Shown here: piece after piece, positions 1-64,000 of the stretch
How the letters are laid out: each line of letters begins with the position of its first letter
Numbering within the stretch: position 1 is the stretch's first letter
NCBI GenBank assembly: GCA_950097015.1
Contig: CATNEN010000009.1
Coordinates: forward strand, 1,550,001 to 1,614,000
DNA: 64,000 bases
Direction: 5' to 3'
DNA from: Macrostomum hystrix
Taxonomy: Eukaryota; Animalia; Platyhelminthes
Program-made: the position numbers and the translations under genes
Notes under the pieces: generated by a model
Seen by the model: the letters and a program-made list of their open reading frames with translations, nothing else
What the model was told of the DNA's origin: nothing
Database searches by the model: none

Positions 1-95
1 CCATTCCATCCCATTCCATTTTATCCTTTCCATTCCATCCATTCCATTCCATCCATTCCATTCCATCCCACCCCATCCTATCTAATCCCAATCCC
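1..95. repeat. (CCATT)n-like pentanucleotide microsatellite in the last intron of the kinase gene
   Basis: Degenerate ccattccatcccattccatt run directly upstream of the AG acceptor at 161-162. Confidence 0.85.
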
Positions 96-162
96 ATTAT
101 ATCGCATCGTATCTACACAAATAGTAAATTAACAGTGGCCGCTTGCTCATCCCCTTGGCCAG

Positions 163-606
163 GTGAAAATCTGCGACTTCGGCATGTCTCGTCCGATCTA
201 CTCCTCCGACTATTGCCGCGTGGACGGCGGCCGCGGCTCCGCCCTGCCCATCCGCTGGATGTCCTGGGAGGCCGTCCTGCAGGGCCGCTTCTCCAGCCGC
301 AGCGACGTCTGGAGCTTCGCCGTGACGCTGTGGGAAATGCTCAGCTTCTGCCGGGAGCAGCCGTTCGCCAGCCTGACAGACGAGCAGGTGGTGGCAAACT
401 GCCAGCACATCTGGCTCTGCGACGGCCTGGCGCAGGCCCTGCCCTGCCCGGCGGGCTGCCAGCGGGAGCTGTACGACCTGATGTGCGAGTGCTGGCAGCG
501 GGACGAGGCGTGCAGGCCGGCCTTCCGCGAGATTCACCTGTTCCTGCAGCGGAAGAACATGGGCTTCGCGCCGGCAGATGACCGGCTGCTCAGGCAGCTG
601 GCTTGA
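163..606 (+). CDS. DDR: Terminal coding exon of a discoidin domain receptor (DDR)-family tyrosine kinase (kinase C-lobe); rest of gene upstream of window
   Basis: Acceptor ccttggccag at 161-162. Translation VKICDFGMSR..Y..DY..LPIRWMSWEAVLQGRFSSRSDVWSFAVTLWEMLSFCREQPF..LTDEQV..CP..C..ELYDLMCECWQRD...RPAFREIHLFLQRKNMGF matches the DDR kinase signature (WE..L.G.F, C.EQP...LTDEQV, LFL.RKN.G). Stop TGA 604-606. Confidence 0.85.
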   Translation: MKICDFGMSRPIYSSDYCRVDGGRGSALPIRWMSWEAVLQGRFSSRSDVWSFAVTLWEMLSFCREQPFASLTDEQVVANCQHIWLCDGLAQALPCPAGCQRELYDLMCECWQRDEACRPAFREIHLFLQRKNMGFAPADDRLLRQLA

Positions 607-1129
607 GCCGCTGAAGCCATTCAGCTGTGGACTTTGATCCTTTTAATTTCTTGGAAAACTGACGATTGGCCTCATAAATGGAATTAGACTTTGAATTCTG
701 TAAACCAAAGAATGTCCTAGACTGCCTACTGATGCTAACAGTCACTGAAGCATCCAGACTATTCCTGACACATTTGCCAAAGGTGGATAGCGACTGTGAC
801 TCTGACTGGAGCAAGAAATATCCCAACAATGGACCGCAACTCACCTTATAGCCAGAAAAGACATGCGAAATTCTTACTTCTGTTCATCGCTCCGACACTC
901 AACCTGTTTGTGATTGTTTAAATTCTCTCTTTGCAAAGATTTCTTTTTCGTTTTGGCTTTGTTAATTGGTCCACTCAGCATTGCATTTATTACTCCCACA
1001 AACCGTGTTTACCGGCGTGTCTGAAGCCCCCCCTAAGCCTGCAATCTGTTGTCCGTTGCTTAATTCAAACTGTACAGGCGTCATAATTATTGGATTAACT
1101 GGAGTACTGCATAAGCTGCACCTAGTACA

Positions 1130-1380
1130 CCTGTGGGATTATTAGGTACACCGGTTGAATTAAATTGTACACCTGTTGTATTATTGGGTACCCCTATTGG
1201 GTTATAAGGTACACCTGTTTGATTATTAGGTACACCTGTTTGATTATTAGGTACACCTGTTTGGTTATCGGGTACCCCTGTTGGATTATTAGGTACACAT
1301 GTTTTGCAACCTAATATAAACTTTGAGTCACCTGGTTCAACTGCAAGGTCACGCGGTACACCAGTTGGGTGACCTGCTAC
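1130..1380. repeat. Degenerate ~21-bp minisatellite (tacacctgtttgattattagg)
   Basis: Several imperfect tandem copies visible 3' of the kinase gene. Confidence 0.7.
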
Positions 1381-2603
1381 ACCTGTTGGACAGGGGTGTA
1401 TTTTTCAGCACAATGCTTCAGTGGAGTTGTTGTTCTCACAGAATGAATCAAACGCTGCACCCGACTGTCATTTTTGTTCATTTACAAACGGTTTCAGTTA
1501 TTTAAAATTTCATTTTTGCAATTTTAATTTTTGCACTGGCCCTCAGATTAAGCACTATCTGTCATCTACTATTAGTAATATGAAAGCTTTCTATATTTTA
1601 TAGCACAAAACCTGGTCAAAATCCGATCCTAAACTTGTTGAATTCAATTGCAATAGCTTTGGCCATAGACTAATGCAATAATGTGTGTTCAAAAATATAT
1701 TGATCCGTACCGCTTGTCTTGTACTCTTCAGAGCTGCACCTTTCCAGTAAATATTCGGCTTGCACTTTATCAGTTGTGGGATCAGTGGCCTCTGCAACAA
1801 TCTACAAGGATTTATGGCAATGCACTCTACATCCTACCCTTCACTCTACAACCGGGCAACCACTTCCGTAGTGGGCTGCTCCAGCCAATTAGTGCAGGGC
1901 GGAGGGGAGGGAGTAAGTAGTCAGTTGAATGGCTGCTCCAGCCAATCAGTGCAGGGCGGAGGGGAGGGGGGTAAGATGGCCTCTCTAGCCAATCAGTGCA
2001 AGGCGGAGGCAGAGGGGGCAAGACGGCCAAAGAATTGAAATGTAAGCCACTCAATGACAAATTACGAATAGGCAGTTGTTGTATAATTTTATGTCGTTTC
2101 AGAGTTTAATTATTTTTAGTTCGCGCTAACTAAGTAGAAACGTGCATGTTACTTTAAGTAGGCTGATTAAAGAGAAAAAACATCTCTGAAAAATCCCTGC
2201 TTACAGTAGTATAAATACATAGTGCCAGTTTCCCAAGGCAGCAAAGAGTTCTATGCAGTTAGTAGCAAACTAACAGTCAGTAAAACTGTCGAAAAAATGT
2301 AAGATTTTAAATAAAAATTTGCGAGCAAGTCTACCGAACCCTGCCTGGTCAGCTAAGGCAGCAAAAAGAAAAAAACAGCTAGATAAAATGCTTGGCAACG
2401 TGAGCTATGATTACATTAGCAACCTGCTAAAAGGTCTTCGATTAAATAAAAATATACACACAGACTTCTTAAGGGACCGGGAATGCTTTGGAACAAAGTT
2501 TAAGTGACACGCGGTGGGCGGCTGACCGACCATGCAACTAACTAGCTCAGTTAGTCAGTAACCAGACATCGGATTTGAGCACTGGGCTTCGCTGACCATT
2601 GCA

Positions 2604-3390
2604 TAGGTCAACTGACCCCCTCTGATCCTGATTAGGTCAACTGACCCCCTCTGATGCTGATTAGGTCAACTGACCCCCTCTGATGCTGATTAGGTCAACT
2701 GACCCCCTCTGATGCTGATTAGGTCAACTGACCCCCTCTGATGCTGATTAGGTCAACTGACCCCCTCTGATGCTGATTAGGTCAACTGACCCCCTCTGAT
2801 GCTGATTAGGTCAACTGACCCCTCTGATGCTGATTAGGTCAACTGAACACTCTGATGCTGATTAGGTCAACTGAACACTCTGATTCTGATTAGGTCAACC
2901 GAACCCTCTGATGCTGAATAGGCCAACTGACCCCTCTGATTCTGATTAGGTCAACTGACCCCTCTGATTCTGATTAGGTCAACTGAACCCTCTGATGCTG
3001 ATTAGGTCAACTGAACACTCTGATGCTGATTAGGTCAACTGAACACTCTGATTCTGATTAGGTCAACTGACCCCTCTGATTCTGATTAGGTCAACTGAAC
3101 CCTCTGATGCTGATTAGGTCAACTGAACACTCTGATGCTGATTAGGTCAACTGAACACTCTGATTCTGATTAGGTCAACTGAACCCTCTGATTCTGATTA
3201 GGTCAACTGACCCCACTGATGCTGAATAGGTCAAGTGACCCACTCTGATGCTGAATAGGTCAAGTGACCCACTCTGATGCTGAATAGGTCAAGTGACCCA
3301 CTCTGATGCTGAATAGGTCAAGTGACCCACTCTGATGCTGAATAGGTCAAGTGACCCACTCTGATGCTGAATACAATAAATGACCCCCTC
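2604..3390. repeat. 28-29-bp minisatellite (ttaggtcaactgaccc(c)ctctgatgctga)
   Basis: Roughly 27 tandem copies with gradual variant drift along the array. Confidence 0.95.
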
Positions 3391-3679
3391 TGACCTACTA
3401 GAAGCCGCATTGACTACTCAAATCCGATCTCTTTTAGTAAAACTGTAACAAAAAACTGAATAAAAAGTGGAATATTTTAGTTAAAGAAGTAGAAAAAAAG
3501 AGTGGTATGAAATATGCATTAAGGAATGTAAAGAGTAGTATGAAATATGCATTAAGGAATGTCATTTAACAAAACTCGCACAGCAACAGTTTGAATACAC
3601 TCCACTTACAAGTCACTTTACCCGAATATAATGTCAGTCAATCGTGATTCATTTAAATTGTGGGTCAGCTCAGGCAATG

Positions 3680-3994
3680 GTGGGTCAGGTCAGACAATGG
3701 GTCAGGTTAGACAATGGGTCAAGTCAGACAATGGGTAAGTTTAGACAGTTTAGAGTTTGGGTCAGGTCACGCGAAGTATGGTGGGTCAGGTGAAGTATGG
3801 TGGGTCAGGTGAGGTATGTTGGGTCAGGTGAGGTATGGTGGGTCAGGTGAAGTATGGTGGGTCAGGTGAAGAACGGTGGGTCAGGTGAAGTACAGTGGGT
3901 CAGGTGAGGTACGGTGGGTCAGGTGAGGTATGGTGGGTCAGGTGAGGTACGGTGGGTCAGGTGAGGTATGGTGGGTCAGGTGAAATATGGTGGG
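3680..3994. repeat. 20-bp minisatellite (ggtgggtcaggtgaggtatg) abutting the GLG1 stop codon
   Basis: Tandem copies run up to the TCA (minus-strand TGA) at 3995-3997. Confidence 0.9.
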
Positions 3995-6900
3995 TCATCT
4001 CATAGTTTTAACCTTCCTGTGCAGCAGTCCGCAGAACCCCCGCCGGCAGCCGCGGCCGCCACAGAAGCCGAGCACAAACGCCAGCAGCAGCATGCTGAGG
4101 GTCAGAGCAACAAAATAGGCCCTGACCGGAGACTCATTAACCTGCAATGCCAGCCCGCTGAGCGACTCTGGCTGAGCAATGCCGGCGGCCTTTATGAGTC
4201 GCAGCCGCTGCTCCAGGGCCAGCGAGCACTCGCGGCCAATGAGCAGCCGGGTCGAGGCGACATTGAAGGCGGTAACAATGCAGCGCATTTGACGGCCGCC
4301 TCCCAGAGACACGCTGGGACACAGCCGCGTGACCTCCGAGCTGCAGGCCTTGTAGAGCAGCGGGTCAACGTGTATGTCTGCGGCGGACTCGTGAGCAAGG
4401 CGGCGCACCTCGCTGCTGCACTCAGCGGAGCGAATGCGGCCCTGGGCCAGGAGCCGCTTCAAGCACTCGGTGACTCTGAACAGGCTGCTGCCGCTGTCGC
4501 GGACGTCCTCCAGCTCTGCGTGGCAGTAGCTCTCCGCCACCTGGCGATGGGGCAGAAAACTTTAGCTTAAAAAACTGGGTGGAGACCGCAGCCGATTGAC
4601 AAAGAAGGGTCAACCTAAGATTCCAAGGGGTCACAATGCGAGCCAGTCTGAGATTCCAGTGGGTCACAGGATGGGTCAGCCTGAGATTCTAGTGGGTCAC
4701 AGGGTGGGTCAGCCTGAAAGTCCAATGGGTCACGGAGTGGGTCACCCTGAGATTCAAGTGAGTCACAGAGTGCGTCAGCCTAAGATTCCTATGGGTCACA
4801 GAGCGGCTCAACCTAAGATTCCAGTGGGTTACAGAGTGGGTCACCCTGAGATTCAAGTGGGTCACAGAGTGGGTCAGCCTGAAAGTCCAATGGGTCACGG
4901 AGTGGGTCACCCTGAGATTCAAGTGAGTCACAGAGTGCGTCAGCCTAAGATTCCAATGGGTCACAGAGTGGGTCAGCCTGAGATCCCAGTGGGTCAACCT
5001 AAGATTCCAATGGGTCACAGAGTGGGTCAACCAAAGATTCCAATGGTCACAGAGTGGGTCAATCAAAGATTCCAACGGGTCACAGATTGGGTCAACCAAA
5101 GTTTCCAACGTGTCACAGAGTGGGTCAACCAAAGATTCCAACGGGTCACAGAGTGGGTCAGCCTAAGATTCCAATGGGTCACAGAGTGGGTCAACCAAAG
5201 ATTCCAATGGGTCACAGAGTGGGTCAATCAAATATTCCAACGGGTCACAGATTGGGTCAACCAAAGTTTCCAACGTGTCACAGAGTGGGTCAACCTAAGA
5301 TTCCAATGGGTCACAGAGTGGGTCAATCAAAGATTCCAACGGGTCACAGATTGGGTCAACCAAAGTTTCCAACGTGTCACAGAGTGGGTCAACCAAAGAT
5401 TCCAATGGGTCACAGAGTGGGTCAACCAAAGATTCCAATGGGTCACAGAGTGGGTCAATCAAATATTCCAACGGGTCACAGATTGGGTCAACCAAAGTTT
5501 CCAACGTGTCACAGAGTGGGTCAACCTAAGATTCCAATGGGTCACAGAGTGGGTCAACCAAAGATTCCGATGGGTCACAGAGTGGGTCAACCAAAGATTC
5601 CAACGGGTCACAGAGTGGGTCAACCTGAGATCCCAGTGGGTCAGAACATACCTGACTACAAGCGGCAGCCAGCCGAGGATCCAGGCGATAGTTCAGGTTG
5701 AACTCCAGGGCCAGGCTGCGCAAGTAGCTGCGGCACTGCTTTCGCACTACCAGCGCCTTGCCAGGCGGTGCAGCCGCAGGAGGCCGGCCGGCGGCCGCAG
5801 CGTCGTCCTCGGTGGCGATGAGGTCGCGAAGGCAGCGAGTGACGGCGCCCTGGTTACTGGGATCTGGGGCGGCGGCGTCCCGCTTGTCGGCTTCCAGCTT
5901 CTGCTTCTCGCAGTGCCTGGACGATTGGAGTAAAATTGAAATATTGAAATAAAGACCTGACAAATTGACATAGAGACCTGACACATTGACATAGAGACCT
6001 GACACATTGACACAAAGACCTGACACATTAAGATATAGACCTGACACATTGACACAAAGACCTGACACATTAAGATATAGACCTGACACATTGACATAGA
6101 GACCTGACACATTGAAACAGAGACCTGACACATTAAAAAGCCACTTGACTCACCTGTTAATATCGACTCCGCAGTAGCGCTGCAGCTCCGGATTAAGCCG
6201 ATAATCCGCCTGCTGCATTAGCATCCGCTCGTTGACCACGGAGAAACAGTTGGCGTCGAAGGAGGCGTGGTGCATGCGGGCCCGCAGGCAGGTGTACAGC
6301 TCCACAGGCCGAGACACCCGGTCTGAGCAGTACCTGGAGATCATGCGCTGGCAGGCTTGCATCAGCTTGGCGTCCAGCACCGGCACATTCAGCAGCACCT
6401 GTCGCAGGTGGGAATGGTTGGAGGGTCCCTTACTAATCAAGCAATTATGACAGGATTAAGTGGGTCATGGATGAACTATCTTTAGTGATGACCGGATTAT
6501 CGTGGGTACAGGACGGATTATCGTGGGTCAAGGACTCATGACCACAAGGATTATCGCGGGTCATGGCCAGATTATCGTGGATCACAGCCGGATTATCGAG
6601 GGTTTTGGCTGAGATATAATTTTTCATGGATGAATTATCGTTGGTGATAAACCGAATTATGTGTTATCCGTGATTAAATATAATACCGTGGATCATGACC
6701 AGATTATCGTGGGTTATGGCCAGAATATCGTTGGTCATGGCCGGATTATCGAGGGTTATGGTCAGAATATCGTTGGTCATGGCCGGATTATCGAGGGTTA
6801 TGGTCAGAATATCGTTGGTCATGGCCGGATTATCGTCAGTCATGGCCGGATTATCGTGGGTCATTAACGGATTATCGTGATTCGTTGACAGATTATCGTG

Positions 6901-9900
6901 GGTCGTTGACGGATTATCGGACGGATGCGGCCTCACCTTGTCCTGCTGGAACAGCGCAGCTCGGCACTCGCGCCCGACCCGGCCGCCGTTGGAATCGGCT
7001 GAGGCAGCCTTCCGCAGGCAGGCGACGCGATCTTCGGAGCCACCAGGCGGACAGAGGCTGCGTAGCTCTGTGTCGCAGCTGACGGCCAGGCTGGGGTCCA
7101 GACCGGGCAGACGGCGCAGCTGCAGCAGCTCCAGCGACACCTGCCGCTGACATGCTGGGGACAGGCGCTGCTGACGACCCTTGAGAACATCGTCGCGAGC
7201 GGCGGTGGCCAGGCAGCGGACCACGGTGACCTTGTCAGCTGACAACACGGAACCCCCGGCGGCGGCAGCCGCTCCGTCGGCTTTGGCGCTAGTGCAGAGC
7301 CGGCCGATGTCGGACTCGCAGGCGGCGGCGAAGTCGCGGCTGATGTGGTAGTCCCGCATGGACACCAGCTGGTGGTGCTCCACCCCAGCCCGGCAGCGAC
7401 GGTCCATCTGGGAGTGGCCCTTGCGGGCGATCAGGCAGCTCATCACCGTCTCTGTGGGCAGCGGAACAGGATTATATTTAGAACAGGATTAGAATTAAAA
7501 CAGGACCAGAAATAGAACAAGATCTGAGTTAGAACAGGATCAGAATAAGAACAGGATCAGAATTAGAACAGGATCAGAATTAGAACAGGATCAGAATTAG
7601 AACAGGATCAGAATTAGAACAGGATCAGAATTAGAACAGGATCAGAATTAGAACAGGATCGGAATTACAACAGGATCAGAATTAGAACAGGATCAGAATT
7701 AGAACAGGATCGGAATTAGAACAGGATCAGAATTAGAACAGGATCAGAATTAGAACAGGATCAGAATTAGAACAGGATCAGAATGAGAACAGAATTAGAA
7801 CAGGATCAGAATTAGAACAGGATAAGAATTAGAACAGGATCAGAATTAGAACAGGATGAGCAGCAGAGATAAAAGTACACTCACTGTCCAATCCGAGTTG
7901 GCCCTCAGCCCGATTGCAATACTTCCTGACGAAGTCCTGGCAGCTCTGCACGAAGATGACATCGGGGCTGACATCGAGGTTTTCATCGATGCGCACGGAC
8001 AGCTGCCTCACAATAGCGCCGCACGTCTTGTCCAGCAGATTGATGTTGTCCTGAAGGCAGGCGAACTCTTCCCCGGACCCGCGGCTCTTCAGACAGAGCC
8101 GGGAGAGGTCGCGCAGGCAGGGCGTGAAGAGGCGGGGATCCAGGCGCGAACGGGTGGCGCGATCGTGCAGACTCTTCGTGAGCTGGGCCGCGCAACCCTT
8201 GTCAATTCTGGCGGGGGAAACTGGTTGTGTCTTTTAGGGTGCCCAGCGACGGATGTACTTTCGCAAGGGGGGCACTTGTACTTTTAGGGCGCCCAGCGAC
8301 GAATGTACTTTTGCAGGCAGAAACAAGTTGAAATTTTAGGGGTGCCCAGCGACGGGTGTACTTTTGCAAGGGGGAAAAACTTGTACTTTTAGGGCGTCCA
8401 GCGACGGATGTACTTTTGCAGGCAGAAACAAGTTGAACTTTTGGGTGCCCAGCGACGGATGTACTTCCGCAGGGAGAAATCGGTTGTACTTTTGGGGTGC
8501 CTAGTGACTGCTGCGATTCCAGCCATGACTCCTGCTGCGATTCTAGCCATGACTTCTGCTGCAGTTTTAGGCATGACTCCTGCTGCGATTTCAGCCATGA
8601 CTCCTGCTGCGATTCTAGCCATGACTCCTGCTGCAGTTTTAGGCATGACTCCTGCTGCGATTCCAGCTGTGAGTCCTGCTGCGATTTCAGCCATGACTCC
8701 TGCTGCGATTCTAGCCATGACTCCTGCTGCGATTCTAGCCATGACTCCTGCTGCAGTTTTAGGCATGACTCCTGCTGCGATTCTAGCCATGACTCCTGCT
8801 GCGATTCTAGCCATGACTCCTGCTGCAGTTTTAGGCATGACTCCTGCTGCGATTCCAGCTGTGAGTCCTGCTGCGATTTCAGCCATGACTCCTGCTGCAG
8901 TTTTAGGCATGACTCCTGCTGCGATTCCAGCTGTGAGTCCTGCTGCGATTCCAGCCATGACTCCTGCTGCGATTCCAGCTGTGAGTCCTGCTGCGATTCT
9001 AGCCATGACTCCTGCTGCTAGCCGATAAAACAGCAGCCCTGAGCAGAAGTCTACCCAACCTACCCAAAGCCAGATGCAGTAGCAAAGAAAAAAAAATCAA
9101 TGAGGTTGAACTGTACGAGCAGTCACCAAAACTGCATAAATTGGATTGCGCTAACAATAGCAGGCAGAAATAGCAGAAATGCCACCCCAACTCACTTATT
9201 ATTATTTTGATTCATCAAACGAAAGAGGCAGTTGAAAACCACGGCGCTAGCGCGATACTGTCCGTTGCCATTGGCAACCAGGCTGTTGCCGTTGCCGCCG
9301 GAGTCTCTCCACCAGCCGTCCCGCACGCCGCAGCTGTCCCTGGCCTCGGCCTGACAGGCTCGGTACAGGTCCACATTCAGGCGGAAGTCGCGATTCTCAA
9401 AGTAGACCAGCTCAGCGATGCGGTCGGCGCACTCGGTGTTGATGCTGTCTCGCCGCACCGCCAGGATGGACTTCAGGCAGGCGTAGACGCTGACGACACC
9501 AGGAGCCGAGCAGTGGGTTCGAATCTCGCCCGAGCAGGCGCCCATGACAACGGGATCGGCGCGCAGGTCCTTCATGGGCATGGCGACGCGGAGCACTCGG
9601 TCAACGGCTCGTTCGCACGGATGGGTGGCGTTGTCGGAGGTGGCGGTGTCTGGAATGGCGTCCCTAGCAGCGCGCAGTTGTCGCATGATGCAGTGCAGAA
9701 GGCCCGTCTCGGATGTGCGATCGGCCCGGCAGGACTGCAGCTGGGCGGCGCAGCTCGCGGCCAGCTCCGGCAACAAGCGGGGATCGGACAGGAAGTCGGA
9801 GCGGACCTGGGGGACTCGGCAATCGGCCCAGATTCAAGGGTGATAAATGATACGCCACAGCCAGACACTAATGTGTTTAGAGTGCCATTCTCCCAGTTTG

Positions 9901-12900
9901 GAGTGCCATTTTCCCAGTTTGGAGTGCCATTTTCCCCGTTTGGAGTGCCATTCTCCCAGTTTGGAGTGCCATTCTCCCAGTTTGGAGTGCCATTTTCCCA
10001 GTTTGGAGTGCCATTTCCCCCGTTTGGAGTGCCATTTTCCCAGTCTGGAGTGCCTTTTCCAAGTCTGGAGTGCCATTTTCCCAGTCTGGAGTGTCATTCT
10101 CTTAGTCCATTGTGCCATTCTCTTAGTCCATTGTGCCATTCTCTTAGTCCATTGTGCCAGTCTCGCAGTCCATAGTGCCAATCTCCCAGTCCATAGTGCC
10201 AGTCTCACAGTCCATTGTGCCATTCTCCCAGTCCATTGTGCCATTGTCCCAGTTCATTGTGCCATACTCCAAGTCCATTGTGCCAGTCTCCCATTCTATC
10301 AGTCCATTGTGTCAGTCTCACATCGACCATGGCTGCCTGACAGTCGCCAGTCACCGACTTGGCGCCCTTGGTGATGAGGCCGCTCTCCAGGCACATCAAG
10401 GCCGCGGCAGAGCCAGACGGTTCGCCCTGGGGCGCCAGGCAGCCCAGGCTGCGCAGGTCGGGGCCGCAGGTGTCGGAGAATCGCCGATAGATGGCGAAGT
10501 CGAAGGCGGCGAGGCTGCGCACGCGGGCCAGTTCCACCTGGCAGGCGGCTGCGGCGCTTTCGCGCTGTCGATTCAGGCAGGCGAGGACGCGGCCGGCGCC
10601 CGACGAGACGGCGCCGCAGAGGCGCTCGCGTTCGTCCCGACAGGCGTAGTACAGGGGCCGGTCGTTGTGGTAGTCGGAGGTCTGCAGCTCCGCCAGGCGC
10701 AACAGCTGCAGCCGGCAGGGGTGGCTGACGACGGCGATCTTCGTCCCCAGGCAAGCAACAGTGCGGCCCTGCGCGTGCCGGAGGGCGACAGACGGGTGAT
10801 AATGATTGACTGGTGTACACAGGCCCCACAAACAGCAATCTGTGTGTACACAGGCCCCACAAACAGCAATCTGTGTGTACACAGGCCCCACAAACAGCAA
10901 TCTGTGTGTACACAGGCCCCACAAACAGCAATCTGTGTGTACACAGGCCCCACAAACACCAATCAGTGTGTACACAGGCCCCACAAACAGCAATCTGGGT
11001 GTACACAGGCCCCACTAACCAGCAATGTAGGTAAACTTTTGTCGATTTTCTCACCTGGCTAGTTGGCATCGAAGCCGAGACGCCGGAGGTCGCAGGTTCG
11101 AGTCGGCCGCACTCAGTCCGCGACACGTCAGCCTTGCAAGTGCTAATGAAACGGTCGACAAGGCGAAAATCGGCAAATACCAGCGGTTCGAGTCGCCTCA
11201 GGTAGGACCGACAGTTGCGATCGGTAACGTTGGCCAGGTGCTCGATCAGGCAGGTCAGGCGTAGGCCGCTGCGTGGCGGCTCTCTGGCGCAGGTTTTGAT
11301 ACGGCGAAGATCGCCCTGAATGTGCGGGTTTTTATGTGGTAGACAATGAGTTGATTTTTGTGCAGACTCTTAGTTTGCTGGTACGAGTCAACGGTTGTTG
11401 GGATGGGGTGAGTGGCAGAGCTGTCTAACGCGTTTGCCTCTCGCACCAATGGTACCTGAGCTCGATTCCGCGTTGACGCCACATTAACAGTAGAATTACC
11501 AAGGGGGAATTTCTCCACCTGACAATTTTCTCCCCCTTGCAGAACTCAAACTCACACGAAAATCAGGGGCCAACTTTTTGTTGTGCATCTTATGAAACAA
11601 TAAACAAGTCGCCAGCTCTTCAGAGCGTCGAGATATTCAATGGTTCTGGCCGAATGTGCCTGCATCATCTCCGCCTTTGGTGGTCACCTGCCTTTATCTA
11701 GACGGAATGTTGGACTTTCAAGGGCAACAACAGGTAGAAATTAGGCCACTCACAAACTCAATAAGCCTATTTAACTTTGTGAGTTTGTGGATGATGATAA
11801 ATCAGAATGTATGCGTCTAAAACGTGCCGATATGTTGCGAAAACACACAAAATCTTTAAGACCAGAGAGGAGGCCAACAAACCTGGCAGGCGCCGCTTGC
11901 CACAGTCTCGAATTCGATGTTGTGCGTGAGGTTGTACTTCAGCTGCCAGATGGCAGCCTGGCAGGCCGCTGGCAGAGACTGGGCGACGGCCTGGCTGCGC
12001 TGCAGGCACTCCAGCACAGCGAAGTTGTTCTTCCGCACAGCCCGACTGCAGTGGGTGCGCACCGACTCGCGGCAGGCGGGCAGCTTGTAGAGTGGCGGCC
12101 CGCCACGGCTGCGGCCGAGGAACTCCCGGACCATTAGGGCAGGCTGGCGCTGCAGCGGCGGTAGGAAGGTGGCAGCCACTGCTTCTGCCACAGCAGGAGC
12201 TGCTGTTGGACGTGCAAAGTTGTCCACTGGCAGCGCGGGAGCTTTTGCAGTTACAGGCTTTGGTTCCTCCTCTTCTGGCTGACCTGCCACAGAATAGGAT
12301 TAAAGGTGCGACAGCTTTATATTCCATTAGTGATTAGGCTAGTTAGCAAATGTTTTGCTCAGCAAATAAAACTCCTAGCTAGGTGTAATAAATAATAATT
12401 TTTAAACTTCCATTTTAAATTTGAACTAGGCTAATGTATTTAGCTAGTGTAAAAATAAAATGTTCAAATCTTGTAAAGACATTAAAACATGCCTAAAGGA
12501 CCTTTAAACAGTTGCATGGATAAAATAAGCCTAAAAAAAATAAATAAGCTACAAGAACATAATTATAAAAACATTAGCCAAACTGTGTTGAAAAGCTGGA
12601 AGTTAAGAAGAATTAAAAATTTGCTATTTGAAAATTATCAACATAAAAGTTGGCTAGTTAGGTTTTTCAAATATTCTAAAGACTTGGTTTAATCTTTGTA
12701 GGCACACTTCTGGTTATAGGGTTTTTCATTAACTATCTTTGCTGCTTTTGAATATATATAATATAACTGCATATCAATATAATTATTACATATACCTTAT
12801 ACAGTTAATTTGTTTTTTTGTAAACCAACAAGTAGAACCAGCATCTTGTTTATGATAACAAGAAGAACTAAATATGCACTAAATAGACAAGCTAGCTAGA

Positions 12901-13070
12901 AATAATGAAAAAATGACTGATTTATATTTAATTCATTTTTCTCACTCTGCTCATTCCTGCAAATCTATAACGATAATGGATTTAAAATTGATCCAGCCAC
13001 TTGACTTACCATTCACTGCATAAATGGTTATGCAAAGAAAGAACAGAAGAACTAGAGTGGTTATTGTCAT
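3995..13070 (-). CDS. GLG1: Golgi apparatus protein 1 (GLG1/ESL-1/MG-160/CFR), 10 coding exons, about 1224 aa
   Basis: Exons (minus): 13070-13010, 12283-11883, 11315-11055, 10768-10322, 9806-9196, 8207-7885, 7451-6937, 6398-6154, 5916-5652, 4540-3995. All junctions are GT-AG with matching phases; total 3675 nt. Signal peptide MTITTLVLLFFLCITIYAVNG. Cys-rich GLG1 repeats (NNFAVLECLQ, DYHNDRPLYYACRDERERLC..GAGRVLACL, DYRLNPELQRYC, ADIHVDPLLYKAC..GGGRQMRC), C-terminal TM helix and short basic tail. Confidence 0.95.
4600..5640. repeat. 33-bp minisatellite filling GLG1 intron 9 (gagtgggtcaaccaaagattccaatgggtcaca)
   Basis: Tandem copies; they generate the repetitive FQWVTEWVNQR / PKIPMGHRVGQ pseudo-ORFs. 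Confidence 0.95.
5952..6135. repeat. 21-bp minisatellite in GLG1 intron 8 (gacctgacacattgacataga)
   Basis: About 9 tandem copies. Confidence 0.9.
6470..6920. repeat. ~21/42-bp minisatellite in GLG1 intron 7 (ggattatcgtgggtcatggcc)
   Basis: Imperfect tandem copies. Confidence 0.85.
7465..7860. repeat. 17-bp minisatellite in GLG1 intron 6 (gaattagaacaggatca)
   Basis: About 20 tandem copies. Confidence 0.95.
8237..9018. repeat. Compound minisatellite in GLG1 intron 5: ~55-60-bp unit (gggtgcccagcgacggatgtacttttgc...) followed by 24-bp unit (ctcctgctgcgattctagccatga)
   Basis: About 5 long units at 8237-8500, then about 21 24-mers at 8510-9018. Confidence 0.9.
9880..10310. repeat. 21-bp minisatellite in GLG1 intron 4 (gagtgccattttcccagtttg grading into gtccattgtgccattctctta)
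   Basis: Tandem copies with a variant switch midway. Confidence 0.9.
10812..11025. repeat. 31-bp minisatellite in GLG1 intron 3 (gtgtacacaggccccacaaacagcaatctgt)
   Basis: About 7 near-perfect tandem copies. Confidence 0.9.
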
Positions 13071-13744
13071 ATCTTTAAACATTCTTTGCATCCTTCGTCT
13101 AGGATCAGAAAACTCAAATAAATGCAAATGTCAATTCAGACAGCTAGATTATATAATCTATAAGAATCTAACTTCTGTATAAAAATCGTTGAGCAGCTTG
13201 GTTTATAACTAAATCAGTTTTAATAGATAAATTGTGCTAAGGAACTGTCCTGCATTGAAAGCTTAATAGTGGAGTTCAATGAATTAGCGGAATGGCGGCT
13301 TAATAGTTGCAGTTACGCGCATTATTCAGAGTAGACTATATATATTAAAGCGCCAAAAATCCCGGAACTGTAACAAGGAAATGTTTCTGTGAAAATGTCT
13401 CATTTAAAATATATGTTTTGTTGTGAAAAACAAATATATTCAATTTAAGCCTTAAAGATAACTATGATACATGTTTAAATTTTTTTAAATCTTTAGCGTT
13501 TCAAATCGCAGAGCCCTAACTTTTTTACTTTATATTTTTTAGGTGCGCGAAAATTTTGTACACGTGGCACGTGTGGTAACTGACAGTTATCCTTATGTTC
13601 CTGGAAGTTGGCTTGAATTATAAAATTTTTTTTCATATAAAATGAGCAATCGATTGTGCTAAAGGTCATATTCTATCCCATTCGATCTTGAATTCTCACG
13701 CGAATTATTATTGAGCTTTTATCTTCTGAATAATATAGTCAATT

Positions 13745-15171
13745 ATGAAGTACCTAAACAACATAAAAGTATTCGATTTTCTTGAGTGTCCAAATTTAAA
13801 GTTGCGAAGCCCATCATGGGTAAAAACTCCCAATCCAATGTTAGTCTTAACCGTGGCAATGGTCTTCTACTTTGTAATTACAGCAGGTAAATATAATAGA
13901 CTGCATGGGTCTGAAGAGACAGGAAATTGTTTTAATTTCACACACTAATACAAAGTACAGATGAATTTATATATCACAAATTTCAATTATATATATATAT
14001 AGGCTTAGACTATGGATTTTAAAAAATCAAGAAAAGCTAGTCCTAACTCCAGCTTCCGAATTTTTGATGGATGTAAATTACAAGTTTATAAAATTAAAGT
14101 ATAATTTTTAGGATTTTTTTAAACCTAATGGACAAATAAAAAATAAACAAACTAAAAAATACTATAAATATTATTTAAAGTTTTTCATTGAGTTTTCTGG
14201 CTATAAAGCGATTCAGTACAATGACATTATTTTTTATCAAGCAACTCATGTAGTATACTTAAGCATGGTATTTCAATTTCTAGGAGTAATCTATGACATT
14301 GTCCTCGAGACGCCATCAATTGGTTCACGACTTGATGCCCAGGGCAGGAGTCGACCTGTAAGTATAGTCAATCTTGTTTGTTTGCTACTTATGTCTACTT
14401 AAATGACTGTACAACCTTGGCTCTTTTGTATTGTCACTATGTAAAAATCCTGCTCTGTATACTGATCTCTAACCCCCCATAGGTGGCCTTTCTGCCCAAC
14501 CGAGTGAACGGGCAGTACATCATGGAGGGCCTGGCCGCCAGCTGCATGTTCGCTCTGGGCTCCTGCGGCTTCATCATCCTGGACCAGGTCCACAGCCGGC
14601 AGGGCATGCCGCGGCTGAGCCGGCTCATGCTCACAGCCGTGGGCGTGCTGGCTACTCTCATTGGCTTCTTTGTTTGCCGCGTGTTCGTCAAGATCAAGCT
14701 GCCGTATGGCCTAACCGTTGCTTTTTGCTCTTTATTTTTTGCCCCTTCGCGCTGGGTCGCTGGCTCAGGCCATAGAAGGCCAATATAAAGTGAAACAGTA
14801 GAGAAACCCTGCTCATATCGAGTCAACAAAATAGAAGCGCTTTGAGTCGGAAGCCAGTGCATGTATAGCTTCTCTGAAATATCAAACCCACTGACTGGCA
14901 AGTGCACCGCTGATTCAAAGGCCTGTCACCGCGTCTGCTTTAATTTCACCTAAGAAGTCTTTCATCTGTCGCCGGCACTTCCAGCCACAGCAAATCAGAA
15001 ACAGCTGAGGGCCGAGGCTCGACTTGCTAGGAATGATGTAGGACTCATGATGCCCCTAGTAGTTCTCTGTTCTTCGAAGCTTTTGCAACAGATTTTCTGA
15101 CGCATTTCACTGATGCCTGATACCCCGATACCACGACACCGATGTTTTTCAGGTCTTACCTTGCCAAGTAG
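13745..15171 (+). CDS. OSTC: Oligosaccharyltransferase complex subunit OSTC (DC2), 4 coding exons
   Basis: Exons 13745-13886, 14284-14357, 14483-14703, 15153-15171 (GT-AG, phases consistent). Protein ..FLECPNLKLRSPSWV..P..M.V...[66 protein letters not shown] matches OSTC along its length. The exact start codon is less certain. Confidence 0.93.
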
Positions 15172-16098
15172 GTCCGGAGTCTGTGGCTCAGCTGATGCTC
15201 TGCTACAGCTGGCATTTTTTCTTAAATTTTCTAGTTTTTTGCGGTGGCTTCATTTCGTTCTATTCTCTTCCTCCCACGCATTTTTGATTCCGGGAATTAG
15301 TTTTACTCTCTCGGTGCATCGCAGCCATAGTGCGAGGGTCTTCCTTTTTACTTACGCATTTCGTCTTTTGCAAAACATCTACTTAACTGACCGTTTGACA
15401 TTGGCTATTGAAATAGCTTTGACTCACCTGAAATTAAATTTATAAACTTTCTTCGCGCTGTTAAACACTTTCCTTATACGAGCCTGTATCATTTAAGAGC
15501 TGTTTTGTCTTAACAGTTTGTCTTACAAGAACAGGTGTTAATTGACCATTATTAACTTTTCTTCCTATTATTGTGCGAGCTAGTGACCACAAATACACAC
15601 CAGCACAGCGTTTTACTAAGCCTCCAAGTCTTGGTTCTATCTCATTTAAATTAAAGTTGAATGTTTCTTAATGGATCAAATGGTTCAACTAATTTGGTTT
15701 GCTAAGATGCAATGAAGATCATACTTGACGAACGAACTGAAGTCTCAAATGAATGCATGGGTTTGCCAGCCACGAAACTAATATTCGAGTAAAATAGTGC
15801 AAATTTATATTACATTTGAGATCTGTAAGTGTAGAAAAGAGTTTTTCAGATTTTGCAGCCATTTGTATTGTCTCGGGAAAAAACTGTCAAGGAAAATCGT
15901 GCGAAACTTTGAATACCTGATAATAAGCAGCTTCCTGCTATCCATCTACCAGTCCAACATCAAACGGCATTGAACACAGAACTCGGACACGCCAAAGATG
16001 GAGCAAGAAGACAGCAAAGCAATTAAGTCAGTAAATTGCCACTGCAAATCATGTGGCGCATTTTGCTCAACTCGAACAAAAAACTCAAGCGCTCAGCG

Positions 16099-17898
16099 TC
16101 AGACGCTCTCATTGTCTGTCGGGCAGACCGCGTTCCGCGTGAACCACGCCCTGAAACAGCAGCATAAGCCGCGCCCGCCGCCCTCATTGATCTCTCCTAC
16201 TCCGCCGCGGCCCGCCTGGAGAAGGTCCTCTGCGCTCTCGGCGTCAATCCGAAGCATCGCGGCCTTGGCCTCCTCCTCTGACTGCAGCTGCTGCAGGTGC
16301 AGCTCCCCAGGTGGGCAAGCGGCCGCTTCCTCATCGCTGCTCCGGCTCAGCTGGCCTCGCTCTTGGTACTTCGAGCTGCGCTGAACCTGCTCCCTGATTG
16401 GCTGCGTTGGGGCCACAGTACGGCCATTGGCAACCGCTGCGCCGTTCCCTCGTCTTCGCCTGCTGCTCTGCTGTAGCCAGTCGGGCGTCTCCTCCGTCTC
16501 GTTGGCTTCATCGGCTGTCGCTGCTTCTTCAGTTGCCGCCAAGCTCTCTAGGCGACGCTTCAGGTCTTCGTACTTCATGCTGCGGTTCTTGCTCGCTGGC
16601 GGCATACCACCGGCCTCGGTGATGCTTGGCTCGCTCTCTACTCGCTGCGTTGGTGATCTGGCTGCAGTGTCCTCATCATCCGCCTTCTCCACGGGACACT
16701 CATCGCCAGATGCTTGGGGAGCCTCCGCCCCCTTCTTCTCGTCCGTGGCCTCCTGAGTGACGTATCCTTTGCTGCCAGCGCCATCGTTCGGCTCGGACAA
16801 CCGGCTGCTTGCATCATCAGCATCGTCCCTTCTAATTTCTGCCTGTTGCTGCTCTAAGAAGTCGTTGCTGATTTTCTCGCCATCCGTATTTTTGTCATCT
16901 ATCTCATATTCGTTCGTAGCAGTGCAGACTACTTCTTCGCTTCGATGTTGATTGTAAAGTGACTGGGTATCATCTTTATTTTTTATTTCACTGCCAGCCG
17001 CATGGTCTCCCAGCCAGTGGTGGCCCCTGCTTCCCTCCTCACCAAGTTTGTCTTCTATTTCTTCTACGGGTTGGCTAATGACAGGAAGAGCTGCTTCACA
17101 AGCCTGCTCTGCCGTATCCTCGTTGGTATTGTCAGGTTCAGGTTGCAGGTCAGTACATTGAACCTGTTCTTGCTTCTCCACATCTTCATTACTTCTACTT
17201 CTTTCTTCCATCTGCAACGCGCCCGATGCACCATTTATTAGTTCGTCAGGTGGCTGGTTGTCTACCGCCTCGTCCGATGCACCATTTATCAGTTCGTCAA
17301 GTGGCTGGTTGTCTACCGCCTCATTCAATGCACCATTTATTAGTTCGTCAGGTGGCTGGTTGTCTACCGCCTCGTCCGATGCACCATTTATTAGTTCGTC
17401 CGGTGGCTGGTTGTCTACCGCCTCGTCCAATGCACCATTTATCAGTTCGTCAGGTGGCTGGTTGTCTACCGCCTCGTCGATCGCAGCATGCTGCGCTTTC
17501 TCAGCTTCGAGCATTTCGGGAGGCTGTGGGGCATCAGGGATTTGCCCATCTCCAGTGCAGGAATCACCTTTTGACTTTATTTTTCGCTTTTTCTTTTTGG
17601 CTGTTTTAGTTTCGATCTGCTGCAGCTGCTTCTGCTCTGGGTGGCTCTCAGCTGAGGCCGAGTCTGCTTCTGACTGCGCCGACGGAAACTCGAACGAGAC
17701 GCGGCTGTGACGCTTGCGCACTTTCCTGCGGGCACCGCCGCCCGCCTCGGCTGGAGGGTCCTGCGGACTGGCCCTGTCCGGCACATTCTCCACCTGGTTG
17801 TCGCTCTGCTGCAGCGCCTCGAAACGCTCTGCCGCCCTTGACTGCGCCTCCTGGAGCACCGCCAGGGCCGCGGACGCTGCGGCTTCAGCCTCATCCAT
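16099..17898 (-). CDS. Uncharacterised acidic, largely disordered 599-aa protein with 5x 17-aa repeat and a C-terminal CCC motif
   Basis: Long uninterrupted ORF with E/D/A/Q-rich composition, a basic KKKKRKIKSK patch, repeat DEAVDNQPPDELINGA(S/L) at 17224-17480 and tail GLCCCFRAWF. No family recognised; 5' exons possible. Confidence 0.65.
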   Translation of the reverse strand: MDEAEAAASAALAVLQEAQSRAAERFEALQQSDNQVENVPDRASPQDPPAEAGGGARRKVRKRHSRVSFEFPSAQSEADSASAESHPEQKQLQQIETKTAKKKKRKIKSKGDSCTGDGQIPDAPQPPEMLEAEKAQHAAIDEAVDNQPPDELINGALDEAVDNQPPDELINGASDEAVDNQPPDELINGALNEAVDNQPLDELINGASDEAVDNQPPDELINGASGALQMEERSRSNEDVEKQEQVQCTDLQPEPDNTNEDTAEQACEAALPVISQPVEEIEDKLGEEGSRGHHWLGDHAAGSEIKNKDDTQSLYNQHRSEEVVCTATNEYEIDDKNTDGEKISNDFLEQQQAEIRRDDADDASSRLSEPNDGAGSKGYVTQEATDEKKGAEAPQASGDECPVEKADDEDTAARSPTQRVESEPSITEAGGMPPASKNRSMKYEDLKRRLESLAATEEAATADEANETEETPDWLQQSSRRRRGNGAAVANGRTVAPTQPIREQVQRSSKYQERGQLSRSSDEEAAACPPGELHLQQLQSEEEAKAAMLRIDAESAEDLLQAGRGGVGEINEGGGRGLCCCFRAWFTRNAVCPTDNESV

Positions 17899-18639
17899 GC
17901 CTGATTTTGTCCTGTCACTTTCTCTTACTATCTGGTCGCCGGGCTCTTTTTAGCCAAGCTGCAGCGATGGAGACGCGGGGTCGAGACCTAGCTGTTGCCA
18001 TAGAAACCAGTAGCCCCTCCCCTTTTCCTTTGCTCAGTTTAGATATGGCGGTCTCGGGGCTCAGGTCCGGTTCTGTGAGCTGGCGATGCATAATTAATGC
18101 GCCCGCGGGCTGGGCCAAGGCCCCAACCAGAGCAAGACCGCCGCCGCGCTGGCTCTATTAGCCCAGTCGCGCCAGGTTTTACTGCGCATTAGTACCCGCA
18201 CAGCCGCGCTCATTCGCCTTTTTCCCTGAGACTGCACACTTCTGACATCTGGCGGCGTGCGACATTTCGTTGTCTTCATAATTCTGCAGTAAGCCTTAGC
18301 ACTTATATGCTGTTCGGGTTTACAGAGGGCTAGAAGGCCAAAAGCTTGCGGCACTACCCGGGTTACTCACTCAGCCAGTGAGTACTATGACATTTTAGTA
18401 CTCTTCCTGGGGCACTCTGTTTTATAATCATTGATAAATTGTACTTTTGTGCTTTACTGTCAGTGACTTGTGACCTAGTACTCGGTTTATCCTAATGATG
18501 CCTCTGCAAATCCAAAGATTCACAATTAGCATGCGTGAGACTACAGTTGACCTTGTGATTGGATTGCTTTGCTTTGGTTTGGTTTGGTTTGCCGTTGTTG
18601 GATTGCCTTGGTTGAGTTAAGGAAGTCTAGGTGTCGAAC

Positions 18640-19060
18640 TCAAGGACTCAGGTGCCAGAGCACCAACTGCAGTGCTCGAACTCAAGGACTCAGGTGTCAG
18701 AGCACCAACTCCAGTGCTGGAACTCAAGGACTCAGGTGTCAGAGCACCAACTGCAGTGCTCGAACTCAAGGACTCAGGTGTCAGAGCACCAACTCCAGTG
18801 CTGGAACTCAAGGACTCAGGTGTCAGAGCACCAACTCCAGTGCTGGAACTCAAGGACTCAGGTGTCAGAGCACCAACTGCAGTGCTCGAACTCAAGGACT
18901 CAGATGTCAGAGCACCAACTGCAGTGCTCGAACTCATGGACTCAGGTGTCAGAGCACCAACTCCAGTGCTCGAACTCATGGACTCAGGTGTCAGAGCACC
19001 AACTCCAGTGCTCGAACTCATGGACTCAGGTGTCAGAGCACCAACTTCAGAGCTCGAATC
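18640..19060. repeat. 42-bp minisatellite (gaactcaaggactcaggtgtcagagcaccaactgcagtgctc)
   Basis: About 10 tandem copies. Confidence 0.92.
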
Positions 19061-20043
19061 GGCGCCAAATCCCTTCTCAGCAGCGCAGCTCAAAATGTAC
19101 TTTGAAGCGGGGACATCACGGGCCACTGTGTGCGTGGAAGCCATCTGGCATGCAGAAAAGTGCACCTGCAGCTGCGCGGGGCACCCGCATCAGACGCGTG
19201 GAACTTTGAAGGGGAAATGACTTCAGTGCAGCTGTGGCTGGCAGTTGGGGAATCGAGAATAAATTACGACCGGAAGCAAGCACTAAATTTCCTCTGGGAC
19301 CGAGGGCTCCTGACGAGCTCCTTCCGGCAGCAATAGGGTCAAGCAAAAATGATCACCTCCTGGACTCTGTCGTTGCCACAGCGAGCAGACCAATAGTGGC
19401 GCCCTCAGCTCAGCTTGAGCACACCGCTGCCTGTTAGACAGTACTAAAGTGTAACTTAAATACTGTAAATGTGTTAGACAGTACTGTGTGAAGCTCTGAG
19501 AAGTGGAATAACTATTAAATAGTCGAGCGGTCGGCTGCACGCTGCTATTATTTTACCGATAATAATCAAGACAAATATCTTGGCCTTAATCGCGGGGGAG
19601 AAGCAGAAATTTACTACCAATAAAAGCCACTGCCGAGGCTTGAAGTCCAGTCGGGTCGGTCTATCCTATTCGCGGTATTTGCAGTCGGCCCAAATTGTAA
19701 GCCCATACGCTCAGAGCGAAAGTCTGTCCCGGAATAATAAAATGGCCGTCTCCACTGCGAATTCACTGAATACTCACTGGGTCGAGGCGTGATTTATGCA
19801 TGCCGATTAGAAGGCCAGCTATCAGCTCGAGTGAGGACCTGAACTTGAAGCCAACCCCTCAGTTTGAGCAGGAGGGGATATGAAACTCGAGCTGTGATGC
19901 GATGGGATAAAATTAACTGGCCAGCGACTCTCGCATCCTCATTGGATTTCTCCTCCACACTGAGAATAGGGAGTCGGGGGATCAGACAGGCGTATTTAGG
20001 GCCGGCTGAGTCCCCTAATCCTCCAAGCAGACTCCCGCCAGCC

Positions 20044-21715
20044 ATGGGAACGAAATCCTCTAAGCTGAGCCCGCGCGAGCTCCGCGACCTGACGAGGCAG
20101 ACGCAGTTCACCGAGGCCGAGCTGCAGAGCTGGTACCGCGGCTTCCTCAAGGACTGCCCGAGCGGCCAGCTGGCCCGGCCCGAGTTCCAGCGCATCTACG
20201 CCAGCTTCTTTCCCAACGGCGACGCTTCCAGATTCGCCGCGCACGTGTTCCGCACCTTCGACCGGGACGGCAACGACCGCATCGACTTTCGCGAGTTCGT
20301 CTGCGCCCTGAGCGTCACCTCGCGCGGCAGCCTGGAGCAGAAGCTGGCCTGGGCCTTCGCCATGTACGATCTGGACGGCGACGGCTTCATCAGCCGCAGC
20401 GAGATGCTGGAGATTGTGCGGGTGCGACCCCGGGCAATTCTTATCGATAATTTCCCCTTCCACAGTAGGGCATCGTGGCTGAGCTGAGTTGCAGCTCAAA
20501 CATTTCGGTGCTAGTTGACAGAACAAATAGAAAATTGGAGGTAGTCAAAAATGCTATTACTATAGGCAGCAGTGAGTGCGAATGGCTATTTACTTTGCCA
20601 AGCTTCCACAAATTAATTTCACTGAAAGTGAAACACTAGGGCCATTCTAAATCCTTTCTAAATTGCACTTAAAAATTATTGTTAAAAATCCATCTGAAGA
20701 ATGTGAATTGGAGTTAAAAAATTATTTAGAAAGATTTTTTGTTTCAGTGAACCAAGCGACTCAACAGATGTAACTCACCGAGCGATCCGAGAGAGCTCAA
20801 GCCACCATCTCAACTTACCTCAGGCAATCAGGAATCAATCAAAATTTGAGCCCTGGCAGAGCTGGAACCATGGGCTGAAACTTAAAGAGCTACCCAACTA
20901 TCAGACCCCCTGACACTGGAACCCTGACACTGGAACCCTGACACTGGAACCCTGACACTGGAACCCTGACACTGGAACCCTGACACTAGAACCCTGACAC
21001 TGGAACCCTGACACTGGAACCCTGACACTGGAACCCTGACACTAGAACCCTGACACTGGAACCCTGACACTAGAACCCTGACACTGGAACCCTGACACTA
21101 GAACCCTGACACTGGAACCCTGACACTGGAACCCTGACACTGGAACCCTGACACTAGAACCCTGACACTGGAACCCTGACACTGGAACCCTGACACTGGA
21201 ACCCTGACACTGGAACCCTGACACTGGAACCCTGACACTGGAACCCTGACACTGGAACCCTGACACTGGAACCCTGACACTGGAACCCTGACACTGGAAC
21301 CCTGACACTAGAACCCTGACACTGGAACCCTGACACTAGAACCCTGACACTGGAACCCTGACACTAGAACCCTGACACTGGAACCCTGACACTAGAACCC
21401 TGACACTGGAACCCTGACACTGGAACCCTGACACACTGAGCCCTGGCACCAGAGCCCTGCACTGGCACCAGAGCCCTGACGCCCTCGCTCCCCTTGCAGG
21501 CAATCTACAGCATGATGGGCGCCGTTTCGGACATGCCCGAGGACGAGCTGACCCCGGAGAAGCGCACGGACAAGATCTTCGGCCAGATGGACCGCAACCT
21601 GGACGGGCGCCTCTCAGTGGAAGAGTTCATCGAGGGTGCCAAGTCCGATCCGAGCATCGTGCGCCTGCTGCAGCATCAACCCGGGGACCCGGCGGCCGCC
21701 GACGAAGCTCCCTGA
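20044..21715 (+). CDS. Neurocalcin/hippocalcin-like neuronal calcium sensor (EF-hand), 2 exons, 197 aa
   Basis: Exon 1 20044-20421 ([38 protein letters not shown]...[39 protein letters not shown]). Exon 2 21500-21715 ([47 protein letters not shown]). The intron follows the EMLEIV motif, and the N-terminal MG is a myristoylation motif. Confidence 0.95.
20913..21435. repeat. 14-bp minisatellite in the neurocalcin intron (gacact(g/a)gaaccct)
   Basis: About 37 near-perfect copies. Confidence 0.95.
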
Positions 21716-22280
21716 TTGGTTGGGGATCTAGTCAGTTCTGATTGGTTGCGGATCTAGTCGGTTCTGATTGGTTGACGAGATAAACATATTTGATTGGCTG
21801 ATTCACTGCAAATATGATTGATTGTCTATTATCTGAATTTGCTGATGGATGAATTATTGTATTAAAAATGTAAGCTAATAAATGTAAAGGCACTGAATGA
21901 CGGACTATAAGTTATTTTGCTGTACAACCTAGCCACCAGTACATCTACAGTATTCAAAGCATTGTCTAGAAATTATTCTGTCTAATTAATTTATGAATAT
22001 AGTCACGATATATTTGTAGTTTAATCATATCGTTTGCCTGTTGTTAGTTTTGCTTTGTTCTTAATTATTTAAAAGTCTATCAAATCACTAATTGAATAAA
22101 AAAGAAAAAAAGGCTTTTGATAAATTCTTATATTAATTTTACTGGCGCGAATTTTGAGACCCCAGACAAAACACGCGTGCTGTTTAAAATATTTTAAGCT
22201 TCACTTTTCTAAGTATTTTAGTTCCGCTGAGAACTACAAGAGACATTAGTTGTCCGTGAGACCTACTCAATTCTAAATCT

Positions 22281-24840
22281 ATTCAGAGACTACTCAGTCA
22301 GTATCTACTCAGAGACTACTCAGTCCATATCTACTCAGAGACTACCCAGTCAATATCTACTCAGAGACTACCCAGTCAATATCTACTCAGAGACTACCCA
22401 GTCAATATCTACTCAGAGTCTACTCAGTCAATATCTACTCAGAGACTACTCAGTCAATATCTACTCAGAGACTACTCAGTCAATATCTACTCAGAGACTA
22501 CCCAGTCAATATCTACTCAGAGACTACCCAGTCAATATCTACTCAGAGACTACCCAGTCAATATCTACTCAGAGACTACCCAGTCAAAATTTACTCAGAG
22601 TCTACCAGCAAAGATCGATTTAGAGACTACTCAGTCAATATCTACTCAGAGACTACCCAGTCAATATCTACTCAGAGACTACTCAGTCAATATCTACTCA
22701 GAGACTACTCAGTCAATATCTACTCAGAGACTCTCAGTCAATATCTACTCAGAGACTACTCAGTCCATATCTACTCAGAGTCTACTCAGTCAATATCTAC
22801 TCAGAGTCTACTCAGTCAATATCTACTCAGAGACTCTCAGTCAATATCTACTCAGAGACTACTCAGTCCATATCTACTCAGAGTCTACTCAGTCAATATC
22901 TACTCAGAGTCTACTCAGTCAATATCTACTCAGAGTCTACTCAGTCAATATCTACTCAGAGTCTACTCAGTCAATATCTACTCAGAGACTACCCAGTCAA
23001 TATCTACTCAGAGACTACTCAGTCAATATCTACTCAGAGACTACTCAGTCAATATCTACTCAGAGACTACTCAGTCAATATCTACTCAGAGACTACTCAG
23101 TCAATATCTACTCAGAGACTACTCAGTCAAAATTTACTCAGAGTCTACCAGCAAAGATCGATTTAGAGACTACTCAGTCAATATCTACTTAGAGACTACC
23201 CAGTCAATATCTACTCAGAGACTACTCAGTCAATATCTACTCAGAGACTACCCAGTCAATATCTACTCAGAGACTACTCAGTCAATATCTACTCAGAGAC
23301 TACTCAGTCAATATCTACTCAGAGACTACTCAGTCAATATCTACTCAGAGACTACTCAGTCAATATCTACTCAGAGACTCTCAGTCAATATCTACTCAGA
23401 GACTACTCAGTCCATATCTACTCAGAGTCTACTCAGTCAATATCTACTCAGAGTCTACTCAGTCAATATCTACTCAGAGACTCTCAGTCAATATCTACTC
23501 AGAGACTACTCAGTCCATATCTACTCAGAGTCTACTCAGTCAATATCTACTCAGAGTCTACTCAGTCAATATCTACTCAGAGACTACTCAGTCAAAATTT
23601 ACTCAGAGTCTACCAGCAAAGATCGATTTAGAGACTACTCAGTCAATATCTACTCAGAGACTACTCAGTCCATATCTACTCAGAGTCTACTCAGTCAATA
23701 TCTACTCAGAGTCTACTCAGTCAATATCTACTCAGAGTCTACTCAGTCAATATCTACTCAGAGACTACTCAGTCAAAATTTACTCAGAGTCTACCAGCAA
23801 AGATCGATTTAGAGACTACTCAGTCAATATCTACTCAGAGACTACCCAGTCAATATCTACTCAGAGACTACCCAGTCAATATCTACTCAGAGACTACCCA
23901 GTCAATATCTACTCAGAGACTACTCAGTCAATATCTACTCAGAGACTACCCAGTCAATATCTACTCAGAGACTACCCAGTCAATATCTACTCAGAGACTA
24001 CTCAGTCCATATCTACTCAGAGACTACCCAGTCAATATCTACTCAGAGACTACCCAGTCAATATCTACTCAGAGTCTACTCAGTCAATATCTACTCAGAG
24101 ACTACTCAGTCAATATCTACTCAGAGACTACCCAGTCAATATCTACTCAGAGACAACTCAGTCAATATCTACTCAGAGACTCTCAGTCAATATCTACTCA
24201 GAGACTACTCAGTCCATATCTACTCAGAGTCTACTCAGTCAATATCTACTCAGAGTCTACTCAGTCAATATCTACTCAGAGTCTACTCAGTCAATATCTA
24301 CTCAGAGACTACTCAGTCAAAATTTACTCAGAGTCTACCAGCAAAGATCGATTTAGAGACTACTCAGTCAATATCTACTCAGAGACTACCCAGTCAATAT
24401 CTACTCAGAGACTACCCAGTCAATATCTACTCAGAGACTACTCAGTCAATATCTACTCAGAGACTACCCAGTCAATATCTACTCAGAGACTACCCAGTCA
24501 ATATCTACTCAGAGACTACTCAGTCAATATCTACTCAGAGACTACCCAGTCAATATCTACTCAGAGACTACTCAGTCAAAATTTACTCAGAGTCTACCAG
24601 CAAAGATCGATTTAGAGTCTACTCAGTCAAAGTCTACTCAGAGTCTACTCAGAGTATCTACTCCGAGTCTACTCAGTCAAAGTCTACTCAGAGTCTACTC
24701 AGAGTATCTACTCCGAGTCTACTCAGTCAAAGTCTACTCAGAGTCTACTCAGAGTCTACTCAGAGTATCTACTCCGAGTCTACTCAGTCAAAGTCTACTC
24801 AGAGTCTACTCAGAGTATCTACTCCGAGTCTACTCAGTCC
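22281..24840. repeat. 26-bp satellite array (agagactac(t/c)cagtcaatatctactc), ~2.5 kb
   Basis: Continuous tandem array with recurrent variant blocks. Confidence 0.97.
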
Positions 24841-25800
24841 ATATGAGTAAGAATGACATCAGTGTCTCTCGAAATCACATGAAATTCGCTTGTTTTCGAT
24901 TAGTTTTCCCACTTCCAATCGTTACTTCCCACATAATCTCATGTTTATGCCAATTTACCTTCAGGCCATGTCCCTTCTGATCTCTTTCGTTTCTCCCATC
25001 CAGCTCCAGTTCAAACCAGTTGCAGTTCTCTTCCACCTTGGCCCTCACCGGACATGCCGAAGTTGCTATAGCTGTTTACCCAGAACTCGACTAAGGACAC
25101 GAGCCAACTGCCCCAATCTAATAAAGCCTCATCTAATAATGCATCATCCGCATTCTTAGCCAGATCATGCGGCACCTGCAGCCGCGCGGGCTTGTTATCG
25201 AGACTGCCACATCCAGTCAGTCGCAGCCCAGCCAGCTTTTCCCCAACGGCCGGATGCATATCGAGTTCACGAGTTTAGGCACGAACCCCCACACTTAGCC
25301 TGTTGATTCTGAAGACCAGCATTCACATATTCGATGGGTAATTCAATACTGGCACGGCTGGATGCCTCCACCACCTGCTAGCTGCTACTACTGCGCGATG
25401 CTTAATTATTGCATCTCAAGGGCTAAAACAGAATTTCCTTTCATTCGACAGTAACTCTTTCATTTTGCTTCTAATTTAGAAGAATATTCGTCACAATCTT
25501 GAGCTTACTCAGGATTTCATACTTGATACACTCGTAAATCGTTTTACTCAAATATATTATTATATCATTTTGTCTCGCCAACTGCATCAGACTGCGTGCT
25601 TAAAATTGTTATAGATTTAGCAAAATAACTTAGTCACAATCAGTGTTAACAGTACAGTAGAAAAATGTGTTTATTTTAAGTCAGCAGACGTAATTTTGTC
25701 TAACTGGTTGGAGCACAGAAAGCAACTTCATCAGCGGTTTGAGTTACACAACTTTACTAACTGCACTAAAACTATACCTAATATTCTAGGACTACCAAGC

Positions 25801-26180
25801 CATTTTGCCACCCGTTTATAAACCAAGGGGAGGCCTGAAAACATTTTTGCCAGCATTGGGTGGTCACTAGTGATTGGTTGACAGACTAGGCGATGGTGTC
25901 AAGTAGTTGAGCTGCGTCTAATATTTAGGCTTGATCAGTGAAATTGGAGAAATATAAGTCAGGGCGTCCAAAGTGGCCTGTTTAAACCTGTTGTACCCCT
26001 TGAAGGTCCAGCAAATCCGTCTAGATAAAGGTATAGGTGACCCGGCCACGAAGACGAGATAATGAGGGTACATTCGGGTGACATGCTGATAAATTTTGAA
26101 GGCCTGACAAAGCTGCGCTGAGGCGCAGTGCTAATAAGTATATAGGTGTGTATGAAATACACTAGCGCTTATGTGAAAAG
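25801..26180. repeat. Dispersed ~380-bp element, copy A (homologous to 45221-45620)
   Basis: Shared strings in the same order: accaagggg, gattggttgaca.actag, ctaatatttaggc, cccttgaaggtcca, tctagat.aag.taggtgacc, ttcgggtgac.tgctgataaa.ttt, ctgaggcgcagtgc, aaatacactagcgcttatg. Confidence 0.85.
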
Positions 26181-29100
26181 TAAGACCTTCGGCCAGAACC
26201 ATGGAATCTCTTGATGGTCTAAGAGCTGGCGACTTGATTATTGTTTCAAAAAATTCGCAAGAAAAATTTGACCCGTTTTCTTGAGTTTCATGCGCTTGCA
26301 TTGTTCTGTTCGAGTGCAGCACAATAAATTTTTTGGAAATACCCCCTTGGTAGTTCTTTTGTTACGTCAAAAAAGCTCTCTAAGTGTGTGATTTATTTCT
26401 TTTTTAAATGTACAGCAATTGGATGAAAGCACATTAGAAAGATTTGTAAATGATCTATGCCCAAAAATATCTTTCAATAAAATGTGGGCCCTGGTTGATT
26501 TTACTTATTTATTTTATTTTAATAATTAATATTATAATTCGAGCTCAAATTATAATTCAAGTTCTTACTCTAATTCATTTAAAATCGAATAAACGACCTG
26601 TGAATACTCGCAGTGTATGAAAGCTAAAAGTAAAAAGTAACTGATTTGAATTTTTTAATGTAAGCAGATTTTTCTAAAAATAAATACTGGTCTTTTAGCA
26701 CCCATGTTCCGTGGTTTGTTTTATTAGTCTGAAGCTATTGATTTTCAAAATAGTGTCGCATTTTCGTTTCGCAGTGAACAGTGTGCGCTAGAAGACGGCA
26801 CGCTGTAGGTTGTGACTATCGGTGGTTACTTTATATGATTTCGAAAAATAAGCGCTTGCGTTAGTATGATAAATAATTTTGTTTCATGCACTTACAGCTT
26901 GATTCGCTCGTTGCCGTGCGAATGCAATGTGTTGTTTGAATAATAATGAGGTTGAGTTTTTAAGCATACATGGATATTTGTGTATATGAGCATTTATAAG
27001 AATGGCTATGGCTAGAGAATTTAGCGCTAGCTAAATTAGTATTTTGAGTAGACCTATTAGAAAATAAATGTTTACTTGTCTTATTGACTGATTTCCAGCT
27101 TAAGGAGTTCTATTTTTTTATCAAAATTGTAATTAGTTTTTATCACAATTCGTCATTAAAATTCTGAAACTCAAATTGGAATTTCTATCTATTTATAGGG
27201 CTGTGAGTAGAGTTAAAAAAAAAAATGATTTCGATTTCAAATTTCAAAACAATTAATTAATTATTATTAAAAGTAGACAAGTAAGAAATAAAGAGAAGGA
27301 AATGTTAATATTGTGAATACCATTGTTCCTCACAAGTTACAAGTTATTTTAAGAGTGTGGAGAAAGGAATTTAATTGATATGAAACAAAGAGACCTGTAA
27401 CCTAAGATCCACTGGAAAGCCAAAGACACTGGAAAGTGATAAATATTAATAAATAGTCATCATAGAAATAGTACAGTTGGATTAAAATAGCAAGTAATAG
27501 AAAATATATATTGGCATATTGATTACATTTATACTACCATATTGAACATATATTGCTACCAATAATATATAGCTACACATATATAATTTTGCACAATCAA
27601 AACTGAAAATAAGTAAAGAAATCTGATAATGGGCAGTGATGTCAAGTCAATTTTCTTTTGTTAAGAGCATTATCTGTTACTAGTTATTTCTCATTAGTGC
27701 TACACAGAAAATATACCCACCTTTTGCACTAAGTGACATGCCAAAAATTCAATAAAGGTAAGTGTATGCCAAATTAGGCAGACTTGAGCTTTTGAGCATA
27801 GACAGCATGATCTAGGCTATGGCCAAGCCTATGATTCTGATTCTGCTTCTGATTCTGATGCCTCTTGTATCCTCACTGTGTATTGCTCCATTACAAGCAG
27901 CTCTGATGGCTCATTGCTATTTATTTTATTTCAGGTTGGCACTGCATAGTGCAGTGCACTGATCTCATTTTTTGCTATTGGGATATATAGGCAAAAAGTG
28001 TTGTTAGCTTGACATGGTGCACTTTTAAGCCAAATTTTTTTAGTTCCTAGCACATGTCCACAAACTTTGCAGAAATTCTGATAGGGTCCAGCAACAATCC
28101 TGAAAGGAAAGTTGTTACTTACAACTGTGAAAGTGACAAATGTCATTAAGTTGCAGCTAGGGCTTGTTACATTTTACACTCATATATCAAGAGGTGTGGT
28201 ACCCATTTACAAAACTTCTAGAGGTTGGTCAGTATAGTATATTTACCTACTAACTGACACTACAACCTTTTCTGCTAGATTTTTAATGTACATTGCCAAT
28301 CATCATCTGGGAATTTAGACAATAGACATCACTTTTGAGCTAGTTTTTTCATGCATATGTAGCAGACCTCTCAGCTCTCTCTATTTATTGAATTTGGGAT
28401 TGGTGAGCTGAGTATTTGGGGGGGGATGGTAGCGTAATTTATGAGGGTGAGAGTAGGTATTTTTCCACGCTGTTTGGGTTATACCTAAGGTAGCGCTAAT
28501 GCCCGAGCGGCAAGACACTAGCTACTAACAATGGGAGCGGAATTTACTGCTGCTGGCACGAGGGCTAAGGTTACTGATCTGGGGCACACAGTCCGTGGGG
28601 CGTATCAGGATGGATTGAAGTTGCCTGGTGAACGTCCTTCGCACTCTCACTTACTTTCCTCTATGGGGTCCGGGATTAATACAGTCTCGAGAGGAAAAAA
28701 GGCGGAGTTTTAGGACTTTAGGGGGGTATTTAGGGAATTTTTAGGTGGACTTTTGGACGGGATTTTAGATGGTATATTGGGATTTCAAAGGGATCATATA
28801 ATAGGGTGGGTTTTGGTAAAGAAGGCCAACAAGAGATCTTTGGGAGAGGATTGGGAAGGCAAAGGTATCTTTAACTGTTTTCCTTTTATTAGGAAAATAA
28901 CTCGGAAACTCGGTCTATTTAATAGCGAAACTGGAATAGAGGTTGGAAGTGGAATTGCTTATATTTCGTTGTATCGAATGTAGAGCTAAACATTGAGAAC
29001 ATATAGAACGTAAAGTAGGTCAAACAGGTAGCGGACAGTTAAGCAAGGTGAGCAAGGGTGAGGCAAGGGTGAGCCAAGGTAAAGATCGCATTTTTATTTT

Positions 29101-29746
29101 CTCTCTATATATACACAAAGAAATTGGGGTGGGTGCATGTTTCTACTTTAAGAGTAATATAACGCACAAAGAGCTCGGCGTTATATAACGATATTTAGCT
29201 AGAGCATGAGGAGAAATGGCGGGAATTTAAAATTATAAAGAAAACCTAATTTATACACTGCCTCACATAGAATGATTTTTATACAATTAGCTTTAGCTTT
29301 GATCAATGGATCCACCTTGGAGTCCTTGAAATTTCTTATTTAAAGCTACAATTAGTCTTGGTTTTTTAACACTTTCATTAGCTATCCTTTAGATTTTTTG
29401 TGTGCAAGAAGTTCTTATTGCTATTGTGACTAATGTTTCACTGTGAGATGTAAGTTTTATTCATTGGCCAGTTAGATATCTGATTATCTTTGTGTATCTA
29501 TTGAGTAAAATTGAAGTTCACAGTTTTTGGGATGATTTAAGTTATACTAACTCTGGTTCATTTATATTACACTTTTAGTAATTTTAAACTTTTTAGTAGA
29601 CTTGTTAAACAAAGAACTAAAGCTTCCAAGTTAATCAACTAACAGCAGCTGTCTCCAAAATCAAAAGCCAGTCATTATTAGCATGAACTTCATAATTTTA
29701 TGCTCTATTTAATATATTGGTTTCCATTACAGCTGCTCCCTGAAGC

Positions 29747-32700
29747 ATGAAATCTGCAATAATTAACAATGAATGTGGGCCAGCGAAGCTGCAATCTGCA
29801 GTTCGCCTGCTTCAAGATGGCCTTGCCGATGTGCTGCAAAAATCCTATAGTTTGAACAAGCCGCTGGACCTGAAGGAAGGCCTTCAGATGGTGCGAGATC
29901 ATGCTGGTGAATTCGCGCCCGACTTGACTGTCCAGAAGGAGCTTCTTGGAGCTCTGGACAGAGCAGACGATGTTGTAAGCAGAATTTGTCAGCAAGAGTT
30001 CGACGCCTGCCGTTGCGAGCACGACATGGAGTGTCTGCTGAAGCTGGCATCCTTGATGGGACTCCATGAGTTCAGAGCGATAGCCAGTGAGCACACTGGA
30101 ACTGCAGCTGCCAGCGAAGGGTGGGAGAAGCTGAAGGCCGAGGGAAACGAGCATTACAAAAGTGGAAGGTGGGCGGAGGCCATGGACTGCTACACGAAGG
30201 CGATCCGAGTCAATGCGAAAGTGCCAGTTCTGTACTCCAACCGAGCCCTGTGTGAGATGCAACTGGCCAAGTTCGATTTGGCTCGCGAGGATGCCGAAGA
30301 CGCCATCGATCTGGACCCGAAGCAGGTGAAATTCTACCGCATCTTGTCTGATGCGCTCTTCAGGCTCGAGCTGTTCCAGGAAGCTCTGAGTGCTTGCGAA
30401 GACGGTCTGAATCTCGATCCGAGAGACGAAATTCTGGTGTCAAGGGCACGTGGCTGCAAGGCTGCTATCGTCCACAAAGAAATCAAGATGCACCCCAAGG
30501 CTGGTGGCTTTGAATCTGTAAGAGATTCACGAGTTAGAAATAACATATTAGATACAATGCTTAAGAAAGCGTCAGAATCAGAAATTTCGGCTGATGAAAT
30601 CGGCTTGGTTGATGCCACCACGATGCAAACGATAAAGAAAATCAGAGAAGCCCACCTCATTTTGCAGTCATGCAGAGGCAACGCTCGCGAGGAGCAGAAG
30701 GCATTCAAGATCTTCGAGGCCGCTGCGAAACGAGGCAGCGCAGAGGGGCTTTACAATATGGCTCTGATGTACTATGATGGACAGGCTGGACTGACGCGCG
30801 ATCCAAAGAAATGTTACGATTTGTGTCGCAAAGCTGCTGAGCAGAAGCCTTATTTGAAATTCAAAGCTGCCGGTTTGATTCATGCAAACATTGGTGTCGC
30901 CGAAGCCGAGAACTCCATTGCCATGGCCTTTAGAGATGGGCTGATAGTTAAGCAGGATGAAAAACTGGCCTTTCAGTGGTTTCTAAAGTCCGCAAAGCAT
31001 GGCTGTCCGTCCGCAATGAACAATTTAGGCCGAGCCTATTACAATGGCTACGGCTGTGAGAAAAGCCTGGAGTCTGCTCGCTTCTGGTACCAGAAATCTG
31101 CGGACCTCGGACAGTCGGAAGCGCAGTTTAACCTGGCTTTTTTGCTTGAAAATTGTGAAGGAGGACCTGCAGACATACCGAAGGCAGCTGAGCTACTCAA
31201 GTCTGCCGCTGATCAGGGTCTCCCAGGTGCGCTTATTGCACTGCAGCAGCTAATGCGTTCAGGTGCTAACGGATCAAAGTCTATGGAAGCTCCTAAAAAG
31301 ATCGTGCAACGAAGGGCTGACTCAAATGAGAAGGAGGCACTGTATCTCATCGGAATGAACTACTTACTGGGTGAAGGTGGCTTCGCAAAAGACATGTCAG
31401 AGGCTGAAAAGTACTTGAGAAAGGCCTCTAAGCTCAATCACAATGGAGCCACAGTCGCACTTGGTGAAATTCTCCTGAAACAAAACAGAAACGAAGATGC
31501 CATTCCTTTCATTTGGAAAGCTGCAGAGGACGGAGATAAAGACGCTCAGCGGACCCTCGGCAAATTGCTGGCACTTGGTCATGGCTGTGGCCGTGATGAG
31601 ACTCAAGCTCGGCGATGGCTGCTCCGTTCTAAGATGAGCAAGGATGATGTCGATGAATTTATCAAGTACTCTGCAGCAGTTAATGATTTCGAAGCTGCTG
31701 AAGGTCTCGAGCAGTGTGGAATTCAAATGTTTGAGCGAATCGAACGATTTGCTACGTCTTTTGTCCCTGCCCAGGAGGATAAAAAAGACATAAACGCCAT
31801 TTTTAAGCTCTTGGGCCCAAAAAACTCTCGCCATCCCGCGTGTGCGCCAATGTCTTATTCTACTTTGGAGCATAAAATGCAACTGATGGCACAGAAGGCT
31901 CTCGAAGGATCGAAAACTGCCCAAAGCCTTTTCATTGCTATTGATCTCATAAAGCAGGCGTCTTCAGCGTTGGATAGCCAGAACCCATCCGAAGCGTTTC
32001 GCCTGTTCAGAGAAGCTAATCGAGCTTGGCAACCTCTTCCTATGGATCTAGAGACCTGGGATCGTCTATTCGCTGCCGCAAAAGAGGCTATAGAGAGAAA
32101 TCCAAAGCATGCTGATGCGCTGTTTGTTATGGTGCATTGCAACACTGTCAAGAAGCTCTGCAGCCTTCCCGAGCTTCAGCGCATGGCATTAAAGTGCACC
32201 ATTTTGAATCCTGACGTTGCCGACTACCACACCCTTCTGGGCTGCATGTATGCGTTTAATTGTGATTATGAGTCAGCTTTAAAGTCAATCGAGCGAGGAC
32301 TAGCGCTTGAGTGGGAGCCTGAGTGGCTCTATGATAAGGCGTCTGCCATGAGGCTTCGAGATGTAAGAGAGCACCAAAAAGTGATCGATATCTACGAGGA
32401 ATACCTTTCCTCGTGTGAGCCAGACAGCCGTCATGTTCCGAAAGCCTTGTACTCAATCGCCGATGAGTACTTCGCTATGAATGACATTGAAAACGCGCGC
32501 AAGTTCTTTAACAAAGGCCTTCGAGCCGAGAGTCCGGATCTGAGGCTCCCATTTTTCGAACCAGTAGATGATTTTCCTCCGAAAATGCTGCTCAAAATTC
32601 AACTCGATGCCGAAGCACGTAAGAGCTCAGTGCTCAAAGCGCGCACGAGCTCTGCGACTTCCGCTGCTTTCCAGTCCGGTCAAGGCCAGTGTGCGAACTG

Positions 32701-32812
32701 TAACAAGGCCGGAGCTTCAAGCAGGTGCAGCAAGTGCAAGAAAGCCTTCTATTGTAATCGTGATTGCCAGCTGAATCACTGGAAAGTGCACAAGAAGCAA
32801 TGCGCTGTCTAG
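29747..32812 (+). CDS. Paralog 1: degenerate HEPN-like N-terminus + TPR + SEL1-repeat array + TPR + zf-MYND, 1021 aa, intronless CDS
   Basis: TPR (KLKAEGNEHYKSGRWAEAMDCYTKAI..LYSNRALCEMQL.KF..A.EDA..AI.LDP) and multiple SEL1 repeats (SAMNNLGRAYYNGYGCEKSLESARFWYQKSADLG). C-terminal MYND CANC..RCSKCKKAFYCNRDCQLNHWKVHKKQC. AG acceptor at 29731-32 just before the ATG. Confidence 0.92.
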   Translation: MKSAIINNECGPAKLQSAVRLLQDGLADVLQKSYSLNKPLDLKEGLQMVRDHAGEFAPDLTVQKELLGALDRADDVVSRICQQEFDACRCEHDMECLLKLASLMGLHEFRAIASEHTGTAAASEGWEKLKAEGNEHYKSGRWAEAMDCYTKAIRVNAKVPVLYSNRALCEMQLAKFDLAREDAEDAIDLDPKQVKFYRILSDALFRLELFQEALSACEDGLNLDPRDEILVSRARGCKAAIVHKEIKMHPKAGGFESVRDSRVRNNILDTMLKKASESEISADEIGLVDATTMQTIKKIREAHLILQSCRGNAREEQKAFKIFEAAAKRGSAEGLYNMALMYYDGQAGLTRDPKKCYDLCRKAAEQKPYLKFKAAGLIHANIGVAEAENSIAMAFRDGLIVKQDEKLAFQWFLKSAKHGCPSAMNNLGRAYYNGYGCEKSLESARFWYQKSADLGQSEAQFNLAFLLENCEGGPADIPKAAELLKSAADQGLPGALIALQQLMRSGANGSKSMEAPKKIVQRRADSNEKEALYLIGMNYLLGEGGFAKDMSEAEKYLRKASKLNHNGATVALGEILLKQNRNEDAIPFIWKAAEDGDKDAQRTLGKLLALGHGCGRDETQARRWLLRSKMSKDDVDEFIKYSAAVNDFEAAEGLEQCGIQMFERIERFATSFVPAQEDKKDINAIFKLLGPKNSRHPACAPMSYSTLEHKMQLMAQKALEGSKTAQSLFIAIDLIKQASSALDSQNPSEAFRLFREANRAWQPLPMDLETWDRLFAAAKEAIERNPKHADALFVMVHCNTVKKLCSLPELQRMALKCTILNPDVADYHTLLGCMYAFNCDYESALKSIERGLALEWEPEWLYDKASAMRLRDVREHQKVIDIYEEYLSSCEPDSRHVPKALYSIADEYFAMNDIENARKFFNKGLRAESPDLRLPFFEPVDDFPPKMLLKIQLDAEARKSSVLKARTSSATSAAFQSGQGQCANCNKAGASSRCSKCKKAFYCNRDCQLNHWKVHKKQCAV

Positions 32813-33487
32813 TTGTGTAACTATTGACAACCAACACGAGAAGCTCTCGCCAGACCAGACAAATAAACATGTGAACTATTTTCAATTAAGCAGGTTTAGT
32901 CAAGATTTTTTCTCAATGTTAGTAACAATTGTGTTCTCAATTAGCCTGAGGGTGTAATGCATTGAGATATTGTTGTGTGAGTCCGAATCGAACTTGGATT
33001 TCCCACATGTTCTGACCTTTAATGTTCACTTTCACATGCGCCAGAATTTTTGTCAGCGAATGCTGATGATTTTGCACAGCTTCCTGACTGTTCCGGCGCT
33101 CCGAGAAGGCAATTTTGATCTACCTGAAACTCCAACAGCTCATTTTTTCTTTTCTAGGCTGATTTTAGCCTGAGTCGTACTGAAAAATGTAATCCTGCTG
33201 TCCTTTGTTATTATTTTTTCATTTAGAAACTCCTGAATCTCAAGCTGTTTACTAATAAACAGCATCATTGTATTCAAGGTGTCACCTGCTGCAATAATAT
33301 GTTACATTGTCGGCCAGTTTGGCTAAGTTATTTCGTTTTTTGTTCAAATAATGTTTCCTTTTCATGTTTACTTTCCATGTGGCAACAGTCCAAGTCATAA
33401 TTTTTTAGTTCTTCAGACCCCGTTTTTCAGAATTTAACTTAGCAACCTTTACTAACATTGGATGTCTGATCTAGTGGAATCGAGTGG

Positions 33488-36400
33488 TCTAATCTTGTTA
33501 TCCAGTGATCTAGTATTGTTATCGAGTGATCTAGTATTGTTATCGAGTGATCTAGTATTGTTATCGAGTGATCTAGTATTGTTATCCAGTGATCTAGTAT
33601 TGTTATCCAGTGATCTAGTATTGTTATCGACTGATCTAGTATTGTTATCGAGTGATCTAGTATTGTTATCCAGTGATCTAGTATTGTTATCGACTGATCT
33701 AGTATTGTTATCCAGTGATCTAGTATTGTTATCTAGTGATCTAGTATTGTTATCGACTGATCTAGTATTGTTATCGAGTGATCTAGTATTGTTATCCAGT
33801 GATCTAGTATTGTTATCCAGTGATCTAGTATTGTTATCGACTGATCTAGTATTATTATCGACTGATCTAGTATTGTTATCGAGTGATCTAGTATTGTTAT
33901 CCAGTGATCTAGTATTGTTATCCAGTGATCTAGTATTGTTATCCAGTGATCTAGTATTGTTATCCAGTGATCTAGTATTGTTATCCAGTGATCTAGTATT
34001 GTTATCGAGTGATCTAGTATTGTTATCGAGTGATCTAGTATTGTTATCCAGTGATCTAGTATTGTTATCTAGTGATCTAGTATTGTTATCCAGTGATCTA
34101 GTATTGTTATCCAGTGATCTAGTATTGTTATCCAGTGATCTAGTATTGTTATCTAGTGATCTAGTATTGTTATCCAGTGATCTGGTATTGTTATCCAGTG
34201 ATCTAGTATTGTTATCCAGTGATCTAGTATTGTTATCTAGTGATCTGGTATTGTTATCCAGTGATCTAGTATTGTTATCGACTGATCTAGTATTGTTATC
34301 GAGTGATCTAGTATTGTTATCCAGTGATCTAGTATTGTTATCGAGTGATCTAGTATTGTTATCCAGTGATCTAGTATTGTTATCCAGTGATCTAGTATTG
34401 TTTTCGACTGATCTAGTATTGTTATCCAGTGATCTAGTATTGTTATCGACTGATCTAGTATTGTTATCGAGTGATCTAGTATTGTTATCCAGTGATCTAG
34501 TATTGTTATCCAGTGATCTAGTATTGTTATCGAGTGATCTAGTATTGTTATCGAGTGATCTAGTATTGTTATCCAGTGATCTAGTATTGTTATCGAGTGA
34601 TCTAGTATTGTTATCGAGTGATCTAGTATTGTTATCGAGTGATCTAGTATTGTTATCCAGTGATCTAGTATTGTTATCCAGTGATCTAGTATTGTTATCC
34701 AGTGATCTAGTATTGTTATCCAGTGATCTAGTATTGTTATCGAGTGATCTAGTATTATTATCGAGTGATCTAGTATTGTTATCGAGTGATCTAGTATTGT
34801 TATCGAGTGATCTAGTATTGTTATCCAGTGATCTAGTATTGTTATCCAGTGATCTAGTATTGTTATCCAGTGATCTAGTATTGTTATCGAGTGATCTAGT
34901 ATTGTTATCGAGTGATCTAGTATTGTTATCGAGTGATCTAGTATTGTTATCGAGTGATCTAGTATTGTTATCGAGTGATCTAGTATTGTTATCGAGTGAT
35001 CTAGTATTGTTATCGAGTGATCTAGTATTGTTATCGAGTGATCTAGTATTGTTATCGAGTGATCTAGTATTGTTATCCAGTGATCTAGTATTGTTATCGA
35101 CTGATCTAGTATTGTTATCCAGTGATCTAGTATTGTTATCTAGTGATCTAGTATTGTTATCGACTGATCTAGTATTGTTATCGAGTGATCTAGTATTGTT
35201 ATCCAGTGATCTAGTATTGTTATCCAGTGATCTAGTATTGTTATCGACTGATCTAGTATTATTATCGACTGATCTAGTATTGTTATCGAGTGATCTAGTA
35301 TTGTTATCCAGTGATCTAGTATTGTTATCCAGTGATCTAGTATTGTTATCCAGTGATCTAGTATTGTTATCCAGTGATCTAGTATTGTTATCCAGTGATC
35401 TAGTATTGTTATCGAGTGATCTAGTATTGTTATCGAGTGATCTAGTATTGTTATCCAGTGATCTAGTATTGTTATCTAGTGATCTAGTATTGTTATCCAG
35501 TGATCTAGTATTGTTATCCAGTGATCTAGTATTGTTATCCAGTGATCTAGTATTGTTATCTAGTGATCTAGTATTGTTATCCAGTGATCTGGTATTGTTA
35601 TCCAGTGATCTAGTATTGTTATCCAGTGATCTAGTATTGTTATCTAGTGATCTGGTATTGTTATCCAGTGATCTAGTATTGTTATCGACTGATCTAGTAT
35701 TGTTATCGAGTGATCTAGTATTGTTATCCAGTGATCTAGTATTGTTATCGAGTGATCTAGTATTGTTATCCAGTGATCTAGTATTGTTATCCAGTGATCT
35801 AGTATTGTTTTCGACTGATCTAGTATTGTTATCCAGTGATCTAGTATTGTTATCGACTGATCTAGTATTGTTATCGAGTGATCTAGTATTGTTATCCAGT
35901 GATCTAGTATTGTTATCCAGTGATCTAGTATTGTTATCGAGTGATCTAGTATTGTTATCGAGTGATCTAGTATTGTTATCCAGTGATCTAGTATTGTTAT
36001 CGAGTGATCTAGTATTGTTATCGAGTGATCTAGTATTGTTATCGAGTGATCTAGTATTGTTATCCAGTGATCTAGTATTGTTATCCAGTGATCTAGTATT
36101 GTTATCCAGTGATCTAGTATTGTTATCCAGTGATCTAGTATTGTTATCGAGTGATCTAGTATTATTATCGAGTGATCTAGTATTGTTATCGAGTGATCTA
36201 GTATTGTTATCGAGTGATCTAGTATTGTTATCCAGTGATCTAGTATTGTTATCCAGTGATCTAGTATTGTTATCCAGTGATCTAGTATTGTTATCGAGTG
36301 ATCTAGTATTGTTATCGAGTGATCTAGTATTGTTATCGAGTGATCTAGTATTGTTATCGATTGATCTAGTATTGTTATCGAGTGATCTAGTATTGTTATC

Positions 36401-37362
36401 GAGTGATCTAGTATTGTTATCGTGTGATCTAGTATTGTTATCGAGTGATCTAGTATTGTTATCCAGTGATCTAGTATTGTTATCGAGTGATCTAGTATTG
36501 TTATCCAGTGATCTAGTATTGTTATCGAGTGATCTAGTATTGTTATCCAGTGATCTAGTATTGTTATCGAGTGATCTAGTATTGTTATCGAGTGATCTAG
36601 TATTGTTATCGAGTGATCTAGTATTGTTATCCAATGATCTAGTATTGTTATCTAGTGATCTGGTATTGTTATCCAGTGATCTAGTATTGTTATCCAGTGA
36701 TCTAGTATTGTTATCGAGTGATCTAGTATTGTTATCGACTGATCTAGTATTGTTATCGACTGATCTAGTATTGTTATCGAGTGATCTAGTATTGTTATCG
36801 ACTGATCTAGTATTGTTATCGAGTGATCTAGTATTGTTATCGACTGATCTAGTATTGTTATCGAGTGATCTAGTATTGTTATCCAGTGATCTAGTCTTGT
36901 TATCCAGTGATCTAGTATTGTTATCCAGTGATCTAGTATTGTTATCGAGTGATCTAGTATTGTTATCCAGTGATCTAGTATTGTTATCCAGTGATCTAGT
37001 ATTGTTATCGAGTGATCTAGTATTGTTGTCGAGTGATCTAGTATTGTTATCTAGTGATCTAGTATTGTTATCCAGTGATCTAGTATTGTTATCGAGTGAT
37101 CTAGTATTGTTATCCAGTGATCTAGTATTGTTATCGAGTGATCTAGTATTGTTATCCAGTGATCTAGTATTGTTATCGAGTGATCTAGTATTGTTATCGA
37201 GTGATCTAGTATTGTTATCCAGTGATCTAGTATTGTTATCCAGTGATCAAGTATTGTTATCGAGTGATCTAGTATTGTTATCCAGTGATCTAGTATTGTT
37301 ATCCAGTGATCTAGTATTGTTATCGAGTGATCTAGTATTGTTATCGAGTGATCTAGTATTGG
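33488..37362. repeat. 21-bp satellite array (gtgatctagtattgttatc(g/c)a), ~3.9 kb
   Basis: About 184 tandem units; source of the artefactual 1315-aa and 1060-aa ORFs. Confidence 0.98.
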
Positions 37363-38137
37363 GAATGAATGGCTTAGTCCTTCAGAGTCAGAGCTTCCTG
37401 AAGGTTTAATATTTTCTGCTGAAGCCGCAGTGATGGTTTTTTCACAGCTTCCTTACTGTTCAGGCGCCACCTGAAGGCATTTTGACCGACCTGAAACTCT
37501 AAACGTTCCTTTCTTCTATAGGCTGATTGTAGTCTGAGTTGCGTCATGGCCATGAAACCTGGTGCCATTATTTTTTAAGCGTTTTCTAAGTCCTGAATAT
37601 GCAGTTGTGGTTCTGGACAAATAAAGCGCATTTTCCACTGTCTGTGCGTAAGTGTTTTGTTTTTAACACTGTTGACATCAGACAATTGTCTTTGTTGTGT
37701 AAAATTATTTTTATTGTGTGGTGGAAATGATAATTAGACAATTTCTGCGTAAATAGAACCTGAACGATGGGCCTATGACAAGGAGTACAGCTGCACAGTC
37801 TGTTGTGCCAAATGTCAGATTTCTAGGTGGTTCAGCTATCCTTGCTAATCTGATTGTATTATTAATGAGCGTATTCTATAAAATACTACTCTGTGGTAGA
37901 GCATACGAGCAAATAAAACTTTGGCGTTTAAACAGCAGCGTGTGCGGGCCATGGATGAATAATATAACTTATAAGTTATATAAGTTATATTATTCATCCA
38001 TGGTGCGGGCTGGCCCAGAAGTAAGTATGCATTCTGTGGTTCATTTTTACTTACTGTATATTTTTATTCTCATAAAGGCGCGTTTGGGTGCATGTGACAA
38101 CCTGCTTAATTGCTGATGCTGTGCCTACTTAGATTAC

Positions 38138-38439
38138 ATTGAACAACGCTGAGCAAGGGTTTTAATGAACATCGTTAAACTATGTCTATGGGGGATTTCC
38201 ACCACAGATTCTATATTATCTGGTAATATAGGTAATATAGAATCTGTGATTTCCACAGGGAATTCCCTTTGAATTCTTGTATTTCAAACGTTATAAGTGT
38301 GTATTTTCATGGAGAAACGCTGGGATTCCCGCCATTAAATACCGCGGGAGTTTTAATGGACGACATTAAATAGAATAGAAACCCCGGTGGAATGTCTATG
38401 GTGCAAACAGAACCGCTGGGAATCCCAGCGTTGCTCAAT
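38138..38439. mobile_element. Putative MITE/foldback-like element with terminal and internal inverted repeats
   Basis: attgaacaacgctg (38138-51) vs cagcgttgctcaat (38426-39), 13/14 inverted match. Internal perfect 16-bp inverted pair 38203-18/38233-48 and 15-bp pair 38316-30/38418-32. No coding capacity. Confidence 0.5.
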
Positions 38440-40624
38440 TAAAATATATACCGGCTTATCGGTCTTACAAATCTTACATTTAACCACATTGGCTTTGCAT
38501 AGTTCACTGGTACTATATAATATATAATATAATATAATATTTCCAGCGCTTTAAAAGTAAATAAATATTTATTCATATATGACGCGATTGTCAAAGTCCT
38601 ACAGAACATTGAAAAAATGTTAAAAAATACTACCCTAAAGCAAAAAATGGAGCTTGCAGCTTGATCCAATCACGATCCAACATAATTAAATTAGTATAAT
38701 AATCTACCCATTTAATAATTGGTTAAACCTGCCAAGATTGTTGGACAGCTATGCTGCAGACTGCAGCTATGCTAGGATATGCAGCTAACACCACTGGCCG
38801 ACGACACTGCCGCAGCTATCGCGCTTCGTATCTGAAGGCTGCAACAGCTAGCTTGGAAGTCCATAGACAGGCAGACATGCACAGTTTTGCTTAAGGTCAT
38901 AAATTTTGTTCCTTCCATTGAAGTCCGGAATCGAAACCCTAGCCACCCTCAAGCCGTGAGTCCGACGCTTAAACGAGTACGCTACAAGCACTATAAATTA
39001 CTGCTCGTGAGCAAGACAAATGCCACACAAGAATATAGGCTTTTGAATAATTTTCTGGTTAAACGAATGTGAAATTAAAGCCTATTGGTGATAAAAACAA
39101 AATGGACAAAGCAATAATTGCAAAAAGAAATACATGTTCTATATACTCGATGCTGTGGATAGTGTTTTCTAATGTTAATGCACTCATTGGTCAAAATGTA
39201 TCGCAGCGGCAATTTTACGAAATTTTTAATTATAATTTTGAAATTAAGTCACGTATAGAGTAGTTATGAAAGAGTTTTCAGAAGTGAAAGATGGCTTTTA
39301 ATCGATTCTTAAAAATAGCCTTATATCCATGAAGAACAAACAATGGCTAAATAAGAAACATCGTTTAAGTATGCTTAGTTGCTCATTTTCTAAAAATTAC
39401 TTTAAATTTACGTCTCGAATTTGCCCTATGTGCCCTTTTTAATCGTTAGACGAAAATGCATCAACTAGGAAAATCACCTGTATTGTATGTTTTATGTGGA
39501 CGGACGGCAACTTAATTTATTTCAAGTCTTTCATTTGTAGTTCTTTTGTGCGCTGCTTTAACGTAACTGCAGCTCACTCCGGGTGTTCAGTTAGAATGCT
39601 TAACGAATAAGTGCAAAGGGCACAGTCAAACAAAAACTGTATCCTTTAATATCCTATCCTATCGCTTAAAAAATGAAAAACTTTTTTTCTATGTTTTTTA
39701 ACATTAATAAATAGAAAAAACTTAAGTTAAGTCAAATCAAACTAGCAGCGAAACCGAAAATGATCTGTTTTAAACATATTTAGGATTTTTGCCATCTTGT
39801 AGCTCTGAACATATTGAGCGCATACAATTTGTAAAACCTTGATGAAATGACACAACACCCGTGTATAATATAAATGCCTGACCATTTTTTCTTTAAATCT
39901 TTCTTAAAATTAAAGTCAACATTCTAATAGTTAGCTGCTAATTAGTTTTTTATTAATTTATCAAGTATTTAATTATTGTGAATTAGTTTATCCTCATAAG
40001 TGAAAATTGTGAAGAATTGAGTGAATCAGTCAGCAGTTAAATTGTCAGAAAGGTACGCGCTCACAATCGCATGCAGCGCGGGTCATTTATATTGATATTA
40101 TTTTATCAGCAAGTTGGCATCAATGAACATATATTATTTGAACAGTATCAATGTATATACTGGCTAGGATAGGCAAGTAATAAATTGACAATGTGCTCAC
40201 GTGTACAGTGGTGCACTAAATGAAAATTAATAATATTTTTAAGCAGCGGAGCTCTCACAAAAATATATATAACTACTTCGAGATATGAAAAACGAGAAAT
40301 TCTGTTTTTCAAATACTTATGAACTCTATAAACTGTATATGTGTATCACATTTCAACAAACGACAATATTATGCATATAAAATTATGAAACCTACAATAA
40401 AAGTTAAAAAAAATTATTAACTCACTATGCATACCTAAATATTATATTAAAGTAGTTTATTTAGAAAGCTACAAATTTCTATATGTATGCCATTTATATA
40501 TGGTTACAGTATGATATATAGTTCAACATATATGCCATTGGTTGTAGATTACACAATAATACGAGTATTAGGTGTAACTTCTATTCGAATCTCTTAATTC
40601 GGCTAGAGAGAACTATTTGAAACA

Positions 40625-40860
40625 GCAGGGTTTCACAACAACAACAAAATATGCTGTCCAGGTGAAAATAGGCATGCCTGACCTGAAAGCATGCAGTTCA
40701 TCGCATGGGTGACCTCACTGGCCGCACAGTGGATATGCAGCACCTCAATGGGCACCTTGTCTGGACCAAGCGCTTTGCCACCCAGTGTCTTCTGAGCAAG
40801 CATCACTACATTGGCAATTGTACCTAGCGCTACACTGAAGCTCTTCTCCAACAGCAATGG
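40625..40860 (-). mobile_element. Decayed non-LTR retrotransposon fragment (RT N-terminal linker, RTE-like)
   Basis: GKALGPDKVPIEVLHIHCAASEVTHAMNCML resembles the GPD..motif region and aligns with GPDEVSLRLRCVAAQVRGVMNRVL at ~48080-48140. Confidence 0.55.
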
Positions 40861-41665
40861 CGTCTCTGGCGGTAGCATCAGGATGTTGTCAGGGTTTTCA
40901 TTGCCCTTTGTGAATGGACCATATAAGATTATAAGCTAATCTATACTGTGTCTAAACACTATGCACAATTAAATTAAGTTATTCTGATATAGTATCTTGC
41001 TTTTTAAATTGGAGTAAAATGCTAGGGTTAAGGAACACTGCAGCTTCTCATATGCAACTCCATCCTATAACAGCAACCCAATAAATATATTCAAGAGTAT
41101 CGATTCCTGCTGCCATAAGCAAACTTTGGACATTTTAGAGGCTATGTACATGTATAAAGATCAGAATGCTATCCTCAACTGCCAGCTAGCTATGGGGGTG
41201 CTAGCCATCTACTCTGTTTTAGCTTGGAGTGTGTTCTGCTGCACCGTTTGCTCTCTCTCTCTCTCCTCTCTCTCCCTGGCCTTCTATTCATATTAGACTT
41301 GACTAAACCTGATTTGACCATAGATCGAATATAAGCTAGATCTATGGATTTGACTGAAAATTACAATATGTACTAAGGTACATCCATTGATTTCAGAAAT
41401 ATATTTATGAAACTACTGTGTTCACTTTTATTCACTGACCTAATAATGACCAATAAGGTCGAAATGGATTGGCTGATTAAAATTAAATATATAATGTTTA
41501 TTCTATATTTCCTTTAAATTAAGTAAACTAATTTATCAACACATCAATATTTTCACAAAGTTCAGAATATTTTTTCTCATTGTTATGTTAGACTTTTGTA
41601 CTGTTTTGATCAAAAATTTTCTATAAGTTTTTATAACTTACTGTTTCACTTTCAGCTGCTCGCTT

Positions 41666-44539
41666 ATGGATTCAGCGCATCTTAAAAATGCTAAAGCTGC
41701 TGCGTACATACAATATGCAGTCAGTCTACTCCAGTGTGACATAATTGCAATCTTAAAGAAAAAAAACCTTGCAAGGACAAACAAAATGGACTTCAATAAC
41801 TGTCTTCAAGATGTGCAGAAAAATGTCAAAAAGTTCCTTTCTGACTTGGATTCCCAAAAAATGCTTCTCGGGACTTTGAACAGGGCGAGAGAAATTAGAA
41901 ACCGCTATTCACACCACGATTTTGATGCCAACCGTTTTGAGCACGACATGGAGTGTCTACTGAAGCTGGCATCCTTGATGGGACTGAACGAGTGCCGAGA
42001 GAAAATCATGGAATTTGTTGGAACTGTAGCCAATGAATGGGAGAAGCTGAAGGCCGAGGGAAACGAGCATTACAAAAGTGGAAGGTGGGCGGAGGCCATG
42101 GACTGCTACACGAAGGCGATCCGAGTCAATGCGAAAGTGCCAGTTCTGTACTCCAACCGAGCCCTGTGTGAGATGCAACTGGCCAAGTTCGATTTGGCCC
42201 GCGAGGACACCGAAGACGCCATCGAACTGGACCCGAAGCAGGTGAAATTCTACCGCATCTTGTCTGATGCGCTCTTCAGGCTCGAGCTGTTCCAGGAAGC
42301 TCTGAGTGCTTGCGAAGACGGTCTGAAGCTCGATCCGAGAGACGAGGTGCTCATTTTAAGAGTACGAGATTGTAAGGCCTACATAACTGATAAGAAAATA
42401 AAGTCGCACCCTATTGCTGGGGGTATTGAGCAAATGATGAATCCAGAACTTTGCAAAAAGCTTTGCGACCAACATATGAAAGATCTATTTGAATCTGATG
42501 CTACACCTGACGAAGTTGGCCTAGTGGACCGTGTTAATATGGAAACCGCTCTGGAAATCAATAAAGCGCACCGTATTTTTCAACCAAACAAAGATAGCCT
42601 TGAAGCTCAGCGAGAAGCGTTTAAAATATTTGAATCTGCTGCAAAGCGTGGCAGTGCAGAGGGACTGTACAATATGGCAATCATGCACAAGGACGGAATG
42701 GCTGGGCTGACCTGTGACTCGAAGAAATATCTTGAATTATGCCACAAAGCTGTCGAGCAGAAGCCCTTTTTAAAATTCCATTTTGGAGCCATTTTTCCTA
42801 ACATTGGCGTCGCAGAAGCAGAGAACTCCATTGCTATGGCGTACAGAGACGGGCTAACCGTTGATCGAGATGAAAAAGTTGCCTTCAAGTGGTTTCTTAA
42901 GTCTGCAAGGCATGGCTGCCCATCCGCAATGAACAATCTAGGCTTGGCTTTGCGGAATGGTGCGGGCTGTGAAATCAATCTAAAATCGGCTCGCTGGTGG
43001 CTCCAGAGATCCGCTGACCGTGGCCAATCTGAGGCCTTAGTTAATTTAGCTGGTATGTTAGAAAACGGTGAAGGAGGACCCATTGACGCACCGAAAGCCG
43101 TGGAGCTTCTTAAGGCTGCTGCTGATCAGGGCTTTCCCGATGCTCTTCTGGAAATGCAGCGTCTGATGCGATCTGGGGCTAGCGGAGTCGGACCGCTTAA
43201 CGAATCTAAGAATTTAGTTCAGAGAAGAGCCGATTCAGATGAAAAGGAGGCGCTATTTGTCATGGGAATAAACTATATGTTAGGAGAAGGTGGATTTGTT
43301 CAAGACTTCGCCGAGGCTGAAAAGTATCTCAGGAAGGCATCCGATATGAGTCATGAGAGAGCTGTCTTTGTCCTTGGACTCGTTCTTCTACATCAGAGAA
43401 AAGACAAGGATGCCGTGCAGTTCATACGGAGGGCTGCAGAGAGTGGTAATAAGGACGCTCAGCAGATCCTTGGCCAACTGTTGGCTTTTGGTCATGCCTG
43501 TGAACGCGATGAAATTCAAGCCCGCCGATGGCTGCTTCGTTCAAACGAAAAGCCGGATTCCGTTGATGATTTAATTAAACTAGGCGCAACCATTACCGAC
43601 TTTGAGGCTACAAACAAGCTTTCACAGTCTGGTCTCACCTGCCCTGAGCGTATAGAAAGATTCATGGTGTCTTTCGCTCCAAGCGAGATCATAAAAAAAT
43701 CTCTCGAAGAAGTCCTCAAGCTTTTTAATCCGAATCAACTGGCCCTACTCCATCCAGCGCATTCTGTATGTAATTCCAAGCTAGAAAAAACGATGCCGTT
43801 GATGGCGAATAGAGCTGCTCAGGGATCTAAAACCGCGCGAAAGTTTTTTTATGCTCTGAATCTTTTAAATAAAGCGTGCCTCGCATTGGAGAGTAAAAAA
43901 CCAGCAGATGCATTCCGGCTGTATAGACAAGCTGAAAGAACCTGGCAGCCCCTTCCAGTATCTACTTTTATCTGGAGTAAGCTTTCTGCTGCCGCTGAGG
44001 AAGCCTTTGAGAGCAATCCAAATGATGCTGATGCTCTGTTCGTCCTGCTGCACTATAAATCTGCTTCGAAACTTTACAGTACTGCAGAGCTTCTTCGCAT
44101 GGCCTTGCACTGCACGACCTTGAATCCTCGTGTTGCAGACTACCACAGCCTTTTGGGTAATTTGTATGGATTTAACGGTGATTATATCTCTTCGGGTAAG
44201 TCCATTGATCGAGCTCTTGAACTCGAACCGGAGCCTGAATGGCTGTACAATAAGGCGACTTCGTTGAGGCTTCAATGCAGCGAAGACCACCAAGCTGTTA
44301 TCAATGCATATGAACAGTACATTAAGTCGAGTGAACCAGATAGCCGCCAGGTTCCAAAGGCTTGGTACTGTATAGCTATGGAGCACATAGCCATGCATGA
44401 TAGAACAAAGGCAAGAGAGTATTTTCAGAAGGGGCTCCAAGCAGAGCATCCGGACGTGAGGCTGCCGTATTTTGAACCGGAAGATGATTTCCCTCCTAAA
44501 AAAATTCTTCGAGTATTGTTTTCATTGGGAGCTATGTAG
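41666..44539 (+). CDS. Paralog 2: HEPN-like domain with intact R-N-x3-H motif + TPR + SEL1 array + TPR, no MYND, 957 aa, intronless CDS
   Basis: Colinear with paralog 1. N-terminus ..LNRAREIRNRYSHHDFDANRFEHDMECLLKLASLMG (R78-N79-R-Y-S-H83). Ends at ..DDFPPKKILRVLFSLGAM* without a MYND finger. AG acceptor 41654-55 before the ATG. Confidence 0.92.
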   Translation: MDSAHLKNAKAAAYIQYAVSLLQCDIIAILKKKNLARTNKMDFNNCLQDVQKNVKKFLSDLDSQKMLLGTLNRAREIRNRYSHHDFDANRFEHDMECLLKLASLMGLNECREKIMEFVGTVANEWEKLKAEGNEHYKSGRWAEAMDCYTKAIRVNAKVPVLYSNRALCEMQLAKFDLAREDTEDAIELDPKQVKFYRILSDALFRLELFQEALSACEDGLKLDPRDEVLILRVRDCKAYITDKKIKSHPIAGGIEQMMNPELCKKLCDQHMKDLFESDATPDEVGLVDRVNMETALEINKAHRIFQPNKDSLEAQREAFKIFESAAKRGSAEGLYNMAIMHKDGMAGLTCDSKKYLELCHKAVEQKPFLKFHFGAIFPNIGVAEAENSIAMAYRDGLTVDRDEKVAFKWFLKSARHGCPSAMNNLGLALRNGAGCEINLKSARWWLQRSADRGQSEALVNLAGMLENGEGGPIDAPKAVELLKAAADQGFPDALLEMQRLMRSGASGVGPLNESKNLVQRRADSDEKEALFVMGINYMLGEGGFVQDFAEAEKYLRKASDMSHERAVFVLGLVLLHQRKDKDAVQFIRRAAESGNKDAQQILGQLLAFGHACERDEIQARRWLLRSNEKPDSVDDLIKLGATITDFEATNKLSQSGLTCPERIERFMVSFAPSEIIKKSLEEVLKLFNPNQLALLHPAHSVCNSKLEKTMPLMANRAAQGSKTARKFFYALNLLNKACLALESKKPADAFRLYRQAERTWQPLPVSTFIWSKLSAAAEEAFESNPNDADALFVLLHYKSASKLYSTAELLRMALHCTTLNPRVADYHSLLGNLYGFNGDYISSGKSIDRALELEPEPEWLYNKATSLRLQCSEDHQAVINAYEQYIKSSEPDSRQVPKAWYCIAMEHIAMHDRTKAREYFQKGLQAEHPDVRLPYFEPEDDFPPKKILRVLFSLGAM

Positions 44540-45220
44540 GAATTGTTATTGCGGAATGATTCACTCTGTGCTTCACCTGTCGTACGAGTCGACGCTTAGT
44601 AGAAATTTGAATTTAATGAAATGTTTATCACAATACCTGATGTTTTTATTAAAATATATATACTTTTTGTTCATAAAAACTCTGTTGCCAGCCGAACAAT
44701 CTTGTGTTCCTCCAGTTAATTCATTTTTTACTTTTAACGTTTGAGCATCCGCGTTGGACTATGTACTCATGTACTACTCGTACATGAGACGCTACATTTA
44801 CGAGTACATTTTTTCAACATGCATGTACTTTTTTGTTTTTGTTTACATGTTTTTAACAACACGAGCGAAATTATATTTATTATTCAGAAACTTTAAATCG
44901 TGTCTGTATTTGCACAAGTATTTTTCCATAACTTATCGGCCCTTTCACACAGCTATCAAACAAATCGTTTTATGATGTAAATGTATTTGCTGTGAAAAGG
45001 AAAGTAAACACTGTGTTCTAGCCTTGGTTGATGGTAACGTGAAATGGGCTTACACTAGTAGTTTTTAACCATTGATTGCTTCATCGACTCAGCTTGTCAG
45101 CGCAAGAATTTTTTCTCTTTGAATTAGTAGTTTTACTTTACTCGTACCTTTAGAGAAAAAAAACAAGGAAATTGTTAATTTTTCCTTCGTCTTATTAATT
45201 GACAGTAGAACTACCAACCT

Positions 45221-45620
45221 ATTTTGCCTCCCGTCTTTACACCAAGGGGGAATTCCAGCAGAATTTTTTGACGGCTTTGAATGCTGTCAGCGTTGGGTGG
45301 TGACTGATTGGTTGACAAACTAGACGATGCTGTCCTGACATTTAGGCTTCCTAATATTCCTAATGTCCTAATATTTAGGCGTCAGCCATGAAATTGGCGA
45401 AATTTGCATCAGGGTGTCCATAGTGGCCTATTTCCACCTGTTTTTGCCCTTGAAGGTCCAACAGTCCGTCTAGATGAAGATAGGTGACCACCGAAGTGGG
45501 AGATAATACAGGTACCTTCGGGTGACGTGCTGATAAAGTTTGGAGGCCTGGCGCTGCACTGAGGCGCAGTGCAAAATTGTGTGTAGGGAAATACACTAGC
45601 GCTTATGGGAAAAATCCTAC
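45221..45620. repeat. Dispersed ~380-400-bp element, copy B (homologous to 25801-26180)
   Basis: Same ordered conserved strings as copy A, same orientation. Confidence 0.85.
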
Positions 45621-46239
45621 CTTTTGTCAGAAGCTAGTTCTACTGTTAATAAAAAAAGAATGTTATATTTTTGTTATATTTTTATATTTTAGTTTTGTTC
45701 TTTTCATACTGTTGATTGTGTTTATTATCAGTGACAATGATTCTCAGAATGTTATGATTGTTTTTTTATATTTTAGAAAATAAGGAAATTATACAAATGC
45801 CCTACTTCACATTGCATAAACAGAAGTAGAACTTGTAGTATAAGCAAATATTATATGCGCCTATGTGATGGGAATTCAAGTAAAACTTCGAAGTTAATGG
45901 TGTTTAATTATTAATCATTTGAAGTGATCAAAGCTGTGATCATGATCGGATCATCTGAGCCTAGATATCATTTGATCACAGCACGCGATAAAAACTGATG
46001 CATAAAAGTCAGCAATCCTTAAATTAAAAAACTCGCTCGAGCTTAGTTAATACAAAAACATATGTTAGAAAGTAAAACGGCCCTTTTAGGGCCACGGTAT
46101 AAATAATGCTACGAAGTGCAAAGAAGGCGTGAGAGTTAAAACCAGACGGATGGTCTGAGTCAAAAGAGGGAGGTGCCCTCTTGTAATTTGAAACTAACAT
46201 TCTTTAGAACATCCTGGACATCGGGTGTTGAATACGTTT

Positions 46240-46900
46240 CCAGGTAAACCATTCTCGAAATTGGGGAAGACCAGTTCAGCCTATGGTCCAGGATGGTCCC
46301 TAGACATTTGGTTTGCTTACAGAAGGAAATTTCCTTTCCGTAAAGCCTAAGCGGCCGTATCTGCCACTTGTTCCTGCTGGTGAACACGATCACTGCAGTC
46401 TTTGTCTCCGAGCGCTTCAGACCACAGCGACCCGCCCATTGCTCAGCAGTGTGGATGAAATTCCGAAGCAGGTCCTTGAGAGTATCAGGGGATGGGCCAG
46501 ACGCCACAGCAGCCCTAGAGAAGCTCGGCAATGACCATAGGAGAGAAAAGAATAGGAGAGAGCACCCCTCCCTGCGGGTTTCCTTTCGGACGCGGACCGT
46601 CCGAGCAGGACCGGCCCAGCAGGCTGGCGGTGACCGTGCTATGACTGATCATATACATGATCCATCTGGTGAGGGATGAGTGTGTGCGTCTCTCACATAG
46701 GGCTTTGCGGAACGTCTCGAAGAGGCAAATGCAAAGCGTTGTCAAAGACACCGTTGATGTCCAAGATCCAGAGCGAAGCCGTTGCCAAGCACAACTTTCT
46801 CCAGTTTGTCGACAAGAACGTGCAGCGCGCTTTCGGTGGAGCGACCCGCCCGAAAAGCATGTTGTATAGCAGGTTTACTTGCCGCCTGCTACCTTCTGCC
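46240..46900 (-). mobile_element. Frameshifted non-LTR retrotransposon RT fragment (R1/I/Jockey-like)
   Basis: Broken frames give LDINGVFDN, KGNPQGGVLSPILF, GLKRSETKTAVIVFT and KCLGTILDHRLNW, which correspond to LINE RT subdomains 3, 4 and 6-7; stops and frameshifts are present. Confidence 0.85.
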
Positions 46901-47429
46901 GACACTAACCGAAAGACTTGAACTCGTACTGACCACAGAGGCCAACAATTATGAGTGTGAGACTCACATCTCAAAGCTTCAGTGCTGGAGCATATCTACG
47001 AAGCAGTGTATTTTATATTCAAGCGATAAGGCACAAGTGTTTAGCAGTAGGGGGGTCAGAGAGAGATATATAACAGATAACACACAAGCAGTTATCTCTC
47101 TGCCCCGCGTTGCCATGGTCCCCAACCCAACACACCAGCCGCGAGCATTCTAGGCACGAGTTCGCAGGCTGATAGGGTGCATAGGTTCTCGGTCTCTGCG
47201 TCATTGCTTTCCAGGCCGTCAGGTCAGCCGGTCTGGCCCGCTCAGGTCTATTTTGAGCGCTGGGTGGGTCGAAATCCAGATGAAGGTCGCTGATTGAAAG
47301 GAGCACCGATGTAAGCGCTTTTCAAACGCTTACATGCTGGTTGTCGCTAAGCGGTGTGTTCTTCAGTTCCACTGAGAGAAGAAGCCATGGGACCAGTCTC
47401 TCCATCAGATTAACCAGGAAGGTGGTTAG

Positions 47430-48150
47430 GCTGATTTGTCTTCTGACGAGGACAGAAGGGCGAGGTCTTCGGGGTAGCCAAGCACGTTGAGGCGCTTCTC
47501 ATTATGGCGGCGACCAATGCGTCTGCGTAGCAGAAATTAGTCGTCTTCGGCTGAGGGCAGCGCTGTCCGAAGCACCCAGTCCAGGAGAAGCACGAAGAGA
47601 AACGGGGCCAGCGTGTCGCCCTGCGGAACTCCTGACGAGGTAGCAAACAGGTCGGAGAGGCCCTCCGCCGTCACATTATAAGCAGCGCGCGTGTCGCGAT
47701 ACAGCGACATGACCGCTGTAACTAGCTGCTCTTGCACCCGGTACGCACGGAGGATGAATGGGAGTGCGGCTCTCGACACCGAGTCAACGACGATCAGCAC
47801 TAACTGGCGGATGCGTGCCTCCTCGATGACACGGCGCAGTGCGAGGATCTGGGTCACCGTTGCGGCCGGAACCCGTTCTGTTCGTAACGGAGGTTACGGG
47901 CCCAGAACAGACTGCAGGCGATCGAGGAGCAGTCTGTTGAAAAGCTTCGCGGACATGAGTGAGATCGCGCGATGATCTTCCTTCCGCGTTGTCCCGGCCT
48001 TCTTCGGGATCGGCACGATGTGCGAGATAGTCCACTCGGTAGGTGCGGTGGCGCCGGCGAGCACGCGGTTCATGACGCCTCTGACTTGCGCAGCCACACA
48101 GCGGAGCCGCAGCGAAACCTCGTCGGGGCCGCTTTGCCGCCTGGTGTTCT
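47430..48150 (-). mobile_element. Frameshifted RTE-like non-LTR retrotransposon RT fragment
   Basis: EWTISHIVPIPKK..HRAISLMS.AKLFNRLLLDRL, EQNGFRP, TQILALRRVIEE, VDSVSR, GVPQGDTLAPFLFVLLLDWVLR and a YAD remnant. The FIDF.KAFD segment appears deleted and frames are broken. Confidence 0.88.
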
Positions 48151-49520
48151 CCGAGCAAAATTAAACAAATATTCTCCTTAATGCATAATTAATGAGCCTT
48201 TTACATAACGCAATATTTACATAACGCCACCCACCTCTCTGCACCTCCACCAAGCTAACTGTACAATGTCAAGCCAATCAGAACGTGGCATGGCTCGGTT
48301 GCACACTACGCAGGGTCAAGGCTGGGTCAACGAAGACTTTTCATAACGGTTTAAGCGCGTAACGACAGATCTCTCCCATATATAATATATAAATATAAAT
48401 ATATGTATAAATCACGCCTGACCCATAATAGAAAGAATGAAATCTGAAATAGACAAATGCTAAAAATAGGATGCTCGTATAAACTTGTCTCATTTTCGCA
48501 GTGAATTTACCGAAGCTAAAGCTGGAAATCTGTATCGTGAACTTATTAGCAACCGTTAAGAAGAGTGCGTCTTGTATATATGTACGGCTTCGCAATGGCA
48601 AGTGAAGTAACAAATTCTAATCTGTAAAAAATAATTAAATTAACAATACTAATAACTTTTTTAGATGCAAGAAATGCTTTTTCAATTGACACATCGATAT
48701 TAAAAGTTTTCAGGTGCATTACCGAAGCAATAAACTTCAGTTTTCGTTTTTCGTTTTTTTAATCTATATATGTCCTAGGCAACCTAAATTCTGCTTAGTG
48801 CGTGATCGAATAGCAATAATAATAACATTAGTTAATAGAACTATATTTTTTGTCTGGTTTATTAATTTTCAAACTATACTTTCTTGTATAAGTTTTATGT
48901 ACATTTAGCACACTGTATTGCTTGTTAATTCTTGCGAGCATTTAATAGCTCTTGATAGCATTTAATAATATAACTATTTCCTATAATTATTTTTCGTCAT
49001 TGGCTTTGTTCATTAACTCTATAAAATACTTTCTCATGCATGATTCTGTCAATACAAAAGTAAATAATGCTGTAATTATATTGTTTTTGCACTCCATTAT
49101 ATTATTTTATTATAATATTTATACTTGTTGTTTTATTAATAACATAACAGATAAACAATACATTATTACAATATTTATATAGCTTCATACATATCATTTT
49201 GCATCAGTTATCTATTTAGCTTTGCTTTCTAATCCTTTGTTAACAGTTCAGAACTTCAAATCAAACCAATCTGGCATATAGTACTGTACTCCTAGAGCCT
49301 CCTAGCCCTAATGGGTTTGATTAAAAATTGGGAACTCATCTGACCAGATGATGTGAACCCACTGCTTTCGGCACCAATGCCAATTAGCTCGAGGAAGCAT
49401 ACTTGTGCTCAACTTTCCTGAATGACATTGCTCGATTATCTATCGGATTTCAAATTATGTGGTAGGCTAGCAGCGATTTTTAATGCAAACAACTACATCG
49501 ATTTCAGTTCTCAAGTCGTC

Positions 49521-51878
49521 ATGGATCTTGAAAAGCTGCGATCTGCAGTCAGAGTGCTCCAAACAGTCTTTGCCACTGTACTACAGGAGTCTCATGCCTA
49601 CAAGCCCCGAGACTTCAAGGAAGGCCTTCAGATGTTGCGAGATTACGCTGTTGATGCTTCCCAGAAGGAGCTTCGAAGGGCTCTGGACAGAGCAGACGAT
49701 GTTGCAAGCAGAATTTGTCAGCAAGAGTTCGACGCCTGCCGTTGCGAGCACGACATGGAGTGTCTGCTGAAGCTGGCATCCTTGATGGGACTCCATGAGT
49801 TCAGAGCGATAGCCAGTGAGCTCACTGGAACTGCAGCTGCCAGCGAAGGATGGGAGAAGCTGAAGGCCGAGGGAAACGAGCATTACAAAAGTGGAAGGTG
49901 GGCGGAGGCCATGGACTGCTACACGAAGGCGATCCGAGTCAATGCGAAAGTGCCAGTTCTGTACTCCAACCGAGCCCTGTGTGAGATGCAACTGGCCAAG
50001 TTCGATTTGGCTCGCGAGGACGCCGAAGACGCCATCGATCTGGACCCGAAGCAGGTGAAATTCTACCGCATCTTGTCTGATGCGCTCTTCAGGCTCGAGC
50101 TGTTCCAGGAAGCTCTGAGTGCTTGCGAAGACGGTCTGAAGCTCGATCCGAGTGACGAGATTCTGGTGTCAAGTGCACGCGACTGCGAGGCTGCTAAAAC
50201 GACCAGGGCGAGTGTTGCGGATATGAGAAATCTAGACCTTTCGTCTGGCGATGTTAACGAGGAACTAATGGACGCATGGAAGGCAGCAGAGCATCTGAGA
50301 GCTGCTGCAGATCAGGGTCATCCAGGCGCCCTGATGTCACTGCAGCAGCTGCTGCGGTCTGGCGCGCATGGCGCAAACGCGATGGATGAATCGAAGAAGA
50401 TCGTGAAAGAGATGGCCGACCTGAATGAAAAAGAGGCATTGTTTCTTATCGGGATGAACTACCTGGTCGGGGAAGGCGGATTCAAGAAAGATTTCACGCA
50501 GGCTGAGAAGTACCTACGAAAGGCGGCCGATTTAGATCATATTCAAGCCGCGCATGAGCTAGCGAACATTCTTCTTCAACAGGAAAAACATGTCGAAGGT
50601 GTGCGTTATCTTCGGAAAGCTGCCCAGAGCGGCTACAGAAAATCTCAGAGGGCTCTCGGCTTTCTACTGGCTGTGGGCCATTGCTGCGAACGAGATGAAA
50701 CCCAGGCTCGCGCTTGGTTGCTCCGCTCCAGGCTGAGCAAGTCTTTTGTCGAAAATGTTATCCTGCAATCAGCCTGCTTAGTCCAGTTTGAAGCTGTCAA
50801 CGGCCTGTCGCACTCTGGACAAACGTATTCTGAACGCTTTGAACGACTCGCCGCATCAAAGTTTCCTAATGGACCCAAGAAAGAGACGCTTGAAGCAATG
50901 TTCCGACTCTTCAAGGAAACGCAGGAGAAACCACCTCACCCAGCGTGCGGTCCGGTGAGCGACATGGGGAAAAAGATGTTCCGAATGGCGCTGAGAGCTG
51001 CTCAAGGATCTAGAACGGCGCAACAGTTCTTAGTTGCCTTGGACATTCTTAAACAAGCCAGTTTGGCACTGGAGGCCACCGACGCATCGGAGGCCTTTCG
51101 TTTGTACCGACTGGCGGATAGAATACTGCAGCCTCTCCCTCTGGATTTCGCGTTCATGCGCAAACTGGCTGCTGCCGCAAAAGAAGTATTTGAGAAGAAT
51201 CCTAGAGATGCGGATGCATTGTTTGTAATAGTGCACTTTAGCATTGCTACCAAAAGCTGCAGTTTGCCTGAGATGCTTCGCATGGCTCTGAACTGCGCCA
51301 TCTTGAATCCAGATGTTGCCGAATTCCAATTCCTGCTTGGCAACTTGTACGGATTCAACAACGAATTTGCTCTCGCTTTGAAGTCCATTGAGCGAGCTCT
51401 AAAGCTAGAATTTGAGCCTCAGTGGCTTTACAGTCGAGCATCTGCCCTGCGTCACCAGAGCCTGAGTTCTGGTGGAAAAGAATCGCTAGTTGTCATCAAG
51501 GCCTTTCAAGAATACATTTCCGCAAATGAGCCAGACCACCGGCATGTACCAGAGGCTTTGTACTGCATCGCCGAGGAGTACATGGGCATGAAAGATTTTG
51601 CTAGCGCGCGCGAGTACTTTGACAAAGGTCTTCAAGCCGAGAGCCCCCACGTGAGGCTCCCATTCTACGAACCGCTGGACAATTTTCCATCGAAGGTTCT
51701 GCTTAAAATAGCGCTCGGTCGCGTTGCGGCAGCTTCCCAGTCCGGTCAAGGCCGTTGTGCGAACTGTGACAAGTCCGGAGCTTCAAGCCGGTGCAGCAAG
51801 TGCAAGAAAGCCTTCTATTGTAATCGTGATTGCCAGCTGAATCACTGGAAAGTGCACAAGAAGCAATGCGCTGTCTAG
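49521..51878 (+). CDS. Paralog 3: degenerate HEPN-like + TPR + shortened SEL1 array + TPR + zf-MYND (about 785 aa; ORF open from 49422)
   Basis: Colinear with paralog 1 except for an internal in-frame loss. ATG 49521 (MDLEKLRSAVRVLQ) aligns with the paralog N-termini and follows an AG acceptor at 49506-07. The MYND tail is near-identical to paralog 1. Confidence 0.9.
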   Translation: MDLEKLRSAVRVLQTVFATVLQESHAYKPRDFKEGLQMLRDYAVDASQKELRRALDRADDVASRICQQEFDACRCEHDMECLLKLASLMGLHEFRAIASELTGTAAASEGWEKLKAEGNEHYKSGRWAEAMDCYTKAIRVNAKVPVLYSNRALCEMQLAKFDLAREDAEDAIDLDPKQVKFYRILSDALFRLELFQEALSACEDGLKLDPSDEILVSSARDCEAAKTTRASVADMRNLDLSSGDVNEELMDAWKAAEHLRAAADQGHPGALMSLQQLLRSGAHGANAMDESKKIVKEMADLNEKEALFLIGMNYLVGEGGFKKDFTQAEKYLRKAADLDHIQAAHELANILLQQEKHVEGVRYLRKAAQSGYRKSQRALGFLLAVGHCCERDETQARAWLLRSRLSKSFVENVILQSACLVQFEAVNGLSHSGQTYSERFERLAASKFPNGPKKETLEAMFRLFKETQEKPPHPACGPVSDMGKKMFRMALRAAQGSRTAQQFLVALDILKQASLALEATDASEAFRLYRLADRILQPLPLDFAFMRKLAAAAKEVFEKNPRDADALFVIVHFSIATKSCSLPEMLRMALNCAILNPDVAEFQFLLGNLYGFNNEFALALKSIERALKLEFEPQWLYSRASALRHQSLSSGGKESLVVIKAFQEYISANEPDHRHVPEALYCIAEEYMGMKDFASAREYFDKGLQAESPHVRLPFYEPLDNFPSKVLLKIALGRVAAASQSGQGRCANCDKSGASSRCSKCKKAFYCNRDCQLNHWKVHKKQCAV

Positions 51879-54489
51879 CTGTGTGGCTTTGGATAGTAGC
51901 TGAAACGGTAACCTGACTTTGTTTAAACTTTTTTCTTCGTAGCTTTTTTATTGCTTTTGTTATGGAATTTTCAGCGATCGATTATTTAGTTTAATTTGTA
52001 GGGCAAATGTTATTTTTAATTCGTTTTATAGCAGCCACTATAAATTTTTAAGGCTTCTCAGTCTTCCACTACTTGATTGCTCCTACCTGTCATCTTTGAC
52101 TGGCATTCACCTGTACTTCTCTGTGCTCTGCTTTTGTTAACTTTTAATGTCTTCAAAGCTCACTATTCATATCGATATTTAATGATTATAGAAGACTCGG
52201 ATACACTGAAAATTAAAAAAATTGCGAGCGGAAGTTTTTTGCTGCGAGACTCATGCTGCAGTCTTTAAAAACCTTCATCTTTTACCATTGCGACTGACTT
52301 TTTGAAGTCATTGTTGGATCCCTTCTTTGTATTTGCTTTTTGCCAATAAGGAACAATTTCAAGATGTAAAACTTGTTCCAGTTTACATTCTAACGCTGAT
52401 TAAAAGCTATTATTTTTAGAGAATTCGGTTCTATGAACTATGAGTAGATAAAAAAGCCACTGCCCTGAGGCCCATAGTTAGAATGCTTGATTATACTCGT
52501 AGTCTGAGTTTGAGTTTTCTTATATTTGATCGTAACTCGCAAAAGCACAATAGCTTTTCTCCTTTCGGGAGCGAAGTGATTTCGGTCACAGTTTTAATTT
52601 TCTCTCCAAATTTCAATACTTCATTTTTTGTTTTAATGCCTTTGTTTTCAAATTTCCAATATTTTATTCACGTAAAATTAATCTTACGAACACTATTGTT
52701 TTTCTATCGCCTTTTTAAAAAATCGAATTGTTCAGCCTTGTTACCAACTTCTAATAAACAAAAAAATCTGCACCCAATCGGCGTGCGCACTTCAATACCA
52801 ATATTAATAACAGTTTATCGTTTGTAGTGATCAAAGCTGTGACCCTCTGATGCTGACACACTATACCTGTCGAGCGGTAATAGCAAGGCGAACTCTTGTT
52901 TTATGAGATAGCTCAGCTAAGAAAGACACTCTGGCCCTTTATATTGTTTTCAACATCACTGACGGCAACGTAACTCCCAAATCTTTATGTAAATGGAGCG
53001 CAATCAACCAGAGCAATGTGCCGCATGTGACGCAACGAACAAAAAGTACATTAGTTCAGCAGACAGATACGCACAGTACAGCAGAGATAGTTAAGGATCA
53101 TGAGCCGGTATCCAGGTAATTTTCCAGGTAAAACCATTCTTGAAATTTCAAATCTGAGCTCAAAGCTCAAATTCAAAGCTGAGCTCTTTGTCATTAGTTT
53201 CGTTCGTCTTGCGGTGCCCCTTGAAAGTCTTATTTTTACTTCTTTGAGTGATGCCAACAATTTGCCCGATTTCTCGAGCCCAGTACAAGTTGTAAAATGT
53301 TTTTTTTCAAAACATTGCTTTTATTGATCGTGTACTTATATAGCATAGTGACTTAGGCAATTATACGAGTACTTATACTGAGAAAATTTCTAAATTGAAT
53401 GCACTTCAATTAATTGCATCAAAGTCGAACCACTGTGGCAGCCGAGTGGCTTACACGTGGAGGTCCTATAGCTAGGACAGAGTTGATAACGACAAACAAT
53501 AAAGCGAGACCTGGGGCTATAGGTGGAACGCAAGAATGCGGGAGTTTAACCTTGCGCTAGCAAACATTTTTGTCAACTTCTCTCTTCTACTGAGAGATGC
53601 CATGCAGTTTTACCAGTGGGCGCCGCGTACAATAAATCACAGTTAAAATAAGTGGTCTCGGCTCTCCTAATTGCTTTCAGTGCATTTTGTCGTTAAGTTT
53701 TCTTTGTTATTAAAATCTGGATTCAAACAGGCTTCTGCAGAGACACCTTTTAATTAGACTTTTAGCTATGAACTAGCAATTTAGCCCCCTCCGGGTGGCC
53801 CAAACATGATCCCCAATTTAGATAAAAAGCAGGCCAAAACCCTGATACGGAAATTCCCCCATCTGGCAACCAATGCTCTCATTGAGCAGAGTTTGCGCCC
53901 TTTAGCAGAAAAACAATCCTAGTGACCTGCAGGTGAGCTGGCAAAAGCTATCAGGTCAGATATAGGATAGGCCCGGCGCCATTCATTTAGACCGAACATT
54001 TTTGGCTTTTGTCTTTGAAATGCGCAAGTGACAATGCGATAAAATGAGACTAAGCGACAGCAAAGCTCTCCCACAAGAGGCTGGGCAAAGGCCAACGAAA
54101 AAGTTTTTTATTCAACTGAAAAACATTTCTAGCCAAATATTGCACGAAGTGAATGAATGAATTAAAGAAAGCCGAGCTGCATTGAACGAGAGAGAAAATA
54201 GACAACAGCAGCGCATCTGCACTGCAGGGGTCGCCGCTCGTTTGTCGAAAAGCTTTGTTCAACTTTGTCCACTAGCAAAGCCAGTGGAGTAGGTGGAGAG
54301 AGACCGAGAGACAGCCACTCTTTCTTGGAAACGAGAGCGGGGTTCTGCAGCGCCAGAAGCAGCTTGCCGTCCACGCCCTGCCCTCCCCGCCTCCGCAGGG
54401 CCCTCTTCTCGAGTTCATAAACAGCCCACGGGGCGGCCGACTTGCTGCACCCGGCACAAAGACCGCAGCCCAGCCGAGGTTCGAGCAGA

Positions 54490-55278
54490 ATGGGAAACGA
54501 GCAGAGCAGCTACTCGGGCGCGGGAGATACGCGTGCCCAACCCAGACCGATTCTCCGGCACTCGGTGTCCGCGGACACTGGCCTCACGCAGCAGCAGCGG
54601 CGAAGTGTCGGCTTCCGCGATGCCACCGAGGATGCCATCCGCGGCGGTGGTTACAGAGGCGGAGCTCGCGAAGCTCCCCAGTTGACGAAATCGGGAGCGT
54701 CGGGGCGTCCAAGGAAGGATCGCGCTGCACCACCGCCTCCTCCGACTGATCATCAGCATCAGCATCAGCAGCAGCATCAGCATCAGCAGCAGCATCAGCA
54801 GCAGCTTCAGTCGGCTCCTCGACTGCCGAAGATGGACGAGAGCACACAGGAGGCCATCAGGACGCGGGCTCGAGACATCGCGAGCAGCCGGCCAGGCTCC
54901 GAGATTGATCAGCGCCTGATGAATGACCCGCGGCGTCGAATCGACATGACGAACTTCAAGGTGGAGCTGGCCGAGGCTGCCGCTCGCGTTCGGGAGCGCC
55001 AGAATGCCCTGGCCAAAGGCGGCGACTCGGGAGATATCGATAGACCGCGACCGGTCCGCGCCCGTCCCAATACGGTCGCCTTTGCCTCTCGAGCGCCAAA
55101 ACTCTTCGATCCGAGCCGCGAAGAGCTGCCGTCACCATTTGACCAAGCACCGGAACCAAAGAAGAACACACCGCCTCCGCCACCTCCGACACCACCGCCC
55201 CCACCGCCACAGCAGTCTCAGCAGAAACAGCCACCATCGCCGCGAATGCCGGATCCAAATAAAAAACAGCATCAACAT

Positions 55279-55348
<70 letters not shown>

Positions 55349-56279
55349 TTCAGCAGCAGCAACAGCAGCCACCACAGACACGTCCAAAGCCATCTTCGGC
55401 GGCCTTGAAGGAGGAGTTGAAACAGGAAATCCTGCGCGAGCTTCTGGAAACGGTATCTAACGACGCTGCAGCAAACGCAGCTGCAGCCGCACCGAATTCG
55501 CCGACGTCCGAAATTCAGCCTCTTAGTCGCGAAGATCGACTGCGTCTGGTTGAGGAAATTCGGCGCGAAGTCCTGCTCGACGCTCACAGCAGGCAGCAGC
55601 ACCAGCAGCAGCAGCCAGTTTACAATCGTCATTACAAAGATTCTGGGGCAGCCGCAGCAGCTGCGCATCGTCACATTGAAGAGCAGTCAGCTGCTGCCGC
55701 TGCGGCTGCTGCAGCTGCTTACAATTACGGCTATCCGCCCCAGCAGCCGTTCCAGCACTTTCCGCCAATGATGGGAATGCAGCGAGCTGCATCTGACTAC
55801 GACATGTACTTTGGGAGTCAGGTTCAACAGCCCTACCTGCAGCACCAGATGCCGCCGCCGCCGTATCACGCTGGCTACGCCCCTTACCCGCCCCCGCAGC
55901 AGCCGGTATTCTCCCAGCACCCGCCAATGGCGATGATGCAGCGATACGGATTCGCCTCACCGCCACGCCCATATCAGGTGAATCTCTTTGTAGTCTACCT
56001 AACACATACTGACCCATTCTGCAATACTGACACCGCGAGATCTCACTGTACGAGATTTGTCCAATTGCGTCGACCCCATTGAAAGAATTTAGCCGTCAGA
56101 TGTATCCCAAAATAACAGCCTGTACACCGTGTTAACCCACAATCTTTGCCAGTCGCAGTGGGAGCCGATCTATGCCTACAACGATGACAGGAGGCCGCGA
56201 CGTGGCAATGACGTCGAAACTGAGCCAGTCTACGACGATCAATATCAGCAGCCGCACCGGCATCAGCCCCAGTACCGGC

Positions 56280-56323
<44 letters not shown>

Positions 56324-56938
56324 ATCAGCGGCAGCGGCGGACCAAAGCGACGATTCATCGCGGACAGCTGGAAGCGAATGACCAGCAGTCTGAGCCGAGC
56401 CTTCAGCTCCGGCGGTGACGGAGTTCACCGTCGCTCCTCGGTGCGCGAGTCGACATTCCAGCAGCCCGGCGTCTCCAGCGAGGAGGCCTTTGACTTCACC
56501 GGGCGCACTGGCAGCCTGTACGATCTGTCAGGCGCAGAGATGCCCCGCGATTCTGGCAGCGGCAGCGGGCGTGGCAAGCCAAGCCAACGACGACGCGGCA
56601 GTACAGGTCATGGGGTCGGCGATGACAGGGACGCTAGGGATGCGGACATCTGGCGTCACGTTGCCCGGGCCAGCCACGAAGGCCTTCACACTAGAAACCC
56701 CGCCTTTTTGGATGGCAGCGATGCCGATGGCAGCCATGATGAACGCCGCTACGTGACAACGACGGAGACGACGGCCGAGGAGTCGGTGGCGGAGGAGCGG
56801 CGCACCGTGGTCACGCTGCAGCAGCGGACGCGCCGCACTCAGGCAGCTGGCGGAGATGCAGCCGCCGCAGGAGGCTACAGAATACCGAGGTCTGCCGCCG
56901 GCCTCGGGCCCGTCTTCAGGGATCAGACGCGGCTTTGA
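54490..56938 (+). CDS. Disordered Pro/Gln-rich putative membrane-anchored signalling scaffold, 2 exons, about 757 aa
   Basis: Exon 1 54490-55977 (donor cag|gtgaat) and exon 2 56153-56938 (acceptor tttgccag|) join in phase 0 as ..PYQ|SQWEPIYAY... It starts MGNEQSS and contains polyP, polyQ (CAG tracts) and ends DQTRL*. No family recognised. Confidence 0.7.
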
Positions 56939-57710
56939 TCGCTTGCTGGCGAAGCTGAGATTTGGCTACCTGCAGAACAGCACCAGCTGCTTAACTCCCA
57001 GTAATTCTCGGATCCCTACTGACTTGTCTGTAATTTCATCGGATTTATAAATATTTATCAAAAGCTCACAGAATTTTTCTATTTTGGCCCCTGTCTGGCA
57101 CACCGGCGTCACTCTCTATTGTAAAGAATGTGCGAATGCAAATTAGAAATTTTTATAGATTCTCATTTTCCTCATGGCCTGAAGGAGTCCCAGCTCGGAG
57201 AAAACTGTTTCTGACGCTGCATTCATTGGCTGTATGCAGTGCTCAAATAAATTGCACTATCCTTCTGCTGCACACGTCGTTGAGTTGTTGAGCTTCTCCT
57301 ACTTAAAGTACAGGGCTCAGAATCTTGTAGATCATTGACAATCGCTAGCAAGGCTCTCCATTTATGGCAGCTTGTGCAGCCAGACTACCTGCTCAACGTG
57401 AAGCCTCTTCACTGTGCTTACTTTCTTGTCTTGCTTTCACGCTGAAAACGGTGTGCGGGTGGGCGGGTGGTCATTGTCAAATAGATTGGCCCTAAGAAAC
57501 CAACGCTAATTATTTTCAATGAACTCAAATGAGTTACTTCCTCCTCTTAGAAGTTCGCGAGGCCCATAGATACAATTGCAAAATGCAAATTTATTTAGCT
57601 TTTGAAATCGGCTGAGCAACAAGGCAATTCATTTTCGAGGCTTTCTTCCACAGACAAGTCGCCTGCTCACTACTGCCAATTGGATGTGAAGCCACAGCAC
57701 TTGCATAGAA

Positions 57711-59045
57711 ATGCAAGCCATCAGCTCAATGCCTCGCATGCGGCCCAGAACTTGCCGGCGACGGAAATTTCATCCGTCCAGCAAGGCCGCCTCGCAGCCG
57801 CCGCGGAAGTCGCTGCATTACCGGGAGCCGGATCCTGACACCTGCACCCCGTCCGTCTGCTCGTTGCGCAAGAGCACAGCCAAGGGATCTGAGCCAGCCG
57901 ATGTCCTATTCCCCGTCTGGACAGTCGAACCCTTTCTTAGCGACTGCGATAGTTCCACCTGCAGCTCCGATGATGAGGCCGGCGACAGTCGGTTTTTTGG
58001 CGACGGATACACGAACTGCTCGCGAGTGACGAGCAGCTCGCTTGTGTCTGGCGACCAGGAGAACCAGCAGGATTTGCAGTGTCCGAAGCTGACTCCTCAG
58101 CAGCTCAAGGATGACAGAAACGTGGGCAACAAATTCGACAACGGCCAGCGACTGAGGCTCTGGAGTGATGGTCATCTTGACAGATATCAAAATGACAACC
58201 GACGCAATGAGCAGTTTCTCAGTGAGCTCAGCAAATGCGCCGGAGATAAGCTCACTGCACTCAGCAAGGAGCAGCGAGACGTCCACAACTCAGAGAATTT
58301 CGAAGGTTGTCAGAGCAACAGACAGGAGCCGCAGTCGAGAGACTCTCAGGCGACCAGCGCACAGCCAGCCCTCAGCGGCAACTGCGTGTCACGAGTGGCG
58401 CCTTGGGCTCCACTGAGCGGCTACGAAGCTGGCCGCGATGCGGGAGGACCTGCCGCATATTCATCGAACAGGTGCATGTCAGCCAGGCCGGCTCAGTGGC
58501 AGCCGGTGGCTCAGACTGCGCCACAGGCAGGACACCAACAACCGGAGCTTCAGTGTGGGCAGGCAGCGCGGATGAACCTGCAGCAGCAGCCTAACACGTG
58601 GTGCCAGCTGCAGGCAAATCCGATTGGCTGTCGGGCGCATGGCAGCTCTGCCGGCTGCTGCATGAGCAGAACGTTTGCGAACCAGTTCAACGGTGAATGC
58701 TGGACCAACTCGCACAACGCCTTGCCGCAGGTCATGGAGCTGGAGGCTCCGGCGAGCATTCGTAACGCATGGCGAGTCCTGCAGAGCCACGGCGAAATTG
58801 GGCCTCCGCGGGCCCATCATCAGCACACGATGCTCGACCCAGCATTTGGCTTCGGCTCCTGGAACTTAAGCCTCGGCACCGGTCTGGACTACTGGTCCGG
58901 CGATGGCGAAGACCGCTGCCGCGGACCGGTTGGCTTCGACGCTGATGGTGTGCTAGTGGGCAGGTTGGACTCGGCTGAAGTCTTAGTCGGCTGCGGGCAC
59001 TGGGGCCTCGAGATGCCTCCAGACAATGAGTATGACTTCATTTAG
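57711..59045 (+). CDS. Uncharacterised 444-aa ORF
   Basis: Long non-repetitive GC-rich ORF in an otherwise AT-rich context. No recognisable domain; the start is uncertain. Confidence 0.45.
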   Translation: MQAISSMPRMRPRTCRRRKFHPSSKAASQPPRKSLHYREPDPDTCTPSVCSLRKSTAKGSEPADVLFPVWTVEPFLSDCDSSTCSSDDEAGDSRFFGDGYTNCSRVTSSSLVSGDQENQQDLQCPKLTPQQLKDDRNVGNKFDNGQRLRLWSDGHLDRYQNDNRRNEQFLSELSKCAGDKLTALSKEQRDVHNSENFEGCQSNRQEPQSRDSQATSAQPALSGNCVSRVAPWAPLSGYEAGRDAGGPAAYSSNRCMSARPAQWQPVAQTAPQAGHQQPELQCGQAARMNLQQQPNTWCQLQANPIGCRAHGSSAGCCMSRTFANQFNGECWTNSHNALPQVMELEAPASIRNAWRVLQSHGEIGPPRAHHQHTMLDPAFGFGSWNLSLGTGLDYWSGDGEDRCRGPVGFDADGVLVGRLDSAEVLVGCGHWGLEMPPDNEYDFI

Positions 59046-59071
59046 TTTCCTGAGGCTCGGTGGATAGAGTA

Positions 59072-59101
59072 CCCTAACCCTAACCCTAACCCTAACCCTA
59101 A
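59072..59101. repeat. Interstitial telomeric repeat (CCCTAA)5
   Basis: Five perfect CCCTAA units (TTAGGG on minus). Confidence 0.9.
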
Positions 59102-59379
59102 CTACTGGAACACCGTTCCAATGCTTTGTACCTCATTAGCCTCATTAATTTCGTAATCTCTGACTTACTCGCGTTGCTTTGGACTTGCTTAGTAAAAGCA
59201 CTGTTTCAAAGCAGAGACCTACAAAGTCATATGTCACATGGAGTCATAAATGCACAAAACTGCCTAACCAGGTAACTATTTTTTAAGTAAAATCTTTGCC
59301 TCCGTCATGCATTTGTCTGACGGATTTTTCAGATTTTTTTGAGTCACTGGGCTTTGAGTAAATGGGTAGATGTGTTTAA

Positions 59380-60100
59380 TAAGTTAGTAGATAGGTAGGG
59401 AGGTTGTGGCTGTCCGGTAGATAGGCAGGTAAGGTATATTGCTTCTATTGGGTAGATAGGTAGGTAGATTGTAGCTGTTGCATGGGAGATATGTAGGTAG
59501 CAGGTATGTTGTGACTGTTGGGTAGATAGGTTGGTGGTTGGCTGTTGCTGTGGGATATAGATAGATAGGTAGGTTATAGGTAGGTAGTGGCTGTCGGGTA
59601 GTTACGCTCGTAAGTAGGTAGATATGTTGTGGCTGTTGGGTAGATAGGTCGGTAGATAGTTGTGGCTGTCGGGTAGATAGGTAGTTAGATATGTTGTGGC
59701 TGTCGGGTAGATAGGTAGGTAGATAAGTTGTGGCTGTTGGGTAGATAGTTAGGTAGATAATTTGTGGCTGTTGGGTAGATAGGTAGGTAGATAAGTTGTG
59801 GCTGTTGGGTAGATAGGTAGTTAGATAAGTTGTGGCTGTTGGGTAGATCGGTAGTTAGATATGTTGTGGCTGTCGGGTAGATAGGTAGGTAGATAAGTTG
59901 TGGCTGTTGGGTAGATAGGTAGGTAGATAATTTGTGGCTGTTGGGTAGATAGGTAGGTAGATAAGTTGTGGCTGTTGGGTAGATAGGTAGTTAGATATGT
60001 TGTGGCTGTCGGGTAGATAGGTAGGTAGATAAGTTGTGGCTGTTGGGTAGATCGGTAGGTAGATAAGTTGTGGCTGTTGGGTAGATATGTTGATAATTTT
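59380..60100. repeat. 34-bp minisatellite (gtagataggtaggtagataagttgtggctgttgg) with degenerate 5' edge
   Basis: Tandem copies, cleanest at 59620-60090. Confidence 0.92.
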
Positions 60101-60709
60101 ATTGGCTGAAAGTAGATTGTGCCAGTTGAATCACTAATCACACGCTCGGATTTGAGGAAGCCCGAAATCCATTATTCGTTTTGTATATTTTGCCTCATCC
60201 AAAAGTGATCAGAGGGAAATGAAATGTGATAAGAAAACACCCGCGAGCCCACTGGACTGTTTTAAGGTGATAAAGGCGCGTCAGTTACTGCCGCATGCAA
60301 ATGATTTTAGGAGAGCAAATGACTGCAAATGACTGTCAACGCGCGCGAACATTCGCTATGAATAGTGACGGATTAAGCGAGGGCCGTCATTTTAGCTGTT
60401 ACGTAATCACTCCGACCTGATCAATCCTGTCTATTGCGTCAGGACAGCATGGCTCAGGATAGCATGGGCCAGGATAGCAAGGGTCAGGATGGCATGGGTC
60501 AGGATTGCATGGGTAGGGATAACGGATCAGGATATGTGGGTCAGGATATTATGTGTTAGGATATTGTGGGTCAGGATAACATGTGTAATATCATTGTGCC
60601 CCGCATTTTAATCCACCACACAATTCGTCCCTTCACCGACGGAATAAATTTGGAATCAGTTAGTCGCGGGTCAGTCGCGGGTCAGTCGCGGGTCAGTCGC
60701 GCTGGCGCA

Positions 60710-62044
60710 TCACACGTCAACGCTGCACGGCCTTGGCCTCACACAGTTGTCGGGGTCGCAGGTGAAGTCGCTGGAGCAGCTGGCGCAGCTCCTTGAAGCG
60801 CCGCTGCTAGAGTACTCGTAGTCGCCACCGTCGGGATCGACGCCGCGGGACTCGCTGCCGCCCGAGCAGACGCGGCAGATGGTGCAGGTCTGGGTGCACT
60901 GCAGCCGGCTGCCCACCCGGGTGCAGCTGTGCGACGTTTGGCAGTTGGCGATCCTCTTGCACCTGAGGAATGGGTCAGGATGGATTTTGCGTCAGGATGG
61001 AGTTTGGGTCAGGATGGAGTTTGGGTCAGGATGGAGTTTGGGTCAGGATGGGGTTTGGGTCAGGATGGAGTTTTGGTCCGGATGGAGTTTGGGTCAGGAT
61101 GGAATTTGGGTCAGGTTAGCATGGGTCAGGATAGCATGGGTCAGGATAGCATGGGTCAGGATAGCATGGGTCAGGATAGCATGGGTCAGGATAGCATGGG
61201 TCAGGATAGCATGGGTCAGGATAGCATGGGTCAGGATAGCATGGGTCAGGATAGAATGAGTCAGGATGGAGTTTGGGTCAGGATGGAGTATGGGTCAGGA
61301 TGGAGTTTTGGTCGGGATGGAGTTTTGGTCAGGATGGAATTTGGGTCAGGTTAGCATGGGTCAGGATAGCATGGGTCAGGATAGCATGGGTCAGGATAGC
61401 ATGTGTCAGGATAGCATGGGTCAGGACAGCATGGGTCAGGATAGCATGGGTCAGGACAGCATGGGTCAGGATAGCATGGGTCAGGATAGCATGTGTCAGG
61501 ATAGCATGGGTCAGGATAGCATGGGTCAGGACAGCATGTGTCAGGATAGCATGGGTCAGGATAGCATGGGTCAGGATAGCATGGGTCAGGATAGCATGTG
61601 TCAGGACAGCATGGGTCAGGATAGCATGGGTCAGGACAGCATGTGTCAGGACAGCATGTGTCAGGACAGCATGTGTCAGGACAGCATGTGTCAGGATAGC
61701 ATGTGTCAGGACAGCATGGGTCAGGACAGCATGTGTCAGGATAGCATGGGTCAGGACAGCATGTGTCAGGACAGCATGTGTCAGGACAGCATGTGTCAGG
61801 ACAGCATGTGTCAGGATAGCATGTGTCAGGACAGCATGGGTCAGGACAGCATGTGTCAGGATAGCATGGGTCAGGACAGCATGGGTCAGTATAGCATGGG
61901 TCAGGATAGCATGTGTCAGGATAGCATGTGTCAGGATATATCGAACAGTTAGCAAAGCCAAGACACTCACTCTGGCTCAGCGGTCACGAAGGCCATAACG
62001 GTGATGAGGAGGCAGAGCATGGCCAGGGTCTTTGAGACGCCCAT
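60710..62044 (-). CDS. Small secreted cysteine-rich protein, 2 exons, 108 aa, 12 Cys in mature region
   Basis: Exon 1 62044-61971 (MGVSKTLAMLCLLITVMAFVTAEP, donor GA|gtgagt) and exon 2 60962-60710 (acceptor ttcctcag|G) join in phase 2. This gives E-CKRIANCQTSHSCTRVGSRLQCTQTCTICRVCSGGSESRGVDPDGGDYEYSSSGASRSCASCSSDFTCDPDNCVRPRPCSVDV*. Confidence 0.8.
60968..61938. repeat. 15-bp minisatellite (gggtcaggatagcat and variants) filling the intron of the Cys-rich gene; related copies at 60420-60570
   Basis: About 60 tandem units. Confidence 0.95.
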
Positions 62045-62562
62045 TGCTGCTGTTGTTGTTGCCAATATCGAAGGAAAATTGGCGATTGAAGTTGCTTGCA
62101 AGTTTGCCTTTCTGGAAATTTCTTTTTCTACCAAACGGGTCGCTACTCGGACAGCGCGAGACAAATTTCCTGTTTTGAGTCGGCTGAGCTCAAGAAAATA
62201 GACTCACTCGATTGTCTCAGGGCAAACCGGGTTTTATGCTGCTGCAATGTGGGCCAGCCAACCCTTTCTCAAATTGCCATTGTAGAGTTTTTCATTCTTC
62301 TGCTCAATTGGCCAGTTCTGCCATTGAGCTGGCCCAGTGTTTAGCGAGCCCCACAAGCCAGCACTCCAGCCAGCTGGTAATGGCCCAGTGTCAACTGTAG
62401 CCTAAGTGCTCATCCATATTGACATTATTCAAATAATAGTATTGTCTAGAGTAGCTTTTTGAGTTTGAGTCATGCGACAACTGGACTGGCTTGACTGAAA
62501 CTATGGGCAATGCTATTGAATAATAGATAGTAAATAATAGATAATGATAGATGCGTATGTGG

Positions 62563-63347
62563 CATGGAAGCAGAGGGAATGGAAGCAGAGGGAATGGAAG
62601 CAGAGGGAATGGAAGCAGAGGGAATGGAAGCAGAGGGAATGGAAGCAGAGGGAATGGAAGCAGAGGGAATGGAAGCAGAGGGTATGTAAGCAGAAGGCAT
62701 GGAAGCAGAGGGCATGGAAGCAGAGGGCATGGAAGCAGAGGGAATGGAAGCAGAGGGTATGGAAGCAGAAGGCATGGAAGCAGAGGGCATGGAAGCAGAG
62801 GGTATGGAAGCAGAGGGCATGGAAGCAGAGGGCATGGAAGCAGAGGGCATGGAAGCAGAGGGCATGGAAGCAGAGGGAATTGAAGCAGAGGGAATGGAAG
62901 CAGAGGGAATGGAAGCAGAGGGAATGGAAGCAGAGGGAATGGAAGCAGAGGGTATGTAAGCAGAAGGCATGGAAGCAGAGGGCATGGAAGCAGAGGGCAT
63001 GGAAGCAGAGGGAATGGAAGCAGAGGGTATGGAAGCAGAAGGCATGGAAGCAGAGGGCATGGAAGCAGAGGGTATGGAAGCAGAGGGCATGGAAGCAGAG
63101 GGCATGGAAGCAGAGGGCATGGAAGCAGAGGGCATGGAAGCAGAGGGAATTGAAGCAGAGGGCATGGAAGCAGAGGGCATGGAAGCAGAGGGCATGGAAG
63201 CAGAGGGAATTGAAGCAGAGGGCATGGAAGCAGAGGGCATCGAAGCAGAGGGCATGGAAGCAGAGGGCATGGAAGCAGAGGGCATGGAAGCAGAGGGCAT
63301 GGAAGCAGAGGGCATGGAAGCAGAGGGAATGGAAGCAGAGGGCATGG
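62563..63347. repeat. 15-bp minisatellite (g(c/a)atggaagcagagg)
   Basis: About 52 units; source of the MEAEG/WKQRA/MPSAS pseudo-ORFs. Confidence 0.95.
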
Positions 63348-63805
63348 GATTCTAAGCGGCAAAGAGATGTGAATAGATCAGAAACTCTAGCGAAAGTGCA
63401 CAGATCTGTTTGCCTGGCAGATGCAGTACGGCAATGTACTTAAATTCTATCGTCTATGTGAAGCAGATTGAGAGAGTACGGTGACACTGGTAATCATGGC
63501 TCAATGTACTCAACGCCGCTTCTAATTGCTTGGTTTCTAAGAAAACTAGCCCAACCTACCCCTGTGTGCGCATCTGTCAGGACAGAAAAAGATAGTGTAC
63601 ATTGTCACCCAGCCGCCCACCCCACCCACCCACAAAGTATACTTGCACACTGCACGCTTAAAATTGGGCTGCATCAGCTGTACTGTTGAACTATCCTGGC
63701 TCTGAACATTATTTTTGCTGTTGATGTACAGAGTATTATACGTTTAATAATATAAGTCTGTCTTTCACTTTCTGAAGCACTACAATTCATAGACACGAAA
63801 GAGAA

Positions 63806-63913
63806 ATGCGTTCGCGTGGTCCACCTCAGCAACAACCCCGGGGGCAACGTCCCCACCACCAGCAGCAGCACCAGCAGCACCAGCAAAGGTTCGATGACTA
63901 CTGGACTCAAGAG
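63806..63913 (+). CDS. Possible first coding exon of a gene continuing beyond the window
   Basis: ATG..MRSRGPPQQQPRGQRPHHQQQHQQHQQRFDDYWTQE followed by a gag|gtgaga donor; GC-rich island. No homology recognised. Confidence 0.3.
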
Positions 63914-64000
63914 GTGAGAAGTTTTGAACGAAAAGTATTTTATCTTGTCCTGTCTCTTGTCCCATTCATTGGCGTCGACCTCAGTCTTTATTATTATTAT

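Follow-up and report, generated by a model that had tools for sequence, protein, structure and literature searches.

The 64,000-nucleotide stretch of Macrostomum hystrix DNA that we analyzed (the window) carries three genes of one family, and no more than these, which we call copies 1 to 3. They are colinear open reading frames on the forward strand, as are all features given below, intronless and without internal stops, at 29747-32812 (copy 1, 1021 aa), 41666-44539 (copy 2, 957 aa) and 49422-51878 (copy 3, an 818-aa frame). Met34 (49521) of copy 3 has an acceptor-like TTTCAG 13 nt before it, an arrangement also seen at copies 1 and 2, which indicates that this methionine is probably the true start, giving 785 aa. 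The genes stand head to tail, 5-9 kb apart, with satellite and decayed retroelement sequence in the spacers. All three products share the same order of an N-terminal helical domain, a first TPR block (TPR1), Sel1 repeats and further TPRs, the repeats being recognized by Pfam, so that the three colinear intronless genes with a TPR-SEL1-TPR(-MYND) layout reported in a first-pass annotation are borne out by the frames and the domain matches alike.

The copies differ in their Sel1 block and at their C-terminal end. PF08238 scores exceed the cut-off in all of them, with 130.6 bits over six stretches in copy 1, 100.1 over five in copy 2 and 34.7 over two in copy 3, where most of the block is gone. 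In copy 2 the Sel1 solenoid extends approximately from 42617 to 43540 (E 4.9e-29, with Foldseek matches to Sel1 repeat proteins) and is followed by a TPR-like solenoid at approximately 43763-44455, supported by TPR_8, TPR_17 and TPR_CcmH matches at aa 814-925 and by helical repeats in the AF2 model, which is all-alpha over its full length (pLDDT 87). Copies 1 and 3 end in a MYND zinc finger (32690-32803, aa 982-1019, PF01753 E 4.6e-10, 39.8 bits; and 51756-51869, aa 779-816, E 8.9e-10, 38.9 bits; cut-off 22.7), whose C4-C2HC ligand pattern agrees with the family model. Pfam finds no MYND in copy 2, a search 3' of the gene found no remnant, and its transcript contigs have no joint to a further exon and include no MYND exon. 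Within the trio, it is thus the copy with an intact nuclease motif that is devoid of the finger and both degenerate copies that bear it, as previously noted.

This motif lies in the N-terminal domain, which in copy 2 occupies 41666-42025 (aa 1-120). Residues 1-125 of copy 2 score 17.7 bits (E 0.0044) against the Swt1-like HEPN family PF18731, under the 27.5-bit cut-off, and the N-terminus has sub-threshold matches to three HEPN Pfam families. Neither copy 1 nor copy 3 matches PF18731. Full-length homologues aligned across this domain do pass the cut-off (P0019 with 43.6 bits, P0135 with 35.4 and P0016 with 30.8). The AF2 model of the domain is confident (pLDDT 90, pTM 0.83), and its top structure matches are a Cas13 HEPN (Z 8.4) and yeast Swt1 (4pqz, Z 7.9 over 113 residues), followed by 1wwp, 2hsb, AbiF, HEPN toxins, the sacsin HEPN and Csm6, keeping in mind that helical bundles can reach Z scores of 7-8 by chance. 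Foldseek against the PDB gave nothing significant; the matches in the ESM Atlas were headed by a Swt1-like HEPN cluster (TM 0.71). From homologous sequences and predicted structure, the N-terminal domain is therefore assigned to the Swt1-like HEPN family, and the HEPN identity that had been proposed from the letters of the sequence gains support from the homologues above the cut-off, the model and the fold matches. In copy 2 the catalytic R-x4-6-H motif of HEPN domains is intact, as R78-N79-R-Y-S-H83 (41897-41914). At the same R-N-x3-H position, copy 1 reads V77-S78-R-I-C-Q82 (29975-29992) and copy 3 A95-S96-R-I-C-Q100 in the numbering of the frame (49704-49721); translations and alignments show that the gapless alignment from which the changes R to V or A, N to S and H to Q had been read was correct. 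A profile of the domain retrieves 84 cluster representatives of the family, most of which retain R[N/H]xxxH; no other feature of the domain is as well conserved between oomycetes and animals.

TPR1 (42035-42355 in copy 2, aa 124-230) consists of three TPRs of the type that clamps the EEVD tails of Hsp70 and Hsp90. Its best natural matches among solved structures, STIP1/Hop, STI-1, RPAP3, SPAG1, CNS1, PP5, CHIP and SGT, are all clamp-type TPRs, and the alignment to such EEVD-binding co-chaperones covers all three repeats (E 1e-10 to 1e-15 for single domains). The Lys, Asn, Asn and Lys of the clamp are kept as K129, N133, N164 and K194, and each of these, like R197, shows conservation of 90% or more across the family. 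However, R197, the fifth clamp residue, is found at K+3 and not K+4, one residue ahead of its counterpart in Hop, PP5 and their like, and because of this shift EEVD binding by TPR1 is uncertain. To our knowledge, no co-chaperone has a HEPN domain beside such a TPR; sacsin does unite HEPN, DnaJ and Hsp90-like domains, but in an architecture unlike that of the window proteins.

The mRNA of copy 2 is trans-spliced to the spliced leader and otherwise unspliced. Transcript contigs of three runs begin at an AG acceptor (41654-41655) 11 nt before the ATG and run without splicing from 41655 to at least 45291, and the 19 loose letters that precede them are nt 16-34 of the Macrostomum spliced leader (PMC8629364), a 19-mer with 36 occurrences in the genome versus none in the control. 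Copy 3 is represented by a 1697-nt transcript contig that runs on into it and matches 50160-50189 exactly. Over the TPR1 tract common to all copies the contigs are interrupted and depth is about 2.7-fold higher; for copy 1, summed contig depth is the one indication, and it suggests that this copy is expressed too.

The history of the trio is marked by gene conversion. A 536-bp tract of copy 1 (29932-30467) is 97.2% identical to 49661-50196 of copy 3 (blastn) and spans the dead motif, the end of the HEPN domain and TPR1, with dS of 0.03-0.28 there and saturated elsewhere. As the dead motif of both copies lies inside this tract, there was one loss and not two: the catalytic residues disappeared a single time, and gene conversion carried the change between copies 1 and 3. 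The earlier description of one intact and two dead motifs hence stands as far as the residues go, but the two dead copies amount to a single shared event. TPR1, too, is kept almost the same across the trio by this process (in copy 2 the tract is at about 42037-42346, dS 0.02-0.05); the helix after the motif is likewise near-identical in copies 1-3, and the tail of copy 3 (51729-51884) has 94.9% identity to 32663-32818 of copy 1 (blastn). Outside the conversion tracts, copies 1-3 form a polytomy. Copy 3 has the longest branch. The coding sequences indicate that all three are under purifying selection, with dN/dS of about 0.2-0.3 for every pair in every measurable window, values that are rough given the saturated dS. 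A contig set from a related strain contains 11 synonymous and 11 non-synonymous changes.

We found exactly five family members in the M. hystrix genome, the trio and two copies on another contig (C41a and C41b) that have both an intact motif and a MYND finger, C41b having an internal stop. Macrostomum lignano has a tandem trio of its own, in which the same segment is homogenized, all three motifs are intact and two copies bear MYND. In the other clade, the M. lignano proteins P0003 and P0005 have dead motifs of independent origin, so that the motif was lost at least twice in Macrostomum. Beyond M. hystrix, the family extends to M. lignano, the rotifer Didymodactylos, the tardigrade Paramacrobiotus, Phytophthora infestans (PITG_12794) and Aphanomyces. 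The first-pass annotation had linked an intact motif to the absence of MYND, and this link does not survive the census: C41a and the M. lignano trio depart from it and, among complete members from flatworms, oomycetes, one tardigrade and metagenome sequences, 12 of 18 proteins with an intact motif have MYND and six do not, against three or four dead ones with it (Fisher p 0.53). Motif state and MYND are uncorrelated across the family, an outcome that the first-pass annotation itself had given as a refutation, and MYND presence varies independently of the motif.

This is a widespread eukaryotic family that has so far gone unstudied. Its combination of HEPN, TPR, Sel1, TPR and MYND domains did not turn up in our literature search and is not among the architectures given in the 2013 survey of HEPN proteins (PMC3710099). 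Among the closest known systems are the Swt1-like HEPN domains (PF18731, including the C-terminal domain of yeast Swt1, 4pqz), which share the helical-bundle fold and the R-N-x3-H at the same position, and of which active versions are described in bacteria and in Daphnia and Naegleria, whereas that of yeast Swt1 itself is thought to be inactive (PMC3710099). Yet the HEPN domain of the window proteins is N-terminal and fused to TPR, Sel1, TPR and MYND modules, and these proteins have neither the PIN domain and HEPN dyad of Swt1 nor the AAA+ ATPase of Ava_2192-type proteins. The DZIP3/hRUL138-like proteins (PF18738) likewise join an animal HEPN domain to TPR repeats and zinc-binding modules, and the distant relatives P0083 and, by architecture, P0066 combine a DZIP3-like HEPN with TPR, Sel1 and MYND. 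However, the window proteins match the Swt1-like model and not the DZIP3 one, and they lack RING, NACHT, Death and CARD domains as well as any large lineage-specific expansion.

The arrangement also recalls paired NLR/decoy receptors and HEPN-MNT toxin-antitoxin pairs, in which linked genes encode an inactive partner and, as here, a HEPN nuclease may be the effector. Along these lines it had been proposed that copy 2 is a sensor-gated RNase effector, and that copies 1 and 3 are pseudo-nuclease decoys, inhibitors or adaptors that heterodimerize with it through their HEPN domains. Indeed, one intact and two dead copies adjoin and are co-expressed at similar contig depth, the dead ones are under purifying selection, HEPN RNases generally act as dimers (PMC3710099), and the conversion of the post-motif helix and TPR1 could preserve a common interface or ligand. 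The predicted complex of the HEPN domains of copies 2 and 1 scored 0.00, which speaks neither way. Against this proposal, the correlation between motif and MYND fails both within the genome and across the family, and the M. lignano trio, with its three intact motifs, means that such an arrangement can do without dead partners. The pairing is not kept in that sister species. Moreover, the genes of the trio are set well apart by satellite and retroelement sequence and each is trans-spliced alone into its own mRNA, a nucleotidyltransferase partner as in HEPN-MNT pairs is missing, and there is neither an integrated decoy nor any sign of diversifying selection. With five copies and dN/dS of 0.2-0.3, we found no evidence of decoy or inhibitor pairing or of an immune role, nor any trace of an arms race, and we regard this scenario as quite improbable.

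A slightly better case, still an unlikely one, can be made for a scaffold akin to co-chaperones in which the HEPN domain does no more than bind or dimerize, a role proposed for the inactive Swt1 HEPN and for sacsin; the changes in copies 1 and 3 would then be of little effect. This would fit the inactivity attributed to yeast Swt1 (PMC3710099), the resemblance of TPR1 to co-chaperone TPRs, the selection still acting on copies without the motif and its repeated loss in Macrostomum, but the conservation of R[N/H]xxxH from oomycetes to animals is hard to explain without catalysis. Least probable of all, we consider, is that copies 1 and 3 are duplicates decaying into pseudogenes and that the pattern has no functional meaning. 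The reduced Sel1 block and long branch of copy 3, the internal stop in C41b and the debris filling the spacers all point that way; however, frames of 1021 and 818 aa have stayed open despite saturated dS, with low dN/dS, the MYND fingers of both copies are intact, and copy 3 is transcribed.

The reading we favor, with a probability of about 0.65, is that of a tandem cluster of old paralogues in which copy 2 is an active RNase and copies 1 and 3 are dead but selected, through ordinary subfunctionalization and not as an active/decoy pair. The family plan starts with a Swt1-like HEPN domain and a three-TPR block of the carboxylate clamp type; two solenoids follow, the first of Sel1 repeats and the second of TPRs, and the protein usually ends in a MYND finger. 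In this reading, the same domain order with an intact R-N-x3-H is the ancestral form. Copy 2 would then be a metal-independent endoRNase that TPR1 and the solenoids anchor on other proteins, perhaps on the acidic C-termini of chaperones. Having lost catalysis, copies 1 and 3 would have been retained by selection as expressed scaffold or binding proteins, which could bind the same partners as copy 2, or RNA, without cutting; RNA binding has been proposed for catalytically inactive eukaryotic HEPN domains (PMC3710099).

A bolder version, which we advance as a long shot, would extend this to the whole family. From oomycetes to flatworms, its members would be chaperone-tethered HEPN endoRNases, in which TPR1 docks on the EEVD tails of Hsp70 or Hsp90, the Sel1/TPR solenoid and the MYND finger read a client or a signal of stress or infection, and the HEPN domain dimerizes and cuts RNA, dead paralogues, copies 1 and 3 among them, heterodimerizing with active ones to tune or block them. 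If true, chaperone-tethered HEPN endoRNases would constitute a class that had not been recognized before.

The three colinear open reading frames that the first-pass annotation had read as a tandem trio are real: all lie on the + strand without internal stops, copy 1 at 29747-32812 (1021 aa), copy 2 at 41666-44539 (957 aa) and copy 3 at 49422-51878 (818 aa), and tblastn of each protein against the window revealed no further family copy. Pfam finds in all three an N-terminal block of three TPRs (TPR1, following the HEPN domain), Sel1 repeats and C-terminal TPRs, and within the trio it places zf-MYND in copies 1 and 3 only; copy 2 has none, and no MYND remnant was found downstream of it. The motif alignment proposed from the sequence is exact, with R78-N79-R-Y-S-H83 in copy 2 versus V-S-R-I-C-Q in copy 1 and A-S-R-I-C-Q in copy 3, and the contrast between one catalytic-intact and two catalytic-dead motifs is real. 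A correction is needed for copy 3, whose Sel1 block is mostly gone. Judging from a TTTCAG acceptor 13 nt 5' of the ATG at 49521, translation of copy 3 probably begins at that codon (Met34); a homologous acceptor (...CAG|CTGCTC) precedes the ATG by 14 nt in copy 1 and by 11 nt in copy 2. The spliced-leader acceptor sites of copies 1 and 3 are predicted to lie immediately 5' of 29733 and 49508. Foldseek with the full-length model returned generic Sel1/TPR solenoids and nothing more specific.

The N-terminal domain is a HEPN domain, as had been suspected, and we consider this assignment sound on the structural matches and the sequence evidence taken together. Residues 1-125 of copy 2 gave sub-threshold matches to three HEPN families, Swt1-like (E 0.0044), Apea-like and Cthe_2314-like, and the curated cut-off of PF18731 (HEPN_Swt1) is passed by the database proteins P0019 (43.6 bits), P0135 (35.4) and P0016 (30.8), full-length homologues whose alignment with copy 2 begins at residue 1. 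With 20 aligned sequences as input, AF2 gave a confident, all-helical model (pLDDT 90, pTM 0.83). Exhaustive comparison with 48,161 PDB representatives (VIA), in which Z values by themselves are not decisive for a helical bundle, was headed by HEPN domains: a Cas13-type nuclease (Z 8.4), the C-terminal domain of yeast Swt1 (4pqz, Z 7.9 over 113 aligned residues), and 1wwp, 2hsb, AbiF, HEPN toxins, the sacsin HEPN and Csm6. The top ESM Atlas match was a Swt1-like HEPN cluster (TM 0.71), and the language-model neighbours came from HEPN_DZIP3 and HEPN_Swt1 clusters. When the HEPN model was compared with the PDB by Foldseek, no match reached E <= 0.001, and the domain profile met only chance-level matches among PDB sequences; a direct PF18731 search of the genome gave zero matches, but the controls were silent too.

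The cluster is also expressed. Three contig sets, one per run, were used; each has 43-48 million letters, a size consistent with transcriptomes, and the run conditions are not on record. In all three, copy 2 is covered without joints from 41655 as far as 45291 or beyond, with no coverage upstream of 41655. Each copy 2 contig opens with 19 loose letters that correspond to positions 16-34 of the Macrostomum spliced leader, which is 35 nt long (PMC8629364); the genome contains 36 occurrences of this 19-mer, some of them in tandem arrays, and the control none. Given that a genomic AG at 41654-41655 adjoins the contig start, the jointless contigs and the leader letters together imply that the copy 2 mRNA is trans-spliced to the spliced leader, otherwise unspliced, and free of a hidden MYND exon. 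Copy 3 is likewise expressed, since a 1697-nt contig runs from a tract shared between the copies into an exact copy 3 match. Contigs cover the shared tract at about 2.7 times the depth of its flanks; this suggests expression of copy 1 too, without proving it. The ATG that ends the spliced leader opens, after trans-splicing, a 10-codon upstream ORF (41656-41690) in a different frame from the copy 2 start codon, and the leader of copy 1 contains a comparable short ORF. On contigs C15, C17 and C42 of the M. hystrix genome the 19-mer recurs about every 11.6 kb in its arrays, which are probably SL RNA genes within a larger repeat unit.

The surroundings are rich in repeats. A 21-bp satellite (33479-37361, about 185 copies, 95% identity) takes up a large part of the interval between copy 1 and copy 2 and yields spurious ORFs of 1000 aa on both strands, and satellites with 26-bp (22277-24752) and 14-bp (20908-21434) units lie upstream of the trio. 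By inspection, broken ORFs with reverse-transcriptase-like motifs lie between copies 2 and 3 (46100-48200, - strand) and look like a decayed non-LTR retroelement; a smaller reverse-transcriptase-like fragment lies upstream of copy 2 (40633-40878, - strand). At 6664-7446 (- strand), Pfam recognises a cysteine-rich FGFR-type repeat (PF00839, E 3.9e-13) in an ORF that probably represents one exon of a gene like that for Golgi apparatus protein 1; no Pfam match was obtained for the remaining large flanking ORFs of the window.

Over most of their length the three copies are old duplicates, with saturated synonymous sites and dN of 0.25-0.35. Every pair has a dN/dS of roughly 0.2-0.3, which argues for purifying selection on all three. 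Superimposed on this are near-identical stretches: copies 1 and 3 share 97.2% identity over 536 bp (29932-30467 versus 49661-50196), a tract that includes the dead motif, and 94.9% in their MYND tails (32663-32818 versus 51729-51884), and a TPR1 tract of about 310 bp is nearly identical in all three (dS 0.02-0.05). As the dead motif lies inside the tract of near-identity, the intact motif was lost once in this pair and the loss was spread by gene conversion. Copies 1 and 3 are sisters in the whole-protein tree, and a recent duplication could be read from this; we reject it because trees built from outside the tracts are a polytomy and dN there does not differ between pairs. The corresponding HEPN-end/TPR1 segment has been homogenised in the M. 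lignano trio as well. The M. lignano protein P0004 appears to rest on a chimeric deposited gene model (positions 10001-22025 of region L026, NIVC01000528.1:85646-117670), in which the N-terminal part of tandem copy 1 is fused, through the identical conversion tract, to the main part of copy 3 and the nested copy 2 is left out.

The trio had been proposed as an immune-type system in which one active RNase, lacking MYND, is paired with pseudo-nuclease partners that carry it, a logic staked on motif state and MYND varying together across the family. They are uncorrelated: among members complete at both ends, 12 have an intact motif with MYND, 6 an intact motif without it and 3-4 a dead motif with it (Fisher p 0.53). 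The M. hystrix genome holds exactly five members, and both of those on another contig (C41) combine R-N-Q-Y-S-H with a MYND finger. The fifth member (region L003, G000:C41:2131436-2137195, - strand) is interrupted in frame by a TAA following codon 659 and is missing the first helix, the HEPN match not beginning until profile position 31; a pseudogene or truncated variant is the probable reading. M. lignano has its own colinear tandem trio (NIVC01000528.1), in which all three motifs are intact and two of the three copies carry MYND, the third copy being truncated. In the other Macrostomum clade, M. lignano P0003 and P0005 have dead motifs too, so loss of catalysis is recurrent, and loss of MYND is likewise recurrent in the family. 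Orthology between copy 2 and M. lignano P0001, both without MYND, was considered and is not established by the trees. A copy on another contig that does carry MYND is nearly identical to P0001 in the middle part, so P0001 either lost its MYND recently or lacks it through an annotation artefact. The paired system is thus not supported. Nothing tested gave any indication of an immune role: the family is small, is not diversifying and is expressed in the examined runs.

The family itself is wider than the genus. An empty homologue search with residues 1-125 might be taken as an absence of relatives; we attribute it to a word-index blank, because an exhaustive search of 1.84 billion representatives with the domain profile gave 84 clusters, most with R[N/H]xxxH. 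Long members share one architecture (HEPN, TPR, Sel1, TPR, MYND), and the database proteins nearest to the trio are M. lignano hypothetical proteins (52-59% identity). Members occur patchily in flatworms (M. lignano), rotifers (Didymodactylos), tardigrades (Paramacrobiotus) and oomycetes (Aphanomyces stellatus and Phytophthora infestans PITG_12794, a 'MYND-type domain-containing protein'), and the annotation of all named members is hypothetical. Horizontal transfer or contaminated records may lie behind this range. In the whole-protein tree, the Aphanomyces protein P0130 groups with animal and metagenome sequences, apart from Phytophthora. Eukaryotic Swt1-like and DZIP3-like versions appear in the 2013 HEPN superfamily survey, which does not include HEPN-TPR-Sel1-TPR-MYND (PMC3710099). 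Full-text searches for HEPN combined with MYND or Sel1 returned nothing relevant, nor did searches for HEPN with Swt1 and MYND, PITG_12794 or the M. lignano gene identifiers. The trio is a real, expressed tandem cluster with a conserved and so far undescribed HEPN architecture.

Beyond the observed fold, motif states, architecture, selection, conversion and expression, a mechanism can be sketched. Copy 2 would be an active HEPN endoRNase whose TPR1 may dock on an acidic C-terminal peptide: the best natural solved matches of TPR1 are all EEVD-clamp co-chaperone domains (STIP1/Hop, STI-1, RPAP3, SPAG1, CNS1, PP5, CHIP, SGT), and K129, N133, N164 and K194 occupy its clamp positions, with R197 one residue early, each of the five being conserved to 90% or more across the family. 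Additional protein contacts could come from the MYND finger and from the Sel1 and TPR solenoids. Copies 1 and 3 might bind the same partners, or RNA, without cutting, as proposed for other inactive eukaryotic HEPN domains (PMC3710099). Complex prediction for the HEPN domains of copies 2 and 1 returned a score of 0.00; as an uncontrolled prediction, it carries no weight either way on binding.

In prokaryotic defence, HEPN RNases serve as central effectors (Cas13, Csm6, Abi systems and toxin-antitoxin pairs), and they act in a few eukaryotic pathways such as those of RNase L, Ire1 and Las1. The present family, found in animals and oomycetes, is a conserved eukaryotic HEPN with a fixed and unusual architecture of co-chaperone-type TPR, Sel1 and MYND. 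A family this conserved, unusual and experimentally unstudied is a concrete candidate for a new pathway in RNA decay or stress. In M. hystrix, the trio offers a clear case of a loss-of-function motif passed between paralogues by gene conversion, and provides natural variants, putatively active and inactive, in an otherwise matched background.

Follow-up and report, generated by a model that had tools for sequence, protein, structure and literature searches.

A Swt1-like HEPN domain with an intact R-phi-xxx-H motif on a TPR/Sel1 scaffold in Macrostomum hystrix: a probable, uncharacterized animal RNase

Three Paralogous Genes and the Layout of Paralog 2

The window, i.e., the whole stretch of 64,000 nucleotides of Macrostomum hystrix contig CATNEN010000009.1 that was analyzed, carries three paralogous genes on the forward strand, the second of which (paralog 2) is the subject of this report. 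The relevant features are as follows, in positions of the window.

29747..32812, + strand: paralog 1, 1021 aa, with zf-MYND; motif replaced by VSRICQ at 29975-29992
41666..44539, + strand: paralog 2, 957-aa ORF complete in a single exon; HEPN - TPR - Sel1-type solenoid - TPR, without zf-MYND
41666..42025, + strand: HEPN domain of paralog 2, aa 1-120 (AF2 model, VIA-align, Atlas, Pfam/PADLOC)
41789..41794, + strand: D42-F43 at the start of helix 2, near-invariant; D42 is a candidate second (acidic) HEPN active-site residue
41897..41914, + strand: R-phi-xxx-H motif R78-N79-R80-Y81-S82-H83, candidate catalytic (sequence, model, column conservation)
42035..42406, + strand: three-repeat TPR module with capping helix, aa 124-247 (PDB relatives); also the apparent gene-conversion tract
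42443..43615, + strand: Sel1-repeat solenoid of helices, aa ~260-650 (four stretches matched by Pfam Sel1, E 4.9e-29; model)
43829..44443, + strand: C-terminal TPR-like region, aa ~722-926 (Pfam TPR_8, TPR_17, TPR_CcmH at 814-925; model)
49422..51878, + strand: paralog 3, 818 aa, zf-MYND, internal deletion in the Sel1 region; motif replaced by ASRICQ at 49704-49721

The reading frame of paralog 2 stays open across 957 codons although its surroundings are AT-rich, and its start codon agrees with that of the Macrostomum lignano homolog P0037, which starts with MDS. The full-length AF2 model (pLDDT 87.5) makes the helix pairs of the solenoid visible. Pfam analysis of the 957-aa ORF bore out the fusion of TPR and SEL1 repeats to a HEPN domain that had been proposed in the initial annotation; the scan contained a single HEPN domain and no PIN match. 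The initial annotation had also called this combination unfamiliar, and our literature search likewise yielded no paper on the HEPN-TPR-Sel1-TPR(-MYND) architecture, which is absent from the 2013 census of HEPN. The zf-MYND is ancestral in the family, is carried by most relatives and was lost from paralog 2; no remnant of it was seen downstream of the gene. Pfam searches with the fragments of an RT-like ORF at 45378-46751 found nothing.

A Swt1-like HEPN Domain and Its Motif

HEPN domains are four-helix up-down bundles in which an insert often separates helices 2 and 3. The AF2 model of the N-terminal domain of paralog 2 (pLDDT 93, pTM 0.86) contains helices at residues 3-32, 43-57, 61-82, and 88-104, plus an extra helix at 108-119, and the model, VIA-align and Atlas all point to such a four-helix bundle. 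HEPN domains, with Z 6.6-8.5, make up about 11 of the 14 top VIA-align matches; the list is headed by the Cas HEPN 9fcv (Z 8.5) and includes the C-terminal domain of yeast Swt1 (4pqz, Z 8.2, 114 of 122 residues aligned), then 1wwp, 2hsb, AbiF 8vz6, Cas13b, and others; according to the warning of the tool, Z values of 8-8.5 fall in a range where unrelated helical bundles can also score. The top ESM-Atlas match is a PF18731 cluster (TM 0.73, rmsd 2.4 over 109 residues), and Abi_C and NTase_sub_bind/HepT clusters are among the other matches. Against the PDB, Foldseek found only generic helical bundles and nothing at E<=0.001.

An exhaustive phmmer search returned 24 matches among 1.84 billion representatives, and 19 full-length relatives were recovered. 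The index-based homolog search with residues 1-125 had come back empty because of its word-index and length limits; scanning metagenome loci with the full paralog 2 protein gave no match. For residues 1-125 of paralog 2, the only Pfam matches at E<0.05 are HEPN_Swt1 (0.0044), HEPN_Apea (0.0089), and HEPN_Cthe2314 (0.023), and PADLOC matched the HEPN parts of CARF-HEPN, Csx1/Csm6, and Cas13a as well as two candidate families, PD-T4-5 and PDC-M34B; all are sub-threshold, and HEPN families account for them almost throughout. HEPN_Swt1 (PF18731) is the top Pfam match in 15 of the 26 family members, with a best E of 1.2e-6. Since paralog 2 itself scores 17.7 bits, below the gathering cut-off of 27.5, while its homolog P0020 exceeds this cut-off with 29.2 bits and the full-length homologs P0050 and P0053 bear a precomputed PF18731 match, its membership in PF18731 would hold through transitive homology only. 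NCBIfam returned unrelated weak matches amounting to noise, except for one HEPN match, a weak one to Csx1, in a single homolog. When alignments A1 (family) and A4 (subfamily) served as profiles against PDB sequences, no HEPN entry came up, and a search of a language-model atlas gave only leads below 0.9.

Codons 41897-41914 (aga aac cgc tat tca cac) encode R78, N79, R80, Y81, S82, and H83 exactly as first read, and the peptide string then quoted around the motif is correct. In the AF2 model, helix 61-82 finishes with R78 to S82, and the loop begins with H83; it is at this place of the fold that HEPN domains carry Rx4-6H (PMC3710099). The phi residue is the canonical N (N79) in paralog 2 and N or H in homologs, and in the canonical HEPN motif a polar residue (N, D or H) stands right after the Arg (bioRxiv 10.1101/760058). 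A single R[NHD]xxxH is weak by itself because shuffling yields it in 17% of cases for the whole protein (957 aa) and in 4% for residues 1-122; its significance rests on conservation among homologs. R78 is kept in 24 and H83 in 23 of the 26 sequences of alignment A1, and the extra full-length relatives of alignment A2 retain both. Overall, R and H occupy the same column in ~35 of 39 homologous N-terminal domains, which span Macrostomum, rotifer, tardigrade, oomycete, and further eukaryotic contigs, and the exceptions without the motif are limited to paralogs 1 and 3 of the window and two M. lignano paralogs. HEPN domains have a second conserved acidic residue, situated in helix 2 near the motif and typically in an Ex3[KR] context. 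The candidate in paralog 2, D42, lies at the start of helix 2 outside any such context; this position is D in 95% of non-Macrostomum homologs, and the adjacent F43 is F in 100%.

A generic helical bundle or linker in which R-N-x3-H arose by chance would suit the frequency of the motif in shuffled sequences, the Z values around 8 and the Foldseek result. Yet such a segment would hardly attract HEPN families in Pfam and PADLOC almost throughout, belong with a homolog that passes a curated cut-off, have mostly HEPN domains as its best structural matches and a PF18731 cluster as the first of them in Atlas, and conserve the motif column; we consider this explanation very improbable. Residues 1-120 of paralog 2 are a genuine HEPN domain of the Swt1-like clade, and the Swt1-like assignment made in the initial annotation finds support in Pfam, in the VIA-align match to 4pqz and in the PF18731 cluster of Atlas; of the findings named there as refuting, none was obtained.

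The Swt1-like clade (PF18731), the top Pfam family for the relatives of paralog 2, includes its founding member, yeast Swt1 (C-terminal domain, 4pqz), bacterial proteins of the Ava_2192 and STAND-TPR-HEPN types, and animal CXorf38; its R-phi-xxx-H stands at the end of helix 3, as in paralog 2. Swt1 proper has an N-terminal PIN and a HEPN pair without the motif, whereas paralog 2 has no PIN and a single HEPN domain with an intact motif, followed by TPR and Sel1 repeats; orthology with Swt1 was rejected on these grounds. CXorf38 has a zinc ribbon within its HEPN domain and dsRBD/NACHT/DEATH partners, none of which is found in paralog 2. PMC3710099 (Table 1) records combinations of HEPN with TPR (DZIP3/hRUL138, C6orf70) as well as expansions specific to invertebrate lineages. 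However, DZIP3/hRUL138 and C6orf70 belong to other HEPN families: the family of paralog 2 matches HEPN_Swt1, not HEPN_DZIP3, the only hint of DZIP3 being a weak language-model neighbor.

Divergence of the Three Paralogs

Paralogs 1 and 3 are, to judge from their sequences, catalytically dead versions of the protein of paralog 2. In relative-rate tests restricted to the HEPN domain, they show 19-32 unique changes vs. 2-8 in paralog 2 (p from 7e-8 to 3e-3), and the HEPN domain of paralog 2 is the slowest-evolving among the three. Outside this domain, rates are similar in most comparisons, paralog 3 being somewhat faster with two of four outgroups. The TPR module (aa 124-247) behaves differently: its nucleotide identity across the three paralogs is 97-100%, with dS of 0.05-0.12 vs. 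2.1-2.4 elsewhere, and by this signature the module is a gene-conversion tract common to all three. The full-length tree joins the window paralogs with a support of 100/99, a grouping to which gene conversion may contribute. An old lineage with a live HEPN domain and no MYND, uniting paralog 2 with M. lignano P0037, was rejected since the tree unites the window paralogs and since the locus of P0037 has an intact MYND in another frame directly after the stop.

The absence of the C-terminal zf-MYND, a finger present in both other paralogs of the window and in most relatives, could suggest that paralog 2 is a decaying, truncated copy in which the motif is an ancestral leftover. Residue 84, right after the candidate catalytic His, could be viewed in the same light, being H in paralog 2 and Q in all other homologs with an intact motif. 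We give this explanation little credence: the frame of 957 codons is intact, dN/dS between paralog 2 and paralogs 1 and 3 is 0.15 (residues 241-950, 708 codons), the HEPN domain is the one that changed least, and MYND-less members recur elsewhere in the family (tardigrade P0052, oomycete P0004, P0046).

A second alternative accepts the HEPN fold but assigns it no nuclease activity, the domain serving instead in RNA or nucleotide binding or in dimerization, with the R, N, and H residues contacting a ligand. Sacsin-type HEPN domains have no demonstrated RNase activity, and a binding or dimerization role has been proposed for the HEPN domains of both Swt1 and sacsin. The best named natural structural match of paralog 2 is precisely the C-terminal domain of yeast Swt1, which is regarded as inactive (PMC3710099) because Rx4-6H is missing. 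Moreover, the paralogs with a dead motif have remained long, intact ORFs under purifying selection, so the HEPN domain may be useful without its motif, and our literature search gave no report of activity for any family member. Nevertheless, this family, unlike Swt1, retains R, phi (N or H) and H across different phyla, and the domain evolves several-fold faster after motif loss, as expected if the motif is its main constraint. On balance, a non-catalytic role deserves attention but seems unlikely.

A Repeat Scaffold and the Proposed Function

The nearest natural PDB relatives of residues 121-245 are the TPR domains of Hop/STIP1, SPAG1, RPAP3, CNS1, PP5, CHIP, and SGTA, with E-values from ~1e-15 (STI-1/Hop) to ~1e-9 (SGT) for single domains and up to 4e-27 for multi-TPR chains. 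EEVD-binding co-chaperone TPRs (Hop/STIP1, CHIP, PP5, RPAP3, SPAG1, SGTA) are thus closer in sequence to this module than other natural TPRs, but none of these proteins is known to have a nuclease domain. K129, N164, K194, and R197 never vary among 22 family members, and N133 hardly does. The carboxylate clamp by which such TPRs bind EEVD peptides has five residues (K, N, N, K, R); K129, N133, N164, and K194 presumably fit this pattern, and R197 stands one residue earlier than what we take to be the fifth clamp residue of Hop TPR1. The first module of the scaffold looks like a putative Hsp70/Hsp90 adaptor.

We favor, with a probability of roughly 65%, the reading that paralog 2 is a Swt1-like HEPN endoribonuclease, metal-independent and dimer-dependent, on a partner-binding repeat scaffold, and hence probably an active, uncharacterized animal RNase. 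R78, N79, and H83 would constitute a canonical R-phi-xxx-H nuclease site. Two HEPN domains would pair to build a composite active site, which would cleave RNA without metal and leave 2',3'-cyclic phosphate ends; in all characterized HEPN RNases, cleavage requires two domains to dimerize into such a site and is metal-independent (bioRxiv 10.1101/760058). We infer that the scaffold, made of the three-TPR module, the Sel1-type solenoid and the C-terminal TPRs, may bind protein partners, possibly including chaperones, and could set where and when the N-terminal HEPN domains dimerize, as happens in RNase L and Ire1 through their repeat and kinase parts. These eukaryotic enzymes, whose dimerization-dependent HEPN domain is gated by a sensor or repeat part, may serve as a working model by functional analogy only: their C-terminal KEN domain is circularly permuted and linked to a (pseudo)kinase, whereas paralog 2 has a canonical HEPN domain at its N-terminus and lacks a kinase.

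To our knowledge, HEPN RNases are very few in animals, i.e., RNase L, Ire1, and Las1, to which the inactive domains of Swt1 and sacsin can be added. The active ones control the antiviral response, the unfolded-protein response or rRNA processing. The family of paralog 2 would combine what appears to be a live HEPN site with a scaffold that begins with a module resembling an Hsp70/Hsp90 adaptor. A bolder proposal, offered as speculation and in our view rather doubtful, is that the family represents an undescribed eukaryotic effector of stress or innate immunity, in which a dimerization-gated HEPN RNase would be tethered by its TPR clamp to Hsp70, Hsp90 or another peptide, and that the tandem dead paralogs of Macrostomum would regulate paralog 2 through inactive heterodimers.

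The distribution of the family is patchy, covering flatworms, rotifers, tardigrades, an oomycete, and further eukaryotes, i.e., several invertebrate phyla and some protists. Macrostomum shows a lineage-specific expansion with repeated loss of the catalytic residues. As M. lignano is a tractable model in which RNAi and transgenesis are available, pairs of live and dead paralogs constitute a natural experiment on the putative nuclease role.

Reading frame and identity of the N-terminal domain

Three homologous genes lie head to tail in the window:

29747-32812 (+), paralog 1, with zf-MYND
41666-44539 (+), paralog 2, 957 codons, the HEPN-TPR-Sel1-TPR protein under study
49422-51878 (+), paralog 3, with zf-MYND

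Codons 41897-41914 of paralog 2 (aga aac cgc tat tca cac) encode R78-N79-R80-Y81-S82-H83, exactly the R-N-x3-H motif reported in the initial annotation, whose flanking peptide was also correct. The N-terminus is well defined because an in-frame stop (41624) precedes the ATG and the start MDS... agrees with that of the closest Macrostomum lignano relative. Paralogs 1 and 2 have in common an acceptor-like sequence, ...(t)(t)acag/ttcag CTGCTC..., 10-14 nt upstream of the ATG (29724-29746 and 41647-41665), which could serve in splicing of a 5'-UTR intron or in trans-splicing; it is absent from paralog 3, whose N-terminus differs and is longer.

Taken alone, the motif is not beyond chance, as shuffling the whole protein yields R[NHD]xxxH in 17% of trials and shuffling residues 1-122 in 4%, and its weight comes from the relatives. 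At E<0.05, residues 1-125 matched three Pfam families only, all HEPN and all below their cut-offs:

HEPN_Swt1 (PF18731), E 0.0044
HEPN_Apea, E 0.0089
HEPN_Cthe2314, E 0.023

HEPN_Swt1 was by far the commonest Pfam match across alignment A1 of 26 N-terminal domains (15 members), and one member, the homolog P0020, exceeds its curated cut-off (29.2 vs 27.5 bits, E 1.2e-6). Among full-length relatives, P0053 and the HEPN-TPR-Sel1-MYND homolog P0050 carry precomputed PF18731 matches beside TPR and Sel1 matches, with a zf-MYND match too in P0050. PADLOC matches, all sub-threshold, were mostly to the HEPN parts of CARF-HEPN, Csx1/Csm6 and Cas13a proteins. Next to P0050 on its metagenome contig, a gene at 1405-3798 encodes a PPR protein with an E motif and a DYW deaminase domain, so the source of this contig is a eukaryote with DYW-type PPR genes.

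AlphaFold2 run on A1 gave a model (pLDDT 93, pTM 0.86) with predicted helices at 3-32, 43-57, 61-82, 88-104 and 108-119. R78 stands at the C-terminal end of helix 3 and H83 starts the next loop, the position at which the HEPN census places Rx4-6H (PMC3710099), and N79 is the polar residue expected after the Arg. Foldseek found no match to this model in the PDB at E<=0.001. Exhaustive VIA-align ranked a Cas effector HEPN domain first (9fcv, Z 8.5) and the yeast Swt1 C-terminal domain second (4pqz, Z 8.2, 114 of 122 residues), scores that are modest for a helical bundle by the tool's own warning; the weight lies in the near-uniform HEPN identity of the top rows. The next ranks were 1wwp, 2hsb, AbiF (8vz6), GlnE, Cas13b, a Cas13, a HEPN toxin and YutE, with Sacsin HEPN, HI0074 and AbiA lower. 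The top cluster of an ESM-Atlas shape search was 100% PF18731 (TM 0.73, rmsd 2.4 over 109 residues), followed by Abi_C and NTase_sub_bind/HepT clusters. Profiles, predicted fold and conservation of the Arg and His thus support the Swt1-like HEPN domain first proposed for this segment, and we place the probability that the domain belongs to this clade at roughly 90%. An Swt1 ortholog is ruled out, since paralog 2 has no PIN domain and a single HEPN domain.

Motif conservation and predicted activity

With residues 1-122 as query, an exhaustive phmmer search of 1.84 billion cluster representatives returned 24 matches at E<=1e-3, one of them a spurious TPR match; a further 19 clear relatives came from a word search with the full-length protein. 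Across A1 and A2, the latter including full-length relatives, about 35 of the 39 N-terminal domains retain the Arg and His columns, with the consensus RAxxIR[NH]xx[SA]HQxFD. The exceptions are:

29975-29992 (+), paralog 1, VSRICQ
49704-49721 (+), paralog 3, ASRICQ
P0002, M. lignano paralog, RDRHSR
P0040, M. lignano paralog, TSRLST

The Arg, the polar residue after it and the His are kept in Macrostomum, the bdelloid rotifer Didymodactylos (P0051), the tardigrade Paramacrobiotus (P0052), a record of the oomycete Aphanomyces stellatus (P0004, whose neighbours on the contig are ordinary genes), and many further eukaryotic contigs. Best identities to M. lignano proteins are 53-59%, so the window belongs to a flatworm that is related to M. 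lignano but distinct from it.

Relative-rate tests used four different outgroups and treated the HEPN domain and residues 241-950 separately. Lineage-specific HEPN substitutions numbered 19-32 in paralogs 1 and 3 vs 2-8 in paralog 2 (p 7e-8 to 3e-3). Over residues 241-950, paralog 1 showed no difference in rate, and paralog 3 evolved somewhat faster when judged by two of the four outgroups; dN/dS is about 0.15 over the remainder of the gene. Judged by these substitutions, the motif-keeping HEPN domain is constrained and the motif-losing ones are released. Together with conservation across phyla, this favours a live site, and paralog 2 is likely to be catalytically active, with two caveats: residue 84 is His where every other intact-motif homolog has Gln, and zf-MYND is missing.

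Architecture and proposed mode of action

The fusion of HEPN to TPR/Sel1 described in the initial annotation is seen in the full-length model of paralog 2 (pLDDT 87.5):

aa 1-119, HEPN domain
aa 125-247, three TPRs and a capping helix
aa 248-259, disordered linker
aa ~260-650, Sel1-type solenoid
thereafter, further helices, then TPR-like repeats at aa 722-926

Among natural proteins, the first TPR module is closest to Hsp70/Hsp90 co-chaperone TPR domains, with STIP1/Hop, SPAG1, RPAP3, STI-1, CNS1, PP5, CHIP and SGTA as best matches (E ~1e-15 to 1e-9 for single domains, down to 4e-27 for multi-TPR chains). Across 22 family members K129, N164, K194 and R197 do not vary, and N133 hardly does. Four of the five positions of the Hop carboxylate clamp appear to fit this module, the Arg apparently being displaced by one residue; the likeness is a lead.

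The 2013 census lists PIN, AAA+, STAND-TPR-S1, dsRBD/NACHT/DEATH and others as fusion partners of Swt1-like HEPN domains, and a TPR-Sel1-MYND fusion is absent from it (PMC3710099). Full-text literature on HEPN with MYND and on 'Swt1-like HEPN' yielded no relevant paper. In its architecture, paralog 2 represents a new variant within a known family of nuclease domains.

All characterised HEPN RNases require a composite site from two HEPN domains, and their cleavage is metal-free and leaves a 2',3'-cyclic phosphate (10.1101/760058). Having only one HEPN domain, paralog 2 should work as a dimer, pairing either with itself or with a paralog, and the place and time of dimerisation would be set by the repeat scaffold. 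The likeness of this scheme to RNase L and Ire1 is one of logic and not of descent. Chaperone tethering via the TPR clamp and regulation by the dead paralogs are speculative.

Loss of zf-MYND, gene conversion and neighbouring sequence

Paralog 2 falls about 70 residues short at its C-terminus, stopping after a conserved DDFPPKK (44515-44539), and no zf-MYND remnant was found downstream in any frame, to 45000. The finger is present in most relatives and in paralogs 1 and 3, where it is terminal and nearly identical. P0037, the closest M. lignano relative, keeps RNRYSHQ and is annotated as MYND-less; an intact MYND finger lies directly after its stop in another frame, past a T-run (NIVC01000907.1, 12865-13071), so that either the gene carries a frameshift or the assembly has a homopolymer error. 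The MYND-bearing M. lignano protein P0038 begins at the TPR module, with no HEPN-like coding sequence found in the 10 kb upstream (NIVC01000528.1, 1-10000); this member of the family seems to lack a HEPN domain.

The TPR-module DNA is 97-100% identical among the three paralogs (30119-30454, 42035-42370 and 49848-50183), with dS of 0.05-0.12 vs 2.1-2.4 elsewhere, indicating recent gene conversion among them. The tract between paralogs 1 and 3 is longer: on its upstream side it runs into the HEPN domain's second half and includes the dead motif. The full-length tree unites the three window copies (100/99) and makes them sister to M. lignano P0038+(P0037,P0039), a grouping that gene conversion may inflate. 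The layout in M. lignano is tandem too, P0037 having another family gene 7.7 kb upstream in the same orientation.

Between paralogs 1 and 2 lies a 21-bp satellite (33479-37361; consensus ATCGAGTGATCTAGTATTGTT, ~185 copies, 95% match), which accounts for two spurious ORFs, 1315 aa (+) and 1060 aa (-) long, that had no Pfam match. Elsewhere in the window, an ORF at 6664-7446 (-) carries a Cys_rich_FGFR repeat (PF00839, E 2.3e-13) and probably represents one exon of a gene resembling that for Golgi apparatus protein 1.
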